The notes under the pieces: model-generated
What the model was told of the DNA's origin: nothing
The model's database searches: none
Seen by the model: the letters and a program-made list of their open reading frames with translations, nothing else
Position numbers and translations under genes: made by a program
Part shown: one piece after another, positions 1-64,000 of the stretch
How positions within the stretch are numbered: the first letter of the stretch is position 1
Layout: each line of letters starts with the position of its first letter
IMG/VR virus record: IMGVR_UViG_3300020440_000012
Location: 10,867 to 74,866 of that record
Origin: a virus
Taxonomy: Duplodnaviria > Caudoviricetes
Length of the DNA stretch: 64,000 nucleotides
Strand: one strand, 5' to 3'

Positions 1-834
1 AACTCCAGATGCTATCATATTTTCATACTTATCGAAACTGGTACCCCGTGGAACAGAGTAGAAGTGGCTTAAGCTGTATATATCTCCGTAGTATGTGCTT
101 GTATCAACTTCATAGCCGAGATTTGTGGATAGTTCATGTGCTGTTGAATAACCGCTAGTAACTGGGTTATCATTTGAGTTACTTAATAATTCTTGAACAC
201 CTATTGAACATAAGTTTGGATGAACATTAAATTTCTTGATGAGTTTCTGTTCTGTGAGTTTGTTTTCTGTTCCTGCCCACATCCATGTTTTAAATGTAAA
301 TTCTGTTTCCGCTGTTATGAGTTCTGCCGATTCAAAATCAACCTCTGAATTATCAACCTCTGTTATTGATCCTGTCCAAATCACCTCATGTTTTATTACT
401 TGTCCAGGAATCTTAGGATGTGGTGTATTAACAAAGAATGATTGATTACAGAAAGGAACAAAATTAGAAAGTATTCTATCCATATCCGATTGTGTCTTCG
501 TTACAACTGTTAGCTGAAAAGTTAAATTAATAGGGTTTGGTGTGTAGTAGTTATAGTTGATTTCACTACCGGTTGTTTTTAATAGGTATCTATTCAGATC
601 AGCGACTCTTTCAGAATCTCGTTCCAAACCTGTTCTCACGACTGCAATCAGAGGTGGTTTTATAGGTGTTCTACCAGGATTTTCAAGAGACTTAAATATT
701 CGGCTTCTTCTACCATTTAGTAGTTTAACCTTTATACTCTTACCGCTTGTTCTTTTTATGGTGATGTCATTGAATGCGTCCATGAACATTGCAGTTGCAT
801 GAAGGATTTCTTTATTATAGGACTCTACTTTCAT
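1..834 (-). CDS. gp15: Tail sheath stabiliser/terminator, T4 gp15-like; runs off the left edge
   Basis: Not in the ORF track. My translation from the ATG at 834 (MKVESYNKEILHATAMFMDAFNDITIKR...PPLIAVVRTGLERDSER...TPNPINLTFQLTVVTKTQSDMDRILSNFVPF...) stays open to position 1. It follows the gp15 pattern and has TAAATA just upstream. Confidence 0.75.
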   Translation of the reverse strand, partial: MKVESYNKEILHATAMFMDAFNDITIKRTSGKSIKVKLLNGRRSRIFKSLENPGRTPIKPPLIAVVRTGLERDSERVADLNRYLLKTTGSEINYNYYTPNPINLTFQLTVVTKTQSDMDRILSNFVPFCNQSFFVNTPHPKIPGQVIKHEVIWTGSITEVDNSEVDFESAELITAETEFTFKTWMWAGTENKLTEQKLIKKFNVHPNLCSIGVQELLSNSNDNPVTSGYSTAHELSTNLGYEVDTSTYYGDIYSLSHFYSVPRGTSFDKYENMIASGV

Positions 835-840
835 AAATGG

Positions 841-848
841 TATTTACA
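841..848 (-). promoter_or_regulatory. Late (gp55-type) promoter TGTAAATA
   Basis: TAAATA core 6 nt before the gp15 ATG; T4 late consensus is TATAAATA. Confidence 0.6.
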
Positions 849-859
849 CTCACAAATTG

Positions 860-892
860 AAAAAACCTCTCAAGCACAAGGCTTAAGAGGTT
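860..892 (-). terminator. Intrinsic terminator after the clamp gene
   Basis: Minus strand AACCTCTTAAGC-CTTGT-GCTTGAGAGGTT followed by a T run. Confidence 0.75.
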
Positions 893-931
893 GCAACTAT
901 CAAGTATTAGTTGACGGTTCGATATATTAAA

Positions 932-1702
932 CTATCCCTCCAGTATACTAGATAGTACCCAGATTTTAACAAAAGACTCACCATCATCACTTGTAATTTT
1001 TTGTGTACTCACAAGTGCTTGAATTTCTGGTAAAGTCATTTCAATTTCATCGATTTGTTCAAACAGTGTAAACATATCCATTCTGTTGAAGTTAAGAACA
1101 ACATCCTTTTCTAGACTACCAGACTGAATGCTACCAAAATCTACAGTAATTGCATTTGAATATGGATTAGAACGATTGTTTAGTTCTGCCTTCATTTTAG
1201 AAGGATTGTTTTCATCTGCAAACAAATAAATTCTCGCAACATTTTGATCGGAAAAGATGAAAGAAGACCTGCGAAGTTCTTTAATGTTATCAGCAGTTGT
1301 TACAAATTTACATTTTTCTTCAATCGTGCTGTTAAACTCTTTGTCTACATAATTAAGAATGACCTCTTCTTTTACTAGGGCGAACTTTGATTTAAATGGC
1401 TTAGACTTGATGTTTACAAATCCATTATCCACTTCTAAAGTAATCTTATCGTTTTTGTCTAGTTTGGACTGTGCAATTTGAAGTACTTTAACAAAGCTTG
1501 GTAAGTCACCAATACAAAAGCTTACTTCTTCATCTGAAGAAATTGAGTTTGTTGTCATCTTAAGTCGAGCAACTGGATTTTTAGATAATACCTTTGCTTG
1601 CTCACTTCCTACAGTAATCTTAATACCTTCAACGGCCGATGACATTGCTTTCATTGATTCGACAAGCATATCAAAGTTATTAATATTCAGTTTTGTTGCC
1701 AT
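932..1702 (-). CDS. gp45: DNA polymerase sliding clamp
   Basis: 256 aa; FCIGDLPSFVKVL and TTADNIKELRRSS resemble gp45 segments (AIYDLNGFLGIL, IKAEDLQQLLRVS); T4-like context. Confidence 0.7.
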   Translation of the reverse strand: MATKLNINNFDMLVESMKAMSSAVEGIKITVGSEQAKVLSKNPVARLKMTTNSISSDEEVSFCIGDLPSFVKVLQIAQSKLDKNDKITLEVDNGFVNIKSKPFKSKFALVKEEVILNYVDKEFNSTIEEKCKFVTTADNIKELRRSSFIFSDQNVARIYLFADENNPSKMKAELNNRSNPYSNAITVDFGSIQSGSLEKDVVLNFNRMDMFTLFEQIDEIEMTLPEIQALVSTQKITSDDGESFVKIWVLSSILEG

Positions 1703-1783
1703 CTGTTCTCCTTGTTATTTAAAAGATAGTCTATTATATTATGTGACTTATTTTTTTATAGTATTTTTTTAGTAAATAAGCAT

Positions 1784-2311
1784 ATGTCAGTAAACAAAGC
1801 CATAGACAATACCTTTCTCAATATTCGAGATTTATTAACTGAGACACAGCTTAAGATAGTTGATAGACGATTAAAGAAGGGCATAAAAAAGGATTTTGCG
1901 TCTCTTGATTTATTACTTAGGAGAAATCTAGTAGAATTAGTTTTTTTAAGAAAAGGTGATTTTCGACCAGGCTTCAAACCTCATAGACATATGCTTTGTA
2001 CAAGAAATTTTTATTTAGCAAAGAAGTTAGCTAAGTTAAAAGGTGTGAAGATGAATGTCAATGAACCAAGAGGAAAAGACTTCTACAAAGAGAAAAATAT
2101 ACTCTTGGTTTGGGACATCGTTTTTAATGATTGGAGAATGGTAAGTTTTGAAAATAGAACCAAAATGGGTATAATAGACTATGTACCTTTTAATAAAAGA
2201 GAACATTTCATACCTGTTGCTGAAGCGTATGTTAAGAATTTCAAGATGATAAAAGATTTAGGTGGTTCGAGAGCAAGAACATATTGTAATATTATCAAAA
2301 AAGGTGTTTAG
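1784..2311 (+). CDS. WYL_2/DUF2693-like SH3-fold phage protein
   Basis: Pattern VELVFLRK...RHMLCTRN...LVWDIVFNDWRMVSFE. Confidence 0.5.
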   Translation: MSVNKAIDNTFLNIRDLLTETQLKIVDRRLKKGIKKDFASLDLLLRRNLVELVFLRKGDFRPGFKPHRHMLCTRNFYLAKKLAKLKGVKMNVNEPRGKDFYKEKNILLVWDIVFNDWRMVSFENRTKMGIIDYVPFNKREHFIPVAEAYVKNFKMIKDLGGSRARTYCNIIKKGV

Positions 2312-2313
2312 TT

Positions 2314-3048
2314 ATGAAAGAAGTTATGGTGATTGGCCTAGGAGAAATAGGCACATCGGTAAAAAACATTGAAGAAAAAGCTGGTAACAAAGTCTATGTT
2401 CGAGACTTAGATCCTGATAATTGCAAATTTAATCTTACGGACAATTATGATGTTGTTCATGTTTGTATTCCTTATAAAGGATATGATTTTGTTCATACTG
2501 TTGTAGGATATTGGAGAAAATATAATTCACCAATGTTTATTATACACTCAACTGTTCCAGTCGGTACAACAAGCTTAATAGAGGGTTATGGAGTTCCGGC
2601 TGTTCACTCTTTTGTTCGTGGTGTTCACCCAAATTTAGAGGAAGGACTTTTAACATTCGAAAAACCTGTTGGATCTTCGAGTGAAGACTTTTCTGTAAAA
2701 GTGAGTAAACATTTAGAATCGTTGGGTATTAAAACGAAAATACTTTCAAGTTCAGAGGCATCTGAATTGTCTAAATTACTATCAACCACCTATTATGGTT
2801 ATAATATAATATTTGCGAAGATAGTAAATGAGATGTGTGAACAAGAAGGTGTCGATTTTGACGAAGTATATACTTGGGCAAATGAAACATATAATCAAGG
2901 ATATAAAGAACTTGGTAAAGAAAACGTAATTAGACCGGTGCTTTTTCCTCCAGAAGGAGAGATTGGTGGTCATTGCGTAGTTCCTAATTTCAAACTACTT
3001 CCACCAAATGATCTATCAGAGTGGTGCATTTCACAGAACTCTAAATAA
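2314..3048 (+). CDS. UDP-glucose/GDP-mannose dehydrogenase family protein lacking the C-terminal domain
   Basis: IGLGEIG Rossmann motif, HSTVPVGTT, SELSKL (catalytic Lys) and IGGHCV (catalytic Cys); only 244 aa. Confidence 0.8.
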   Translation: MKEVMVIGLGEIGTSVKNIEEKAGNKVYVRDLDPDNCKFNLTDNYDVVHVCIPYKGYDFVHTVVGYWRKYNSPMFIIHSTVPVGTTSLIEGYGVPAVHSFVRGVHPNLEEGLLTFEKPVGSSSEDFSVKVSKHLESLGIKTKILSSSEASELSKLLSTTYYGYNIIFAKIVNEMCEQEGVDFDEVYTWANETYNQGYKELGKENVIRPVLFPPEGEIGGHCVVPNFKLLPPNDLSEWCISQNSK

Positions 3049-3063
3049 ATTGTATAATAAAAT

Positions 3064-4023
3064 ATGGTAGATGTAGAACAATCATTCTGGATTCAACAGA
3101 AAATAAAGCAAAATGTATCTAAGTGTTCTGACCAAGGTAGTCAGTTGAATATGAGATGTTTTATCTGTGGTGATTCTCGTAAGAATCAATCAAAGAGACG
3201 AGGTTACTATTATAAGAGTACCTGTTCTTATTATTGTTTCAACTGCGGTACTCATCTACATGGTGTCAAGATTGTATCAACTCTTGAGAATAGACCTTTT
3301 AAAGAAGTGAAGTCTGAATATCTGATGGAAAGATATGGTAAAAGCTTCAAGGTTAAGAAAGAAGAGTATAAGAAACCAAAGTTTGAACTTAAACTGGATC
3401 AATTTACTAACAAGTTACCGGAGTATGCCTTTCGTTATCTGGAGGATAGAAAGATATTTGATGCACCTTTTCTATCAGAAGATGCGGAGTTTCTGTTTGA
3501 TGAAGAGACAGAGCGTTTGATTATACCTTGGTATCTAGATGATAAGGTTGTTTACTATCAGAAAAGACTTGTTAAAGATTCATCACAACCAAAATATTTA
3601 TTTCCTTTTGGTGTAGATAAGTCTGTCTATAATATTGATAGAATTGATCCTGCATTTCCCTATATATTTGTATTAGAAGGTGCATTAGATTCTATCTATG
3701 TATACAACGGTGTTGCCATAGGTGGTAAAAGTATTACGAATCATCAGAGAGATTTAATTAAGAGTAAGTTTCCAAAGCATAAGATTGTCTACTTCTTAGA
3801 TAATCATCATAATGAGTCATCAATGGTTTCTCATCTACTAAGACTTGCTGAGAAAGAACCATCTTCTCACTTTCTTCTCTTTCCAAAAGCTATGAAGAAT
3901 GTGAAAGATGTCAACCAATGGATAGTTGCAGGTGGTGTAAATATATGGGAAAGCAAAAAGTGGTTAGAAAAGAATATATTATCATCATTAAAACTAAAGT
4001 TCACACTCTCGACAAGTAAATAG
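3064..4023 (+). CDS. gp61: DNA primase
   Basis: Zinc finger CFICGDS...YYCFNCG, TOPRIM EGALDS, KDVNQW. Confidence 0.92.
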   Translation: MVDVEQSFWIQQKIKQNVSKCSDQGSQLNMRCFICGDSRKNQSKRRGYYYKSTCSYYCFNCGTHLHGVKIVSTLENRPFKEVKSEYLMERYGKSFKVKKEEYKKPKFELKLDQFTNKLPEYAFRYLEDRKIFDAPFLSEDAEFLFDEETERLIIPWYLDDKVVYYQKRLVKDSSQPKYLFPFGVDKSVYNIDRIDPAFPYIFVLEGALDSIYVYNGVAIGGKSITNHQRDLIKSKFPKHKIVYFLDNHHNESSMVSHLLRLAEKEPSSHFLLFPKAMKNVKDVNQWIVAGGVNIWESKKWLEKNILSSLKLKFTLSTSK

Positions 4024-4037
4024 CATTAGGTAAAATT

Positions 4038-4433
4038 ATGGCTGAATTGAAAGATTTGCAAAACACAACAAACTTAGCAGGAGATGTCCGAGATATTTTA
4101 GGACTTAAACTCTGGCAGAATGTAAAATCGAGTGGAGATGTATCGGAAAAAATATCCGTACTTACAGATTTTATTGTTGATTCGTATGGTATTTTCTTCA
4201 ACCAAGAGGATAAGATAGATGATGAAGCTTTTAGTTTGGAGTTGTTAACATCACTAACAGATAGCGATTTTGAAACAACTGATGAGATCATCAATTCAAT
4301 CATTAACATAAATCAGGTTGTTGAAGAAGAGGACTTTATTGATGATGATATAAAAGTCAATATCAAAACTATTCTGGTTTATATGTTGGAGTTGCTTCAA
4401 GATGAACCACAAGAAATTAACCAGATCGGGTAA
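4038..4433 (+). CDS. Acidic hypothetical protein
   Basis: 131-aa ORF packed between primase and gp4. Confidence 0.6.
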   Translation: MAELKDLQNTTNLAGDVRDILGLKLWQNVKSSGDVSEKISVLTDFIVDSYGIFFNQEDKIDDEAFSLELLTSLTDSDFETTDEIINSIININQVVEEEDFIDDDIKVNIKTILVYMLELLQDEPQEINQIG

Positions 4434-4869
4434 GTATAGTTCACTACAAGGTACATTTAGACCTCTTAATGAGAGTAAGTATGTAGGTGATTCTAACCCC
4501 AAGTTTAAGTCTAAACTAGAGCTAAAGATGATGACATTCTGTGACAAAAGTCCTTTAGTTACAAAGTGGTCTTATGAGAGAATTGTTATACCTTATACCG
4601 ATAAGACTAGAAATAATAGTCGTCACAATTATTATACTGACTGTAAAATAACAATGAAAACTAAAACGGGTTTCAAAACATTTCTTATTGAAGTTAAATC
4701 TAAGAAAGAGACTATTGCACCGGTAAAATCCAATAGAAAGAAGCCTGAAACTTATAGAAAAGAAGTTGAAACTTGGGTTAGAAATAATTGTAAGTGGGAG
4801 GCCGCTAGAAAGGTTGCTAAATCTCGTGGTTGGGAATTTAAGATACTTACTGAAGATCAATTAGGATAA
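4402..4869 (+). CDS. gp4: Head completion nuclease (TnsA-like PD-(D/E)xK)
   Basis: GTFRPLNESKYVGD, KWSYERIVIPY, LIEVKSKKET, KWEAARK...GWEFKILTE. Confidence 0.88.
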   Translation: MNHKKLTRSGKYSSLQGTFRPLNESKYVGDSNPKFKSKLELKMMTFCDKSPLVTKWSYERIVIPYTDKTRNNSRHNYYTDCKITMKTKTGFKTFLIEVKSKKETIAPVKSNRKKPETYRKEVETWVRNNCKWEAARKVAKSRGWEFKILTEDQLG

Positions 4870-4872
4870 AAT

Positions 4873-4899
4873 AGGCACTTTCAAGTCATACCTAGGACC
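4873..4899 (-). ncRNA. Candidate H-type pseudoknot motif, copy 1
   Basis: Minus strand G-GTC-CT-AGGTA-T-GAC-TTGAAAG-TGCCT; same geometry as 53269-53295. Confidence 0.5.
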
Positions 4900-5003
4900 A
4901 CTTTCAGTAAAACTTTTTCTAGACCGGTTCGTCCCTTTTTTGGTAACGCTAGATACTTGTTTTACTTATTTCTCCTTTGTTTCGGTGATACATGTATGAA
5001 AAT

Positions 5004-5076
5004 TGGAGCGAGTGAAAGACTTTAACTTTACCTTCAATCTGGATTGATTGATGTGCTGACGTTACACCACACTCGC
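5004..5076 (-). tRNA. Non-canonical or degenerate tRNA-Gly-like RNA with encoded CCA
   Basis: GCGAGTG/CACTCGC acceptor stem + U73 + CCA. D-loop AACGTCA lacks GG; 8-nt anticodon loop CAATCCAG; T-loop TTAAAGT with a 4-bp T stem. Confidence 0.65.
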
Positions 5077-5090
5077 ATAAGTTATAGTTT

Positions 5091-5097
5091 ATTATAC
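5091..5097 (-). promoter_or_regulatory. GTATAAT -10 element driving the tRNA-Gly-like RNA
   Basis: 14 nt upstream of the RNA 5' end and downstream of the terminator at 5130-5163. Confidence 0.55.
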
Positions 5098-5129
5098 AAC
5101 TTCAAGGATAATTTAAAGTTATTTTTTTA

Positions 5130-5163
5130 TAAAAAAAAGAAGATTCTTTTGAGGAGAATCTTC
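5130..5163 (-). terminator. Intrinsic terminator after the tRNA-Arg/Ile pair
   Basis: GAAGATTCT-CCTCAAA-AGAATCTTC followed by a T run. Confidence 0.8.
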
Positions 5164-5189
5164 GTAACAACCTTAGTGGCCTCCTAAAT

Positions 5190-5265
5190 TGGTGGACTCT
5201 GAGGGACTTGAACCCCCGGCCAAGTCGTTATGAGCGACCTGCTCTGACCACTGAGCTAAGAGTCC
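5190..5265 (-). tRNA. tRNA with CAT anticodon, most like tRNA-Ile2 (lysidine, reads AUA)
   Basis: GGACTCTTAGCTCAGTGGTCAGAGCAGGTCGCTCATAACGACTTGGCCGGGGGTTCAAGTCCCTCAGAGTCCACCA; the body resembles bacterial Ile2 more than elongator Met. Confidence 0.88.
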
Positions 5266-5274
5266 TTTTTAAAA

Positions 5275-5351
5275 TGGCGCACCTGGCAGGATTCGAACCT
5301 GCGACCGATGGAGTAGAAATCCATTGCTCTGTCCAACTGAGCTACAGGTGC
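5275..5351 (-). tRNA. tRNA-Arg(TCT)
   Basis: Full cloverleaf; anticodon arm ATGGA-TT-TCT-AC-TCCAT, TTCGAAT T-loop, CCA encoded. Confidence 0.95.
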
Positions 5352-5578
5352 TAATAAATTGGTGGTCCAAATTCATGTTCGCCAAGAACTTTTCCTTCTC
5401 TTTTTAGAATTTGTTTTTGTATTCGAAATGCTTTTTCTTCAGCTTGAATGGCTTTTGTGTTATAGTTGGACCATCTATCACCACCTACATTCTTACAGTC
5501 ATCTCTGTTGCGAGTGTATTTTAAAGCCTTCGCTCTTTCTTTCGTGAAGTCTTCTTGTAGTTGTTTTTTTGATGCCAC
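5351..5578 (-). CDS. Small basic hypothetical protein
   Basis: 75-aa ORF with an AAGGAG RBS, in the early cluster. Confidence 0.6.
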   Translation of the reverse strand: MASKKQLQEDFTKERAKALKYTRNRDDCKNVGGDRWSNYNTKAIQAEEKAFRIQKQILKREGKVLGEHEFGPPIY

Positions 5579-5592
5579 GCCTCTCCTTATCG

Positions 5593-5922
5593 TTATTTAA
5601 ATTCTACAACTGTATTGATTCTTTCAAATATACCTTTGATATTTTTATCATTATAACCATCATCTTTTAAAAGTTCTTTAACTCTTTCAACAGGAACATA
5701 TCCATGAACTATACATTTTCCTTCAGGGTTATCTGCTCTATCTTTTAGTTCTTGGATCAAAATCATATCACCAGTGTCTTCGTCAAAGAAGGCTACCTCT
5801 ACATGAGAGTAGGGTCCATAATTACTTTTTGGAATACAATATGCGTGTTTATCCGCTTGAATTGAAAGTTCACCACCTCTAAATGGTATTGGGTAATTTG
5901 ATTTCTTTATTCTATTTTTCAT
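5593..5922 (-). CDS. Hypothetical protein
   Basis: 109-aa ORF downstream of a sigma70 promoter. Confidence 0.65.
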   Translation of the reverse strand: MKNRIKKSNYPIPFRGGELSIQADKHAYCIPKSNYGPYSHVEVAFFDEDTGDMILIQELKDRADNPEGKCIVHGYVPVERVKELLKDDGYNDKNIKGIFERINTVVEFK

Positions 5923-5972
5923 TTTACTTTTTCAACTTAATCATAATTTAATCTCTCATTGTCTATACATAG

Positions 5973-6000
5973 ATTATCACAGTTCTACCAGTAATGTCAA
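5973..6000 (-). promoter_or_regulatory. Host sigma70-type early promoter
   Basis: TTGACA-16 nt-GATAAT with an extended TG. Confidence 0.7.
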
Positions 6001-6091
6001 CAGTATATGTCGATTTTAGACATAAAAATGTACATATTATTTGTATATGTCTATTCTGTGTACATTTAAACTGTGGCCGATTGTCACAACT

Positions 6092-6178
6092 TCAATCTGG
6101 GTCTTCCGTTGTTGAAAGCCATAAAAGAGAAATAAGTATTACTATAGCTAGTATTCCAAACCGTATTAAATCAGTCAT
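6092..6178 (-). CDS. 28-aa single-pass membrane microprotein
   Basis: Not in the ORF track: MTDLIRFGILAIVILISLLWLSTTEDPD; its start overlaps the end of the upstream gene (ATGACTGA). Confidence 0.55.
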   Translation of the reverse strand: MTDLIRFGILAIVILISLLWLSTTEDPD

Positions 6179-6413
6179 CTTCGTATTCCGAATACCAATT
6201 ATCTATAATCGCTGTGAAACCAGAGTACATAACACTGTACTCATTCATTGATTCACGAAACTCTTCTACTTCTTGGATTTGCTCTTTGGTTAGATCAAAC
6301 TCATCCTCTACGCCATAGTGTTCTGAAATTTGAGAACGAACATCATTGGCAATTTCTTGCTCATAGTTGTCTTCCCACTTATACATTCTTTCCCATTCGA
6401 ATTTATTTCTCAT
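6171..6413 (-). CDS. Acidic hypothetical protein
   Basis: 80-aa ORF overlapping both neighbours. Confidence 0.65.
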   Translation of the reverse strand: MRNKFEWERMYKWEDNYEQEIANDVRSQISEHYGVEDEFDLTKEQIQEVEEFRESMNEYSVMYSGFTAIIDNWYSEYEDD

Positions 6414-6637
6414 AGTTCATACCACTCCCTTTTATTAAACAACCCTGCACCAGTTCTTTTGCTATTAGGATATTCAAAACGATCCCAAACTCTTTCAAAA
6501 AAATAATGTACGAATGTCATCATTACCGATAGGAATATTCCAAACATCGTTACATGCCAGTCACCAAACCATATTCTACCAGCTAATGTACATAACACTA
6601 TGGATAGAACTCTCCAAACAATTACTTTTTTAGCCAT
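6410..6637 (-). CDS. DUF2061-like small membrane protein
   Basis: KVIVWRVLS...HYFFERVW pattern; ATG at 6637 preferred over the upstream TTG. Confidence 0.6.
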   Translation of the reverse strand: MAKKVIVWRVLSIVLCTLAGRIWFGDWHVTMFGIFLSVMMTFVHYFFERVWDRFEYPNSKRTGAGLFNKREWYEL

Positions 6638-6713
6638 AATTAAAACCAATAACAAAAAATAAGTTTCATATTAACGTACCTGTTGTATTTCTACTAGTCT
6701 ATTATACAAAAGT

Positions 6714-6977
6714 TTAAAGATTTTTAAGGTAATGAGACATTAGATTTTCAGATATTTGTTTTTCAGGCTCTTTGGATTGACCACCTATTATCGGTGTGTA
6801 GTCTTTAATATTAAGTTGATTCATATAAGCTTCTCTGAATTGAACATTTTCACTGAATTTTTGTTCATCTTTAGGTATAGACTTTCTTAACTGAGAAGTG
6901 TCTCTTGCAGATGCTCTACCGGATTCTTCCATCTTTTTATAGGCATTTGTTATTTGATTTGTCAGTTCGTTGTTCAT
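6714..6977 (-). CDS. Hypothetical late protein
   Basis: Start reassigned to the ATG at 6977, 5 nt after TATAAATA (6983-6990). Confidence 0.6.
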   Translation of the reverse strand: MNNELTNQITNAYKKMEESGRASARDTSQLRKSIPKDEQKFSENVQFREAYMNQLNIKDYTPIIGGQSKEPEKQISENLMSHYLKNL

Positions 6978-6985
6978 ATTGGTAT

Positions 6986-7885
6986 TTATATACCAAATAT
7001 ATCCTTTGTTAGTGTGGTAACACCTCTTTTTTGAACAAGTTGTGACGCACAGTAACATGCTTTTTCACAAGCTTCAAATATATTTTCACCTTTATCTATG
7101 TAGTGTGCTATTACAGCCATTACACTATCACCAGCACCTGTTACATCAAATACATCACCATTTGTGAGACATGCAAAATGTTTGTGTATAAAATCGTCTC
7201 TTCTAAATACATGCAGACCTCTGGGACCATCTGTAACAACCAACCATTTCCACTCATACTGATCTAGTTTTTGAAAAGACTTTTCTACTGAGAAATCACC
7301 GAACCATTCTTTATATTCTTTCATATTGGGTTTTACAAGAAAGACGCCTTTATAATAGTGAGGTTCATTCTTTGGGTCTACAAGAACTTTACAATGATCT
7401 TTTAAGTTATCCACTGCATGTATAATTTCTTTTTCTTGAATAACACCTTTGTTGTAATCACTAATACATACAACATCATCCTTTTCGGTATCTTCAATAA
7501 GATGTTTCCAAAGTTTTTCTGACTTCTCTGTAGCTTTACTATCTATGTCTAATCTAACAATGTGTTTACCACTATTGTCGGTTATTCTCGTTTTTGTTGT
7601 TGTTAGAGTATCGTCAACAGGTATAACATTCTTAGTATTGATATTAACATACTCACTCAGTAGACCGTTGACCGATTCAGCATTTTCATCAAAGCCTATA
7701 ATCGAATATAGATTTACTTTATCTTCTATGTTGGATAAGTTTACCGCAAGATTACCACAACCACCTATATTTCTAACTATATTACTTCTGTTCACAACAG
7801 GAACAGGTGCTTCTGGACTAATTCTGTTTACGTCACCAGAAATCCATTCATCTAGCATTAAATCACCTATGACATGAATGGCCAT
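6986..7885 (-). CDS. rfaE: D-glycero-D-manno-heptose-7-phosphate kinase (HldE/RfaE domain I)
   Basis: VIGDLMLD...RISPEAPVPVV, ISDYNKG, VDPK, DVTGAGDSV. Confidence 0.92.
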   Translation of the reverse strand: MAIHVIGDLMLDEWISGDVNRISPEAPVPVVNRSNIVRNIGGCGNLAVNLSNIEDKVNLYSIIGFDENAESVNGLLSEYVNINTKNVIPVDDTLTTTKTRITDNSGKHIVRLDIDSKATEKSEKLWKHLIEDTEKDDVVCISDYNKGVIQEKEIIHAVDNLKDHCKVLVDPKNEPHYYKGVFLVKPNMKEYKEWFGDFSVEKSFQKLDQYEWKWLVVTDGPRGLHVFRRDDFIHKHFACLTNGDVFDVTGAGDSVMAVIAHYIDKGENIFEACEKACYCASQLVQKRGVTTLTKDIFGI

Positions 7886-8407
7886 TTAGTCTCCTAGTTT
7901 TTCCCAGTCCTGTATTTGAATGTTTTTAGAATCTGTAATCTTAATCTTACAGCCTAGTTTTTCTTCGAGTTCTTTTAAAGTTGTTTTTTTCCAACACCTT
8001 TTATGTAGTTCTCCATTTTTCAACATGAACTCTTGATTTCCGTCTTTCCATATTTTTTCAATGGCTTGCAGACGATGAGGCTCTGAAGTATTAACGGGTT
8101 GAGGTGCGGGTTGACTATACTCTTGTTTAACTTGTTCCTCTGATGGTCTGATCTCTTCCGGTAGGTCATCAATAGACATCATATTAACAGTACTACCATC
8201 TTGATTAACTATGTTGATAGGTTGTGTTAAAGCTGGTCCTTTTTGAGGTTGATTATCTAGTCTTTTTTCTTCAAGTATTTGAAATTCGGTAATACCCATT
8301 GAAGAGTATAATTGTGAAACTTGCTGTGGACTTTCAGCATTAATTTCTTCAATTTCACCGTCTACTCTAACTATGTACTTTCTTAAACTGTTAGCATAAA
8401 TAGGCAT
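7886..8407 (-). CDS. Hypothetical protein
   Basis: 173-aa ORF in an operon with gp46. Confidence 0.65.
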   Translation of the reverse strand: MPIYANSLRKYIVRVDGEIEEINAESPQQVSQLYSSMGITEFQILEEKRLDNQPQKGPALTQPINIVNQDGSTVNMMSIDDLPEEIRPSEEQVKQEYSQPAPQPVNTSEPHRLQAIEKIWKDGNQEFMLKNGELHKRCWKKTTLKELEEKLGCKIKITDSKNIQIQDWEKLGD

Positions 8408-8408
8408 A

Positions 8409-10214
8409 TTATTTCTCCTTCGTAATTTTACTTATACCGTTTGTTTTGTCTACACTTATAATATTATCAAATGAATTTAACTTAACTGCCTCTCTATGAG
8501 AGATAACGTATACATTTTGATTATACAAAACATTAAACTCTCTTAAAATTTTAAATATTTCTCTAACCGCAAGATCATCTAAGTTTCCGTCTATGTACTC
8601 ATCCAATAGTAAAATATTACTGTTTATACCAGACCTATTCATTATAAAGTCACGAAATGCGAAGCTGATGGCTATTGATAGTCTCATCTTTTCACCACTA
8701 GAGAATGAGCCATACTCTGTCTCACCATTGGAGGTAATGAACTGATAATTAAGGTCTTTATCAAACATACATGTATAATCTGCACCCATGGATGCCAAAT
8801 ATGTTTGTATTTGTTTGTTTAACATCTTAATAAGGTCTGATACGACTAATCTTCTTATGTTGTCTTCACCTACAACCTTTTCTATAAAGTTGAGTATATT
8901 TTTATTTTCGACACACTTGTCTATCTGACCTTGTGTTTTTTGTAGGTCTTCTTTCTTTTTGTTAAGTAGTTCAGTAATAACAGGATCGTCAGATGAACCA
9001 TCGAGTTCTCTTTTTATTATTAATAGTCTTGTATCAATCTCTGATAATCGTCTCTTTTTGCTCTCGACTTCTTCTTTTATATTTTTTAATTTATTTAAGT
9101 TGTTTTTAATTTTTTCATCGACAACCAGTTTTCCAATATTCTTAATTAGTTTTTTTAGCTTTTCTCTTTCTTCTATTATATTACTTGCCAAACTTTTCGC
9201 CTGTTCTTTTACATCATCTAGACCTAGTTTTTTAGAAACAATAGGTTTACTATGTTCGGATATTTCATTATAGGTGTCTATATATTTTTTAACATAGTTT
9301 ATTTTATCTTCATATTCTTTCTTGAGAATGTTAGTTATTAATTGTTTCTTATTAGTTATCTGAACATCTAGAGACTCTCTTTTAGATTTTACACCGTTTA
9401 TAAACTCTGTTATTGATTGTATACCGGACTCAATCTTATCGATGTCTATCTTTTCTGTAGACAAAAGAATTTGTCCCTTCTCGGTATTTAACTCTGTTTG
9501 TTCGTTCTCAAGTTTTTCAATTTTCTCTGATTTATTTATATCTCTTTCTTTTTGACCACTTTCAATATCAGTTATGTCACCTCTTTGTGTATATGCTACT
9601 CGTTCTACAGCCGTTAGTTCTTTTTCATTTTCCAAATTATCTTTGTGTATGTTTCTGTACATTTCACCAAATATCTTTAGATCAAATATGTTTTCGATAA
9701 ACACTCTTTTGTCTTGTTTGGTCATTGAGAAAAAGCTGTAAGCCTGATCTGAGGTGAGTATGAAGGACCTTAAGAAAACTTCAAAGTCTGTTCTTAGAAT
9801 ATTCTTTTCTATGTAGTTTCTTGTTTCTCTACTGCTATGCTTTGTTAATTCATTTTCTTTTGATATTGAGTTTTTGTAAAGCTTGCAGTAACTCTTAAAT
9901 GGTGATACAGATACACCGGAAACTATGACAAAGGGTTTGTCGTCAGCCTTAAAGTATAAGATAACTTCTGTATTTCTAACAGGTAGTTGTCTGTTTGATA
10001 TTCTCTTAAGACTTACTTGATTTAACATCTTACCGAAAAGTGCAAAGGTGAATGCATTTATCAGTGATGATTTTCCGCATCCGTTCTTTGAACCAGGAAT
10101 ATCATTGTTTATACCTGTTATTAAACTTATACCCTTATTTGAATCGAAGTCAAATTGCTCTTTATCGAAACACATAAAGTTGTCGATTTTTATTTTTTCG
10201 AATGTCAGATTCAA
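8409..10214 (-). CDS. gp46: Recombination nuclease ATPase subunit (Rad50/SbcC-like)
   Basis: Walker A GSKNGCGKSS, coiled coil, FSSGE signature, LLLDE Walker B, VISH. Confidence 0.93.
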   Translation of the reverse strand: MNLTFEKIKIDNFMCFDKEQFDFDSNKGISLITGINNDIPGSKNGCGKSSLINAFTFALFGKMLNQVSLKRISNRQLPVRNTEVILYFKADDKPFVIVSGVSVSPFKSYCKLYKNSISKENELTKHSSRETRNYIEKNILRTDFEVFLRSFILTSDQAYSFFSMTKQDKRVFIENIFDLKIFGEMYRNIHKDNLENEKELTAVERVAYTQRGDITDIESGQKERDINKSEKIEKLENEQTELNTEKGQILLSTEKIDIDKIESGIQSITEFINGVKSKRESLDVQITNKKQLITNILKKEYEDKINYVKKYIDTYNEISEHSKPIVSKKLGLDDVKEQAKSLASNIIEEREKLKKLIKNIGKLVVDEKIKNNLNKLKNIKEEVESKKRRLSEIDTRLLIIKRELDGSSDDPVITELLNKKKEDLQKTQGQIDKCVENKNILNFIEKVVGEDNIRRLVVSDLIKMLNKQIQTYLASMGADYTCMFDKDLNYQFITSNGETEYGSFSSGEKMRLSIAISFAFRDFIMNRSGINSNILLLDEYIDGNLDDLAVREIFKILREFNVLYNQNVYVISHREAVKLNSFDNIISVDKTNGISKITKEK

Positions 10215-11482
10215 AGCATTTGCTCCTGTGTTATCTCAAAATATTCTTTCACCTTTTCTAAAATTACACTCTTCTCAACAGAAAATTCCTGAAATATTTT
10301 ATCGTCTAGAGATTCTACATATTGATTAATGTATTCTAGTTTTGAATTTTTATGATCTACATCTGGTTTGTTACTGTCATCATCTTCAAACTCTATAGAA
10401 AAGTCGTAATCTACAACACAAGGTTCTTTCGGCTTTTTTTCATTTATATGTGAGATAATCTCATTCAGTTTACCATAATCAAATTGTTTGTTCAGTATAA
10501 GTCTAACAAAGTTATTCTTGATATGTTTTTCTTTAAAAACTTCGTCTACAGGAAGTTTATCTACCGGTAAATCAGAAATAAAATATTTTCTGTGCATTGG
10601 TGATTCGTTGTTTTCGATAAACTCAACCTTTAGTGTATCGCAGTTTAAAATGTAGTGACCTCTATCGGAAGTTTTTGAGAATTTATTAAAATCACCCCAT
10701 GTAAGCTGAAAAGGTGTTCCTAAAAATGTAAAGTTTCTATCTTTAATATTAAAGGTTCTTCTTTGGTGAATATGTCCACTATATATTTGACCACCCTTTT
10801 TACAAAGTTCGATAAACTCTCCTATATGTTTTTTTGAATTAGCTTTCTTAATTGTGGTGTTTTTATCTAGGTGTGGGTTTTCAGTTAGATCAAGATCAAA
10901 ACCACTTTTAATCATTATGTTAGATATTTCAGCTTGTGAAACTTCTTCCGACATGTGATCTTCCATATAGGCTTCAATTAGATACTTATGTGATATATCA
11001 AAGTGGCCAAACATTCCATCATATTCTTCTTTTTGAAAGTGTTCAAGTTCGGATAGCCAGGGACATAAAAGAACTTTATTCTTTTTCATCATACACTCGG
11101 TTGGATTTTCGATGAGTTCAACATTTTTCATGTTTTGAAGCCACCTCATAGAGGATAAATTTGTTTCTGTGTTCGTTACCAGGTCATGATTACCTATGAT
11201 AAAGATAAGCTTTGCATGTTCTGTTATCTTTTTTATCATTTCTATAGAGTAACACATTGTCTCTACAGCAATAGACGGTCTTTCATGATGCCAATCACCA
11301 CCAAAAAGAACAGTTTTAATATTTCTTTCTTTTATTGTTTCTACGAGTCTGTTGATATAATCGTTTGCAACTTCTAATCTGGATTGTGCGTTTGATTTTA
11401 TACCTACATGAATGTCAGAAAATACTAAAATTTCTTCATCATTTATCTGAATCATAATCTTGGAGTCCACCCTTATCTGCAA
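10211..11482 (-). CDS. gp47: Recombination nuclease subunit (Mre11/SbcD-like)
   Basis: FSDIHVG, GGDWHH, IGNHD, FGHFD and SGHIH metallophosphoesterase motifs. Confidence 0.92.
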   Translation of the reverse strand: MQIRVDSKIMIQINDEEILVFSDIHVGIKSNAQSRLEVANDYINRLVETIKERNIKTVLFGGDWHHERPSIAVETMCYSIEMIKKITEHAKLIFIIGNHDLVTNTETNLSSMRWLQNMKNVELIENPTECMMKKNKVLLCPWLSELEHFQKEEYDGMFGHFDISHKYLIEAYMEDHMSEEVSQAEISNIMIKSGFDLDLTENPHLDKNTTIKKANSKKHIGEFIELCKKGGQIYSGHIHQRRTFNIKDRNFTFLGTPFQLTWGDFNKFSKTSDRGHYILNCDTLKVEFIENNESPMHRKYFISDLPVDKLPVDEVFKEKHIKNNFVRLILNKQFDYGKLNEIISHINEKKPKEPCVVDYDFSIEFEDDDSNKPDVDHKNSKLEYINQYVESLDDKIFQEFSVEKSVILEKVKEYFEITQEQML

Positions 11483-12290
11483 TCATTCTAATTTCTTCAA
11501 ATGCGTCTTTTGGAATATATCCAGTATCATCGATAAGCTTGTCTAAAGACATCACATTGTTAACGAGATGAAGCTTTTGTGAACAAATTAATTCATGTTG
11601 ATTCATAACTTCATACCATTCTGGTTGTCTAAACGCATCTGCTAGTTGTGATATTGTATATGTACCTGTGTTTCCTATATTATACACACCATTTAGATTT
11701 CGTTTAAGTAATTCAATGGTTGAGTTTACTATCTCTTCGGTTGAGCATACCGTATTAAATTCGTTTAAAAACTTATTAAATTTTTCCAGTTTGTAAAGTA
11801 AGTTTTTAGGATCTTTATACTTATTAAATAATAATCTAGGTCTTAGTATTAAATCGTCTTTATTACAATGAAGTTCACCAATCATTTTAGATACTGTATA
11901 GTTACAGTGAGTTTCTGTCTTACCATTCTCGTATTTTAATCCTTGTGTATTTTCATACAGACAGCCTGTTGAGATGTGTACAAACTTTTTTCCATAAAAT
12001 TTACAGAGATTGCTTAGATGTCTTACAAAGTCTCCGTTAATTGTTTGTACTTTTAGCCAGTTATTTTTGTCTTCGCAATACCTGGTATCTGATATACCTA
12101 TACAGTTTACAATATTATCATATTTGTATAGTTCTTCTAAAAATACTTTACTGTAAGTGCCTTCTATTATCTCATCTACGTTGACGTAACTTCGGTCTTT
12201 AACGGTGAATCCATATCTTTCAAATTCTTTTCCTACAAAACCTCTACCTAAAACTAATGTTTTCAGTTTTACTTCTGACTCTGAAACCAT
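11439..12290 (-). CDS. RmlD-like NAD(P)-dependent sugar reductase/epimerase
   Basis: LGRGFVG, HISTGCLY, YTVSK (YxxxK); adjacent to rmlB. Confidence 0.75.
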   Translation of the reverse strand: MVSESEVKLKTLVLGRGFVGKEFERYGFTVKDRSYVNVDEIIEGTYSKVFLEELYKYDNIVNCIGISDTRYCEDKNNWLKVQTINGDFVRHLSNLCKFYGKKFVHISTGCLYENTQGLKYENGKTETHCNYTVSKMIGELHCNKDDLILRPRLLFNKYKDPKNLLYKLEKFNKFLNEFNTVCSTEEIVNSTIELLKRNLNGVYNIGNTGTYTISQLADAFRQPEWYEVMNQHELICSQKLHLVNNVMSLDKLIDDTGYIPKDAFEEIRMIADKGGLQDYDSDK

Positions 12291-13243
12291 TCTACTGTCC
12301 TCTTTAAATTTGATTTAAAATTAGATTTGATTTTATCCGTATCATAGATACAACTTAATTTAAAGTTATCAACTGCATATTTGAGATCATGCATGTTTCC
12401 TCTAGGGTCTTCTACAAATTCAATATGATTGTCTGAATCTGTGTCCAATATTTCGCAAATATTTTTAATAAGTTCAACATTAGATAGGTCAACACCACTT
12501 CCTAGATTTAAGTATTTCATGTGGCCGTTACTATTATCGGCCACTCCCCATATTACTAGTTTGGTTACAATATCTGCTGTATCTCCGACATACAACCATT
12601 CTCTTTCGTTTTTACCTTCACCATAAACAGGTATCTTCTTATCATTCTTAATACTGTTTAAGATTACTGGTATAAATTTTGTTTTATCTTGATATTCACC
12701 AAAGTTATTAGATGGTCGTAATATTAAATATTTTCCTTTTTCATGATATTCAATATTAGCTAAATTAATCATTTGCTCTGCGAATAACTTAGAAACTGCA
12801 TATGGATTTCTGGGTTTAGGATATCGCTCTTCTTGAAATCTATCTTCATCTCCAAATTCTAGATGACCATAAATCTCATCTGTGGAGAAGTGTATAAGTC
12901 TTATATCATTTTTAAAGCACCATTTTGCAACTTCGTATGTACCTTTTACGTTTGTATGTATAAAGCTATCTAGTTCATTCAGTGATTTATCAACATGTGA
13001 CTCGGCTGCCATATGAATACATACATCAAAGTTTATTAGTTTGTTAAATTTGGAAATATTAACCACATCCTCCTTTTCAACGAAAAGTTTTGGATGTATA
13101 TAAGCAAATTCTAAAAGTTTGTTATTTGAGGCGTAAGTCATTTTGTCGATAACAACAACTGTTTCCACTACATCTTTTTCTAATAGTTTAAGAACTACGT
13201 TTGTGCCTATAAATCCACAACCACCTGTTACTATGACCTTCAT
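12269..13243 (-). CDS. rmlB: dTDP-glucose 4,6-dehydratase
   Basis: VTGGCGFIG, DKMTYAS, HMAAESHVD, STDEIYG, NPYAVSK, SNNFGEYQ. Confidence 0.92.
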   Translation of the reverse strand: MKVIVTGGCGFIGTNVVLKLLEKDVVETVVVIDKMTYASNNKLLEFAYIHPKLFVEKEDVVNISKFNKLINFDVCIHMAAESHVDKSLNELDSFIHTNVKGTYEVAKWCFKNDIRLIHFSTDEIYGHLEFGDEDRFQEERYPKPRNPYAVSKLFAEQMINLANIEYHEKGKYLILRPSNNFGEYQDKTKFIPVILNSIKNDKKIPVYGEGKNEREWLYVGDTADIVTKLVIWGVADNSNGHMKYLNLGSGVDLSNVELIKNICEILDTDSDNHIEFVEDPRGNMHDLKYAVDNFKLSCIYDTDKIKSNFKSNLKRTVEWFQSQK

Positions 13244-13244
13244 C

Positions 13245-13688
13245 TTAAACTTCCTTTACAATATCCGGATTTTGCTTAATTGTTTGCTTAGTAATTAAGT
13301 CTTTAATTTTTGTTGTAGACCACTCATGTGAACGAGTTGTGTAAATTACTTCTGGAGGTAGATCATCTCCCGTAAATGGCTTACCAATGTAATCTTCACC
13401 TAAAATTCTAATATCTGGTTTGAAAAACTTAATAAGATCATATAATTCTTCTTCTGTTTGATACATATAAACCTCGTCAACATACTGAATAGCCATCAGA
13501 GTTTTATATCTTTCATAATATGGTATTACAGGTTTATACTTGGTATATCTGGTAGATGAAGGATCTTTCTGTAAGAATACTAAGAATTTATCACAATGTC
13601 TTTTAGCTTCTTCGAAAGTATATATGTATCCTGGATGTAACAGATCGAAGTTACCTGCCGTAAAGCCTATTTTTTCCTTATTTTTCAT
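13245..13688 (-). CDS. Cytidylyl/adenylyltransferase (TagD/RfaE-domain-II family)
   Basis: AGNFDLLHPGY (HxGH variant), LGEDY, WSTTKIK. Confidence 0.82.
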   Translation of the reverse strand: MKNKEKIGFTAGNFDLLHPGYIYTFEEAKRHCDKFLVFLQKDPSSTRYTKYKPVIPYYERYKTLMAIQYVDEVYMYQTEEELYDLIKFFKPDIRILGEDYIGKPFTGDDLPPEVIYTTRSHEWSTTKIKDLITKQTIKQNPDIVKEV

Positions 13689-13726
13689 TACTTATTATAC
13701 ATATACTTTTTTCAATTTATAAACAA

Positions 13727-15346
13727 TTATGTGATTTGTGTCGATTCTAAATCTTCATTAATACAGAACAAATTGCTACCGTCTGAATATAGGAATAGTC
13801 CTTTATCGAGTGTCATGTAGATTCCTGAAGATTCATGAGACTTTGTAAAGTATGGTGATTGTAGATTCAACATTGTGTTTACATGAGGATTTTCTTTGTA
13901 TGAGTCTGTTAGTTTATATGAAACATTATTGGTATTTACGAAGTACAGGTCCTCTCCGTCCGATTTCAACATCTTAATGTTAACAAACTTATCTGGAACA
14001 CCAAAGTCTGATGTTGCTGAGTCTTGTGTTAGATTAAATACATTTTCGGATTCATCTTGATAATATAGATTTACAGAGTCAGTGTAGAGATATGAAGGTC
14101 CTTGTTCGAACGCAAATATTTTACCTGCGAATTGTGTTGAACTTGGTGTTAGTGTACTTGCCGTAAATGGTGAGTCATCATTTTCATAGCCACCATAAAT
14201 TAGGTCTTCACCGTCTATGTAGTCATGAATTGTATCTGCTATTTTTTCTATTGCTGTTGATTGAATATTCTGTATCTCGTCATTAAACATTTCTGCTTCC
14301 GTTTGTTGTTCACCTACTACATCTTCATGGGAAGGTATTCTTCTCACAGCGGTACATTTCCAAACATAAACTCCTAATAATGGATTTATACCGTCAGAAA
14401 GTAATGTGTCGTCCATTACTTGAGTTATCTCAAATTCTTCTTGATTATCATCGAAGAACTGCATTCTAAAGAAATCACCCACTTGTGGTGATATGTTGTC
14501 TTGATACTTACTTGTTGAGCTAGGGTCATAATAAAGTATATTCGTGCTTAAGGTTCCAGAAAAAGTAACGACAGAGGCGGCCGATGTAAATTTTATATTA
14601 CCAAATTGAGAACCGGTAAAGTCACTACCACTTATTACTGAGTAATACCTTTCTTCAGCGATATGTGGATTTATGGGTAATTTATATCCTGTTCCTGAAG
14701 CTATTTTCATGTAAGGAAATTTTATGTATTGTCTACTATTTCCACCAATTATTCTACCTACTGGTATACTGGATATACTTTTTGTCCATCCAAAGGTGTT
14801 GATCATATCAACAAATGAAGTACCACTTAGTGTAGCTAATGTCGATGCATAGTTTGTCTTTGTTGAGTTTGGAACTCTTGAGGATACCACAAAAGGTGTT
14901 GTTAGTGTATAGGTACTTGTTGATGGTGAGTTTGAGAAAGAACCTGTAAATGTCTTAGAGCCTGTGAAGAGTCTCTGACTTCCCAGTCTTGTTGCATATC
15001 TAGAATTAAAATCACCTACACTAAAATATATTGTTATGTTTTCATTAGGTGTTATACCGTATTTGTTCATTTCAAATACATCATTCTCAACTTCTATGTA
15101 GATGTCCATATCACCAGAAAGATAATAGTTTGGATCTGTATTTTCTCCGTAAATTAAATTTTCTATTCCTTCACCACTTGGTGTGAGGTCTAGAGAATTT
15201 GGAAACTTAGTCTCATGACGAAAGTATGTAGCTTCTATTCCGAAGTTTTCAATTAAGTCTTTATAATAGTTTGCATACAAAGCCTGCTCTTGATCAAGCG
15301 ACCTTGTTCTTAAATATCTTACATTAGTTGTTGGTCTCTCTGACAT
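13727..15346 (-). CDS. gp14: Neck protein gp14-like, paralogue A, with an internal insert and C-terminal extension
   Basis: YKDLIENFGIEATYF, LIYGE, IYIEVEN...KYGI, PQVGDFF...FEITQV...YVWKC correspond to the gp14 core. Confidence 0.7.
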   Translation of the reverse strand: MSERPTTNVRYLRTRSLDQEQALYANYYKDLIENFGIEATYFRHETKFPNSLDLTPSGEGIENLIYGENTDPNYYLSGDMDIYIEVENDVFEMNKYGITPNENITIYFSVGDFNSRYATRLGSQRLFTGSKTFTGSFSNSPSTSTYTLTTPFVVSSRVPNSTKTNYASTLATLSGTSFVDMINTFGWTKSISSIPVGRIIGGNSRQYIKFPYMKIASGTGYKLPINPHIAEERYYSVISGSDFTGSQFGNIKFTSAASVVTFSGTLSTNILYYDPSSTSKYQDNISPQVGDFFRMQFFDDNQEEFEITQVMDDTLLSDGINPLLGVYVWKCTAVRRIPSHEDVVGEQQTEAEMFNDEIQNIQSTAIEKIADTIHDYIDGEDLIYGGYENDDSPFTASTLTPSSTQFAGKIFAFEQGPSYLYTDSVNLYYQDESENVFNLTQDSATSDFGVPDKFVNIKMLKSDGEDLYFVNTNNVSYKLTDSYKENPHVNTMLNLQSPYFTKSHESSGIYMTLDKGLFLYSDGSNLFCINEDLESTQIT

Positions 15347-15354
15347 ATATAATC

Positions 15355-18300
15355 CTATTCTGCTGATAACGGTACTACTACTAAATCATGTCTAGGTACG
15401 CCATTTATATCACTTAAATAATTCATAGCGTTTTGTATCCAGTTTCTTGAGTATCTTGATTGTATACCTTTAAATAATTCAGGTTGACCTATTGATCCAT
15501 GACGTATAGCGGAGGATCTTGTTGTGTATATACCATTAGGAACAGTAAGAGCCTGTACATGCAAATAAAGTCTATTATTGTTGTAAAGGAATCCTGGACT
15601 ACTTGAATCACCAACTCTGTCTTGGTGTGCGTCTCTGTTTGAAAATCTACCCCACTCGAATAAAGGATCAGCAACGTCTGTACATATACTAGTATTTAAG
15701 TGTCTGCCTACATCTTCTATATTAAATGTACCCTCTTTACTAGGACCACAAGCTATAATTGAACCTCTTCCGGCACTGAGTGTGTCTATGTCACTGTCTG
15801 ACATAAAGGTGGCGTAGTCAACATCCAGTGTTATAGGATCTTTGAGTAATACTACACACATATCATGAAAAGATGAACCGTCTGAATTCCCAGCAAATCC
15901 ACTAACTGCAACTCCATCTCTGTATACAACTTCTCTGGTAATAGGATTGTATATTTGTCCACCAGGATCATCCGGGTGTGTCCCAGCTACGAAGTCGGCT
16001 ATAATACCTTTTTGCATATTACTGTCTAAGTCCATAAAGTAGGCGAAAGCATTGGCCGATGCTCCTTGTTTTATACGATTTGTTATTGGTGTTCCGTAAA
16101 TTCCAGAGGATGCAAGTTGTTGTGTTGTTTTATATAAATAAGCACTTGCGGCCGCAGTCAGTGTATATTTGTAACCATTTACGGACTTAGCTCTATAGGC
16201 ACCACCAAATACAGTATCTTTCTGAAAATCATCAAATATATGTGAAGCTATTAAGGCATGTCTTGGGGATAATAATGTCATGTGTGTATTAAATGTATGT
16301 AAGTTTCCATAAACTGAAAAGCATGTTATTGGCTTCTTATTGTACCAACAGTCCAGATTTCTTTCAATGGCTGAAACTCCACTAGTTGAGTTAACACGAG
16401 GCCAAATTTGATACTGACCGCCTCTGTATAAGTTTCCACTTCTGTCATTATCAAATCCAAGAATTATCGGCATACCAGAAAGATGTTCCAGACCAGGCTC
16501 TTCCGACAACGACATTTTGTATTTTAAATATGCTTTGTCATATATTGTTGGTGGTTTAATTATTATGTCTTGTTTTCTTAATTTAGCCGACAAAACGGCA
16601 GATGGTAACCCGCTAAAATAAATTTGTTTTCTTGTATCGAAATTTTCAGCAAAGTTGTAGTCATTGATGTATTGAGGACATCTGTTATGACCTATCTCAT
16701 GCCAGCCGGGTGCATCATATAATTGACCGTCTGGATATCCGGAAGTTGAAAATCCTGTAGCGGGTAATTTTAGCCATGTAGGAGAGTATCTGCTATACTT
16801 TCTTTGAGTGTAACTGCTACTGTTCGTGCCGTCGCCTGTCTTGTTTACAAATAGACCACTAGCTATCGTACCTTCATTAATACTATCATGATAGTAGTTT
16901 ACTACCCCACTAGGTTGTCTTGAAGTGTCGTATTCATAACCATCTTCATCTCTTTTAGGCATTTCTATATATGAGTGTGAACTAGTGGATTGTGTGTAGT
17001 CAAATCCTATATTTGCATCACCTGTTATTACTAGGTTATCGCATATTCCATACATGTTTTGTGCAAATACCATTCTTCTCCTGGATACAGAACCATCATC
17101 GTATTGAAGGTTAGTGTTACTATACCTGGATCCACTCACTGAGCCACCAGCTGGTACATTACCTGACCCAATCACTGAGTGAAGATCACTGGCTGAGTTA
17201 CTTGAACCTGTAATCGTTGTGAATTGAACTTCCTTGTTGTCTATGTATAGCTTGGTACCTGTTGTTCCGAATGTTAGTGTGTAGTTACCAGAGGATAATG
17301 GAAACGAGCCTATGAAGATAGGTGTTCTTCTTAATCTGAGAGTAAATCCAGGAGTGCTAGTATCAACTTTTAATCCTAAATCTCTATCAACACATATGAA
17401 TCCTTTTTCCCTTGAGGCTTTTTCATAGTTACCATGAATGTACCTATATGGTGATTTAACTCTGTCTGTATTAAAGTCTGTTAATGCAGTTACAACAGGA
17501 GTTATTGAACTAATTGGATGACTGGCTGGGTTTCCTAGATATTTTATTCCAATACTTTGTGAATAGCTTGCTCTCGCCCATCCTGTTCGAAACTTGGTAC
17601 CTGCACTTATTTGTGTTGATCTTGATCCTGGAAATCTATTCCAAACTATAGCTGTCGTTACTTGACTGTTTGACACTGTTACATTTTGTCCTATTATATA
17701 CGGGTCTACGACATGATTATCTTTTCTGGTTATAGGCCAGCCGGATGTGATGGCACTCGTTGGAGAGTCTGGTGCCTGTGTACCAGAGAAAGCAACAACT
17801 CCACTTATTGCACCTAACTCCCAATATGTTCCCATACCTAAATGATATCCTGAAGATCCTTGGAAATGATTCATCGAAAATAATCCTGTTGATCTGAAAG
17901 TATTTTTATCATGAAACATGAATCTATCTACGACCAATTCACCGGCGTGTCCGTAGTTAGATCCCATAAATGCCGAACATGGTGCCGTGACTACTGGTAT
18001 ACCTGACTTATGGATAATTTCACTTGTGTCTTTTTTGTAACTAAATGAAATTTTTCCATTTCTTGTATTTCTCATGTAGTCTATGTGAAGAGGTTGTCTG
18101 AGTGATACAAATCCCTGTCCTTCCCAGTGTAGTCTCTGTTTTGAGGTACCACTCATCGGTAATTGTGTTAGTGAGCATGTACCTGTTCTGTTTCTTGAAC
18201 TTAATAAGCTCATACATCTATGTATTTCCTCTTTGGCTTCTGATGATGAGATACCATCTACCACATTGTAAATGTTACCTATCACACTCCTACTAATACC

Positions 18301-20199
18301 AGGACCTTCGGATACCTGTCCGGCAAAAAGTGCTACCGTTGATAGATACAATGTGTCACCATTAAATATAAAGACTGGTGTACTTGAATCACCAACTCTG
18401 GTATGATTGGGTCCTATTTTGTTGTTGTATCTACTCCATTTAAAATACTTATCTCTGTTGACGAGTTGGATGCCGGCTTTATCTAAAACTCCAATACCTA
18501 CTTTTGCTACATTTTCCTCACATGCGAAATATCCCTCTTTTGTGGGTCCACAACCTGGAACTATAAATTCTGTTCCTTTGCTTAAATCTTCCTGTGTTAA
18601 AAAGGTTGCAAATGCTACGTCTATTGTTATTTCATCTCTTAAGTGAAGTATGACGGTATCCGCTAACAAACATATTGCATAATCATTCCAATATGTTTCT
18701 TGTGTGTTACCACTTAGATCCATAAATGTTAGTGATCTGGAATTAGATGGAATATGAGTAGTATATGAAGGATCTCTAAACATAGTACCGCTATTGAAGA
18801 CTTCTCCGTTGAAAACATAGTCGTCCCAAACGTGTCTTGCCATTATGGCGTGTCTTGGTGAAAGTAATGTGGCTTTTCCCGCAAAAGCATGATACTTAGT
18901 TGTAATGCTAAAACATGTCATTGCTTTTTTGTAATACCAACAATCTGGATTCCATTCTATATCAGTTGCCGATTCGCTAGAACCTACTGCACCAGGAAAA
19001 GAAAGATCACTGGTTGAGTTTTGAGCAATAACAGGTTGTAAAGATTTAGAAGATAGACTTCCTGTAGTGCTTCTATATCTTGCATATGCTCTATTCTTAT
19101 CTTTCAAATTAATTGGATTTATATTAAAATCTGGAAGACCTTCTTCTGTGAATTTTGTGAGTACTTCTGTAACAGGTGATTGAAGATTTCTAGCAAAGGT
19201 AGGTATATCAGCAAATCCATGCAACTTGGGATTCTCCGGGGCATAATTACCTGGATATACACCTAAACTACTATCAATCGGGCCGATTTTCATACCGGTC
19301 TCAAAGCAAACACCTGTCAGAGTTCCTTTTTTATCTGCATACCCTAAAGTTTCATTTGAGCGTGCGCCGTGCAGAATACCTGGGATATAATTATCTCTTC
19401 CTGGTCCATTTGGATAGCTAAAGTTTTTTAAATATGTTTGTGATTCTGATCCTGAAAAATCTGAAATAACAACACCGTCTTTTGTTATTTTAAAATCGTC
19501 TAAGAATCCTTTTACATCACCTAGTACTACATTTGAAAAAACAGGTGATGCAACTGAGTAGTTTGTTTGCCAGAATGATGTGTCGAAAAAAGGTACTTCT
19601 GTATTTGCATTACCGATTGTATAAGCTTCTGGTTCGGCCAATTCATCGTTAATGAATACCTGAGTGTAAGGAGCGGTTTTTCTAAATACAAGTTTAAATC
19701 TACCGGATCTATATTTAAATTTATACCTGAGTTTATTACCAAGTCTTCCTCCGAGACTATAGTTAAATATCATTTTAAAGTTATCATTATCGGTTGGGTC
19801 GGATGAAAATCTAATTTCAAAATTAGGCAAAAGTGAAACACCCGCTGTAGGAGCTGAGTAAAACTGAAGAACTTTACAGTTCCATGTCGATTCCGGTCCT
19901 ACCAGACCTAGGTCTCTGTCATGCTGTAAAAAGAACTCTATCTCAAGTTTATCGGAGAAGTCTTTTAATAAATCCCATATACGGCTGTTTTTCCTTCGGT
20001 CTGCAAATCTTATTGAATAGTTGCCTGCGTTGTATAGCTTTACGTCTGAATTGTCGACCGGACTAGAGGTCGAGTCATCTACGAAATTACCGTGAACATC
20101 AGATTTTGCATCCTTGTTACCACTCGTATAATCAGTTATTGTTTTTGCTATTCTACCAATCGCATATGATTGTAAGTTATGTATTTCATCTAGTGACAT
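15355..20199 (-). CDS. 1614-aa probable virion protein with LamG-like regions and two trypsin-fold protease domains
   Basis: Twice: TLLSPRHA(I/L)xAxH, D(T/M)(V/C)xxxL(R/K)Dx(I), RVGDSS. Lies between the two neck paralogues. Confidence 0.7.
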   Translation of the reverse strand: MSLDEIHNLQSYAIGRIAKTITDYTSGNKDAKSDVHGNFVDDSTSSPVDNSDVKLYNAGNYSIRFADRRKNSRIWDLLKDFSDKLEIEFFLQHDRDLGLVGPESTWNCKVLQFYSAPTAGVSLLPNFEIRFSSDPTDNDNFKMIFNYSLGGRLGNKLRYKFKYRSGRFKLVFRKTAPYTQVFINDELAEPEAYTIGNANTEVPFFDTSFWQTNYSVASPVFSNVVLGDVKGFLDDFKITKDGVVISDFSGSESQTYLKNFSYPNGPGRDNYIPGILHGARSNETLGYADKKGTLTGVCFETGMKIGPIDSSLGVYPGNYAPENPKLHGFADIPTFARNLQSPVTEVLTKFTEEGLPDFNINPINLKDKNRAYARYRSTTGSLSSKSLQPVIAQNSTSDLSFPGAVGSSESATDIEWNPDCWYYKKAMTCFSITTKYHAFAGKATLLSPRHAIMARHVWDDYVFNGEVFNSGTMFRDPSYTTHIPSNSRSLTFMDLSGNTQETYWNDYAICLLADTVILHLRDEITIDVAFATFLTQEDLSKGTEFIVPGCGPTKEGYFACEENVAKVGIGVLDKAGIQLVNRDKYFKWSRYNNKIGPNHTRVGDSSTPVFIFNGDTLYLSTVALFAGQVSEGPGISRSVIGNIYNVVDGISSSEAKEEIHRCMSLLSSRNRTGTCSLTQLPMSGTSKQRLHWEGQGFVSLRQPLHIDYMRNTRNGKISFSYKKDTSEIIHKSGIPVVTAPCSAFMGSNYGHAGELVVDRFMFHDKNTFRSTGLFSMNHFQGSSGYHLGMGTYWELGAISGVVAFSGTQAPDSPTSAITSGWPITRKDNHVVDPYIIGQNVTVSNSQVTTAIVWNRFPGSRSTQISAGTKFRTGWARASYSQSIGIKYLGNPASHPISSITPVVTALTDFNTDRVKSPYRYIHGNYEKASREKGFICVDRDLGLKVDTSTPGFTLRLRRTPIFIGSFPLSSGNYTLTFGTTGTKLYIDNKEVQFTTITGSSNSASDLHSVIGSGNVPAGGSVSGSRYSNTNLQYDDGSVSRRRMVFAQNMYGICDNLVITGDANIGFDYTQSTSSHSYIEMPKRDEDGYEYDTSRQPSGVVNYYHDSINEGTIASGLFVNKTGDGTNSSSYTQRKYSRYSPTWLKLPATGFSTSGYPDGQLYDAPGWHEIGHNRCPQYINDYNFAENFDTRKQIYFSGLPSAVLSAKLRKQDIIIKPPTIYDKAYLKYKMSLSEEPGLEHLSGMPIILGFDNDRSGNLYRGGQYQIWPRVNSTSGVSAIERNLDCWYNKKPITCFSVYGNLHTFNTHMTLLSPRHALIASHIFDDFQKDTVFGGAYRAKSVNGYKYTLTAAASAYLYKTTQQLASSGIYGTPITNRIKQGASANAFAYFMDLDSNMQKGIIADFVAGTHPDDPGGQIYNPITREVVYRDGVAVSGFAGNSDGSSFHDMCVVLLKDPITLDVDYATFMSDSDIDTLSAGRGSIIACGPSKEGTFNIEDVGRHLNTSICTDVADPLFEWGRFSNRDAHQDRVGDSSSPGFLYNNNRLYLHVQALTVPNGIYTTRSSAIRHGSIGQPELFKGIQSRYSRNWIQNAMNYLSDINGVPRHDLVVVPLSAE

Positions 20200-22427
20200 T
20201 AATAATATCCTCCTCCACCATCATCGTCATCGTCACCTGGGTCACTTCCTCCACCACCTGAGTAGCCTCCCCCTCCTCCTTCTTCACTACCTGGGCTTGA
20301 GTAAGAAACTGTGATACCTGTTGATTGTGTGTTGGCTTGTGTTGTTGTCGATTCTGTTTCCTCTTCTTGATTAATTGATATTGTTTCATAGCTATCATAT
20401 CTTCTAGTAGCGTTACATTTCCATACATATTTTCCTAATAAAGGATTTATACCATCTGGTGTTATTGTTCTGTCGGCTATGTTCGTTATTTCGTAGTCAT
20501 AGTTTCTATGTCTCATGAAACTTAATCTGAAGAAATCACCAACTTCTGGTGCAATATTTTTGTTATAAATGTTTGGTGAGGTTTGATCGTAGTATAAGAT
20601 ACCTACATTTGCCGAACCTGAATATGTAGATGTTCCTATTGTTATTGTATCTATTGCTACAGCGGTGTGTGAGCCACCACTTATATTGTAATAGTCACTT
20701 CTTGCTATGTGAGGATTAACAGGTATTGAAACACCTTTGTTTTCGTCTACAGATAGTGTTGTCTTTTTGGTGTATGATGAAGTTGCAGAAGAACCTGTTG
20801 TTACATTTAGCGTGTATTTAAGTCCTGTTTTTCCATACCAGTCTTCGTTATATTCCTCGTCTGTGTTAAAATCTAGATCCGGTCTTTCTTGACCATAGTC
20901 ATCAGCCCATTGAGGTTGATTGGCACCAGAAAATCTCAAAGATAGTGTTACACCTCCGGAATGTTTTGTGCTGAGAGATGTATTTGAACTTAGTGCGGTG
21001 TTTATTGTATCTAAAACAGGTTCTTCTATCGTTACCTGATTTAGAAATCTATTAGGTTCTGCATGATCTACAATTATTCTACCTACACGACCGGTGAGTA
21101 GTTGTTGTGAAGGGATGGTCCTGCCATACCATGGTACATATTTTGTTTCCATATATCCACTACCACCATCGGTTATTGTATATCCAGTTAGTCTACCATC
21201 AACTAGTGTGTGTAGTGTAGCCGATGCTGTCTTCGTTGTTATTGAAGGTTTTGGTCCCAAAAACATATCATTAAAATTAGGTCCACCATTTGGCCATTCA
21301 TTAACATTAGGACCAATATCATAAAAGTGACCGGAGGTAACTAATATCGGTCTAATAACTCTACCCCTGTCTCCAAATTCCATGACTGCTGAAAGTGTTG
21401 CGGTAAAATCTTTAGTTGTTCCTGTTGGTCCACCAATGGAGAGTGTTGGTGTCGATGTGTAGCCTGCACCTGAATTTATTATACTTATTGCTGATACACT
21501 ACCATAGTAATCACCGGCAGGGTCTCTACCCACAACTGCACTTGCGGATGCACCTGTTCCTCCACCACCGGCTATTGTAACACTTGGTGTTGTCGTATAG
21601 TAGCTTCCAGAGTGTGTGACAGTTATACTTGTAACTATTCCGGAATCAACTGTTGTAGATGCCGTTGCGTTAACTCTAGGTAATGTTGGTGCAGGAGCGG
21701 AAAGAGTTGGTACTGAACTGTGATATGTGCCACCGGCCAACACAGCCGTACCGTACTCGGTCGGTTCGAAATAGCGAATCAGACTGGGAGCGAAAACTCT
21801 CATACCTAAGGAGTTACTATCAGCATTTACAAAACCCGCTCTAGGCATTTGAAGAGTACCGGAACAGGCTCTGTTTGCTGTAAAAGGAGGAGTAATTGCG
21901 ATTGATGGTGTTGATGTGTTTAAAAAGTATGAGTTACCAGAACTCACAATATCAAGTGCAGAAATGGTACCAGATGCCGTTGATGTAAAGTATGCTGAAA
22001 TTGGTTGATAATTCAGTGTATAACCACTAAAAGATACTTGATCGGCATATTCTTTTCTTTTACCTAGTTGAGATGCGAATCTTGTGTTAAAATCGTTAAC
22101 GGCAAAATAAACTGTTAAATTTTCTTCCGGTTGTAATCCAAATTTAGTTAGAGAGAACACATCATTCTCTATTTCAATATATGCGGGTATTCCTCCAGAA
22201 AGATAGAATGTTGGATCCATCGCTTCACCATAAATTAAATTTTCCAAGCCGGATACTCCTGGCGTAAGGTCTACTTTTTCTGGAAATTTAATATCGTTTT
22301 TAAAATAAGAGGTATCTACACCGTAATTCTGAATTAAATCATAAAAATAGTTCTCAAATAGCTTTCTTTCGTGTTTGAGTCCGTCTCTTCTTAAATACTT
22401 AACATTCTTGTTTGATCTCTTCGACAT
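20199..22427 (-). CDS. gp14: Neck protein gp14-like, paralogue B, with beta-repeat insert and Gly/Asp tail
   Basis: Same N- and C-terminal core as paralogue A (LIQNYGVDTSYF, LIYGE, PEVGDFF, YVWKC). The insert has GSxY(T/Y)TxPxVTI repeats typical of myovirus structural proteins. Confidence 0.7.
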   Translation of the reverse strand: MSKRSNKNVKYLRRDGLKHERKLFENYFYDLIQNYGVDTSYFKNDIKFPEKVDLTPGVSGLENLIYGEAMDPTFYLSGGIPAYIEIENDVFSLTKFGLQPEENLTVYFAVNDFNTRFASQLGKRKEYADQVSFSGYTLNYQPISAYFTSTASGTISALDIVSSGNSYFLNTSTPSIAITPPFTANRACSGTLQMPRAGFVNADSNSLGMRVFAPSLIRYFEPTEYGTAVLAGGTYHSSVPTLSAPAPTLPRVNATASTTVDSGIVTSITVTHSGSYYTTTPSVTIAGGGGTGASASAVVGRDPAGDYYGSVSAISIINSGAGYTSTPTLSIGGPTGTTKDFTATLSAVMEFGDRGRVIRPILVTSGHFYDIGPNVNEWPNGGPNFNDMFLGPKPSITTKTASATLHTLVDGRLTGYTITDGGSGYMETKYVPWYGRTIPSQQLLTGRVGRIIVDHAEPNRFLNQVTIEEPVLDTINTALSSNTSLSTKHSGGVTLSLRFSGANQPQWADDYGQERPDLDFNTDEEYNEDWYGKTGLKYTLNVTTGSSATSSYTKKTTLSVDENKGVSIPVNPHIARSDYYNISGGSHTAVAIDTITIGTSTYSGSANVGILYYDQTSPNIYNKNIAPEVGDFFRLSFMRHRNYDYEITNIADRTITPDGINPLLGKYVWKCNATRRYDSYETISINQEEETESTTTQANTQSTGITVSYSSPGSEEGGGGGYSGGGGSDPGDDDDDGGGGYY

Positions 22428-22581
22428 AATTATTTAACCCCGTTAATTACTATTTATAAACATTAATGATAAATAAGACTTGAATAAACATTTGTTATCA
22501 ATAAAAGTTTTGAAGATAAAAGATTTTTTGACTTTATGTTATAAATACAAATGTTACAAAACAAAAATCAGGAGAAAGACT

Positions 22582-23421
22582 ATGAGTAAGTTTTATGAAA
22601 AGCTAAAGAAGTTTGAAGAATCCTTAAGTGAGGAGTCTTCTCGCATCCAAGAAGCTATTGAAACCACAAAAAATGAAATTAAAGAGAGTGTAGATTCATA
22701 TTTAACACTTGAGGCAGACAAAGACTCATATAAAGAGTTCTTTATGTCTAAGCTTGAAAAATATGGCGTTTCTTCACCTGCCGAACTTGACGAAGAAGAG
22801 AAGAAGAAGTTCTTTGATGAGGTTGATAGAGAATATACCGGTGAGGTTGACGAAGACATGAAGCGTGAACTGGAAGAGGCAATCGTGCCACAATTTAAAT
22901 CAGACGATGATCGTGAAACGACAGAGCCTGTTGATGATAATTCAGGTGTCGAAACTGACGAGGAAGTTCCCGATGAAGTTGAAGAGGGTATGCACGAGCC
23001 TAAAGAAGAAGGGTATTATGGTAAGAAGGAAGAAGTAGATCATGATGAAACTCCCGAACCTACAAAAGAAAAGGTAGACCATGATGAGACACCTACAACT
23101 GAGGAAGACGAAGTTGAGGAAGGTATGCATGAGCCAAAAGAAGAAGGCTATCATGATAAAAAAGAAGGCGCTCATGACGAAATGGAAGAAGGCGCACATG
23201 AAGAAGAAATGGAAGAAAACGATGGTGTAACTACTGGACCGGGTGATTACGAAAACTTCCCTTCCGATGATGATGATCCTGTTAATGATTCACCAAGTCA
23301 AGATGTTCCTGGTGAATTAGAAGAGGAGCTTCAGAATCCGGAAGAGCATGATTTTAATGATGTCGAAATTTCTGATCTGAGAACAGGTGAGATGATTAGA
23401 CAGATTGCCAAAAAGGTTTAA
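22582..23421 (+). CDS. Very acidic repeat-containing late protein, probable head-internal protein
   Basis: RBS AGGAG before the ATG at 22582 and TATAAATA near 22540; repeats DEVEEGMHEPKEEGY (x2) and VDHDETP (x2). Confidence 0.7.
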   Translation: MSKFYEKLKKFEESLSEESSRIQEAIETTKNEIKESVDSYLTLEADKDSYKEFFMSKLEKYGVSSPAELDEEEKKKFFDEVDREYTGEVDEDMKRELEEAIVPQFKSDDDRETTEPVDDNSGVETDEEVPDEVEEGMHEPKEEGYYGKKEEVDHDETPEPTKEKVDHDETPTTEEDEVEEGMHEPKEEGYHDKKEGAHDEMEEGAHEEEMEENDGVTTGPGDYENFPSDDDDPVNDSPSQDVPGELEEELQNPEEHDFNDVEISDLRTGEMIRQIAKKV

Positions 23422-23446
23422 AAGACAACTACTGATTCTTGTTTTT

Positions 23447-23473
23447 AGGCGTACTTCGGTACGCCTTTTTTTT
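23447..23473 (+). terminator. Intrinsic terminator with cUUCGg tetraloop
   Basis: AGGCGTAC-TTCG-GTACGCCT followed by a T run; the UUCG loop is typical of T4. Confidence 0.9.
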
Positions 23474-24980
23474 ACACTTTAAACTTTACTACTTGCGTGA
23501 TGTCTTTGTTATATTCTTTTTTATAGATTTGTCTTCTTTCTTTAAAGTGTCTTTCTGAATACTTGAAGTTAAAGTTTATATCAAATAGGTTCATTGCTGA
23601 TTTAGTATCATGCTTTCTGAGTCCTCTACCTATACTCTGAATTATTTTTGTGCCGGATTTACTGTTAAATATAAATCCTATGTTATGTAGTTTCTTGATA
23701 TTGATGCCTGTGTTAAAGCATACACTTTGTGCCACAATGATAGCATTTTCGGTTTCTTCTATTGTGTTTCTTATTTTCTCTCTTTCGATTACGTCTATTT
23801 TACCATCGATATAAAAAACCTTATCTTTGTCTATTACTTTGCTTTTTACAAATTCATAAAAAGATTTACCAAACTCAATAAAGTCGAACAGATAGAGTGT
23901 ATTGGTGTTACAAGTTAAAGATTGTATGTAATCAAAAGGTTGTTCATAAAGTTTTCTCATATTGTCAACAATATATTTTCTTTCCATTTCATATGGCTCT
24001 TGTATGTTTTCGGACTTAACCCGTCTTTTAAGAGAGAATAGACATTGTGTATCTCTTTGCACCTCTCTGTCATGTACACTAACACTTGTTATAAAAAGAT
24101 CACTGATATAATCATCCTTCAGCATATCTTTTGCGATCTTTCTATACAGGACTGGTCCTATGTTACCTATAATGTCCCATTTTTTGTCAAGTGTGTTTGG
24201 TAAAGTAGCAGTACAACCAAACTTTATGTTTGTATCAAAGTCAGCTATCATATCGGATGAGTTGCTGTTTGGAGAAGAAAAAGAGTGTGCCTCGTCAACT
24301 TGAAGTACATCTATATTTGGTAGTTCGTCTTTATGATTCTGTAACCACTGTCTATTTGAAACTATGATAGGTGTATTTTTGCAAACCTTTTGTTTAGAAG
24401 AAAACATAGAAACATCATCATCTGTTAAACCGTACGATAACAAATCGTTGTAAAATTGTATTACAAGTCCTGTTGTTGGTACAAGTATTAGACAGTGTTT
24501 TATTTTTTCAGGTTCTGATTTTAATAAACTGTGAAGTGTTTTAGCTATCACGAAAGATTTACCAGAACCGGTAGCCATTACTATTATACCTCTACCATTT
24601 TTCAGATTCTTTTCAACCGCTTTATGTTGATAATCTCTATGCTCATGCTCGTCACTATCTTCACAAGGAAGTTCATGTACAACTGGTTTTATATCTAATG
24701 TTTTTAGTGGTTTGAAGTTTTTAATAATATCTTTATCTAGATCAATATCTATGTCTAACTTCTTCATAACACTGATCACGGAGACTAATAGACCTATTTT
24801 AAATACACCTAGTGCTGATATTCCATATATAAAATCAGGTGCTGAATATCTGGGATTATGATGTTGAACAAAGAACTTATTATCGTTTTCCGTCTTAAAG
24901 AAATTTCGTATAGGTTCTAACTCTTCGCTAGTTTCTGCCATTATTCGACAGAGACCTCTACCCTCGTATTTAATTTCCAT
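23472..24980 (-). CDS. uvsW: SF2 DNA helicase UvsW
   Basis: RDYQ, ATGSGKS, DEAH, GCTATL, IQSIGRGLR. Confidence 0.93.
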   Translation of the reverse strand: MEIKYEGRGLCRIMAETSEELEPIRNFFKTENDNKFFVQHHNPRYSAPDFIYGISALGVFKIGLLVSVISVMKKLDIDIDLDKDIIKNFKPLKTLDIKPVVHELPCEDSDEHEHRDYQHKAVEKNLKNGRGIIVMATGSGKSFVIAKTLHSLLKSEPEKIKHCLILVPTTGLVIQFYNDLLSYGLTDDDVSMFSSKQKVCKNTPIIVSNRQWLQNHKDELPNIDVLQVDEAHSFSSPNSNSSDMIADFDTNIKFGCTATLPNTLDKKWDIIGNIGPVLYRKIAKDMLKDDYISDLFITSVSVHDREVQRDTQCLFSLKRRVKSENIQEPYEMERKYIVDNMRKLYEQPFDYIQSLTCNTNTLYLFDFIEFGKSFYEFVKSKVIDKDKVFYIDGKIDVIEREKIRNTIEETENAIIVAQSVCFNTGINIKKLHNIGFIFNSKSGTKIIQSIGRGLRKHDTKSAMNLFDINFNFKYSERHFKERRQIYKKEYNKDITQVVKFKV

Positions 24981-25405
24981 TATGTTTGTTCCAGCTTAAT
25001 GGCGTCCAGAGCGTGTTTTACCGTGAAGTTAAAATCTGAAACTACATTAAGTGCATATTCCATAAATTGAACAACTTCATTTTGTTTAGAAATCATTTCG
25101 TTTATTTTTTTTATTTTGTCACTTTCTTTTGAAATCTTTTCTTCTAGTCGTATTCTTGACATACTTCTATATTGTGTGTCTTTAGTTTGTAGTCCTTCGA
25201 CACCTTTTTGTAACACAGTTGATTTCGCATCTTTTAATTTACGAACTGTTTCCTTTTCTTTAAAATATTTCATAACCCATTTGGCTCGAATGGTAGATAC
25301 AGTCATGGACTTATCCCTGACATTCATCAGGTTTACCTGCATATCTTCCATAAGCTCTTGACCAAGCTTGGCTATCATTTCGTTATCAAATTCCAAATCT
25401 TCCAT
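24980..25405 (-). CDS. uvsY: Recombination mediator UvsY
   Basis: 141-aa helical protein directly upstream of uvsW with the UvsY-like C-terminus FTVKHALDAIKLE. Confidence 0.75.
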   Translation of the reverse strand: MEDLEFDNEMIAKLGQELMEDMQVNLMNVRDKSMTVSTIRAKWVMKYFKEKETVRKLKDAKSTVLQKGVEGLQTKDTQYRSMSRIRLEEKISKESDKIKKINEMISKQNEVVQFMEYALNVVSDFNFTVKHALDAIKLEQT

Positions 25406-25634
25406 ACTACTAATTATACGCCAAATTATTTTTTTTTAATTTTTTACTATAAAATTTAGAGTCCGACTGGTATATAGGAGCGTAGCGAGTATATACTTTG
25501 CAAAGCCATTGATGCTAAAGACAGAGAATTAGCCAAAAGTATTAACCAAGACAAATTCTATAGTTTTCAACGCTCAAGAAATAGTGTTTTTATTGTAAAT
25601 AGCAATGATAGAACCTAATTAGGAGAATTTGAGT

Positions 25635-27782
25635 ATGAGAACAATACAGAGTCCAGGTGTTGAGATAAACGAAATTGACATTTCGCAAATAGCACCAGCT
25701 ATAGCGGGAACAAAATGTCTTGTGATGGGATTTGCTGACAGAGGTGAAGATAATACACCTTACGAGTTTACAAGTAGAAATTCATTTTTAAACTATTACG
25801 GAGAACCTACTAATGAAGCTGAATATTACTTTTACGATGCGGCCAACGAGATTCTTCAGCAAAACGGAGGACTAATAGCGGCCAGACTGCCATATGTCAA
25901 TACGGCCAAAGATAAATACAAAGGTGTATTTTTTGAGGTAGATACAGCTAGTGGCTTATCAACAACAAGCGTAAGTAGTGATTCTCTGTCTACAGAATTT
26001 TACGCACTTTCTTCTGAAAATCTATCAGGTGTACATAAGATTAGAAGAGTGTCAATATACTCAGATACAGTAACGCAAGAAGCAGTTGATGGATACAGAA
26101 CAGGTACAAAACCATCAGTGAATAGATTTGTTATCATCAACAAAAATAGGGATGCATTTGTAAAAGACTCTACAGATAGAGAATTAGGTGGTATATTTGC
26201 TATAGTAACAACACCTTTCAATGCTCTTGCAAACCAAGGACTAGTATCAAGTTCATTCACAACAAACCCATATAACGGTTGGAACTCAATAAATTATATC
26301 ACAGACAACGATGGTGATCCACTAACCAATGTTAATTTTGTTAATCCTATTTCTGGTGTAGACTTTCAAAAGCCTTCACTCGCAAGATCAATAGGTGCAT
26401 TATTTCCAACAATACAAACTGATGAAGATGGAAAGCTAGAAGAATACTTCTTAAAACAAATCATGATTGTTGTATGCAGAACCTTTGAAGACGTTGCACA
26501 AGCCGGTAAAACAGGTGTTCAAATATTAGAATCATTTGCGGGTTCCTTAAACCCAGCTTCTATCAATAACAGCACCGGAGAATCTATATTTATAGATGAT
26601 ATTGTAAACGAAAACTCAAACTATATTGAGATGTATTCTGATATAAGAGCTAGTAGATTAGCTTCGAACAAAAACACATATAAAACCGAAAATCAAAACG
26701 GAACACTAATGGCATTCACGGATGTTCAGACTGAAAAAACCATTACATTCAACTCAATAACCTCAGGAATAAATCAAGTTCTAGACAAAGTTAGAAATAT
26801 CGACCAAACCACAATCGATGTTGTTGTTGATGCTGGACTCTCAACGATTGCAAACATGATTGACGGTGATGGTAAATTCGATCCTACATCTGCAACCTCT
26901 GATGGTACAAATGCTCATCACAGAACTACCATCAGAAACAGAAATGATGTTGCAAATTGGCGTTCAATATGTACAGAACTTGTTTCATTCTGTAAAGACA
27001 AAAGAAAAGACTGTCTCGCAGTAATTGACGGACCTAGAAACTTAGTACTACAAGGAAACGAGAAGATTGAAAGAGCTTCTGCACCCACACAGTTAGTAGA
27101 TGTTGACATTCTACCTAAGATTAAATATCTTTCTGGTTTAAACTCAAGCTATGGAACTGGCAACATCATGTGGATGAAATCAATTAACGAGTTTTCAGGT
27201 GAAACAATTTATCTACCACCTTCGAACAAAGTAGCAGGTGTTATGGTGTACACCGACCGAGTATTTAATTACTGGGACGCACCGGCTGGATTTAACCGTG
27301 GTAGAGTATTTGGTGTAAACGATATTGCATTCAACCCTTACGGAAGACAATCAGACCTAATCTATACTAAAAACTGGAACTATGCTAAAAACTATCCAGT
27401 TGATGGTATCGTAATTGAAGGACAAAAAACACTTCAAACAAGAGAGTCTGCTTTTGATAGAGTTAATGTAAGAAGATTATTCTTAAGACTTGAAAGACTT
27501 ACCTATAATGTATTGAGATACTTCGTTTATGAACCAAATAACTTCTTCACAAGAACACAAATAGTTGACATTTTAACACCGGTATTCGAAAATGTTAAAG
27601 TTGCTGGTGGATTATTTGATTATAAAATTATATGCTCTGAAAAGAACAACACACCCGATGTTATTGACAGAAATGAGTTGAAAATTGCAATCATGCTTAA
27701 GCCTACAAGAACAGCAGAGTTCATTCTAGCAGACTTCTACGCTCTACGAACCGGTGCTTCCTTCAACGAGGTTATTCTATAA
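25635..27782 (+). CDS. gp18: Tail sheath protein
   Basis: IQSPGVEINEID, WDAPAGFNRG, GQKTLQ...SAFDRVNVRRLF, EPNNFFTR, KPTRTAEFI. Confidence 0.95.
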   Translation: MRTIQSPGVEINEIDISQIAPAIAGTKCLVMGFADRGEDNTPYEFTSRNSFLNYYGEPTNEAEYYFYDAANEILQQNGGLIAARLPYVNTAKDKYKGVFFEVDTASGLSTTSVSSDSLSTEFYALSSENLSGVHKIRRVSIYSDTVTQEAVDGYRTGTKPSVNRFVIINKNRDAFVKDSTDRELGGIFAIVTTPFNALANQGLVSSSFTTNPYNGWNSINYITDNDGDPLTNVNFVNPISGVDFQKPSLARSIGALFPTIQTDEDGKLEEYFLKQIMIVVCRTFEDVAQAGKTGVQILESFAGSLNPASINNSTGESIFIDDIVNENSNYIEMYSDIRASRLASNKNTYKTENQNGTLMAFTDVQTEKTITFNSITSGINQVLDKVRNIDQTTIDVVVDAGLSTIANMIDGDGKFDPTSATSDGTNAHHRTTIRNRNDVANWRSICTELVSFCKDKRKDCLAVIDGPRNLVLQGNEKIERASAPTQLVDVDILPKIKYLSGLNSSYGTGNIMWMKSINEFSGETIYLPPSNKVAGVMVYTDRVFNYWDAPAGFNRGRVFGVNDIAFNPYGRQSDLIYTKNWNYAKNYPVDGIVIEGQKTLQTRESAFDRVNVRRLFLRLERLTYNVLRYFVYEPNNFFTRTQIVDILTPVFENVKVAGGLFDYKIICSEKNNTPDVIDRNELKIAIMLKPTRTAEFILADFYALRTGASFNEVIL

Positions 27783-27791
27783 GGAGAAACA

Positions 27792-28226
27792 ATGAATTGG
27801 TATAGAACATTTCTAGAAAGTTATAAGAAGATGAATGAAGAGGAACATGAGTGTCCTCCAGCGACTCAAGATGTTGAACTTAACACGAAGAATCGTGACA
27901 AAGCATTTCAAGAAGATCATATCAAATACGGACCTGTTAATGTAGATGAACCGGGTGATTATTACGAAGATATGGCAGAATATTTTGATACAACAGTTGA
28001 AGCTGTAAAAGGTATGAAATGTTCTAATTGCGTAGCATTTGATATTTCATCAAGAATGAAAGAGTGTATGCCTGGTTCAGTACAAGAAGATGGTGAATTA
28101 GGATATTGTTGGATGCATCATTTTAAATGTCACTCAGAAAGAACCTGTTACACATGGGCAAAGGGTGGTCCTATTAGCACTGACGACACATCATATGAAT
28201 GGCATGAAAAAGCATTTGGAGAATAA
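27792..28226 (+). CDS. Conserved Cys-rich phage protein
   Basis: CPPATQDVELNTKNR, CSNCVAFD, GYCWMHHFKCHSERTC; probably metal binding. Confidence 0.75.
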   Translation: MNWYRTFLESYKKMNEEEHECPPATQDVELNTKNRDKAFQEDHIKYGPVNVDEPGDYYEDMAEYFDTTVEAVKGMKCSNCVAFDISSRMKECMPGSVQEDGELGYCWMHHFKCHSERTCYTWAKGGPISTDDTSYEWHEKAFGE

Positions 28227-28229
28227 GAT

Positions 28230-29195
28230 ATGAATGAAACAAGAAAAATGAATTTTAAAATAGAAGATGCAATTACTGAAGCATACGAACAAATGAATGA
28301 AGCACATTGTGGTACAGACAGAAAGAACGAAGCATCTTACACTAAGAACACAAAAGATTCTCAACTAAAGTGGGGTAGAGAGTATATTTTAAATACAGAC
28401 GCTAATAATAGTGTAACTCCGATGTTGACTCAAATGAAAAATGCAATGAAAAGAGCTAGCATGAGACATCCTAAGTTGGGTGCTGGAACCGAAGTTAAAA
28501 CTAAGAAAGGTTCCATATTAATTGTACCAGAAACAGCCGAGTTGTATTTAAAATCAAGAGATAGATTGCCTACACCTTTGCAAAAGAATATGGATAAAAT
28601 GGCTGAAAGAAGTATCGATGGTTTATTCACTGTACTTCAGGCCGCATTAAACGATTTAAGAACAGGAATGATAGAAAGTATGACAGAAGTTTTAGAAAAT
28701 ATAAACGAAGCCAAAATGAACTATGTCATCTATGATAAGAAGACAAAAGAAGTTTACGCATCTAGCTCAAAACCATTTGATAAGTTTAAGATGGATGATG
28801 TTGCTGACGATATGAAAGTCAAGAAGTCCGACTTAGTTATGAAGAAAATGAGAAAAAACCAAAAGGCTGGTGAGCGTCTTAAAGAAGCCAGTGAAACAAT
28901 TACAGAAGTAAAATTTTCAAAAGACTTCGACAAAGAAGCAAAAGAAAAAGGACCTCATCAAGACAGCTCCGTATACAAGCAAATGAGAGACATTATTAAA
29001 ACTCAAGGTTTTGCAAATGTTAAAACCGACAAAGGATCGTTGAAGGTTGACATGCAATCTGCATACGCATGGTTAGTCTCGTATCATATGTTGAGTGATA
29101 AAAATAAAGAGACTTTAATTAAAATGGCTCAAAAAAGCAAAGATTCATTAGCTACAACAATAAGAGTCGCACATAAATTGACAGTAAGACGATAG
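28230..29195 (+). CDS. Modular probable head-internal protein
   Basis: Segments separated by ITE-A, MNE-A, INE-A, ITE-V. Confidence 0.65.
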   Translation: MNETRKMNFKIEDAITEAYEQMNEAHCGTDRKNEASYTKNTKDSQLKWGREYILNTDANNSVTPMLTQMKNAMKRASMRHPKLGAGTEVKTKKGSILIVPETAELYLKSRDRLPTPLQKNMDKMAERSIDGLFTVLQAALNDLRTGMIESMTEVLENINEAKMNYVIYDKKTKEVYASSSKPFDKFKMDDVADDMKVKKSDLVMKKMRKNQKAGERLKEASETITEVKFSKDFDKEAKEKGPHQDSSVYKQMRDIIKTQGFANVKTDKGSLKVDMQSAYAWLVSYHMLSDKNKETLIKMAQKSKDSLATTIRVAHKLTVRR

Positions 29196-29630
29196 TTAAC
29201 CTAAATCGTCTACTCTTTCCTTGAGAATCTTTTTCAAGAAGCCATCATCCATATGTTCATTACATTCAATCTCTTCTAGATATTTTTTACATATGTCTCT
29301 TTGAATATTGATGTGCTTGTAATATTTCTTAGCTTCCATAATATATTTGTGAAAACAAATTTGTGTAAAATATGCAAAAGGATTAGGCTTATCACGATTA
29401 ATATCAAATTTATGTACCTGACTTATCATTCTTAGACAAGCCTCACCTATGAAATCTTCCTTTACAGCCTGTGGGTATCCAACCCAGTTACCTCTATTAG
29501 TAAATCTTGTCGCTATCTCTAAAAACATTTTTCCTAACTCTTCAGTTATAACGCCTGTTTCGTGATAAACTTTAAGTTCTCTCATTAAATCTTTATTGGT
29601 GCAATACTGCTTTGGTTTTTTACCACTCAT
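29196..29630 (-). CDS. gp55: Late-transcription sigma factor
   Basis: YCTNKDL, EELGKMFLEIA, EDFIGEA, NPFAYFTQI. Confidence 0.93.
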   Translation of the reverse strand: MSGKKPKQYCTNKDLMRELKVYHETGVITEELGKMFLEIATRFTNRGNWVGYPQAVKEDFIGEACLRMISQVHKFDINRDKPNPFAYFTQICFHKYIMEAKKYYKHINIQRDICKKYLEEIECNEHMDDGFLKKILKERVDDLG

Positions 29631-29707
29631 ATTATAAATACCTTCGTTAAAGTGCCTAATTAATTATACACTTTATTTATAAAAATAATACCTAAACGGA
29701 GACTATT

Positions 29708-30088
29708 ATGTACGAAAAAGGCTTTGATGATTTATACAATGAAGCGTCTAATGTAAAACAAGAATCTGGATATATCGACTTTGATGATGAACAAACAAAA
29801 ATAAATCCAGAGGATCCTATGGTTGTAATATCAGGTATAGGTAAACTTCCACTGTCCTCACTAAAAAAAGACATAGATCGAAAGTTTAAAGACCTTACTA
29901 ATTTAGCCAAACGAGATCAGTGGAAATTTATCTACAAACAAATAGGAAAGATGACTGACTATACAGATAGTTTTGAATCTCCACTTCAAGCTTATATTAG
30001 AGCCGTAATTCAAGTTGAGGAAGAAATGAGTAAACCAGCTTATAAGAGAAGAATTAGTACAGCACAGAGAAAGAGAAGGTTCGGATAG
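29708..30088 (+). CDS. Hypothetical late protein
   Basis: TATAAATA at about 29633; N-terminus FDDLYNE-A. Confidence 0.7.
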   Translation: MYEKGFDDLYNEASNVKQESGYIDFDDEQTKINPEDPMVVISGIGKLPLSSLKKDIDRKFKDLTNLAKRDQWKFIYKQIGKMTDYTDSFESPLQAYIRAVIQVEEEMSKPAYKRRISTAQRKRRFG

Positions 30089-30089
30089 A

Positions 30090-30656
30090 ATGGACTTCAA
30101 CTCATTATATGAAAAAGCTTTAAGAAGAGTTGCACAAGACCCTGACGTTAAAGACAAAAAGGGCACTCAACCTAAAAAATATTTTAAAGATTTGTCAAAG
30201 TCCACAAAAGACAAGAGAGATGCACACTTCAAAAAAGGTACAAGAGAGCCTGCACCTGGAGATGCAACAGCAAAAACAAAGCCATCTAAACATACCAAAA
30301 AATTTAAACAGATGTTTGGTGATGCTGAAGAAAGAGTACCAAGAAAGAAAGGTCAACATAAAGGTTCCTCTTCTCACTCCGATTTATATACCGACGAAGA
30401 TCCAAAAGGTACTATTCATGGTTTAGGATTCAAAGATGCTGAAACAGCTAGAAAAGGTATTGATATTGTAAATAAGTCCGACAGAACTCACGCACATAAG
30501 GTTCAAGCCACACTTGTGATGCAACAAAGAGCAAAAGTGGCCATTGAAAGAACAAAAGACCCAGATAAGAAAAAAGATTTAAAAGCGGCCTATGAGATAT
30601 GGACAAAACATCTTGATAAGTTGAAAGAAATTACAAAAAAGAAAGCGGAAAAATGA
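30090..30656 (+). CDS. Basic two-module hypothetical protein
   Basis: Modules VAQDPDVKDKKGTQPKKY...PAPGD and HSDLYTDEDPKGTIHGLGFKD...HAHKVQA. Confidence 0.75.
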   Translation: MDFNSLYEKALRRVAQDPDVKDKKGTQPKKYFKDLSKSTKDKRDAHFKKGTREPAPGDATAKTKPSKHTKKFKQMFGDAEERVPRKKGQHKGSSSHSDLYTDEDPKGTIHGLGFKDAETARKGIDIVNKSDRTHAHKVQATLVMQQRAKVAIERTKDPDKKKDLKAAYEIWTKHLDKLKEITKKKAEK

Positions 30657-31078
30657 AAAGTTTTAAACAAATATACAGAGACTTAGTAGAAAAAGCACCT
30701 GACACAGATGATGCAATGAAAAGATATAAAGCCGGTAAAGCTGGTTTTACAGACATAGCACATCTTAAGGCAAAAGGCTTAATTCCAAGAGCAGATGGTA
30801 CGAAAAGAAAATCACCAAAGTATGAAGACGCAAAACTTGATGAGAAGCAGATTAAAGGTCTTAAAAACAAAGCCGACAAAACAGGTATACCTTATGGTAT
30901 TCTAAAACAAGTTTATGATAGAGGTATGGCAGCCTGGAAAACAGGTCATAGACCAGGTGCGGGACAACATCAATGGGCATTTGCTAGAGTCAATTCTTTT
31001 GCTACTAAATCAAAAGGAACTTGGGGTGGTGCAGATAAAGATTTAGCAGATAAGGTTCGTGCCGGTAAAAAGAGATAA
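30653..31078 (+). CDS. Basic protein with a DUF5824-like module
   Basis: LKAKGLIPRADG and GILKQVYDRGMAAW...HRPG...QWAFARVNSF. Confidence 0.7.
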   Translation: MKSFKQIYRDLVEKAPDTDDAMKRYKAGKAGFTDIAHLKAKGLIPRADGTKRKSPKYEDAKLDEKQIKGLKNKADKTGIPYGILKQVYDRGMAAWKTGHRPGAGQHQWAFARVNSFATKSKGTWGGADKDLADKVRAGKKR

Positions 31079-32676
31079 TGATTTTAACAAAAAAGGATTT
31101 AGATCAAGTCGAAAGATATGCAGACAGACTCTACAAAGCCGTAGGTGTAGATGTAGAGTTTACTAGGCACTTTCTAGACAGAGTAAACGACATTAGAAAC
31201 GAAAAACAAATAACTAGTTCAGAACTTATAAGACTATTTAAACAATCCTTTAAGAAGTACGGAAAACAATTAACAAAACTAGGTGATGGCGTGCAAGCCG
31301 TTCTTCACGACATGAAGACGGATATAAATATGCCATTTGTTATTCAACCCGATAGAAACGGAGAGCTAGACTTGATAGCTAAAACAGTTATGAGAAAGAA
31401 AAACTTTAAAACAACAAACAAAAAGCTTTCCTTTGAAGACGCCTTTAATGAAGCGGTTACAATTAACGAAGGTGGTGCCTTCGGACACTTAAGTCATCCT
31501 TTTGACATCAACACATTCACATTTAAGGACCTTCAGGAACTCATCATAAAAATACTATCAGGTGAACTAGATTACGCTGAAGAGAAAACTGATGGTCACA
31601 ATCTGATGTTAACAGTCGTAGATGGACAGGTATTGGCCGCCAGAAACAAGAGTCACCTCAAAAACAAAGGTAGAGATGCACTTGATGTTCCAGCTATGGC
31701 TAAAAAGTTTGCAGGTAGAGAAAATGCACTAGCCTACACAAACGCAATGGAAGATTTCAAAAATGCAGTAGATAGTCTTTCAGACAAGCAAGTCCTGAAG
31801 ATATTTGACAATGGCTCCAATTTTATGAGTGTAGAGGTAATCATGCCAAAGGCTGCCGAGAATGTCATCAAATATGGCGTAACAGAACTAAGATTGCATG
31901 GTACAATAAAACACAATGATGACGGTGAACCAATCGAACAGATAAACAAAGAAAATGCAAGAATGCTTGACGGAATGTTAAGACAAAAACAATCAGACAG
32001 ACAGAAAACATTTAGTATCGCCAAGCTGAATAGAGTTGATCTTCCAAGAATATCAGACTTCAATAAGAAAAGATCACAGTATTCAAAAAGACTTAATGCG
32101 ATCATGAAGTCAATAGGTGCAAAGCCGTCTATGACAATGAGAGATGTCAGAATAAACTACTTTAACGCATTGCTCAATAGAGCTGATAAAAAGAAACAAC
32201 TTCCAAAGAGTGTGAGACAGCAATGGCTATCTAGATGGGTAGACTACAATAAGTCAATCAACCTAAGAGTCTTAAAGAAACAAACACCTGAGTCAATCTT
32301 AGCAGATGTTTCAAATATAGAAAAAGAACTTTCGAATCATAACAAGCAACTAACACTACCACTTGAAAAATTATTCTTACAACTAGGTGCAGAGGTACTA
32401 TCTTTAATGGGTAAATTCATGGCTATCAATCCAAATGATGCTATAAAAAATATTAAAAAACAGGTTGACGACACCGCCAAAAAAGTGTTATCATCAGGTG
32501 ATCCTAAACTAATAGATAAACTTAATTATGAATTGGGTAGACTTGAACAACTAGGTGGTTGGAATGCAGTTATACCATCTGAAGGTATTACATTTATGTA
32601 CAAAGGTGAATTATTAAAACTGACAGGAGCATTTGCACCTATAAACCAATTAACAGGGCTAAGTTTTAGACTATGA
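31078..32676 (+). CDS. BECR/RelE-like N-terminal module fused to a DUF6267-like domain with RNA-ligase-type motifs
   Basis: EFTRHFLDRVND...LIAKTVMRK, then EGGAFGHLSHPF, EKTDGHN (KxDG), SEGITF, LKLTG. Confidence 0.65.
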   Translation: MILTKKDLDQVERYADRLYKAVGVDVEFTRHFLDRVNDIRNEKQITSSELIRLFKQSFKKYGKQLTKLGDGVQAVLHDMKTDINMPFVIQPDRNGELDLIAKTVMRKKNFKTTNKKLSFEDAFNEAVTINEGGAFGHLSHPFDINTFTFKDLQELIIKILSGELDYAEEKTDGHNLMLTVVDGQVLAARNKSHLKNKGRDALDVPAMAKKFAGRENALAYTNAMEDFKNAVDSLSDKQVLKIFDNGSNFMSVEVIMPKAAENVIKYGVTELRLHGTIKHNDDGEPIEQINKENARMLDGMLRQKQSDRQKTFSIAKLNRVDLPRISDFNKKRSQYSKRLNAIMKSIGAKPSMTMRDVRINYFNALLNRADKKKQLPKSVRQQWLSRWVDYNKSINLRVLKKQTPESILADVSNIEKELSNHNKQLTLPLEKLFLQLGAEVLSLMGKFMAINPNDAIKNIKKQVDDTAKKVLSSGDPKLIDKLNYELGRLEQLGGWNAVIPSEGITFMYKGELLKLTGAFAPINQLTGLSFRL

Positions 32677-34082
32677 AATCGTTTTCTAAATATTACAATG
32701 ATCTAGAAAAAGAGGTAGCACCTTATTCTCCTTTTGGTGAGAGAAAGAGGAAGACCATTGCTGTTTTTCCAGGGTCTTTTAGACCTCCACATAAAGGACA
32801 TTTTCATTCGGTTATACAATACTCAAAAATGGCTGATGAAGTGGTTGTTATCATATCAAAGCCTGGTAAGTCAGTGAGAAAAACAAATACAGGCAAAACA
32901 ATCTCGGACAGACAAGCTAAAAAAGTGTTTGAGATCATGATAAAGGCACAAGGTCTTAAAAATGTCAAAGTAATTACATCACCTACACCTTCACCAATTA
33001 AAGCTTCATATGACTATGTTGAGACGTTAAAAGACGTTGATGTTATATTTGGCTCTTCTAAAGACCCAGATGATCTCAAAAGGTGGAAGACAGTTACGGC
33101 ATATATGGATAAAAACAATCCTTCGATAACTGTATTAGACCCTAAAACAACAGCGGTAAATAGACTCTACTCAGCTACAGACATCAGAAATAAGATTGAT
33201 GATATAGATGCATATGATGATGCATATCCTGGTAAATTATCCGACTCAGACAAGAAAAATATTTTTAACATATTAAATGAAAACACATTTTCTGAATACT
33301 TCTATGAGTCTTTAAACTTAGGTGGACTTGAATATGAGAGAAGAGTTCACAACGCAATGGTGACAGCTAACATAGACGGACTTGTACCAGGTGATAAACC
33401 GGGTGCAGGATTCAGTGCTGTGGGTAAAGGTGACATAGAAGCTACTTATAAAGGTAAAGAGTTTAATATTGAGATAAAAATGGATAAAAATGCCCAGATG
33501 GGTGGTACAAGTATTAGAATGGATGTGAATAATAATGAATATATACTTGTCAAACCGGATGCTGTCGATGAAGAGGTAGCACCTTTATTTCTAGAAGCGG
33601 CCAAGAGAAAAGCCGATGATTTGAAAAAATGGGTCGATTTTATCAGAACGCAAGAACCACTCGAATTACATCAAAAAGTACCTTACACAGTTCCTTTCGG
33701 TGCTGTTACAAAAGAAGCATGGAGTTCGGCACAAAAACAAGGTCTATTAAAAGGACTTAACCAAGTAGAAAAATTTAAGAACGCAAATACAATAGCAAAA
33801 GCCTATAACAGAAAAGGTGTTTACTACATACAAATTGGCGGTCTTGGTTTATTTTATCTAGGAAAGAATCCACTTAAGTTACCTGTACCTAAATATGATG
33901 GTGAAGTTAACATTGAGTTTAGATTAGGTCCTAGTGGTAGTAAGAACAGAAAACTTTCTGATGGAACTTTAGTCAAAGTAGTTGGTGCTGGATATAGATG
34001 TCAAGGTAGATTAAAAACTACTAAGAAATCAAAATACTCATTAGACAATCCGGAATCTATCAAAGAATTATTTGGATCCTAA
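32673..34082 (+). CDS. HxGH nucleotidyltransferase (NMNAT/PPAT-like) fused to a PD-(D/E)xK nuclease-like module
   Basis: FPGSFRPPHKGH and SATDIR, then GDIEA...NIEIKM. Confidence 0.72.
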   Translation: MKSFSKYYNDLEKEVAPYSPFGERKRKTIAVFPGSFRPPHKGHFHSVIQYSKMADEVVVIISKPGKSVRKTNTGKTISDRQAKKVFEIMIKAQGLKNVKVITSPTPSPIKASYDYVETLKDVDVIFGSSKDPDDLKRWKTVTAYMDKNNPSITVLDPKTTAVNRLYSATDIRNKIDDIDAYDDAYPGKLSDSDKKNIFNILNENTFSEYFYESLNLGGLEYERRVHNAMVTANIDGLVPGDKPGAGFSAVGKGDIEATYKGKEFNIEIKMDKNAQMGGTSIRMDVNNNEYILVKPDAVDEEVAPLFLEAAKRKADDLKKWVDFIRTQEPLELHQKVPYTVPFGAVTKEAWSSAQKQGLLKGLNQVEKFKNANTIAKAYNRKGVYYIQIGGLGLFYLGKNPLKLPVPKYDGEVNIEFRLGPSGSKNRKLSDGTLVKVVGAGYRCQGRLKTTKKSKYSLDNPESIKELFGS

Positions 34083-34280
34083 ATAAAAACTTTTAAAGCC
34101 TTCAATCTTTAACATATTTTTAAGTATACCTACAACAAGTGCATAATATCTATCGGATTCTTTTTCAACATTCTTATATCTATCCTTTACAATATCTTCA
34201 GCATCCTTGTATAATTCTTCGACTTCTTTTTCGGTTTTACCGCTTTTATCAGAAAATGACTTTATAATAGGTGAAGGCAT
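34068..34280 (-). CDS. Small conserved late protein
   Basis: TATAAATA near 34310 and a GGAG RBS; 70 aa. Confidence 0.65.
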   Translation of the reverse strand: MPSPIIKSFSDKSGKTEKEVEELYKDAEDIVKDRYKNVEKESDRYYALVVGILKNMLKIEGFKSFYLGSK

Positions 34281-34339
34281 GGTATACTCCGTTGTTAACT
34301 ATTATTCTTATTTATAACTTAAACGAGAAAAAGATAATT

Positions 34340-35284
34340 ATGGAAAATATGGATTCTAAATGGGTCGATGCCTATATACCTCAAGTTGTTGACGATCTTG
34401 TACTAAATCCTACATCAAAGGATAAACTTAAAAGACTACTACAGTCTGGTAAAAGATTCAATGTATCACTTCATGGTAGAGCGGGTATTGGCAAAACAGC
34501 AACAAGTAATGTAATTTCAAAAACACTGGATGCTATTGAATACTTCGTTTCGTGTTCACTTGATGGTAACATTGATAACATAAGAACAAATGTACAAAGA
34601 TTCTGTGAGTCTGTCTCTTTTGATGGAAGACCAAAACTTGTTATACTAGATGAGATTGATGGTATGAGTCTTGAAGCACAAAAGTCTCTTCGTAACATTA
34701 TGGACAATCACAAAGATTGCATATTCATACTAACTTGTAACTATCTAAATCGTGTTATCGAACCTTTACAATCAAGGTGTCCACCAGTATCATTACAGTT
34801 CTCTGTATCAGATATTAGACCTAGAGTTGAACACATTCTGAAAAGTGAGTCTATTGAGTATACCGAAGAAGACCTAAATAACTTTATGGAAAAGATACTT
34901 CCTAAGTTTCTTCCAGATATTAGAACATCAGTATCAGTACTTCAAGATTGTTGTTCTTCCGGTAAGTTAGACACAACTACAGAGATTGCACTTATTGATG
35001 GTGTTGACGAAACATGTAAGTATATCCTAACTTCTACGAAAGAAGGTAAGACACCAATGGAGATAAGAGAATATCTAATAAAGAACTCAGAAAAGTTTAG
35101 TGAAGACTATCTTAAACTATCATCAAGTATGTTTAATATTTTATGCAGAACAAAGATAGGTGCAGAGGATTTATCCAACATTGCAGACATAATTTATAGA
35201 GTAGATCAAGTAATCGATAAAGAAATACAATTCTTTGTTTTAGTATCATATCTACACAATCTAGTTAACAAAAATAATAAATAA
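34340..35284 (+). CDS. gp44: Clamp loader ATPase subunit
   Basis: WVDAYIPQ, GRAGIGKT, ILDEID, IEPLQSRC, PDIR; ATG at 34340 preferred. Confidence 0.92.
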   Translation: MENMDSKWVDAYIPQVVDDLVLNPTSKDKLKRLLQSGKRFNVSLHGRAGIGKTATSNVISKTLDAIEYFVSCSLDGNIDNIRTNVQRFCESVSFDGRPKLVILDEIDGMSLEAQKSLRNIMDNHKDCIFILTCNYLNRVIEPLQSRCPPVSLQFSVSDIRPRVEHILKSESIEYTEEDLNNFMEKILPKFLPDIRTSVSVLQDCCSSGKLDTTTEIALIDGVDETCKYILTSTKEGKTPMEIREYLIKNSEKFSEDYLKLSSSMFNILCRTKIGAEDLSNIADIIYRVDQVIDKEIQFFVLVSYLHNLVNKNNK

Positions 35285-35288
35285 GTAT

Positions 35289-35747
35289 ATGAGCATAGAC
35301 AAGAAATACACAATCACAAAAACGTGTGATCTTTGTGGAAAACAAGAAGGTGATCACCTCAAATCAAAAGACTTTTACAAAGAACCACCCTCATTGATTA
35401 TGAAAAACCATGAGGGTAAACAAGTAAAACTCACACTTGAAGTTAAAATTGAAGAGTACGACAAAGATGGTGTAACAACTACACTTGAAGACATACTAAA
35501 TAATTTTCAGGATTTACATCAAGGATTGAATTATGATTCCATTGAAGATGAAAATACACAAAAAATAGATGACATAAATAACATGATACCACCCAAAGTT
35601 GCAATGCTTTTACAGGATCTATATATCAGAGAGCTAAGCTATACAAACAGAAATGAAAATCAAGGTGTCTTGTGTAAAAAATGTCACACAGCTATGGTTA
35701 ATATGGTATCTAAATTAGGTAAATTTGATAAAAAAGAGGTATTCTAG
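35289..35747 (+). CDS. Hypothetical protein with two CxxC pairs
   Basis: CDLC near the N-terminus and CKKC near the C-terminus. Confidence 0.65.
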   Translation: MSIDKKYTITKTCDLCGKQEGDHLKSKDFYKEPPSLIMKNHEGKQVKLTLEVKIEEYDKDGVTTTLEDILNNFQDLHQGLNYDSIEDENTQKIDDINNMIPPKVAMLLQDLYIRELSYTNRNENQGVLCKKCHTAMVNMVSKLGKFDKKEVF

Positions 35748-36280
35748 TGTCCAAAAAAATAAATCCAATAGTTGAAGAGTTACTGGACTCTAATGAAATT
35801 CCTGAAGAGTTTGAAACACCCGAAGATTTGTTAGAAGGTATAGCTAACATGACCTCGGAAGTTGCCGAGATAAAACAAGAAGTTGAAGATGTAAAGGTAT
35901 CTGGGGATCCCATCACAGATATAAAAATATTCAATGAAGTTTCAGACTTAATAAACAGAGCAGTTGCGGTTCTGGATACATGTAAGGAAGATATTGAAAG
36001 AAGTTCTTTACTTGACGCTGAACTTGTGTCAGCATATGCTAAGTTAATCTCATCAACTAGAGAAATAATTTCAGACAATATTGCTATATTTAGAGATCGC
36101 CAAAAACACATAGAAAAGATAGAGTTGGAGAATCTGAAACAAGAACATAAAAAAGAAATCTTGCGGATGAAAGATGATCTAGATAAGTCAGTAAACGACA
36201 ATTATGGTGAAACTAAAGCATTTGTACAAGAGGCTGTTATTGAACTCTTAAACGATGTTGAAAAAAATAAAAAAAACTAA
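35747..36280 (+). CDS. Helical protein, possibly a gp16-like small terminase
   Basis: Only loose resemblance (SDLINRAVAVLD...ELVSAYAKLISS) to T4-like small terminases. Confidence 0.35.
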   Translation: MSKKINPIVEELLDSNEIPEEFETPEDLLEGIANMTSEVAEIKQEVEDVKVSGDPITDIKIFNEVSDLINRAVAVLDTCKEDIERSSLLDAELVSAYAKLISSTREIISDNIAIFRDRQKHIEKIELENLKQEHKKEILRMKDDLDKSVNDNYGETKAFVQEAVIELLNDVEKNKKN

Positions 36281-36309
36281 TTGACAACAATTAGATAGTT
36301 CTATATATT
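36281..36309 (+). promoter_or_regulatory. Host sigma70-type promoter for the phage sigma factor
   Basis: TTGACA-17 nt-TATATT. Confidence 0.75.
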
Positions 36310-36358
36310 AGTAAAAGTTTAGTAGAAAAAGTATCGTAAAGTATAGTTAAGGAGATAT

Positions 36359-37111
36359 ATGCCACATAATAGTAACTACGGTGAACACATCAAAAAATAC
36401 ATGCAAGAAATAACAACCGAGGATTTTGATCCAGTAAGCAAGCAAGAAGAACAGGAAGTTTTAAATGACGACACATTATCAAAACAAGAGAAGATAGACT
36501 TCTTAATGAAACGCAATATTCGATTGGTTTCAAAGATTGCAACGAAGTATACCAGCATTGCCGAATATGATGATATGATGCAAGAGGGTTGTATCGGACT
36601 AGCTAAGGCCGCTGAAAAGTTTGATATGACGAAAGACACCAAGTTCTGTACATATGCCTATTTCTGGGTATTCAAAGCTATTCAAGAATATCTGAAGAAA
36701 GAAAACAGAGACTTCTCCACAATTAGAAATCACAGTGGACTCTCACTAAACTATCAAGCATCTGAAGATGAACAGCACGATTCAAACAACTCATTAGAAA
36801 AAACAATTTCAGAATCCTCGTACACTACTCCTTCGGGTGGATATTCTGAGATAAACAAGAACGAAACTACAAATTTGTCAAACGAATTGAGCAAAATTGT
36901 ATTAGAAAATAATGTACTGGATGACAGAGAAAAACACATAGTATTAAGTCGATTTTTCTCCGACAAAAAAAGAACATTAAAAGACATCGGAAACGAAATA
37001 GGACTGTCTCATTCTATGGTTAAATTAGTGCAGGATAAAGCTTTACAGAAAATTAAAGAGTTTGTAGTTTCTGAAGGTATTTCACGAGAAGATTTCGAGT
37101 TTACAGTGTAA
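36359..37111 (+). CDS. Sigma70-family RNA polymerase sigma factor (regions 2 and 4)
   Basis: NIRLVSKIA, DMMQEGCIGLAKAAEKFD...KFCTYAYFW, LDDREKHIV...TLKDIGNEIGLS. Confidence 0.92.
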   Translation: MPHNSNYGEHIKKYMQEITTEDFDPVSKQEEQEVLNDDTLSKQEKIDFLMKRNIRLVSKIATKYTSIAEYDDMMQEGCIGLAKAAEKFDMTKDTKFCTYAYFWVFKAIQEYLKKENRDFSTIRNHSGLSLNYQASEDEQHDSNNSLEKTISESSYTTPSGGYSEINKNETTNLSNELSKIVLENNVLDDREKHIVLSRFFSDKKRTLKDIGNEIGLSHSMVKLVQDKALQKIKEFVVSEGISREDFEFTV

Positions 37112-37300
37112 ATAAAACTTGATGTCACGAGTTAAAAACCAGTTTAAACCCACTACGAATTACCCTGGCTAGAAGCATTTTTGAAATTTCAGCAGGATAT
37201 TTGTATGTGGGTATTTTTAGTCTTTATGTGTTAAACCGTACATCATGCGTTCGTATAATATTTGTACGAATTTAACACTAAAGAATTAAAGGAAAAGAAT

Positions 37301-38281
37301 ATGCCAACAATCTTTGAAGAGCAAATATCTCGCAAACCAGACCGTTATCCATGGACCGAACAATTTATCGAATCCATGCACAACGGATTTTGGACCGATA
37401 AAGAATTTAACTTTCAGTCTGATGTACAAGACTTCAAGGTAACACTTAACGAACGAGAAAAAGAAATGGTCGTTAGATGTCTTTCAGCCATCGGTCAAAT
37501 TGAAGTAGCAGTTAAAACATTTTGGGCAAAATTAGGTGAAAATCTTCCACATCCAAGTTTAACCGATCTTGGTTATGTAATGGCTAATGTTGAAGTAATT
37601 CACAACAACGCATATGAGAGATTAATCGAAGTACTAGAAATGGAAGATGTATTCGAGAAGAATCTAGAATTGGATATAATTCAGAATCGTGTAAAATATT
37701 TAAGAAAATATAATCACAAATACTACAAAGACTCTAAAAAACAATATGTATATTCTTTGATTTTATTCACACTTTATGTGGAAAATGTTTCCTTATTTTC
37801 TCAATTTTATACCATCAACTACTTCAACAGATTTAAAAATGTTCTAAAAGATACTGCACAACAAGTAGCTTACACTTCCAAGGAAGAACTCATTCATGCT
37901 ATGGTCGGTATCAAACTAGTAAATGTAATCCGTGAAGAGCATCCAGAATTATTTGATGAAGAACTGGAATCACTAATACGAAAGCAATGTGTAAAGGCAT
38001 ATGAAGCTGAATCTAAAATTATTGACTGGTCGGTTAATGGATACAAATCAGAACATTTAAGTTCACCTATTATGAAAAACTTCATAAAGAGTAGACTTAA
38101 TGAAAGTCTAAAGCAAATAGGCTTTAAACCAGCCTTTGATGATATTGACAGTAAACTACTGGAGAAAACAACATGGTTTGAAGAAGATGTACTTGGTAAT
38201 ACAGCAACCGACTTTTTCTTCAAACGTCCTACAGAATATTCAAAAAATGATAAATCTTATGACGAAGATGATTTATTCTAG
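37301..38281 (+). CDS. nrdB: Ribonucleotide reductase class I beta subunit
   Basis: FWTDKEF, EVIHNNAY, ENVSLFSQF, EELIH, DFF; ATG at 37301 preferred. Confidence 0.95.
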   Translation: MPTIFEEQISRKPDRYPWTEQFIESMHNGFWTDKEFNFQSDVQDFKVTLNEREKEMVVRCLSAIGQIEVAVKTFWAKLGENLPHPSLTDLGYVMANVEVIHNNAYERLIEVLEMEDVFEKNLELDIIQNRVKYLRKYNHKYYKDSKKQYVYSLILFTLYVENVSLFSQFYTINYFNRFKNVLKDTAQQVAYTSKEELIHAMVGIKLVNVIREEHPELFDEELESLIRKQCVKAYEAESKIIDWSVNGYKSEHLSSPIMKNFIKSRLNESLKQIGFKPAFDDIDSKLLEKTTWFEEDVLGNTATDFFFKRPTEYSKNDKSYDEDDLF

Positions 38282-38293
38282 TATAATATAGTT

Positions 38294-39943
38294 ATGAATG
38301 AAAAATATTATTGGTTAAATAACGATAGTCGTTTATTTTTAGAGCGAGGCTATCTCGAAGAAGGTGAAACACCTGAGAAAAGAATCAGGCAAATTTCCCT
38401 TCATGCGGAGAAGATTCTAAAAAAAGAAGGCTTTGCAAAGAAGTTCGAAGAGTACATGGCAAATGGCTGGTACTCACTAGCTTCACCCATCTGGGCAAAC
38501 TATGCTAAAAATAGAGGACTACCAATATCATGCTTTGGTTCATATATTGACGATACAATGGAAGAAATTTTATATACTGTATCAGAAGTTGGCATGATGT
38601 CTAAAATGGGTGGCGGTACATCAGCTTACTTCGGTCATCTACGCTCAAGAGGTTCCGAAATCAGATCAGGTGGTAACTCCTCAGGTCCTGTTCATTTCAT
38701 GGAACTATTTGAGACAGTAACAAATGTTGTGTCTCAATCAAATGTAAGGCGTGGTTCTTTTGCCGGCTACCTAAATATTGAACATGAAAACATAGATGAA
38801 TTTTTATCCATCAGAAACGAAGGACACCCTATTCAGAATCTATCATTTGGTGTTACGGTGAGTGACAAGTGGATGAGGGAAATGATTGATGGTGACAAAG
38901 ACAAACGTAAGATATGGGGAAAGATTATTAAGAAAAGATTTGAGTCTGGTTATCCATATATTATGTTTAGCGATACGATGAATAAAAATAAACCAAAGGT
39001 TTATAAAGACAAAAATAAAACTATATGGGGATCAAATCTTTGTTCAGAGATTGCATTATCAACAGAAGTGGGTGAATCATTTGTGTGTTGTCTATCCTCT
39101 ATGAATTTATTACATTATGATGAGTGGAAAGACACAGATGCAGTTGAGGTGTTAACATATTTCTTAGACTCCGTAATGACTGATTTTATTGAAAAAGCGA
39201 AACAAATTCCTTTCATGAAAAGAACAGTCAACTTTGCTGAAAATCAAAGAGCGATTGGTATTGGTGTTTTAGGTTGGCATTCGTATCTACAATCTAAGAT
39301 GATAGCCTTTGAATCACTTGAAGCAAACGGATTGAATGTTCAAATACATAAACTAATACAAGAGAAGTCACATGAAGCTTCTAAAGAAATGGCCAAAGAG
39401 TATGGTGAACCTCCACTGTTAGAAGGTTATGGTATGAGAAACACAACTACAATGGCTATTGCACCTACAACATCAAGTTCATTTATTCTTGGACAAGTAT
39501 CACCAAGTGTTGAACCATTAAATAGTAACTACTTTGTTAAGGATCTAGCAAAAGGTAAGTTCACATATAAGAATCCTTATCTAAAAGCATTACTCAAGAA
39601 ACATGGTAACGACAATAAAGACGTATGGAAATCTATTCTTGTAACCGGTGGTAGCGTTCAACACTTAATGTTCTTATCAGATGAAGAAAAAGCAGTATTT
39701 AAAACATTCGGTGAAATATCACAACATGATATTTTAATTCAAGCATCATCAAGACAAAAATATATTGACCAGTCACAAAGCTTAAATTTAATGATACATC
39801 CTGCCACACCCGCTAAAGATGTTAATAAATTATTAATTAGTGCTTGGGAAATGGGTATTAAAACACTATATTACCATCGTGGTACAAATCCAGCACAAGA
39901 ATTAAGCAGAGATTTGATGAGTTGTTCTAACTGTGAAGGGTAG
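38294..39943 (+). CDS. nrdA: Ribonucleotide reductase class I alpha subunit, short form without ATP cone
   Basis: PISCF, GGGTS, SNLCSEI, CCLSS, AIAPTTSSS, KTLYY, C-terminal CSNC. Confidence 0.95.
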   Translation: MNEKYYWLNNDSRLFLERGYLEEGETPEKRIRQISLHAEKILKKEGFAKKFEEYMANGWYSLASPIWANYAKNRGLPISCFGSYIDDTMEEILYTVSEVGMMSKMGGGTSAYFGHLRSRGSEIRSGGNSSGPVHFMELFETVTNVVSQSNVRRGSFAGYLNIEHENIDEFLSIRNEGHPIQNLSFGVTVSDKWMREMIDGDKDKRKIWGKIIKKRFESGYPYIMFSDTMNKNKPKVYKDKNKTIWGSNLCSEIALSTEVGESFVCCLSSMNLLHYDEWKDTDAVEVLTYFLDSVMTDFIEKAKQIPFMKRTVNFAENQRAIGIGVLGWHSYLQSKMIAFESLEANGLNVQIHKLIQEKSHEASKEMAKEYGEPPLLEGYGMRNTTTMAIAPTTSSSFILGQVSPSVEPLNSNYFVKDLAKGKFTYKNPYLKALLKKHGNDNKDVWKSILVTGGSVQHLMFLSDEEKAVFKTFGEISQHDILIQASSRQKYIDQSQSLNLMIHPATPAKDVNKLLISAWEMGIKTLYYHRGTNPAQELSRDLMSCSNCEG

Positions 39944-40820
39944 AATAAAAATTCTTAAAATCAACAGATTCTTTCACACTCATGATCTTTCTATTAGTCA
40001 TTAGTTCAAAGAATGTTTTTGATTCTATGTTGTCAAGTTTATTAAAATCTGCTTTTATATCTCCCCAAACAGGTCTGTAGTAAAATACTTTATTACCCGG
40101 TATTGATAATATTTGACCTGTAGTTACCATTATACTTTTACCATGAGTATCTGAAGTTCTAAAAGGATTCATTTGAGGGTTTTTATTATCTGTATTACCT
40201 AATATTCTTAATAAATCTTCCGGCTCTTTAACAGTTTTCATTAGTTTGTATGTAACATCATATCTTGACTCAGATGATTTTCTACTCAATATCATTCTTT
40301 CATCATCGGATACAATAGGATATCCAGCATTCTTAAAGTGTATACCATGATTAGTCCTCACATAATCTTTACTCTTTTTTAACTCAGTTAGATTATATTC
40401 ATAATCTTTGTCAACATCAATGTAAGAAGGTGCCTCGATTAATACAGCCTTATCTTTTGAAAAAACTAAAGAAAATCCTTCCATCTCACTATCAATTAAT
40501 GATTTAACAGCTTTATCAACACTTTTTTCTAACAGTGCCTTTCTTATGTTTTTTCCACCAGGACTATAAAACACATCACCTGGCTCTCTTAATTTAGCTT
40601 CCTTTTCATCTTTTTTTACCTTGAGAGTCGTATTAAGAATAGCAATACCATATTCATTAACACCTTCAGTCCATTTAGTCTCTTCATCCCAGAACATACA
40701 ACGCTCGGTTCCCATACGAAATGACTTCTTGATATGAATAGTTGGCTTGTAACTTCTGTCCCTATTTTTTGCGGCCACCCATCCTAAATCATTAAAGTAT
40801 TTAACTGCTAATACACACAT
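39927..40820 (-). CDS. N-terminal nucleophile (Cys) hydrolase-like protein
   Basis: Cys2 start MCVLA...KNRDR, GVNEYGIAI, RTNHG. Confidence 0.6.
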   Translation of the reverse strand: MCVLAVKYFNDLGWVAAKNRDRSYKPTIHIKKSFRMGTERCMFWDEETKWTEGVNEYGIAILNTTLKVKKDEKEAKLREPGDVFYSPGGKNIRKALLEKSVDKAVKSLIDSEMEGFSLVFSKDKAVLIEAPSYIDVDKDYEYNLTELKKSKDYVRTNHGIHFKNAGYPIVSDDERMILSRKSSESRYDVTYKLMKTVKEPEDLLRILGNTDNKNPQMNPFRTSDTHGKSIMVTTGQILSIPGNKVFYYRPVWGDIKADFNKLDNIESKTFFELMTNRKIMSVKESVDFKNFYSTLHS

Positions 40821-40862
40821 TTATTAGATTCCCCTTGTAAATAGTATCGAGGTGTATTTACA

Positions 40863-41996
40863 ATGGCAGACGACAAGAAAAAGCAAATCAATCTAGAAAA
40901 AGCAACTAGAATCATAGAAGAGACTTGTGATCCTGAAATCATCGAGGATGATGATTTACTCACCGAAGACGAAAAGTATATAAGAGAGTCTGCATGGCTA
41001 TTATTACAAGAGCTAGAAGGTGGAGGAGATGACGAGGATGAGGATGAAGAAGAGGATGAAGATTCTGAAGAAAGTTCAGACGATTCCTCCGATACGTCAT
41101 CAACTACAACCGAATCAGGCTCAGAAACATCTACCATATCAGATATAGTTGCTGAACAGGGTGTATCAACTGTAGGCACAGTACTAGCACAACTACAAAG
41201 CCTAGGTGCGGCCGGAATCATAGCAATGTCATCTGCACTATATTTTCAAGGAACAGCAGTTGTAGACAATGCAGTACCACTTTATGATGATATAAACTTT
41301 CAAGTTGAAAATATAATGGAACAAGAAGCTATGAATATGGCTATGAATATGGCTGTTGATCAACAAATACAACAAATGTCAGAACAGCCTGTAGTCGCAT
41401 CTGAAGTTGATGAGTCTGAAGAAGAAGAAAAACCTAAGAAGAAAAGTTTTTTGAAAAAACTCTTTGGTGATGATGACGAAGAGGAAGAAGACGAAGATGC
41501 TGAAGACGATGAGGAAGAAGATACAGAGGATGAATCTGAAGAGGGAGAAAAAGAAGAGAAGCCCAAAAAGAAAGGCTTTTTAAAGAAACTATTTAGTGGT
41601 GAAGAACAAGAAGAGGAAGAAGATACAGAGGAAGAATCTGAAGAATTTACCGAGACTAAAGAGATAAAAGAAGAAAAATCAGTCAAAAAGGAAGATTCCG
41701 AAACAGACCGTTCACCTAGTACAGAACTTAAAGGTCAAGATTTAGATGAAGTATCCGAGTTGGTAACAGATGAGTCTTTAGAAGAGGCGGGTGTATCAAG
41801 AGATGAGTTCAACAAGGCACTACTCAGTTTTATTAAACAAGGAAATGAAAATCCTTTTCAGGAACCAGAAATTATGCGAGAGACTACAACAATCAATGAA
41901 CAAATAGAACAAATAGAACAAATTGATTTGAGAGATACATTTGGACCAGGTTCACCTGGACATATCTACGAAGAAAGCGAGGCGACACCGATATGA
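40863..41996 (+). CDS. Very acidic low-complexity protein with one hydrophobic segment
   Basis: D/E tracts, LGAAGIIAMSSALYF, and KPKKK(S/G)FLKKLF twice. Confidence 0.75.
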   Translation: MADDKKKQINLEKATRIIEETCDPEIIEDDDLLTEDEKYIRESAWLLLQELEGGGDDEDEDEEEDEDSEESSDDSSDTSSTTTESGSETSTISDIVAEQGVSTVGTVLAQLQSLGAAGIIAMSSALYFQGTAVVDNAVPLYDDINFQVENIMEQEAMNMAMNMAVDQQIQQMSEQPVVASEVDESEEEEKPKKKSFLKKLFGDDDEEEEDEDAEDDEEEDTEDESEEGEKEEKPKKKGFLKKLFSGEEQEEEEDTEEESEEFTETKEIKEEKSVKKEDSETDRSPSTELKGQDLDEVSELVTDESLEEAGVSRDEFNKALLSFIKQGNENPFQEPEIMRETTTINEQIEQIEQIDLRDTFGPGSPGHIYEESEATPI

Positions 41997-42184
41997 TTAA
42001 AGCACTTTTGGAATTAGATTGGAGTTCACTTGACCAAGGCCAGCTAATAAACTTTGGAGTTGCTTTATTGGGTATTGGTGCAACTCTTACAATGCTTATA
42101 CCACCCGACTCTAGACTAGGTAAAATTATAGCGGCCATAAATGAATCTTTATCTTTTTGGAAAAAACTTAAAGGTAAAAAATAA
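41993..42184 (+). CDS. Small membrane protein
   Basis: Hydrophobic LINFGVALLGIGATLTMLI with a basic tail. Confidence 0.7.
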   Translation: MIKALLELDWSSLDQGQLINFGVALLGIGATLTMLIPPDSRLGKIIAAINESLSFWKKLKGKK

Positions 42185-42204
42185 ATTAAAAACAGGAGAA
42201 AAAA

Positions 42205-42894
42205 ATGAAAAAATTACTTATTACTCTACTTATCACAGCAACTTCTGCTCATGGTGCCATTATACTTAATGATGCATCATTTAATTCACAATCGCAACAA
42301 TGGGTTTATGACATAACTGCTTCTTTTGAAGATGATAAATTTGTTGAAGGTTGGCCAAACCCTGAGTATACTTCGTACTATGAAACATTTACTATTTCAT
42401 CTACAGAAGGCGGAGATTATATATTTGATAATTATGGCAGTAATCTTTCAAAAGATGGTAATCCAATTTATGATACTCAGCTTTTAATATATGAGACAAT
42501 GCCAACAAATATATTATTTCACGCACCTTGGGCGTTTCTTAATAAGGAGGGTGATGGTTTTGGGCCAGGCACCGATAAAACTCTTGATGACTTAAATTCA
42601 ACACGAGAATTGCTAGTAGATATTAACGGAAATCCTATTGAGCCAATTATTGATGTATCACCTACCGGATTCCAAACTGGTGCCTTTTACGGAACAATCA
42701 CTCTTGAGGCAGATACAGAATATATAGTAGCTATTTCATCTTTTGAAGGTGGATATGGTTCGGTTGATTTTATGGCAATGGGTGATAGTCAACTAAATAT
42801 TAATAATACTATACCAGAGCCTGCTACGGTTGGTCTTCTTGGTGTTGGTGCTATGGCTCTTTCTATCGTCAGAAGAAGATCAAACCAGACCTAA
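42205..42894 (+). CDS. Secreted PEP-CTERM protein with a PPC/DVUA0089-like body
   Basis: Signal peptide MKKLLITLLITATSAHG-A; C-terminus IPEPATVGLLGVGAMALSIVRRR. Confidence 0.9.
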   Translation: MKKLLITLLITATSAHGAIILNDASFNSQSQQWVYDITASFEDDKFVEGWPNPEYTSYYETFTISSTEGGDYIFDNYGSNLSKDGNPIYDTQLLIYETMPTNILFHAPWAFLNKEGDGFGPGTDKTLDDLNSTRELLVDINGNPIEPIIDVSPTGFQTGAFYGTITLEADTEYIVAISSFEGGYGSVDFMAMGDSQLNINNTIPEPATVGLLGVGAMALSIVRRRSNQT

Positions 42895-42997
42895 ATATAA
42901 AACGAATAATAATCAGTAACAAAGATAGTTATGGTTGATACAAAATCCTTCTAAGGAAAGTAAATACCATAACTATCTTACTTACTAGGAGTTAATT

Positions 42998-44254
42998 ATG
43001 AGCGAATTTAAAAACGAGTTTAGAAAACTACAAGAAGCCTACTTCGTTGGAATGGAAGAACTAGATGTTGGACAAGCACTTAACCCAAAAACAATAAAAC
43101 TTCCAGAGGGTTTCATTCAATTACCCAGTATAAGTTACGCAATAGATCCTGAATCTAACCCTATGTGTGTTTATAGAATGTCAAGAACAACAGAACCATA
43201 CATTGATCTAGGAAGCAAAACACCTATTGTTGACTTCTTCCTAAAAGAATATCCTTCAAACTCACTATACGCCTTAGCAAGCTCCGATGATTCTAAAAAG
43301 ATAGATGAATATTTAGATTTAGCAATGGCTACAGGTTCTGGTGAAGCAGAGGAAGTTTCAGAGGACTTACTTCAAAAACCAGAAGAAAACAATGTTTCAG
43401 ACGTAACAGTTGAGCCTGTTAAAACAGTTGCAGAAGAAGATGAAGAGTTAATTAATGACGAAACGGAACTTGATGAAAGTAAGATGAAAGAGCTTCATGG
43501 TTATATTGATGACGGTCTTTCAGCAGATCAGATAGCAAAGAAAATGAAGCTAGATGTTAAAACAATCAAAGCACTTATGAAAGAAGCTAAACTTGAAGAA
43601 GCATCTTTGAACAAAACGGAAAAACTGCCTTTGACACCCGCCGAGAAAAAAATTATCGGTAATACGGGAGTTTATAAAGAGAAATATAAACTCGACCGAA
43701 CACAGTCAATGTACAGAGCGTCAAAAACAGCATTCTCAATGCCTTTTACTGGAAAAGAAGACTTGACAAAACTCAAAAAACTCGTTAGAGGAATTAAAGA
43801 ATCAACTGAACTAGAAGAAGCTAATACTGATAAGTACATGTGGAAAGACATCAATAAAGCATTGATGGCCGCTGGTGTTAATCCTCGGACAATTATGAAA
43901 GTGACTGCCGCCTTAAGAGGTAAAGCAATCAAAGAAGTCAACGAAGCAAAAGGTGGTAAAAGAATTGCTAATAAGAAAATGAAAATTAAAAATGTTAGCG
44001 ATCTAAAACATTATATTGTTAGAAACTACTCAATCACAGGTAAAGACAAAAAAGATCCTGATGAGCTGAGAACCTCTGATGAGATAATGCAAGCACCATC
44101 TTGGAACGATGTAAAAGATATTCTTAAAAAGAATATGTTTGATAAGAAAGAAATGGACAATCTATATAATGATCTAATCAACTATCAGCTTGAAAATGCT
44201 AAACAGTTTTTAGGTGTTGAAGAATACGAAATGAAAGACGAAGACAATGACTAA
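42998..44254 (+). CDS. Modular probable head-internal protein
   Basis: Late promoter at 42961; FRKLQE-AY N-terminus; LDE-S, LEE-A, LEE-A, VNE-A junctions. Confidence 0.7.
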   Translation: MSEFKNEFRKLQEAYFVGMEELDVGQALNPKTIKLPEGFIQLPSISYAIDPESNPMCVYRMSRTTEPYIDLGSKTPIVDFFLKEYPSNSLYALASSDDSKKIDEYLDLAMATGSGEAEEVSEDLLQKPEENNVSDVTVEPVKTVAEEDEELINDETELDESKMKELHGYIDDGLSADQIAKKMKLDVKTIKALMKEAKLEEASLNKTEKLPLTPAEKKIIGNTGVYKEKYKLDRTQSMYRASKTAFSMPFTGKEDLTKLKKLVRGIKESTELEEANTDKYMWKDINKALMAAGVNPRTIMKVTAALRGKAIKEVNEAKGGKRIANKKMKIKNVSDLKHYIVRNYSITGKDKKDPDELRTSDEIMQAPSWNDVKDILKKNMFDKKEMDNLYNDLINYQLENAKQFLGVEEYEMKDEDND

Positions 44255-44825
44255 CAAATATAAATATTCTGTAAAATATTCATCGATTGAAGAAGCTGTA
44301 GGTGAAGTTTTAAATTTTAAAGAAGATGGTCATCAGGACATTGCCTCTGTTAAAACACAAATTGAAATAGCAATGTCAGCTTTAACAAAAATGGGTGTTG
44401 CTATTGACGAACTTCCAGAAGAAGCAGATTTACCAACTTGGTGGACTAACAAAGTTGCAATCGCTGTGAGTAAGTTAGACGGAATGGCAGACTATATCGA
44501 TGCTAAGAATCAAGTATCAGTTATGGATGATGAGAATGATGTAACAGACTTAGATGAAAATGCTTCTATGTCATCTATCAATGATTTAATTCAAGATATT
44601 AAAAGTAAAACTATTGTGTACGCAGATGTCTCACAAGGCTCAAATAAAGGACATAAGTTTTATTTAAAAGGTGTACCTGAAATAAGCAGAGGTGATATAT
44701 TAATCAGAATGGATTCAGATAAAAGTCAATTCATTCATATCAAGATAAACGAAATTCAAGATATTAGAACAACCAAAAGCATTGCAGGAAAAAACAAAGC
44801 AGTATCTATAACTTTAAAGAAATAA
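44247..44825 (+). CDS. Two-module probable head-internal protein
   Basis: DGHQDIAS...LPTWWTNKVA module, then LDE-N and a second module. Confidence 0.7.
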   Translation: MTNKYKYSVKYSSIEEAVGEVLNFKEDGHQDIASVKTQIEIAMSALTKMGVAIDELPEEADLPTWWTNKVAIAVSKLDGMADYIDAKNQVSVMDDENDVTDLDENASMSSINDLIQDIKSKTIVYADVSQGSNKGHKFYLKGVPEISRGDILIRMDSDKSQFIHIKINEIQDIRTTKSIAGKNKAVSITLKK

Positions 44826-44834
44826 GGAAAACAA

Positions 44835-45671
44835 ATGTCTGACTTTAGAAAAATTCAAGAAGCTTACAATTCCATTCAAGAAGAAGTCATCGATGAAATA
44901 TTAGTAGGTGGTAAAAAATTAACCTCCAAAGAAATTGTTAAGAAGATCAAGAAAAACAGAAGCAAGCTACCCACACTAAAAGATTTTGAACCAATATTTG
45001 CAAAATTTTCACCCAGTGAATTACACAGTCGTGATGATTTAGAAGGTATGTTACCTGACTATGTAAATAGTGCAGAGATAGGTGCCTTATATACTGAAGG
45101 TGAAGAAATCACCGAAGTCGTCATAGGAAAAAAGTATAAATTAACTGACGAAACTATAAAACATAAGGGTAAAACTTTATACAGAATCGAAGCTGTTAGT
45201 AATATTGGTAAGCTTGTAAAAGCCGGAACCAAAGGCGGTTTCATTGAATCAGAAAAGAACCTATCTCAAAGAGGTAATTGTTTTGTTCACGACAATGCAA
45301 AAGTTTATGGTAAAGCCCAAGTTGCTGACAATGCACAGGTTTTTGGCGAATCCGAAATTTATGATAATGCTAAAGTTTACGGCAATTCTTTAGTTGATAA
45401 AAACGTAAAGATTTACGGCAACTCTCAGGTTTATGGCAAAGCAACAGTTGTTGATGATGCTGAGGTTTTCGATAAAGCTAAAATTTACGATAACAGTAGG
45501 GTTGGTGAATCTGCAAAGATTTATGGTAATGCGAAGATTTATGGTAACTCACATATTTACAACAGTGCAAGTATTTATGGTAATGCTGAGGTTTATGGGG
45601 CCGCAAAGGTTTCGGGCAGAATGAAAGTTTCTGGCAATACTAAATATTCTGGTGTACAAGATATTTTCTAA
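44835..45671 (+). CDS. Internal-protein-like leader fused to a left-handed beta-helix (VYGNA repeat) domain
   Basis: KYKLTDE...LYRIEA...GGFIESEKNLSQ followed by many xVYGNA hexapeptides. Confidence 0.8.
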   Translation: MSDFRKIQEAYNSIQEEVIDEILVGGKKLTSKEIVKKIKKNRSKLPTLKDFEPIFAKFSPSELHSRDDLEGMLPDYVNSAEIGALYTEGEEITEVVIGKKYKLTDETIKHKGKTLYRIEAVSNIGKLVKAGTKGGFIESEKNLSQRGNCFVHDNAKVYGKAQVADNAQVFGESEIYDNAKVYGNSLVDKNVKIYGNSQVYGKATVVDDAEVFDKAKIYDNSRVGESAKIYGNAKIYGNSHIYNSASIYGNAEVYGAAKVSGRMKVSGNTKYSGVQDIF

Positions 45672-45806
45672 TTAGTAGGTAAAGAAATGTTGTTCGTAAA
45701 AAACTAGGTATACAAACTCTACAGGAATAAGTATATTTTAATATATAAATAAACAAGTTGATAAGTATAATAGAACATAAGTTTAGTATAGTTAAAAGGA
45801 GTTTAC

Positions 45807-46163
45807 ATGTTCTTGGATAAAGAGTCGTTAAATAAACTATTAGTAAGTAAGTATTCAATCGTTGTCGTAGGTAAACTACAAGACACCGACAGAAAAGTAA
45901 TCAAACACCTCCTAAATCTTTATAGTGATACAAAGAATTATGTAGGTGAATCTAATATCGATGGATATTTCTTCAAAGACATGTCAAAAGGACTCAGAAG
46001 CCTATATGATGTAGAAGATAATACATGTATTATGTTTTTTAAAAATGGGTTTCTTGAACACAAGAGACAAGGTAGTCAAGTATTATTTGGTAATCTAAAA
46101 AACTTAAATAATATAATTAAAGGCTTTTTAGAAATTAGATTACCAAAGTATGAGAGAATTTAA
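45807..46163 (+). CDS. Hypothetical protein, possible CxxC-less thioredoxin-like fold
   Basis: C-terminal CIMFFKNG segment; AAGGAG RBS. Confidence 0.5.
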   Translation: MFLDKESLNKLLVSKYSIVVVGKLQDTDRKVIKHLLNLYSDTKNYVGESNIDGYFFKDMSKGLRSLYDVEDNTCIMFFKNGFLEHKRQGSQVLFGNLKNLNNIIKGFLEIRLPKYERI

Positions 46164-46171
46164 GGAGAACT

Positions 46172-47377
46172 ATGTCTGAAAAACCTTTTGTAGCAGTAAA
46201 CTTTCCAGCGGATAACTCCGGCTGTTATTTTTATAGAATGTTAGCACCCAAACTTACGGTACAATCGGTGATAAACAATGTAACTTTTACAGAAACCAGT
46301 AGATTCATTGCCGATCCTGAATGGTTTCAAGATGTTAATCTATGTCACATGCAAAGACAGGTTAATGATCCTCAGTGTGATTATTATACAAGATTTATTG
46401 TTCCTTTAGGACAGAGAAACGGAATGTGGATTGTCTACAATGTAGACGATGCTGTTGGTATGGACGATATACCTAAATACAACTCTGCCTGGGAAGCTTA
46501 TCAAGATCCTAAGTTGATGCAGAACATCTCAACCATGATGCAACAGTCTGACTTTGTACTTGTTACTACAGACTATCTTAAAGACTATTATGTTAGAAAG
46601 TTTGGTGTAAAAGAAGACAATGTACTTGTAATACCTAATTATCTTCCTAAATGGTGGATGGGTCAGTATTATGATCTTGGTAAAATATTAGTAAATTATG
46701 ATAAGAATAAAAAGAAACCTAGATTAGGAATTATTGCAAGTAGTACACACTACGATCTACATGGTAAAAATAATTTTGTTGACGACTTTACCGAGATGAT
46801 TCCTTTTGTTAAGAAAACAGTTAACAAATATCAATGGGTATTTGTAGGTTGCATACCTAATGCACTACAAGATGAATTGAATGCAGGAAAGATAGAACTC
46901 GTAGGTGGTTCTAATATTATGAACTATCCAGATGTGATAGGTAACATAAATTGTCAAGCTATTATTCAACCTTTATTAAATAATGAATTTAACAGATGTA
47001 AATCTAATATTAAATTCTTAGAAGCTTGTGCAATCGGTACACCACTTATTGCTCAGAGAATAAACATATACGAACCTTACACCGATCTATTGTTTGACGA
47101 TATGGATGAACTACAGCAAAAGCTAGATATGGTTTTAGGTAGTAAAGATAAATTTAAATCTATCGTCAAGAAACAGAAAAAAGAACTAGATAGTGGTAGA
47201 AACGGTAGAGGTTGGTGGTTAGAAAACCCTGCAAATCTAGAAGACTGGGCACAGTTTTATCGATTAACTAAGAAATGTTTAAATGTAGATTTGAATATGA
47301 TTCTTCAACACGAACAACAAGAAAATCAACAGGAAGAACAGGAAGATATTGCAAAAGATTTGGAGATAATTAGATGA
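46172..47377 (+). CDS. GT-B (GT4-like) glycosyltransferase
   Basis: SGCYFYRM, VIPNYLP, QPLLNNEFNRCKSNIKFLEA...GTPLIA. Confidence 0.8.
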   Translation: MSEKPFVAVNFPADNSGCYFYRMLAPKLTVQSVINNVTFTETSRFIADPEWFQDVNLCHMQRQVNDPQCDYYTRFIVPLGQRNGMWIVYNVDDAVGMDDIPKYNSAWEAYQDPKLMQNISTMMQQSDFVLVTTDYLKDYYVRKFGVKEDNVLVIPNYLPKWWMGQYYDLGKILVNYDKNKKKPRLGIIASSTHYDLHGKNNFVDDFTEMIPFVKKTVNKYQWVFVGCIPNALQDELNAGKIELVGGSNIMNYPDVIGNINCQAIIQPLLNNEFNRCKSNIKFLEACAIGTPLIAQRINIYEPYTDLLFDDMDELQQKLDMVLGSKDKFKSIVKKQKKELDSGRNGRGWWLENPANLEDWAQFYRLTKKCLNVDLNMILQHEQQENQQEEQEDIAKDLEIIR

Positions 47378-48156
47378 TAACGGTTGCAGTTTTAAATTAT
47401 AAAAGACCTATTGAATGGCTAGAAGGTATTATATCTTCATCGCTGAAACAATCCGTATGTCAGATAACTCCAAATGTTATTATTTGTTCGGATGAATCTG
47501 AAGAAACCTTAAAAAAGAGTGACGTATTAAAAGATTTAGATTTTACTTACATCGAAAATACGGGTGAATCTATTGCAAATTCTAAGAATAAAATTATCGA
47601 AAAATCAATAGAGTTAGACACAGAAAAATTAATACTTATAGAGGATGATACAGTCATATCTGATGAATTTGATGATACTTTTGAAAAATACATAGATTTA
47701 ATGAATGATATGAACCTAGGTGTTATATTTAATTGTTATACTAAACCAGCTAATTATGTACTAACAAAACCGTCACCTAGACTATTACTGGGATATAAAG
47801 GACATGCAAAATCTGAAATGCTGACAACAAACAGGCATGAAATGTGTGACTTTATGATTATTGATGTTGTTAAGAATAAAGAACGATTCAACGAAGACTT
47901 GTGTATATTTGAATCAAGTGAATATATATTTAAATCACAAAAATCAGGACAGATACCTTTCTTAAATCAGTTCTTTGATATTCCAGACTCATGGGAGAAA
48001 ATTAGTGGAAGAGAGATTGACACTTCTAGAAATTGTGAAAATCATGTCGTTAATGAAGATAGACAGAAAATGGATAAAGTGGTAAATGGTGAGTGGAGTG
48101 TAAATAATGACCTAAATGACATTATTGAATATATACGAAAACAACTAGGAGTATAA
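47374..48156 (+). CDS. GT-A (GT2-like) glycosyltransferase
   Basis: SIANSKNKII, LILIEDD (DxD-like). Confidence 0.65.
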   Translation: MITVAVLNYKRPIEWLEGIISSSLKQSVCQITPNVIICSDESEETLKKSDVLKDLDFTYIENTGESIANSKNKIIEKSIELDTEKLILIEDDTVISDEFDDTFEKYIDLMNDMNLGVIFNCYTKPANYVLTKPSPRLLLGYKGHAKSEMLTTNRHEMCDFMIIDVVKNKERFNEDLCIFESSEYIFKSQKSGQIPFLNQFFDIPDSWEKISGREIDTSRNCENHVVNEDRQKMDKVVNGEWSVNNDLNDIIEYIRKQLGV

Positions 48157-48157
48157 A

Positions 48158-48340
48158 ATGAGTTATATAGCAAAAGGTACAGAAGTTTCTTATGATGAAA
48201 TCAAAATAGGTGAAACATTTATCAGAGATAATATAAGATGGGAAAAGACAAAAGATGGTGATGTTGAAATAGAACCAGTCTGTGTTGAAATCCCAGATAG
48301 TGGTAAAATTTTACTTGAAAATAAACTTCTAAATGGATAA
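48158..48340 (+). CDS. Small hypothetical protein
   Basis: 60 aa with a GGAG RBS. Confidence 0.55.
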   Translation: MSYIAKGTEVSYDEIKIGETFIRDNIRWEKTKDGDVEIEPVCVEIPDSGKILLENKLLNG

Positions 48341-48346
48341 AAAAAT

Positions 48347-48943
48347 ATGAGATTTGTAGAAGACGCACACAGAATAGGCTCAAGAGATGGTAAGTTTGAT
48401 CCTGAGAAAATTGAAGTTTCTCGTGATATTGTTGCACTAAGAAAAGATGAGATTCAAGAAGAAGTTCAACATAATGGCATTGTGATACCAACAAAAACCA
48501 TCGCAGGATTCAAAGGAGCAACAGGTACGATCATCGCACTAGGTGACGAAGCTAGAGAAGATTACGGACTTGAAATAGGTGATAGAGTAAAGTTCGATGA
48601 TGTTGGTGTTTTTTATGATACATATCCTATAGTAATTCTAAAGGCAGAAAATTGCATTGTTAAATGTGACCCAGAAGATAGTGATAGACATATACCTCTT
48701 AAGAATATGGTATTCTCTAGATCAATAGATTCTGTTCATAACCTTGGTACTGATAGTACAATCATCGTATCAGATAAACACAATCAAGCCGAAGTGGCCG
48801 AAGTGTTTGCGGTAGATAATGAAGATGTTGTAAAAGTTGGCGACAAGATATTAGTTATGGCGGATGGTGACAGAATAAACTCTAAAGACGGTGAATACTT
48901 CATCTATAAACAAGACGAGATACCAGCTATAATTGAAGACTAA
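48347..48943 (+). CDS. groES: Co-chaperonin with two tandem GroES domains
   Basis: NGIVIP...GTIIALG...LEIGDRVKF, then IPLKNMVF...AEVFAV...VKVGDKIL...YKQDEIPAIIE. Confidence 0.75.
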   Translation: MRFVEDAHRIGSRDGKFDPEKIEVSRDIVALRKDEIQEEVQHNGIVIPTKTIAGFKGATGTIIALGDEAREDYGLEIGDRVKFDDVGVFYDTYPIVILKAENCIVKCDPEDSDRHIPLKNMVFSRSIDSVHNLGTDSTIIVSDKHNQAEVAEVFAVDNEDVVKVGDKILVMADGDRINSKDGEYFIYKQDEIPAIIED

Positions 48944-48960
48944 TATCTGTATAATAAAGC

Positions 48961-51555
48961 ATGTACAGAAACATTTCATACGTCCAATCAAAAGACAAAC
49001 GCTCGGCTTTTATTGATATTTGGACCTGGGACGAATCGGGTAATAGAATTCATAAAAGAGTTCCACATAAGTCATTCGTAACCTATGAAGTTGATTATAA
49101 AACTGACTTGCAAAGTATTTATGGTACCTATCTGAAACGTAAGTTCTTTGAGACAACCTCTTCCAGGTATCAATGGATAAAAGATCATCCAGAGAAAAAG
49201 ATATACGAGTCTTCAATTCCCGAATTTGAGTATCTAAATTCTCATTATTCAGATACATATCAAGAGCCAGACTTTGCTAAACATGATTTGAGAGTTCATT
49301 ACATCGACATCGAGATTGCGATTGAAGATGAGTTTCCAGAAACAGATAAGGTGGACTATCCTATCAATCTTATTACTGTCTATGATAGTGACCATAGTAA
49401 ATATTTCACATGGGCGTTAGGTGACTGTAAAGCACATAGAGATGACATTCAGTTATTCACATTTGATAGTGAAGTAAAACTACTTAATCACTATCTTAGT
49501 TGGCACGGAAGAAACTATCCTGATGTAATCACAACATGGAACGGAAAGTTGTTCGACATACCTTATATGTGTGGTCGAATCAAACGAGTTCTAGGCGAAG
49601 ATGCTATGAAGAGTATGTCACCTGTCAATCGTGTAAAGCAACATAAAGACCGAGTAACAGGTGAGCCTCTTTTCGTTATAGACGGTATCACAAACTGGGA
49701 TTATTATATTTTATATAAGAATAAGTTTCTTAAGAAGTCAAAAGGCTCTTATAGTTTAGGTAATGTAGGTGACTATGTTCTAGGTATCAGCAAGATCGAG
49801 TATGAAGGTTCTATGAAAGACCTATACAAAAAAGACTTTCAGAAGTTTTTTGAGTATAACATACGAGATGTAGAGATACTTGTTCTATTGGAAGAAAAAG
49901 AGCAACTACTAAAATTATCTAGAAGTATCTGTAACATGTCACTTGCACCTTATGAAAAGATATATGCGTCTATACCTTATATCATCAACTGTCTGTCTTT
50001 ATATACATACAATACTACAGGTAAGATTTTTCCAAAAGTAACCCAGTCTGTAAAAGATTCACATAGATTTGAAGGTGCCTTCGTGTTTCCCACAGTTCCT
50101 GGCTTCTTTAAGAATGGTGTTGCTGTTATTGACTTGAACTCTCTGTATCCTAATACACTGATTGCAGGCAATATGTCACCAGAAACAAAAGTAGGTACAT
50201 ACGATAAGATTAGTGATAATGAGTATTCAGTACACACAACTAAAGGTGTTACAAAGCATTTAAACAAACAACAATTTGATGCATTACTTAAGACAAAATG
50301 TATCAATACAGATAACAAGACTCTGTTTCTAAAGCATGAAGTTAGAGAGGGTATTGTTCCTACATTCTGTAAAAAGATGTATGCCGATAGAAAGAAGTTT
50401 CAAAAGAAGATGAATGATGTCATTCGTCAAATAAACAAAACTAAAGATGAGACTGATCCTAATCCCGACATAATCAAGGAGTTAGAGAATGAAAGAGATA
50501 GATATAACTTCATTCAGTATACCTGGAAGATATTCTTAAACTCTATTTATGGTATGTTTGGTACAGAGTTTAGTCCCATCTATGACATTGACATTGCACA
50601 ATCTATTACACTCAATGGCCAGTTTGTTATCAAAGCTATACCTGAATTTGTTGTTGAACACATGAAAGACAAATATTCAGCAGAAGGTGACATTGTGCTG
50701 TTCGGTGATACAGACTCTATCGGTATCGACTATGAATCCGCTGTTACTAAGTATTGTAGTGAAAATCAGAAAGATATTAATGATCTTTCTAGACATGATA
50801 TTAGAATGATAACAAAAGACCTTGATGAGTTTGTTAACAAAGACATCAACGAACATTGTGCTAAAATCGTAAACGAAAGATTCAATACAACACAAGGTGA
50901 CAACATTGCATTCTCACGAGAGAAGTTTTGTATGGAAGCCATGTTCTTTTCTAAGAAACACTATATATTACATATTGTAGATAAAGATGGTCACAAAACA
51001 GATGAGTTTGATTATAAAGGTGTGGATATAGCTAAGAACGAGTTAGCACCCGTTGTAAAAACTTTTCTCAAATCTATCTTCGAGAAAATATGTCGTGAGA
51101 GATGGAGTCAAGATAGATTCAATCAAGAACTTGAACAAGTATGGAATGAGTATAAGAATTTACCCTTTGAGGAGATTAAGAGAAACACCGGTTGGAACAC
51201 TAACAAAAAGTCAACTGGCTTCTTAAAGGTGGAAGCAAAAACAGGCACACATGTAAAGGCCGCACATTATTACAATCAGATGATTGAACACTTAGGTGTG
51301 AAAGGTAAATACGAAGAGTTAAAAGTAGGTGATGATGTTCAATGGTGCTACATCAATCAAGATAACCCTTTTAACATAGAAGTTATTGGTTACAAAGATA
51401 TATATCCAAAAGAGTTCAACGACATATTTCAAGTAGATTATAATCTAAAGTTTGAAAAAGATATTGTGAAACCTCTTCAACACTTATGTGATATTATGCA
51501 TTGGATACCTTTTAATCCAAACGAACAGACTGCACAAAATATATTTGATTTGTAG
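48961..51555 (+). CDS. gp43: Family B DNA polymerase
   Basis: Exonuclease DIE, YNIRDV, DLNSLYP, KIFLNSIYG, GDTDS, KKHY. Confidence 0.97.
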   Translation: MYRNISYVQSKDKRSAFIDIWTWDESGNRIHKRVPHKSFVTYEVDYKTDLQSIYGTYLKRKFFETTSSRYQWIKDHPEKKIYESSIPEFEYLNSHYSDTYQEPDFAKHDLRVHYIDIEIAIEDEFPETDKVDYPINLITVYDSDHSKYFTWALGDCKAHRDDIQLFTFDSEVKLLNHYLSWHGRNYPDVITTWNGKLFDIPYMCGRIKRVLGEDAMKSMSPVNRVKQHKDRVTGEPLFVIDGITNWDYYILYKNKFLKKSKGSYSLGNVGDYVLGISKIEYEGSMKDLYKKDFQKFFEYNIRDVEILVLLEEKEQLLKLSRSICNMSLAPYEKIYASIPYIINCLSLYTYNTTGKIFPKVTQSVKDSHRFEGAFVFPTVPGFFKNGVAVIDLNSLYPNTLIAGNMSPETKVGTYDKISDNEYSVHTTKGVTKHLNKQQFDALLKTKCINTDNKTLFLKHEVREGIVPTFCKKMYADRKKFQKKMNDVIRQINKTKDETDPNPDIIKELENERDRYNFIQYTWKIFLNSIYGMFGTEFSPIYDIDIAQSITLNGQFVIKAIPEFVVEHMKDKYSAEGDIVLFGDTDSIGIDYESAVTKYCSENQKDINDLSRHDIRMITKDLDEFVNKDINEHCAKIVNERFNTTQGDNIAFSREKFCMEAMFFSKKHYILHIVDKDGHKTDEFDYKGVDIAKNELAPVVKTFLKSIFEKICRERWSQDRFNQELEQVWNEYKNLPFEEIKRNTGWNTNKKSTGFLKVEAKTGTHVKAAHYYNQMIEHLGVKGKYEELKVGDDVQWCYINQDNPFNIEVIGYKDIYPKEFNDIFQVDYNLKFEKDIVKPLQHLCDIMHWIPFNPNEQTAQNIFDL

Positions 51556-51583
51556 TAAATACAAGAGACTATAGGAGATTACA

Positions 51584-53257
51584 ATGGCCATATTTGATAG
51601 GTTTAGAAGAAACAAAGACATCAACCCATCTGCTGATGTTATGAACAATGTTCAAAATATTGACCCTGATGAGGGTTATGAAGTAACAAAGGTACGAGAA
51701 GAAGATCAAAGAATTAGCACAACATTGGCATATCCAAGTAATGATTCTATTCATCAATTCTTGGCCGCACCGGTGGCATCTGATAAGTTTAAGAGATTAA
51801 ATGAATACAGAGCGATGTCAAATCATGTGGAAGTTTCCGATGCTATTGATGAGGTTTGTGACTCCGTGTATTCAGTAGATGAATTAGGTAACTTCTTAAA
51901 TCTTGATATAAAAAACGATAAGAAATTTACCGACAGACAAAGAAAAATTTTGGCCGATGAATTTAAAAAGTTTGTAGACCTCTATGATTTCGAAAAGAAT
52001 ATCTTCAACTACGCTAGAACATTTGTTGTAGAAGGTGAACTAGCATTTGAAAATGTCATTGATCCTAAAAGTCCAGAAAAGGGTATCCTGTCAGTAAAAC
52101 TTCTTGATAACTCAAAATACGAATTATTAAAAGACCTGACAACATATGAAATTATTGGTATATTCTTTGATATATCTCCTACAGAAGCCGAAACTGTACT
52201 ACACACAAACTATGGAACTTCTTATAGCTATTTCAATGAAATAGACAGACACTCAAACTCTCTTTCGTATAGCAATGCATTTGCTGATGATAAGAAAGTA
52301 CCTTTACTTTTCAGTCAAGTTACATACATTAATTCAGGTGTGTTTGATGTTAATAGAACATATCCAGTTCCACCCCTTGATAAAGCTAGACAAGCCTATA
52401 GACAATTAATATTAATTGAAGATGGTGTTTTAATTTATCGTGTAGCAAGATCACCTGAAAGATTAGTATTCAATATTGCATCTGGTAATACAAGTGGTCA
52501 AAAAGCACAACAGCAACTACTTCAAATGGTCAAAAGATTTAATCAAAGAAAGACAACTAAAACTTCATCGGGTGAGAGGGGTATCACAAATGAATATGAT
52601 CCTCATCAGGTTGTAGAATCTTACTGGTTCTTAAAGCCGGACGGAACAGAAGGTTCTAGTGTGGAAAGTATTGGTGGAAGTTCAGATTTTGGTGAATTAG
52701 AAGACTTGAAGTTCTTTACTAGAAAACTATACAGATCACTAAAAGTTCCTTTCAGTCGCTTCGAACAACCAGAAAATACTATTAGTCAAGGTGAAGACAT
52801 CACATATGAAGAATATAAGTTTGCTAAATTTGTTAAGAGACTACAACAACAGATTGCTTCTGGTATCAATGAGTCATTTAGAACACACTTAAAACTTAAG
52901 AAGCTATGGGAGCAATACAAAATTTCAAATAGAGACTTGGATGTTATAGCAACTCCACCAGCTTTATATGAACTATATCAAACCGCAAAACTGAACGAAC
53001 TAAAAATGGAAGCATATAGCAGTATAGCCGATAATGATAAGTTCTCATATACATTAGCAATGAAAAAGATACTTAATATGTCCGAAGATGAGATCGAAGA
53101 GAACGACAGAATGCTTGATATAGAATCTGAAAAACAAGCAGTTCGTGAATACTGGGCAGAAAAAGTATCTGAATATGGCTCAAGAGAAAAGGCTGAGAAA
53201 GCCATTGCTCAAGAAGAACAAGAAGACTCTGAAGAAGACGACTCACCTTTCGGCTAA
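51584..53257 (+). CDS. gp20: Portal protein
   Basis: EVSDAIDE, LDKARQAYRQLILIEDGVLIYRVARSPERLVF, LYRSLKVP, KFAKFV. Confidence 0.96.
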   Translation: MAIFDRFRRNKDINPSADVMNNVQNIDPDEGYEVTKVREEDQRISTTLAYPSNDSIHQFLAAPVASDKFKRLNEYRAMSNHVEVSDAIDEVCDSVYSVDELGNFLNLDIKNDKKFTDRQRKILADEFKKFVDLYDFEKNIFNYARTFVVEGELAFENVIDPKSPEKGILSVKLLDNSKYELLKDLTTYEIIGIFFDISPTEAETVLHTNYGTSYSYFNEIDRHSNSLSYSNAFADDKKVPLLFSQVTYINSGVFDVNRTYPVPPLDKARQAYRQLILIEDGVLIYRVARSPERLVFNIASGNTSGQKAQQQLLQMVKRFNQRKTTKTSSGERGITNEYDPHQVVESYWFLKPDGTEGSSVESIGGSSDFGELEDLKFFTRKLYRSLKVPFSRFEQPENTISQGEDITYEEYKFAKFVKRLQQQIASGINESFRTHLKLKKLWEQYKISNRDLDVIATPPALYELYQTAKLNELKMEAYSSIADNDKFSYTLAMKKILNMSEDEIEENDRMLDIESEKQAVREYWAEKVSEYGSREKAEKAIAQEEQEDSEEDDSPFG

Positions 53258-53268
53258 TATAAAAAAAA

Positions 53269-53295
53269 GAGCAGTTTAACGTCATGCTCAGGACT
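53269..53295 (-). ncRNA. Candidate H-type pseudoknot/terminator motif, copy 2
   Basis: Minus strand A-GTC-CT-GAGCA-T-GAC-GTTAAAC-TGCTC followed by T8. Confidence 0.5.
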
Positions 53296-53346
53296 GCAAT
53301 TTAGTTTATACTCCAACGCAAATGCTAGAGTGATGATTGAGAAAAA

Positions 53347-53661
53347 TTAGTCGGCATAAAAAGGTGAATCAGATGCGGTAATATTCGCAAAGTATTCATA
53401 CACGATTTGTGAACTTATGTAACTATCAGTTTTAACAACAGGCATTTTATCGTCATGATAATGTCTACCATATTTAAATATGTCACTTGTTATTTTTCGT
53501 CCAAAAGCTGATGTCAATTCATCATGTCTCAAAGTAGGTATACCATCTTGAAAAGGATATACATCTTTAATCTTTTCTATTTTACTTTCAACATAAGCCT
53601 TTGTCATTCTTACGGCATAAGACCAAGGTTTAAATTTAACATTCATTGATATTTCATTCAT
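53347..53661 (-). CDS. Hypothetical early protein
   Basis: 104-aa ORF antisense to the head operon. Confidence 0.6.
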   Translation of the reverse strand: MNEISMNVKFKPWSYAVRMTKAYVESKIEKIKDVYPFQDGIPTLRHDELTSAFGRKITSDIFKYGRHYHDDKMPVVKTDSYISSQIVYEYFANITASDSPFYAD

Positions 53662-53675
53662 ATTTTTTTTATCTC

Positions 53676-53912
53676 TTATTTAATTTTGATTGTTTTTTGA
53701 TAACCTGTTAGCTGAACAATGGCATACACACCCTTTCCGCTACCATTTACCCAACCACCCTCAAAATTCGGATTATCTGTTTTCATTAGCTGGACACCTT
53801 CTGCCAGTGGAATTCTTTCATAAAAACCCATCTCTGAATTATATACAAAATCGGTATCCTTTAATTTTGCTCTTGCTAATTTTTTCAATTTGATTTTATC
53901 GTTTGTTGTCAT
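53676..53912 (-). CDS. Hypothetical early protein
   Basis: ATG at 53912, downstream of the promoter at 53943-53970. Confidence 0.6.
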   Translation of the reverse strand: MTTNDKIKLKKLARAKLKDTDFVYNSEMGFYERIPLAEGVQLMKTDNPNFEGGWVNGSGKGVYAIVQLTGYQKTIKIK

Positions 53913-53942
53913 ATTTTTTACCTTTCTCAATCATCTAAAGGT

Positions 53943-53970
53943 AGTATATAAAATACCGAGGAAAAGTCAA
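53943..53970 (-). promoter_or_regulatory. Sigma70-type early promoter
   Basis: TTGACT-16 nt-TATACT. Confidence 0.65.
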
Positions 53971-53979
53971 GTGTAAAGA

Positions 53980-54102
53980 TTAATCACCTACATGTAATTT
54001 TTCAATAATTTCCTTAATTTCTTCCCAACTTTTATCTTTTAAAGGCTCTGCCTTCTTCTCAATCATTTTCATCGTCTCTTCTGATAAACCAATTACTTTC
54101 AT
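53980..54102 (-). CDS. 40-aa hypothetical protein
   Basis: Not in the ORF track: MKVIGLSEETMKMIEKKAEPLKDKSWEEIKEIIEKLHVGD; GAGG RBS. Confidence 0.55.
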   Translation of the reverse strand: MKVIGLSEETMKMIEKKAEPLKDKSWEEIKEIIEKLHVGD

Positions 54103-54124
54103 AGTAACCTCACTTTCTGTATAT

Positions 54125-54153
54125 AATATAAGCTATTATGGAGGAAAAATCAA
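54125..54153 (-). promoter_or_regulatory. Sigma70-type early promoter
   Basis: TTGATT-17 nt-TATTAT; shares TTGAYTTTTCCTC with the promoter at 53943-53970. Confidence 0.6.
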
Positions 54154-54194
54154 GCATTATTTTGTAAATAAGTACATAAATCAGGAGACAAAAT

Positions 54195-54875
54195 ATGCAA
54201 GCACTTAAACTCATTACTGAAAACGATTTCTGGGGAGAGTACGAAGTAATTAAAGAGAATGTCGAAGGTAAGCCTCGTCAGATCAAACTTCGTGGTCCGT
54301 TCATGCAAGCTGAAAAAGAAAACATGAACAAAAGGAAGTACCCCTACGAAGAGATGCTAAAAGAAGCTAATCGATTTAACAGAGAATTTATTGAGACAGG
54401 TAGAGCATTAGGTGAACTGGAACATCCTGATTATGCATACATCAATTCCGAGCGTGCCGCACAGCGAATTATATCACTAAGTGAAGGTGATAATAAGACT
54501 TGGATCGGTGAATCAATCATATTAGCAACAGACTCCGAACATAATATCAAAGGAACTCCTTTAGGAGACATCACTGCATCACTCATTCAGTATGGAACAA
54601 AACTAGGACAATCAACAAGAGGTGTTGGTAGACTAGAAGATGGTGTTGTTAAAGGATACAAACTATCAACAGTTGATGTTGTTTCTGACCCTTCGATAGG
54701 TGAATATGTTGAAGGTATTCTTGAATCTAAAGATTTCATGATTGACACACATGGTGTAGTAACAGAAATGTGTTATGACAGACTAACAAAACAAATGAAT
54801 CAGCTACCTAATCATGAAAAATCAGAATACATTGGTAATGCTATCAAAGAATTTATTAATAATATAACAGCTTAA
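54195..54875 (+). CDS. gp21: Prohead protease
   Basis: GPFMQAE...NKRKYP, RALGELEHP, TPLG, STRGVG, DVVSDPS. Confidence 0.96.
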   Translation: MQALKLITENDFWGEYEVIKENVEGKPRQIKLRGPFMQAEKENMNKRKYPYEEMLKEANRFNREFIETGRALGELEHPDYAYINSERAAQRIISLSEGDNKTWIGESIILATDSEHNIKGTPLGDITASLIQYGTKLGQSTRGVGRLEDGVVKGYKLSTVDVVSDPSIGEYVEGILESKDFMIDTHGVVTEMCYDRLTKQMNQLPNHEKSEYIGNAIKEFINNITA

Positions 54876-54987
54876 AATAGAAAATACAAATATGAATCGA
54901 ATTACAAAAATAAGCTATTTTTTTGTAACTTTTTTGTGTCTATTTGTATAAATAGTCAATAGCGGTATCAGCTAGGAGATAAAAAAA

Positions 54988-55128
54988 ATGGCAGAAGCAA
55001 CAGAGAGTCTTTACAAAGCAATCACTAAAGGTGATTTTTCCACAGCAAACACAATTCTAGCAAGCATATTACGAGACAAGACAGTAGACCGAATATCATC
55101 AATTTTAAATACACAGGAGGCAAAATAA
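54988..55128 (+). CDS. Small prohead core protein, gp67-like
   Basis: Not in the ORF track: 46 aa MAEATESLYKAITKGDFSTANTILASILRDKTVDRISSILNTQEAK, after TATAAATA and an AGGAG RBS, overlapping the gp22 start. Confidence 0.6.
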   Translation: MAEATESLYKAITKGDFSTANTILASILRDKTVDRISSILNTQEAK

Positions 55129-55985
55129 TGAAAGAGATTATTGAACAGTTTGTAAGCAAACTGAACGAAGATGGAATCCTTTCCGAGGACCAAATAAAAG
55201 AGTTTGAAAGCTTTGGTTCTCAAATTCAAGCAACAATACAAGAAAAAGTAGAAGCTGAGAAGGAAAAAGCTCTTTCAGAAATCAAGAAAGAAGCGGAAGT
55301 TAAGATTTCTGAGTCAGAAGCACATCATGCCGAAGAACTTAAAAAAATCGAAGAAACTTTTGATTCAGTTGTTGAAAAGATGAATGAAGTTAAGGCTAAA
55401 GAGATTAAGCTTGCACTTTATAACTATCGAAACAATGAAACATTAACTTTCAAAGAAGAGAAGGTTGTAGAAGGAATCGACAAATACTTATCAACTGTCG
55501 TTGAAGAGCATCTTCCAGAACAACCAGTTGTTGATTATGCTAAACTCGATAGACTAGAAAAGACTTTTGAATCAATGCGTGATACCCTCCTTATCAGCAG
55601 TGACGAAGTACAGTCCAAGGTCGATAGCATTCTTGAAGATGTTCAAGAAGAATTGGTACAGAAGTCTGATATGCTTAATGAAGCTATTAAGAGAAACATT
55701 GAGTATAAATCACAGATTGATCACATTGAAGCAAAAAATACATTATCTGAAAAAGTTTCTGATCTTCCAGAATTTGAAAGAAGAAAACTTGAGAAAGTAT
55801 TCAAAGAATCTACTGTGGACGAGATTAATGAATCGTTTGAGGCGGAACTTGAAAAAATTCAATCAGAAGAATTTGAAGGAGAAGAAACCGAAACTGCTAC
55901 GATTGTAAAAGAGGAAGTAGTGCAAGAGCAGAGCGAACTTGATATGTACGCTGAACTTGCCGAAAGATTTCTTCCAAAGAAATAA
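55128..55985 (+). CDS. gp22: Prohead scaffold protein
   Basis: Acidic coiled coil between gp21 and gp23; IDKYLSTVVEE. Confidence 0.9.
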   Translation: MKEIIEQFVSKLNEDGILSEDQIKEFESFGSQIQATIQEKVEAEKEKALSEIKKEAEVKISESEAHHAEELKKIEETFDSVVEKMNEVKAKEIKLALYNYRNNETLTFKEEKVVEGIDKYLSTVVEEHLPEQPVVDYAKLDRLEKTFESMRDTLLISSDEVQSKVDSILEDVQEELVQKSDMLNEAIKRNIEYKSQIDHIEAKNTLSEKVSDLPEFERRKLEKVFKESTVDEINESFEAELEKIQSEEFEGEETETATIVKEEVVQEQSELDMYAELAERFLPKK

Positions 55986-56015
55986 TTTTAAAAAACAAAC
56001 AAGGAGAAACTAACT

Positions 56016-57401
56016 ATGAAAACAGTATCATATCTATCCAAAGAAGAACTGTTGAAAAAGTGGGAGCCTGTTCTCGATGCTGGTGACGGTATCGCTAACG
56101 AAAGCGTCCGCTTGACAACTGCTCAAGTTTTGGAAAACACTCAGTCTGACTCTACACCTGGTTCGCTAGTTGCAGAAGCACAGACTACAACGAATGTTGC
56201 TGGGTTTACTCAAAACTCAACAGCTATCGGAGCTAACGATGTTCGTTGGCCAGGGATTGTTATCCCAACTGTTCGCAGAATCTTTCCTGAGTTGATGGCT
56301 CATGAACTATTCGGTGTACAACCAATGAGTTCTTCGCTTGGTTATGCGTATGCAATCCGAGCCAAGTACGACACAGGCTCTAAGTTCTCAGCAGGTGCTT
56401 CGGCTGACAATACTGAGCTTGGATATAACACAATGAAGTCTGAGTTTACGGGTACTTCAGGTTCTGTTATTGGAACATCACTATCAGCAAACGCTAATAT
56501 GCAAGCATATGCAGGCGTAAGTGTTGCTATTTCAGCATCTAACGCTGACTTTATCGATGGCTTGGGTGCTTTAGTACAGACTGCTGAAGGTGCCGAAGTA
56601 AACGGAAGTATGCCAATGGCGAAAATTGACCTTGTAAAAGGTGCGGTTGAAGCCAAGTCTCGCAAGTTGGCGGCCAACTGGTCACCAGAACTTGCTGAAG
56701 ACCTTGCAAATCAGCATGGTGTTGATGTTGACGCTGAAATGACTAACATTTTGACTTATGAAGTTCAAGGTGCTATCGACAGACAGCTCGTAACAACAGC
56801 AGTTAAAAATGCAATCAATGACGGATATACATCTACTTTCACTCCTGCGAGTGCGGATGGACGTAACCAAGTTGAGCGTATCGGTGCATTACTTACACAA
56901 GTAATCATTAAATCTAACGAAATCGCTACCAACACAAGACGAGGAGCGGCGAACTTCGCTATTGCTTCACCTAGAGTTGCAGGCGTTATCGAAAGATTAA
57001 GCACAGCTCCAACCGTAAATGGTTCTGACCTACCGGCAGTTCCACAGGCTGGAACAGGCGCACTAACTAAAGTTGGTCTTATCAATGGCGGAAAACAGTT
57101 GTTACTTCGTGACACATTCGCTACTGAGTCGGCTGGCGCAGGTTACATCCTACTAGGATATAAGGGTAACACATCACAAGACGCTGGTGTAATTTACTGT
57201 CCTTACATTCCTCTTCAGTTGATGAGAGCGGTTAAAGACTCTGATTTCTCACCTGAAATCGGTGTTCGTACTCGTTATGGTATCTTCGAAGGCTACGGCA
57301 CAGATACTAACTGGGGTGCAGGTCGTTATTATCAGTTCATCAAAGTTGATGGATTGACTAGCAACATGCAGGTCAATGGTGGTAGAGTATTCACTTTCTA
57401 A
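56016..57401 (+). CDS. gp23: Major capsid protein
   Basis: LLKKWEPVL, VRRIFP, GVQPM, SRKLAANWSPELAEDL, YCPYIPLQ, GVRTRYG. Confidence 0.98.
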   Translation: MKTVSYLSKEELLKKWEPVLDAGDGIANESVRLTTAQVLENTQSDSTPGSLVAEAQTTTNVAGFTQNSTAIGANDVRWPGIVIPTVRRIFPELMAHELFGVQPMSSSLGYAYAIRAKYDTGSKFSAGASADNTELGYNTMKSEFTGTSGSVIGTSLSANANMQAYAGVSVAISASNADFIDGLGALVQTAEGAEVNGSMPMAKIDLVKGAVEAKSRKLAANWSPELAEDLANQHGVDVDAEMTNILTYEVQGAIDRQLVTTAVKNAINDGYTSTFTPASADGRNQVERIGALLTQVIIKSNEIATNTRRGAANFAIASPRVAGVIERLSTAPTVNGSDLPAVPQAGTGALTKVGLINGGKQLLLRDTFATESAGAGYILLGYKGNTSQDAGVIYCPYIPLQLMRAVKDSDFSPEIGVRTRYGIFEGYGTDTNWGAGRYYQFIKVDGLTSNMQVNGGRVFTF

Positions 57402-57420
57402 TCGAAGTTGAGTATACACT

Positions 57421-57454
57421 AAAAAAGAGCATCTTAATGATGCTCTTTTTTTTT
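57421..57454. terminator. Bidirectional intrinsic terminator after gp23
   Basis: A6-GAGCATC-TTAAT-GATGCTC-T9. Confidence 0.88.
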
Positions 57455-57486
57455 ATCTAAATATAAAAAACATAGTATAATATAGT

Positions 57487-58149
57487 ATGGATAAAATTAT
57501 AGTTTACACTTGTATAACAGGCGGAAAAAACGATCTTTTGGAATATGACAAAGAAGATGGTATCGAATATATCTGCTTTTCGGATACGAAAATTGAAACA
57601 AAAACAGATCAGTGGAAGGTATGTGATTTAGAGTGGGAGTTTGAAGACCCACGAAGAACCGCCAGATACCATAAATTGATGGCACATGAAGTTCTCCCTA
57701 AACATGATTACAGTGTTTGGTTTGATGGCTCTATGTTACCAAAAGTTAGAATCAGAGATTTAGTGGAATGGGTAAAGAAAGACAGCGACTTTGCTGTTAG
57801 ACCTCATCCTGGTTGGAACTGTATATACACAGAGTCATTAAGAATAAGAGAACTAAATGGTCAATTCTTTCAACTCTCCGACCAAGAGATTGATACCATA
57901 GATTCAGTACATACGAGATATTTACAAGAAGGATTTCCTGATAACTATGGTCTACATGAAACCGGTGTACTTGTGAGACAAAACAACGAAAGTGTTAGTG
58001 AGTATAACGAACAATGGTGGAAAGAAGTTAGATATAACTCAGTAAGAGATCAATTAAGTTTTGACTATGTTCGCTGGAAAACAGGTAAAAAAATCAAGAA
58101 ACTCGCAAGAGAATGGTTCCAACAAATTCAACACAAACACATGGTGTAA
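57487..58149 (+). CDS. DUF616 (TOD1/MUCI70-like) glycosyltransferase
   Basis: VYTCITG, YICFSD, SVWFDG, CIYTE, RDQLSF. Confidence 0.85.
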   Translation: MDKIIVYTCITGGKNDLLEYDKEDGIEYICFSDTKIETKTDQWKVCDLEWEFEDPRRTARYHKLMAHEVLPKHDYSVWFDGSMLPKVRIRDLVEWVKKDSDFAVRPHPGWNCIYTESLRIRELNGQFFQLSDQEIDTIDSVHTRYLQEGFPDNYGLHETGVLVRQNNESVSEYNEQWWKEVRYNSVRDQLSFDYVRWKTGKKIKKLAREWFQQIQHKHMV

Positions 58150-58151
58150 AA

Positions 58152-58958
58152 ATGAGTGAAAGAGTATTATTAGCAGGTCCTTTTTTGGGAGAGTTAGGTT
58201 GGGAATTATTTTGTTGGCAAGGTTATGTCCGTGCTAAATCCAAAGACTTTGATAGAACAATAGTTATAAGTAGACCTCTTAACAAGTATCTATATCAAGA
58301 CTTTGCTGAAGTTGTTGAGTTTGATCCAGAAAGCAACCTAACGGAAGCATGGTGGTGTAATAACGCAAAATCACCTAATGAACTTATTAAGAAAATAAAA
58401 GAAGAAAAGGGTGTTACTGCAATACTATTTGGTGATTTTGATATAGGCTATAGATGTCAGACAGACGGTCTACACACCTTATCTGATAAGTTTAAAGAGC
58501 AAGTATTTCATAAATATGGTAATTTATCTTCTTCACCATTTTCTGTTGATGTTGTAATACATGCTAGAAACAAACAAACAGGTGACTTTAGAAACTGGAG
58601 CAAAGAGAAATGGCAACAGTTAATAGACAGGTTAAATGAAGAACATGATTTACACATAGCATGTATTGGTGGTCCTGATTCTTTCCATTTAGATAACACC
58701 GAAGATATGAGAATGATACAGATGGATAAATTAACAAGTGTTTTACACTCATCAAATATGATTGTCGGTCCTAGTTCAGGTCCTTTACATTTAGCAAGCT
58801 TATGTGGTACAAAACAAATAGTTTGGAGTACAGAACATAATAGAAAAAGATATGAGAACGACTGGAATCCTTTTGATAGTGAGGTAAGATTTTATTCAGA
58901 AGAGGGGTGGGATCCTAATGTTGAATCTATTTTTAACATTATATCTAACGAGTTATGA
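58152..58958 (+). CDS. GT9-like (heptosyltransferase-like) glycosyltransferase
   Basis: RNWSKEKW and IVGPSSGPLHLASLCG. Confidence 0.72.
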   Translation: MSERVLLAGPFLGELGWELFCWQGYVRAKSKDFDRTIVISRPLNKYLYQDFAEVVEFDPESNLTEAWWCNNAKSPNELIKKIKEEKGVTAILFGDFDIGYRCQTDGLHTLSDKFKEQVFHKYGNLSSSPFSVDVVIHARNKQTGDFRNWSKEKWQQLIDRLNEEHDLHIACIGGPDSFHLDNTEDMRMIQMDKLTSVLHSSNMIVGPSSGPLHLASLCGTKQIVWSTEHNRKRYENDWNPFDSEVRFYSEEGWDPNVESIFNIISNEL

Positions 58959-59791
58959 AGATATTTTTCGTAGGTGTTTTTACAGAGGGTTCAACAAATG
59001 TTTCACAAAGAGACAGTCTACTAAAATTAGGTCATGAAGTTATAGAGTTTCCTTACAGGTCCTTTAACGATCCTAATGAAGAACTTATGAAAATCTTTGA
59101 TAAGAGTATTGACATACTTTTGATAGCAAAAGGTAACTTTATAAGTTCAGATGTAATTAGCTTATTTAAATATAGAAATGAATGCAAGTTTCACTATTGG
59201 TTTATGGATCCAATGATGAGTTTTTCCCAAGAAATGCTAGAAAAGACATTAGTATCAGATAGAGCCTTTTTTGACAAAAAGAATGTATTAGAACTTGCAC
59301 TTAAATATCACAAAAACTGTAGTTATTTATGTGAAGGATATGACGAGACTGTAGACAAAGTACAAGATATAGATTATAAATATGATATATCTTTTATAGG
59401 AAATGTGTATAATAATAGAGAAGATATACTAAATAAAATAGATAATATTAAAGTTATAAACAATGCGTATGGTGAAGAACACTCAAAAGAAGTTGGTAAA
59501 TCCAAGATAAACTTAAACATATGTACCAACAACGGTGCATCTGATAGAGTTTATAAGATTTTAGCGGCCGGTGGATTTTTACTCACGGATGATTGGGAAG
59601 GTAGAGAATTGACAGGTTTAAAAGATGGCATAGATTTAGTTGTTTATAAAAATATAAAAGACTTAAAATCTAAAATTAAGTTCTATCTTAAGTATAATTG
59701 GGAAAGAGAACAAATAGCCAGAAACGGACTAAGGTCTGTTAAAAGACTAACCAGAGAATCCTGGGCGAGAGGTGTAGTAATTGAAAAATAA
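58955..59791 (+). CDS. CgeB-like GT-B glycosyltransferase
   Basis: DISFIG, SKINLN, RVYKILAAGGFLL, REQIARNG. Confidence 0.8.
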   Translation: MKIFFVGVFTEGSTNVSQRDSLLKLGHEVIEFPYRSFNDPNEELMKIFDKSIDILLIAKGNFISSDVISLFKYRNECKFHYWFMDPMMSFSQEMLEKTLVSDRAFFDKKNVLELALKYHKNCSYLCEGYDETVDKVQDIDYKYDISFIGNVYNNREDILNKIDNIKVINNAYGEEHSKEVGKSKINLNICTNNGASDRVYKILAAGGFLLTDDWEGRELTGLKDGIDLVVYKNIKDLKSKIKFYLKYNWEREQIARNGLRSVKRLTRESWARGVVIEK

Positions 59792-60389
59792 TCCTTATAA
59801 TGTAGTTAGAATGTTTGAAGAGGAGATAGCTAGATATACTGGTTCACCTTACGCTGTTTCTGTAGATAGTTGCACTAACGCAACTTTTTTGTGTTGTAAG
59901 TATCTAAATGTAAAAGAAGTTATAATGCCTAAAAGAACATACTTATCTATTCCCATGTCTGTAATTCATGCAGGTGGTACTGTTAAGTTTAGGGATATAG
60001 AATGGTCAGGTATCTATCGATTAGACCCTTACCCTATTTACGACTCTGCAAAGAGACTAACATCTAACATGTATATTGAAGGTTCGTATATGTGTTTATC
60101 ATTTCATATTAAGAAACTATTAGGTATAGGAAAAGGCGGTATGATCTTAACTGATAACGAAGATGCCGTAGAATGGTTTAAAAGAGCAAGATACGAAGGT
60201 AGAAGTGAAAAGTTCTATAAGAACGATGATATTGATATGCTAGGTTGGAATATGTATATGACACCTCAACAAGCATCACACGGACTCTCTTTACTTCAAA
60301 ACTATCCAGAGCATGTTGAAGACATGGGTGAAGAAAACGGATATAGAGACTTAACTGAGTTTTCCGTATTTAAAAATATGGGAGATTAG
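59781..60389 (+). CDS. DegT/DnrJ-family PLP aminotransferase, C-terminally short
   Basis: VDSCTNA, IYDSA, LSFHIKK, GKGGMILTD; only 202 aa. Confidence 0.85.
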   Translation: MKNNPYNVVRMFEEEIARYTGSPYAVSVDSCTNATFLCCKYLNVKEVIMPKRTYLSIPMSVIHAGGTVKFRDIEWSGIYRLDPYPIYDSAKRLTSNMYIEGSYMCLSFHIKKLLGIGKGGMILTDNEDAVEWFKRARYEGRSEKFYKNDDIDMLGWNMYMTPQQASHGLSLLQNYPEHVEDMGEENGYRDLTEFSVFKNMGD

Positions 60390-61082
60390 ATGCAAGTACT
60401 CGTACTAAGCTGTGGTAGAACAGGCACAAACATGCTACTTGAAATAATGAGAGGTAACTCAAGATTAGAGGCTACACCTTTTGCGGAAGACAAATACGTT
60501 TTTCAAGATTCTAGAGAACTACCTAATGGCTATCTAAGCAAGTGTGATACTGTCTATATAAATGACACAAAACAAATAGATGAATTATTTAATAAAAATC
60601 CTTTACTGAGAGTTTTATTTACAGTTAGAGATTGGCGTGACTGTGCAATGTCTAAATTTTACAGAGGTCAACCCGGTCAAGATAATCATATTATTGCGGA
60701 TGATGCCACTGTAGAAGGTTGTATAGAAGATTTAAAATGGATGGAAACAATTCATGATTATCTAACAGAAAAATACCCCAGAAACACAATTACTGTTAAA
60801 ATGGAAGATATAATACTTAATTTTGATAGAACCATAGAAAGCATTTGTGGATTCTGTGCTTTACCTTTTGAGAGAGATAAAATGATTTCGTTTACTAATC
60901 GATATAGAAATAGTTTTAAATCTGATAGATACAAAGACATAGATAAGTCTCAAGTAGAATTATACAAGAGAATAGACACAGTTTATGAAGGATTCTTTAC
61001 AGAAGATAAAAACAAAAAAGAAATAAATGAGGTCTTTGATCGAATACAACCCCTTCTATTAAAATACGGATATACGATATGA
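60390..61082 (+). CDS. Sulfotransferase-fold protein
   Basis: SCGRTGTNML (5'-PSB-like), VRDWRD (3'-PB-like), VKMEDI. Confidence 0.7.
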   Translation: MQVLVLSCGRTGTNMLLEIMRGNSRLEATPFAEDKYVFQDSRELPNGYLSKCDTVYINDTKQIDELFNKNPLLRVLFTVRDWRDCAMSKFYRGQPGQDNHIIADDATVEGCIEDLKWMETIHDYLTEKYPRNTITVKMEDIILNFDRTIESICGFCALPFERDKMISFTNRYRNSFKSDRYKDIDKSQVELYKRIDTVYEGFFTEDKNKKEINEVFDRIQPLLLKYGYTI

Positions 61083-61810
61083 AATTATTAATAACAACAA
61101 GGTCTGACAAACATATAAGCGAAATGACCTCATTAACACACCCTTTCATAAAAGACTATGCCAAATGGTGTGGTGCTGACTTCTTAGAATTAGATCATAT
61201 TTCAGAATGTAAACACGAAGAAGGTAAATGGCATTATAGAATCATGAAACATTACGACCTATTTAATGAATATGATAGAATATTATCACTAGATTCTGAT
61301 ATTGTGATAACACCTAGATGTAAGAATATATTTGAAGAAGTTCCTTTTGAAGAGATAGGAACTGTTTATGAAGATAAAGGTAGTAGAACGCATCCTAGAA
61401 GAGCAACAATTCAAGAAGTACAAGGTCACTTTGGAGATATAGGTTGGTCGGAAGGATACATTAATACAGGTGTATTTCTTACATCAAATATACACAAAGA
61501 CATTTTCACAAAGATAGACGATAAGTTTTGGGAAGGCTGGGGATTTGACGATATTCATTTAGGATATAACATTAATAAAAACAAATTCAAAGTAAAAGAA
61601 CTTGAACATAAATGGAATCACATGACAATGTTCTCAGAAGACTGGAGTGAAAATCCAAATAGATTTGATTCATATATTATACACTATGCGGGATATGGAA
61701 TATTCGACAATAGAATAGGAAATAGAATAGATCAAATAAAGTATGATTTATCCACCATAAGCCAAGCATTAACACGACAATATGAAGAAAGTCAAAAAGT
61801 AACTAATTAG
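61079..61810 (+). CDS. GT8-like glycosyltransferase
   Basis: LDSDIVI, INTGVF, KWNHM, IIHYAG. Confidence 0.8.
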   Translation: MKLLITTRSDKHISEMTSLTHPFIKDYAKWCGADFLELDHISECKHEEGKWHYRIMKHYDLFNEYDRILSLDSDIVITPRCKNIFEEVPFEEIGTVYEDKGSRTHPRRATIQEVQGHFGDIGWSEGYINTGVFLTSNIHKDIFTKIDDKFWEGWGFDDIHLGYNINKNKFKVKELEHKWNHMTMFSEDWSENPNRFDSYIIHYAGYGIFDNRIGNRIDQIKYDLSTISQALTRQYEESQKVTN

Positions 61811-62094
61811 CTTTTAATATTAAACTTATCAATATGATCTTTATCGATCACTTGTCTTTCTTGAATCAGAATTTTTAGCTTTACAGAAAGTCTAATCATA
61901 TCGTTATCAAGTGCTTGTACTTGTTTCTTAAGTTTACTTAAAGAACCACCACATTCACTCAAAGCCGGTTTAACTTCTCGTGTAACCCATTTCCAAATAT
62001 ACCAAATAAAGTATCCTAGTCCTATCATTGCGATAACTGGAAATCCATATTGTGAAATTACATCTGCCCAGTGATTAAATTCGTATCCACTCAT
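61807..62094 (-). CDS. Small membrane protein (paralogue pair, B)
   Basis: YGFPVIAMIGLGYFIWYIW followed by a coiled coil with LDNDMIRL. Confidence 0.75.
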   Translation of the reverse strand: MSGYEFNHWADVISQYGFPVIAMIGLGYFIWYIWKWVTREVKPALSECGGSLSKLKKQVQALDNDMIRLSVKLKILIQERQVIDKDHIDKFNIKS

Positions 62095-62378
62095 TAGTCG
62101 TCCCTCGCATCTTCTTTACCTTCGCTGGCCGCAATTCTCTCTAGATTAGGTTCTGTGTTAAACGCACTTGAGAATAAGGCATCTATTTTTACGATGTCAT
62201 TGTTCATAACATCACATTTGTTTTCAAGACCTAGTAGCGATGATGATATTCCTGCCACTTGGCTAGTAACTTGTGCTAAAATAAATTTCAGAATAATAAA
62301 TAGAAACCAACCTACACCTAAAGCAACTGTAATTGGTACTCCTACTTGATTAATAAAACTAAGTATGTCTCCTGTCAT
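62094..62378 (-). CDS. Small membrane protein (paralogue pair, A)
   Basis: VGVPITVALGVGWFLFIIL followed by a coiled coil with MNNDIVKI. Confidence 0.75.
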   Translation of the reverse strand: MTGDILSFINQVGVPITVALGVGWFLFIILKFILAQVTSQVAGISSSLLGLENKCDVMNNDIVKIDALFSSAFNTEPNLERIAASEGKEDARDD

Positions 62379-62419
62379 TGTTTACACCTCTCTTTTAAAT
62401 AATAAAAGTATTTACAATA

Positions 62420-62848
62420 TTATTGCTTTATTCCATACTTTTTAAGATGTGATTCTTGATCTGGTATGTCATACCAATTACAGTCAACCCAATGAGAATC
62501 ATTTTCGAAATTAAATAAATCTATCTGTGTGATAAACGATTCACCTTTCATCACCTTCTCATCGAGTATTTTAAAGATTGTTCTTCCGTTTTTCTTTATG
62601 TATTCTTTCACACCTTCTACATAGAAGTTATTTTCGTGATTTCTTATCTTTATCCAACCTTCTATCATTGGTTTTATCTCTGGATCGTTTTCGTCTCTTA
62701 TATCACAGTCAAAGAGTGATTCGTATCTATCTTTAATCCAGTTGAAGTGAATACCTACTTCTCCGAATCCCAAAGATATATCAATAATTTCACCTTTTGG
62801 GTTTATCCAAATAGTTCTACCATACTTGTCACCGTTATATGCTGTCAT
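62420..62848 (-). CDS. Hypothetical protein
   Basis: 142 aa; WINPKG...HFNWI...GWIKIR. Confidence 0.65.
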   Translation of the reverse strand: MTAYNGDKYGRTIWINPKGEIIDISLGFGEVGIHFNWIKDRYESLFDCDIRDENDPEIKPMIEGWIKIRNHENNFYVEGVKEYIKKNGRTIFKILDEKVMKGESFITQIDLFNFENDSHWVDCNWYDIPDQESHLKKYGIKQ

Positions 62849-62851
62849 ATA

Positions 62852-63277
62852 TTATTTAACTTGTGAGCTTCCAAAATAAAATCCTACTAGTGCCAGCATG
62901 GTTTGTCGGACTTCTGGAAGAAGAACATATCCGTTCAATTCAATCCAACCATTGTCTTTACTGAAAAGATTTCCAAACAGGAGTCCAAATAATCCACCGG
63001 ATTTGTTTGCTTCTATTGTGATCGGTTCGTTGAAAAACGCCATAATAAATGGTGCGAAGATAACAGCGAATAAGGTACACAAGGCGATAGTTCTTCTTAC
63101 TACCTGTCCTGCTCTACCATCTCGTTTGGCCGCTCTATCTGCTGAGTCGTCTGCAACAGCTTGCTTTTTTAGCATCATTTCTAATTGATTTTGTTGTGCC
63201 TGTGCCTGACTGGCTATTAGCTTCATAATGAATCCTGAAAGTGAACCACCCAACATTGCTAAAATTTCTACTGGCAT
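62852..63277 (-). CDS. Holin-like membrane protein (3TM GTA-holin-like)
   Basis: N-terminal LGGSLSGF, a central TM segment, and C-terminal LVGFYFGSS. Confidence 0.55.
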   Translation of the reverse strand: MPVEILAMLGGSLSGFIMKLIASQAQAQQNQLEMMLKKQAVADDSADRAAKRDGRAGQVVRRTIALCTLFAVIFAPFIMAFFNEPITIEANKSGGLFGLLFGNLFSKDNGWIELNGYVLLPEVRQTMLALVGFYFGSSQVK

Positions 63278-63348
63278 ATTCTCCGTCTCCTATTATTAAA
63301 AAATGTTAGCGAGTATTTATAGACACTCGCTAGAGTCTTACTAAGTTG

Positions 63349-63525
63349 TTAGTCCTTGCCAAGATGCTTCTTCCATTTAGCTGGAAGTTCATCTATCTTC
63401 GCATCAATAGTAGCGGCCGCTTCTTCTGCTTCTGCTACAATTTTATTCAGCTTCTTGATATTGTTTCGAGCAATCAAAGCTCCCGCTACAATACCAACGA
63501 CTAAACCAATAATAAATGCAATCAT
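63349..63525 (-). CDS. 58-aa N-terminally anchored membrane protein
   Basis: Not in the ORF track: MIAFIIGLVVGIVAGALIARNNIKK...; AAGGAG RBS and TATAAATA near 63560. Confidence 0.7.
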   Translation of the reverse strand: MIAFIIGLVVGIVAGALIARNNIKKLNKIVAEAEEAAATIDAKIDELPAKWKKHLGKD

Positions 63526-63570
63526 GATTACTCCTTTATTTTTTTACTACTAATCCTATTTATACAAAAA

Positions 63571-63978
63571 CTAATCTTTACAAGAGTATCCCTTGTATGT
63601 TCTTTTATCCAACTCACCGTTTATGTCTTTAAGAATATCCGAAAGTGTGTTTTCTAATAGAGAATAATATACTGCTCTGTGTATGTCTAGAATAGTCATT
63701 GTTTTATCAAAAACTGTCTTTTTACTCGTATCTCTACATACACTTTTTATGAGTTGTTGTATCACATCAGCTTTTTCTTCATATATATTATCCATTCTTC
63801 TAAGTATATCACCAAATATACCCTCTTCTTCACAGGATTGTCTCCAGCATAGTCTAACCCTAGGTTGAAATGACATCCATGTTGATCTAAAGTCTTCTAA
63901 GGAAGAGTCAAAATAATCGTTTTTTGATATGGTCTCTACAATTTCATTATATAGGCAATCAAGCTTAATGTCAAGCAT
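63571..63978 (-). CDS. Hypothetical protein
   Basis: 135-aa ORF. Confidence 0.55.
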   Translation of the reverse strand: MLDIKLDCLYNEIVETISKNDYFDSSLEDFRSTWMSFQPRVRLCWRQSCEEEGIFGDILRRMDNIYEEKADVIQQLIKSVCRDTSKKTVFDKTMTILDIHRAVYYSLLENTLSDILKDINGELDKRTYKGYSCKD

Positions 63979-64000
63979 ATCTGTGAACAGCTTTCTTCTT

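Follow-up and report, generated by a model that had tools for sequence, protein, structure and literature searches.

A small H-type RNA pseudoknot common to phages of many bacterial phyla, with two copies at convergent junctions of one Caudoviricetes genome

The window analysed here is a stretch of 64,000 nucleotides from a Caudoviricetes virus (IMG/VR record IMGVR_UViG_3300020440_000012, positions 10,867 to 74,866). It carries two copies of a small RNA motif on its minus strand, each at the end of a leftward unit that meets the 3′ end of a rightward gene, as the initial annotation had stated, and each with a U run directly after its second stem (P2). Copy 1 is located at 4873..4899 and the gene converging on it (4402..4869, plus strand) encodes a TnsA-like endonuclease (Pfam PF08722, E 1e-17). 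The leftward unit is non-coding and headed by a tRNA-like element (5004..5076, minus strand) with an 8-nt anticodon loop and an encoded CCA, which was found by ARAGORN at relaxed threshold only and had neither an Rfam tRNA match nor a BLAST match among named phages. An ordinary terminator, called by the terminator scan at 5163-5139 (minus strand), precedes this element, and copy 1 closes the unit ~105 nt further on; what precedes copy 1 is non-coding RNA, not a stop codon.

Copy 2 (53269..53294, minus strand) is faced by a T4-type portal gene (gp20; 51584..53257, plus strand; Pfam PF07230, E 2e-90). It closes a leftward cassette (53347..54102, minus strand) of three small ORFs (53347-53661, 53676-53930 and 53980-54102), taken from the ORF list and the sequence; this insertion separates the portal gene from the prohead protease gene. 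Relatives with a 77% identical portal have neither the cassette nor the knot and carry an ordinary hairpin with a T run at that place, and one strain variant lacks 53670-53915. This comparison shows that the DNA separating portal and protease was acquired as a leftward cassette that carries a stop signal of its own. The knot was also absent from relatives of the TnsA-like locus, and no relatives of the 104-aa cassette ORF were found in viral contigs. Copy 2 lies 52 nt from a stop codon, no small ORF ends 6 nt before it, and a 9/12 promoter match at 53285-53256 was unconvincing and would be directed antisense into the portal gene. Parts of the region were found in three metatranscriptome runs, as assembled contigs that carry no ends, strand or level. 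An RNA-library contig (53037-53440) bridges copy 2 and, being an assembled contig, proves nothing either way.

Read from the minus strand, copy 1 (4898..4873) is GTC-CT-AGGTA-T-GAC-TTGAAAG-TGCCT and copy 2 (53294..53269) is GTC-CT-GAGCA-T-GAC-GTTAAAC-TGCTC; these reads agree with the sequences first annotated and with the identical spacing of elements in both 26-nt cores. Copy 1 is composed of P1 (G)GUC/GAC(U) including a G.U fourth pair, L1 CU, P2 AGGUA/UGCCU with one U.G pair, the junction U and L3 UUGAAAG. Copy 2, which has the family consensus sequence, is composed of P1 GUC/GAC, L1 CU, P2 GAGCA/UGCUC, the junction U and L3 GUUAAAC. The extra 5′ base in the 27-nt spans first annotated falls on the position of a fourth P1 pair in the family, occupied by G.U at copy 1 and by an A/G mismatch at copy 2. 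P2 was said to differ between the copies and yet stay paired, and indeed two pairs changed in a fully compensatory way and one changed from U.G to C-G. The sequence 3′ of copy 1 is an AUUUUAU tail (ATTTTAT in DNA; 4866..4872, minus strand), and a U8 run (T8 in DNA; 53261..53268, minus strand), presumably a terminator tail together with P2, directly follows copy 2.

The pattern GTCCTN5TGAC with a fully paired P2 was seen twice in the window, with 0.001 occurrences expected by chance (2000 shuffles). A covariance model built from 61 homologues, with the window copies left out, retrieved exactly these two copies from the window (copy 1 with 29.4 bits and E 3e-5, copy 2 with 44.9 bits and E 3e-9; next match, E 1.6), and no additional or divergent copies were found across the entire 74.9-kb record. 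Nested-fold energies of the copies were ordinary compared with shuffles (z 0.02 and -0.79), the hairpin energy amounting to about -6 kcal/mol. The evidence for the motif is comparative, not thermodynamic.

Homologues were collected from phage and bacterial contigs with search patterns that fixed some loop bases, which gave ~200 among the matches listed. The family layout is P1 of 3–4 bp, L1 CU, P2 of 5 bp, a one-base junction U and an A-rich L3 of 6–7 nt (nUUAAAC). With P1 left free in the pattern, a perfect 3-bp P1 was present in 74 of the 76 phage matches listed, in 9 different complementary forms; with P2 left free, 4–5 of its 5 pairs were formed in 84 of the 92 matches listed. In an alignment of 65 sequences 93% of the cells were paired, compared with 22–56% in slid controls on the same alignment, and both-side changes were found at 7 of 8 pairs. 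The fourth P1 pair, whose columns were without constraint from any search pattern, was formed in 53 of the 65 sequences with six pair types, and P2 comprised four covarying pairs and a closing pair A-U or A.G. An independent set from bacterial genomes had P1 and P2 both perfect in 98 of the 128 matches listed. The pseudoknot structure proposed in the initial annotation is thus right and strongly supported, and the covariation of both stems to be looked for by a pattern search across phage genomes was found in the ~200 homologues listed. The GTC/GAC form of P1, described as invariant, is so inside the window only: elsewhere in the family P1 varies freely between at least nine complementary forms, and the fourth pair covaries too. 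While the stems covary, the loop bases (CU, junction U, AAAC) are conserved, also in copies not pre-selected by pattern; the stem-1 loop has 8 nt (C-U-N4-A-U) and its second base is always U.

The phages and prophages with the knot have hosts among Bacillota, Bacteroidota, Cyanobacteria, Planctomycetota, Patescibacteria, Pseudomonadota (including Gammaproteobacteria and Betaproteobacteria) and others, in sum more than 10 phyla and possibly an archaeon; culturable carriers include Lactobacillus phage phiEF-1.1, a Latilactobacillus prophage and Phietavirus lysogens. This comparison shows the motif to be an H-type pseudoknot of 26–27 nt that is common to phages of many bacterial phyla. The T-rich sequence noted after the knot was confirmed at both window copies but is not part of the motif: a U run is present in ~1/4 of unbiased copies and absent from ~3/4, and it was rejected as a motif element. 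Outside the window the sequence 3′ of P2 is unrelated among copies, without a conserved hairpin.

The placement at 3′ ends suggested for the two copies is supported by the family, in which the knot lies in sense orientation behind the upstream gene in ~80–86%. The nearest long upstream ORF was on the strand of the knot in 93 of the 108 matches listed and, in the unbiased set, in 65 of the 81 listed; among the matches listed, 81 were sense-sense and 4 antisense-antisense. The strong strand bias and the covariation of both stems show that selection acts on a folded RNA. The downstream gene in the unbiased set was co-directional about as often as convergent (33 and 32 of the matches listed). The distance from stop codon to knot peaked at 6–8 nt and was never 0–3 nt in two independent sets of matches listed, a spacing that we infer to be just outside the footprint of a terminating ribosome; only ~30% of the copies listed lie within 9 nt of a stop codon. 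Many copies are located 45–88 nt upstream of head scaffold genes, and many of those with a U run lie inside co-directional late operons with scaffold genes next downstream. The class-2 ‘ATG’ 9 nt after the knot was rejected as a start codon, the scaffold ORFs beginning 45–88 nt further on. Genes flanking the knots are functionally unrelated, the upstream ORFs belonging to many unrelated families, and no consistent open frame continued past the stop codon at the family knots examined.

The motif is uncatalogued: neither Rfam 15 nor the searchable literature describes this knot, in agreement with the initial annotation, in which it was not recognised as a named family. At gathering score, Rfam 15 matched nothing in the window except two tRNAs; nothing relevant was found at E up to 10 at both sites, where riboswitch models including RF00522 had no match, nor did E up to 1 bring anything relevant in three named phages with the motif. 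Megablast of both regions against named phages gave no match. As a sequence string in full-text literature, the motif retrieved primers only. It was not described in the literature found on phage pseudoknots and scaffold or on bacteriophage exoribonuclease-resistant RNA; possibly it is among the 10,006 candidates of a viral structured-RNA catalogue (PMC10690425). Ribozymes (pistol, hammerhead, HDV-like) and a tRNA-acceptor mimic were considered as alternatives and dropped, as the motif is too small and without a match to the Rfam models.

Among known RNAs, the coremin Xrn1-resistant motif (xrRNA-C) comes closest; together with its Watson–Crick variant xrRNA-WCC it is known from plant, fungal and invertebrate RNA viruses (PMC6546385, PMC10520033, PMC10321173). 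Coremin is defined by a hairpin hp1 of 3–5 bp with a loop YGAD (4 nt) or YGNNAD (6 nt), a spacer GUUAAACUAC (10 nt) and, directly after it, a hairpin hp2 of at least 4 bp, which is needed for Xrn1 resistance; phage or bacteria are unmentioned in these papers (PMC6546385, PMC10520033, PMC10321173). Both RNAs have a first stem of 3–4 bp, GUC/GAC in coremin and in both window copies, and a stem-1 loop that pairs with bases after the linker; the linker GUUAAAC of coremin GUCCGAAGACGUUAAACUAC is identical to that of copy 2, and a prediction places the adenosines of the linker in the minor groove of stem 1. Coremin, too, is often found just a few nucleotides behind the final ORF (8 nt in SPlV5). Of the coremin spacer GUUAAACUAC, the first 7 nt match the family nUUAAAC (GUUAAAC in copy 2, UUGAAAG in copy 1), but where coremin continues with CUAC the phage knot has the 3′ arm of P2, which is variable. 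The phage stem-1 loop has 8 nt (CU + 5 + U), in which the first Y and the last A and D fit but the second base is U instead of G, and S2 has 5 bp, compared with 3 bp or non-canonical pairs in coremin. As in the phage knot, S2 of the xrRNA-WCC type is Watson–Crick paired, joining the hp1 loop to what follows the A-rich linker, but it has 3 bp. After the phage knot there is no hp2 but a U run (window) or unrelated sequence, and its hosts are bacteria, which have no Xrn1. Since the required hp2 is missing, the phage knot is not a member of coremin.

The –1 frameshift pseudoknots of luteoviruses and enamoviruses (BWYV, PLRV, PEMV-1, ScYLV) are similar in total size (~26–28 nt), in an L1 of 2 nt starting with C, in the junction U and in a 7-nt A-rich last loop, and the conserved bases of the knot occupy what we take to be the positions of the BWYV C+.G-C triple and A-minor contacts. 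Their stems, however, are swapped (5 + 3 bp, compared with 3–4 + 5 bp in the phage knot), and the phage knot has no upstream slippery sequence and lies after stop codons or transcript ends, not within overlapping ORFs. A comparison of coremin-like RNA with luteovirus-type frameshift pseudoknots was also drawn in PMC10321173. Like the preQ1-I riboswitch (RF00522) and other small H-type pseudoknot riboswitches, the knot is compact (~30 nt) with an A-rich last loop, but the stem lengths are reversed relative to preQ1-I and its gene context has no link to queuosine or another single pathway. PeSLs of T4-type phages (PMC2839356, PMC4122927) and REP-type 3′ stabiliser hairpins are likewise short, repeated structured elements that bound small variable gene cassettes; copy 2 closes a cassette of this kind in a T4-like phage. 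A PeSL, however, is a plain hairpin with a sigma-70 promoter and a lineage-specific sequence, while the phage knot keeps its loops across many phyla; with a pseudoknot fold, two copies only and no convincing promoter after the knot, the window copies do not belong to the PeSLs. The window copies resemble intrinsic terminators in that a transcription unit ends there with P2 and, immediately behind it, a U run (AUUUUAU in copy 1, U8 in copy 2), but the stem of 5–6 bp has an 11-nt loop that is tied into the pseudoknot. It is because of this loop that the copies are not called by the terminator scan; an intrinsic terminator would have a G+C-rich hairpin with a stem of at least 5 bp, a loop of 3–8 nt and a U run directly after it.

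For the copies in the window, which comes from a marine T4-like phage, we propose, with a probability of about 0.5, that the knot is a pseudoknot-locked terminator and 3′-end cap. Each copy is joined to a U run where a leftward unit ends, and transcription of that unit would run head-on into a rightward gene. P2 and the U run would act as an intrinsic terminator; the P2 hairpin alone (5 bp, 11-nt loop) would be too weak and would be locked by P1 and the A-rich loop, and the finished knot would cap the 3′ end of the RNA against 3′-to-5′ exonucleases. In the family as a whole, the knot, serving as an RNA-end cap or boundary marker, may be what is constant, with the U run as an optional addition. 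As ~3/4 of the family lack the U run, termination cannot be the general function. In favour of the terminator and cap are the convergent position of both window copies, which leaves them without a co-oriented downstream gene, and the ordinary terminator that takes the place of copy 2 in cassette-free relatives; against it, the P2 hairpins are weak, with energies no better than those of shuffles, and are missed by the terminator scan, the window copies are away from the 6–8 nt stop-codon distance typical of the family, and efficient termination would harm the co-directional late operons that contain U-run copies.

A 26-nt fold whose loops stay the same while its stems covary likely has a universal target, for example RNA polymerase, the ribosome or the machinery of RNA decay. 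By analogy, and tentatively, the knot might be a mechanical roadblock that works independently of the host and corresponds, in viruses of prokaryotes, to the coremin xrRNA of eukaryotic RNA viruses; with it, DNA phages infecting more than ten bacterial phyla would halt exonucleases, and possibly ribosomes, at the borders of cistrons. If so, it would divide long phage transcripts into separately stable messages and would be the first xrRNA-type element in bacteria or their phages, and the GUC/GAC-GUUAAAC core common to both RNAs would have arisen either by convergence, as the same physical solution, or by descent from a very old common ancestor. The near-identity to the coremin core makes a nuclease or ribosome roadblock directly testable in vitro. 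If confirmed, such a role would account for the way in which adjacent genes of a phage operon are given different stabilities; annotators would gain a marker of gene and cassette ends, and synthetic biology a very small, transferable element for stabilising or insulating RNA.

The likeness to coremin (GUC/GAC stem, GUUAAAC linker, Watson–Crick S2 as in xrRNA-WCC) would also be expected of a coremin-type exoribonuclease-resistant RNA that blocks a 5′-to-3′ exonuclease of the RNase J type and protects downstream RNA, e.g. the scaffold or capsid message. Flaviviral xrRNA blocks bacterial RNase J1 too, so that such blocks are not enzyme-specific, and the many copies upstream of head scaffold genes fit such a role. 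This is nevertheless unlikely: at their convergent junctions, neither window copy is followed by a gene on its own strand that it could serve, the family is positioned by the upstream stop codon and not by a downstream start, hp2 is absent, and some lineages of the Gammaproteobacteria/Betaproteobacteria type found among the hosts are not known to have RNase J.

The sharp 6–8 nt peak in two independent sets, which is also the spacing of frameshift and readthrough pseudoknots, would fit a ribosome-linked device: placed at the mRNA entrance of a ribosome at the stop codon, the knot could prevent post-termination sliding into the next cistron or modulate termination or readthrough. In vitro, scanning ribosomes stall at coremin, which also promotes –1 frameshifting (PMC10321173). 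With only ~30% of copies that near to a stop codon, copy 2 at 52 nt with no adjoining small-ORF end, copy 1 after non-coding RNA, and unrelated upstream ORFs without a consistent open frame past the stop, we regard this function as improbable.

It is of similarly low probability that a conserved protein, such as a nuclease or chaperone, or a small ligand like those of riboswitches binds the knot through CU, the junction U and AAAC, although conserved loop bases on covarying stems, and a size and topology that recall the preQ1-I riboswitch, are compatible with it. Luteovirus pseudoknots have triplex contacts within the knot, and such contacts would explain the conserved loop bases equally well. 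Besides, the flanking genes are functionally unrelated, Rfam riboswitch models had no match, and with hosts in more than 10 phyla, possibly an archaeon, any binding partner must be universal.

That the shared 26 bp act mainly at the DNA level, as a cassette boundary promoting recombinational shuffling in the manner of PeSLs, which have been described at just such plastic spots (PMC2839356, PMC4122927), is very unlikely. Copy 2 does bound an insertion that is absent from relatives and partly lost in a strain variant, and the knot is not syntenic in relatives of either site; but the strand bias (81 vs 4 among the matches listed) and the covariation of both stems speak for RNA, only two copies are present in 75 kb, and PeSLs are plain stem-loops joined to promoters, without a pseudoknot. 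A chance likeness of two ordinary weak terminator hairpins without any pseudoknot, for which the two copies in the window and their ordinary nested-fold energies could be cited, has been refuted by the comparison of homologues: chance alone would give ~0.001 such pairs, the independent model gave E 3e-9 and 3e-5, and P1 covaries across the family.

Two copies of a compact H-type RNA pseudoknot were read on the minus strand of the window, copy 1 at 4898..4873 (GTC-CT-AGGTA-T-GAC-TTGAAAG-TGCCT, then ATTTTAT) and copy 2 at 53294..53269 (GTC-CT-GAGCA-T-GAC-GTTAAAC-TGCTC, then T8), confirming the segments (P1, L1, P2, a one-base junction and the A-rich loop L3) and the T-rich 3' flanks described in the initial annotation. 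The source record is a 74.9-kb virus entry in IMG/VR; the phage is distantly T4-like (gp20 portal, gp21-type prohead protease, family B DNA polymerase), its portal protein shares only 26–29% identity with its counterpart in any cultured phage, and it is present in marine metagenomes from nine studies. GTCCTN5TGAC with a fully paired P2 and correct spacing occurred twice, against a chance expectation of 0.001 per window. A looser scan on geometry alone gave 8 matches in the window versus 3.5 in shuffles, and among these eight only copies 1 and 2 had the CU and U loop bases. A covariance model of 61 homologues, from which the window copies were excluded, retrieved exactly copies 1 and 2 (29.4 bits, E 3e-5; 44.9 bits, E 3e-9), and the next-best match in the window had an E of 1.6. 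Since the nested-fold energies of both copies are ordinary, the case for the knot stands on comparison. The element is real and non-random, and structurally well supported.

Homologues were collected with two patterns. The first, run on viral contigs with P1 and some loop bases fixed and P2 free, gave more than 89 loci; 4–5 of the 5 P2 pairs were present in 84 of the 92 matches listed. The second, with loops and inner P2 pairs fixed and P1 free, gave 76 non-redundant matches, and among the matches listed a perfect 3-bp P1 was found in 74/76, in nine distinct complementary forms (GAC/GTC, GTC/GAC, CAC/GTG, ATC/GAT, GCC/GGC, CGC/GCG, CTC/GAG, GAT/ATC and TTC/GAG). P1, previously called invariant, is so within the window, where both copies have GTC/GAC, but not in the family. 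In an alignment of 65 sequences 93% of the cells were paired (22–56% in slid controls) and 7 of 8 pairs changed on both sides; the observed values were reached by no shuffle. The proposed pseudoknot with a covarying P2 was thus borne out. Two further positions that neither pattern constrained, one immediately 5' of P1 and one at the start of L3, were paired with each other in 53 of the 65 sequences with six pair types, indicating that P1 usually has 4 bp; in the window, copy 1 has a G.U at this fourth position, whereas copy 2 has no pair there. P2 is closed by an A-U pair, which is without covariation and is A.G in one subclass. Invariance of CU, junction U and AAA in the alignments is imposed in part by the search patterns; in copies drawn without those constraints these bases were kept with few exceptions.

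Rfam 15 contains no family for the knot, in line with the earlier statement that it is not a named family, and a literature search by concept found no description of the motif; the 10,006 candidates in PMC10690425 could include it. Coremin (xrRNA-C), an Xrn1-resistant motif of plant RNA viruses with the sequence GUCCGAAGACGUUAAACUAC (PMC10520033), has an hp1 of 3–4 bp whose loop reads YGAD or YGNNAD; a conserved spacer comes next, and a second hairpin, hp2, is required (PMC6546385). It has been modelled as an H-type pseudoknot whose spacer adenosines occupy the minor groove of stem 1, and xrRNA-WCC, a selected variant with Watson-Crick pairing, promotes frameshifting as well (PMC10321173). These three papers do not mention phage or bacteria. 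Copy 2 has GUC, GAC and GUUAAAC in common with coremin, but its loop departs from the coremin consensus and no hp2 follows, so that it is not a coremin member; by analogy, it may still work in a coremin-like manner. The knot mirrors the loop lengths (2, 1, 7) of luteovirus frameshift pseudoknots, whereas the stem lengths are swapped. It is uncatalogued and adds a new variant to the compact pseudoknots of coremin/luteovirus type, its function being putative.

Two rightward genes end beside the knots: a TnsA-like endonuclease gene (4402-4869), whose stop codon is 3 nt from copy 1, and the portal gene (51584-53257), whose stop codon is 11 nt from copy 2. The knots lie beyond these stops on the opposite strand, each at the end of a leftward unit. 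No terminator-like feature was found on the plus strand at either site; the window elements are one-directional. In the family, the closest long upstream ORF was on the same strand as the knot in 93 of 108 listed cases (phage set) and 65 of 81 (genome set), which upheld the suggested 3'-end placement. Since the downstream gene, in the set collected without a T-run requirement, was co-directional about as often as convergent (33 and 32 listed cases), the element belongs to the gene in front. For the phage set, the distance from stop codon to knot was most often 6–7 nt (14 and 11 listed cases, none at 0–3 nt); for the genome set the peak was at 6–8 nt. The genes in front of the knot have no relation to one another (minor head protein, major head protein, Hsp20, anti-repressor, ssDNA-binding protein), and one subclass of knots lies 45–88 nt ahead of head scaffold genes. 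The T-rich sequence follows both window copies but only 25 of the 98 unbiased copies listed, and, in phage loci, fewer than half of the extra copies, so that the U run is an add-on outside the motif.

The 940-bp gap separating the portal gene from the prohead protease gene, with the leftward cassette region at 53258-54194, holds promoter-like sites and three small minus-strand ORFs of 104, 84 and 40 aa (53347-53661, 53676-53930 and 53980-54102), the first without a Pfam or PHROG match. In relatives with a 77% identical portal (L199-L201) the portal gene is followed by an ordinary hairpin with a T run and then directly by the protease gene, cassette and knot both being absent, and an RNA-library contig represents a strain variant without 53670-53915. 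Copy 2 thus closes a leftward cassette that was acquired. The knot is 52 nt beyond the last cassette stop codon, and a search for a small ORF ending beside it found none. Copy 2 can also form a 5-bp hairpin, GCAGU/ACUGC (53294-53298 with 53270-53274, minus strand), which competes with P1 and P2 and is predicted as the nested fold of lowest energy; it could render the knot switchable but is probably incidental because it is confined to copy 2. A 5.9-kb contig (depth 81) of marine metatranscriptome run X9 matches the window solely across 53269-53301 (33 nt), indicating that a separate, more abundant marine entity has the same knot.

Copy 1 is preceded by tRNA-Arg, tRNA-Met, an ordinary terminator (5163-5139), a TGTATAAT box seen by eye, a tRNA-like element (5076-5004, minus strand) and ~105 nt of non-coding RNA. 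The tRNA-like element, detected by ARAGORN at a relaxed threshold only, has a 7-bp acceptor stem, a 4-bp T stem, an encoded CCA and an 8-nt anticodon loop, read by ARAGORN as a four-base anticodon 'atcc'; neither the Rfam tRNA models nor a BLAST search of named phages matched it, and it could be a quadruplet-decoding or decayed tRNA. The protein of the convergent plus-strand gene has a TnsA-like endonuclease N-terminal domain (PF08722, E 1e-17); the gene adjoins the tRNA cluster of this T4-like phage and may be a mobile nuclease gene; relatives (43–47% identity) in viral contigs L322-L324 are without the knot.

With fold and placement of the knot established, we infer for its activity that the window copies are most likely a putative pseudoknot-locked terminator and 3'-end cap. 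P2 and the U run would end the leftward units before antisense transcription runs into the portal and endonuclease genes; the P2 hairpin (5–6 bp, 11-nt loop, about -6 kcal/mol), which is too weak alone, would be locked by P1 and the A-rich loop, and the completed knot would then shield the RNA 3' end. Family-wide, a putative 3'-end cap or boundary element is suggested by the constant association with the upstream gene, by a minimum spacing that falls just outside the terminating ribosome and by the frequency of convergent junctions. The knot may instead be a putative site for a universal protein or ligand or, by analogy to the promoter/stem-loop (PeSL) cassettes of T4-type phages, have a DNA-level shuffling role. 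A ribosome-linked role, invited by the 6–8-nt stop-codon spacing, may apply, as may a 5'-to-3' exonuclease block analogous to coremin; a flaviviral xrRNA blocks bacterial RNase J1 (PMC5760640), so that such blocks are not enzyme-specific. Both fit the window copies poorly, since these have no same-strand feature downstream and no adjacent stop codon. A general terminator role for the whole family is contradicted by the lack of a U run in most copies and by the many U-run copies within late operons.

The element is widespread. Among 128 matches listed for bacterial and archaeal genome contigs, P1 and P2 were both perfect in 98; the bacterial taxa represented are Bacillota, Bacteroidota, Cyanobacteria, Planctomycetota, Omnitrophota, Patescibacteria, Chloroflexota, Pseudomonadota, Leptospiraceae and Verrucomicrobiota. 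One well-paired match came from a Woesearchaeota MAG (L278 2610-2635); the knot could extend to archaeal viruses if the binning is correct, the alternative being a binning error. Contigs L227, L260 and L279 have 3–6 copies in a few kb. The knot was also found in named phages, among them many Staphylococcus Phietavirus phages, Lactobacillus phage phiEF-1.1 and the crAss-like cr7_1, where two tandem copies (L094 1460-1485 and 1502-1527) lie 16 nt apart upstream of a primase gene and differ in P1 (GAG/CUC versus GAC/GUC). In Staphylococcus phage B236 (L092 1499-1580) and phiEF-1.1 (L093 1519-1610) the knot lies within the scaffold-gene leader. Behind it come UUAUGC, then a second hairpin that is also conserved (CGUGG..CCACG), an A-rich run and a Shine-Dalgarno sequence, an arrangement that looks like a larger composite leader; in phiEF-1.1 the loop CGUU of the second hairpin is able to pair with AACG farther on.
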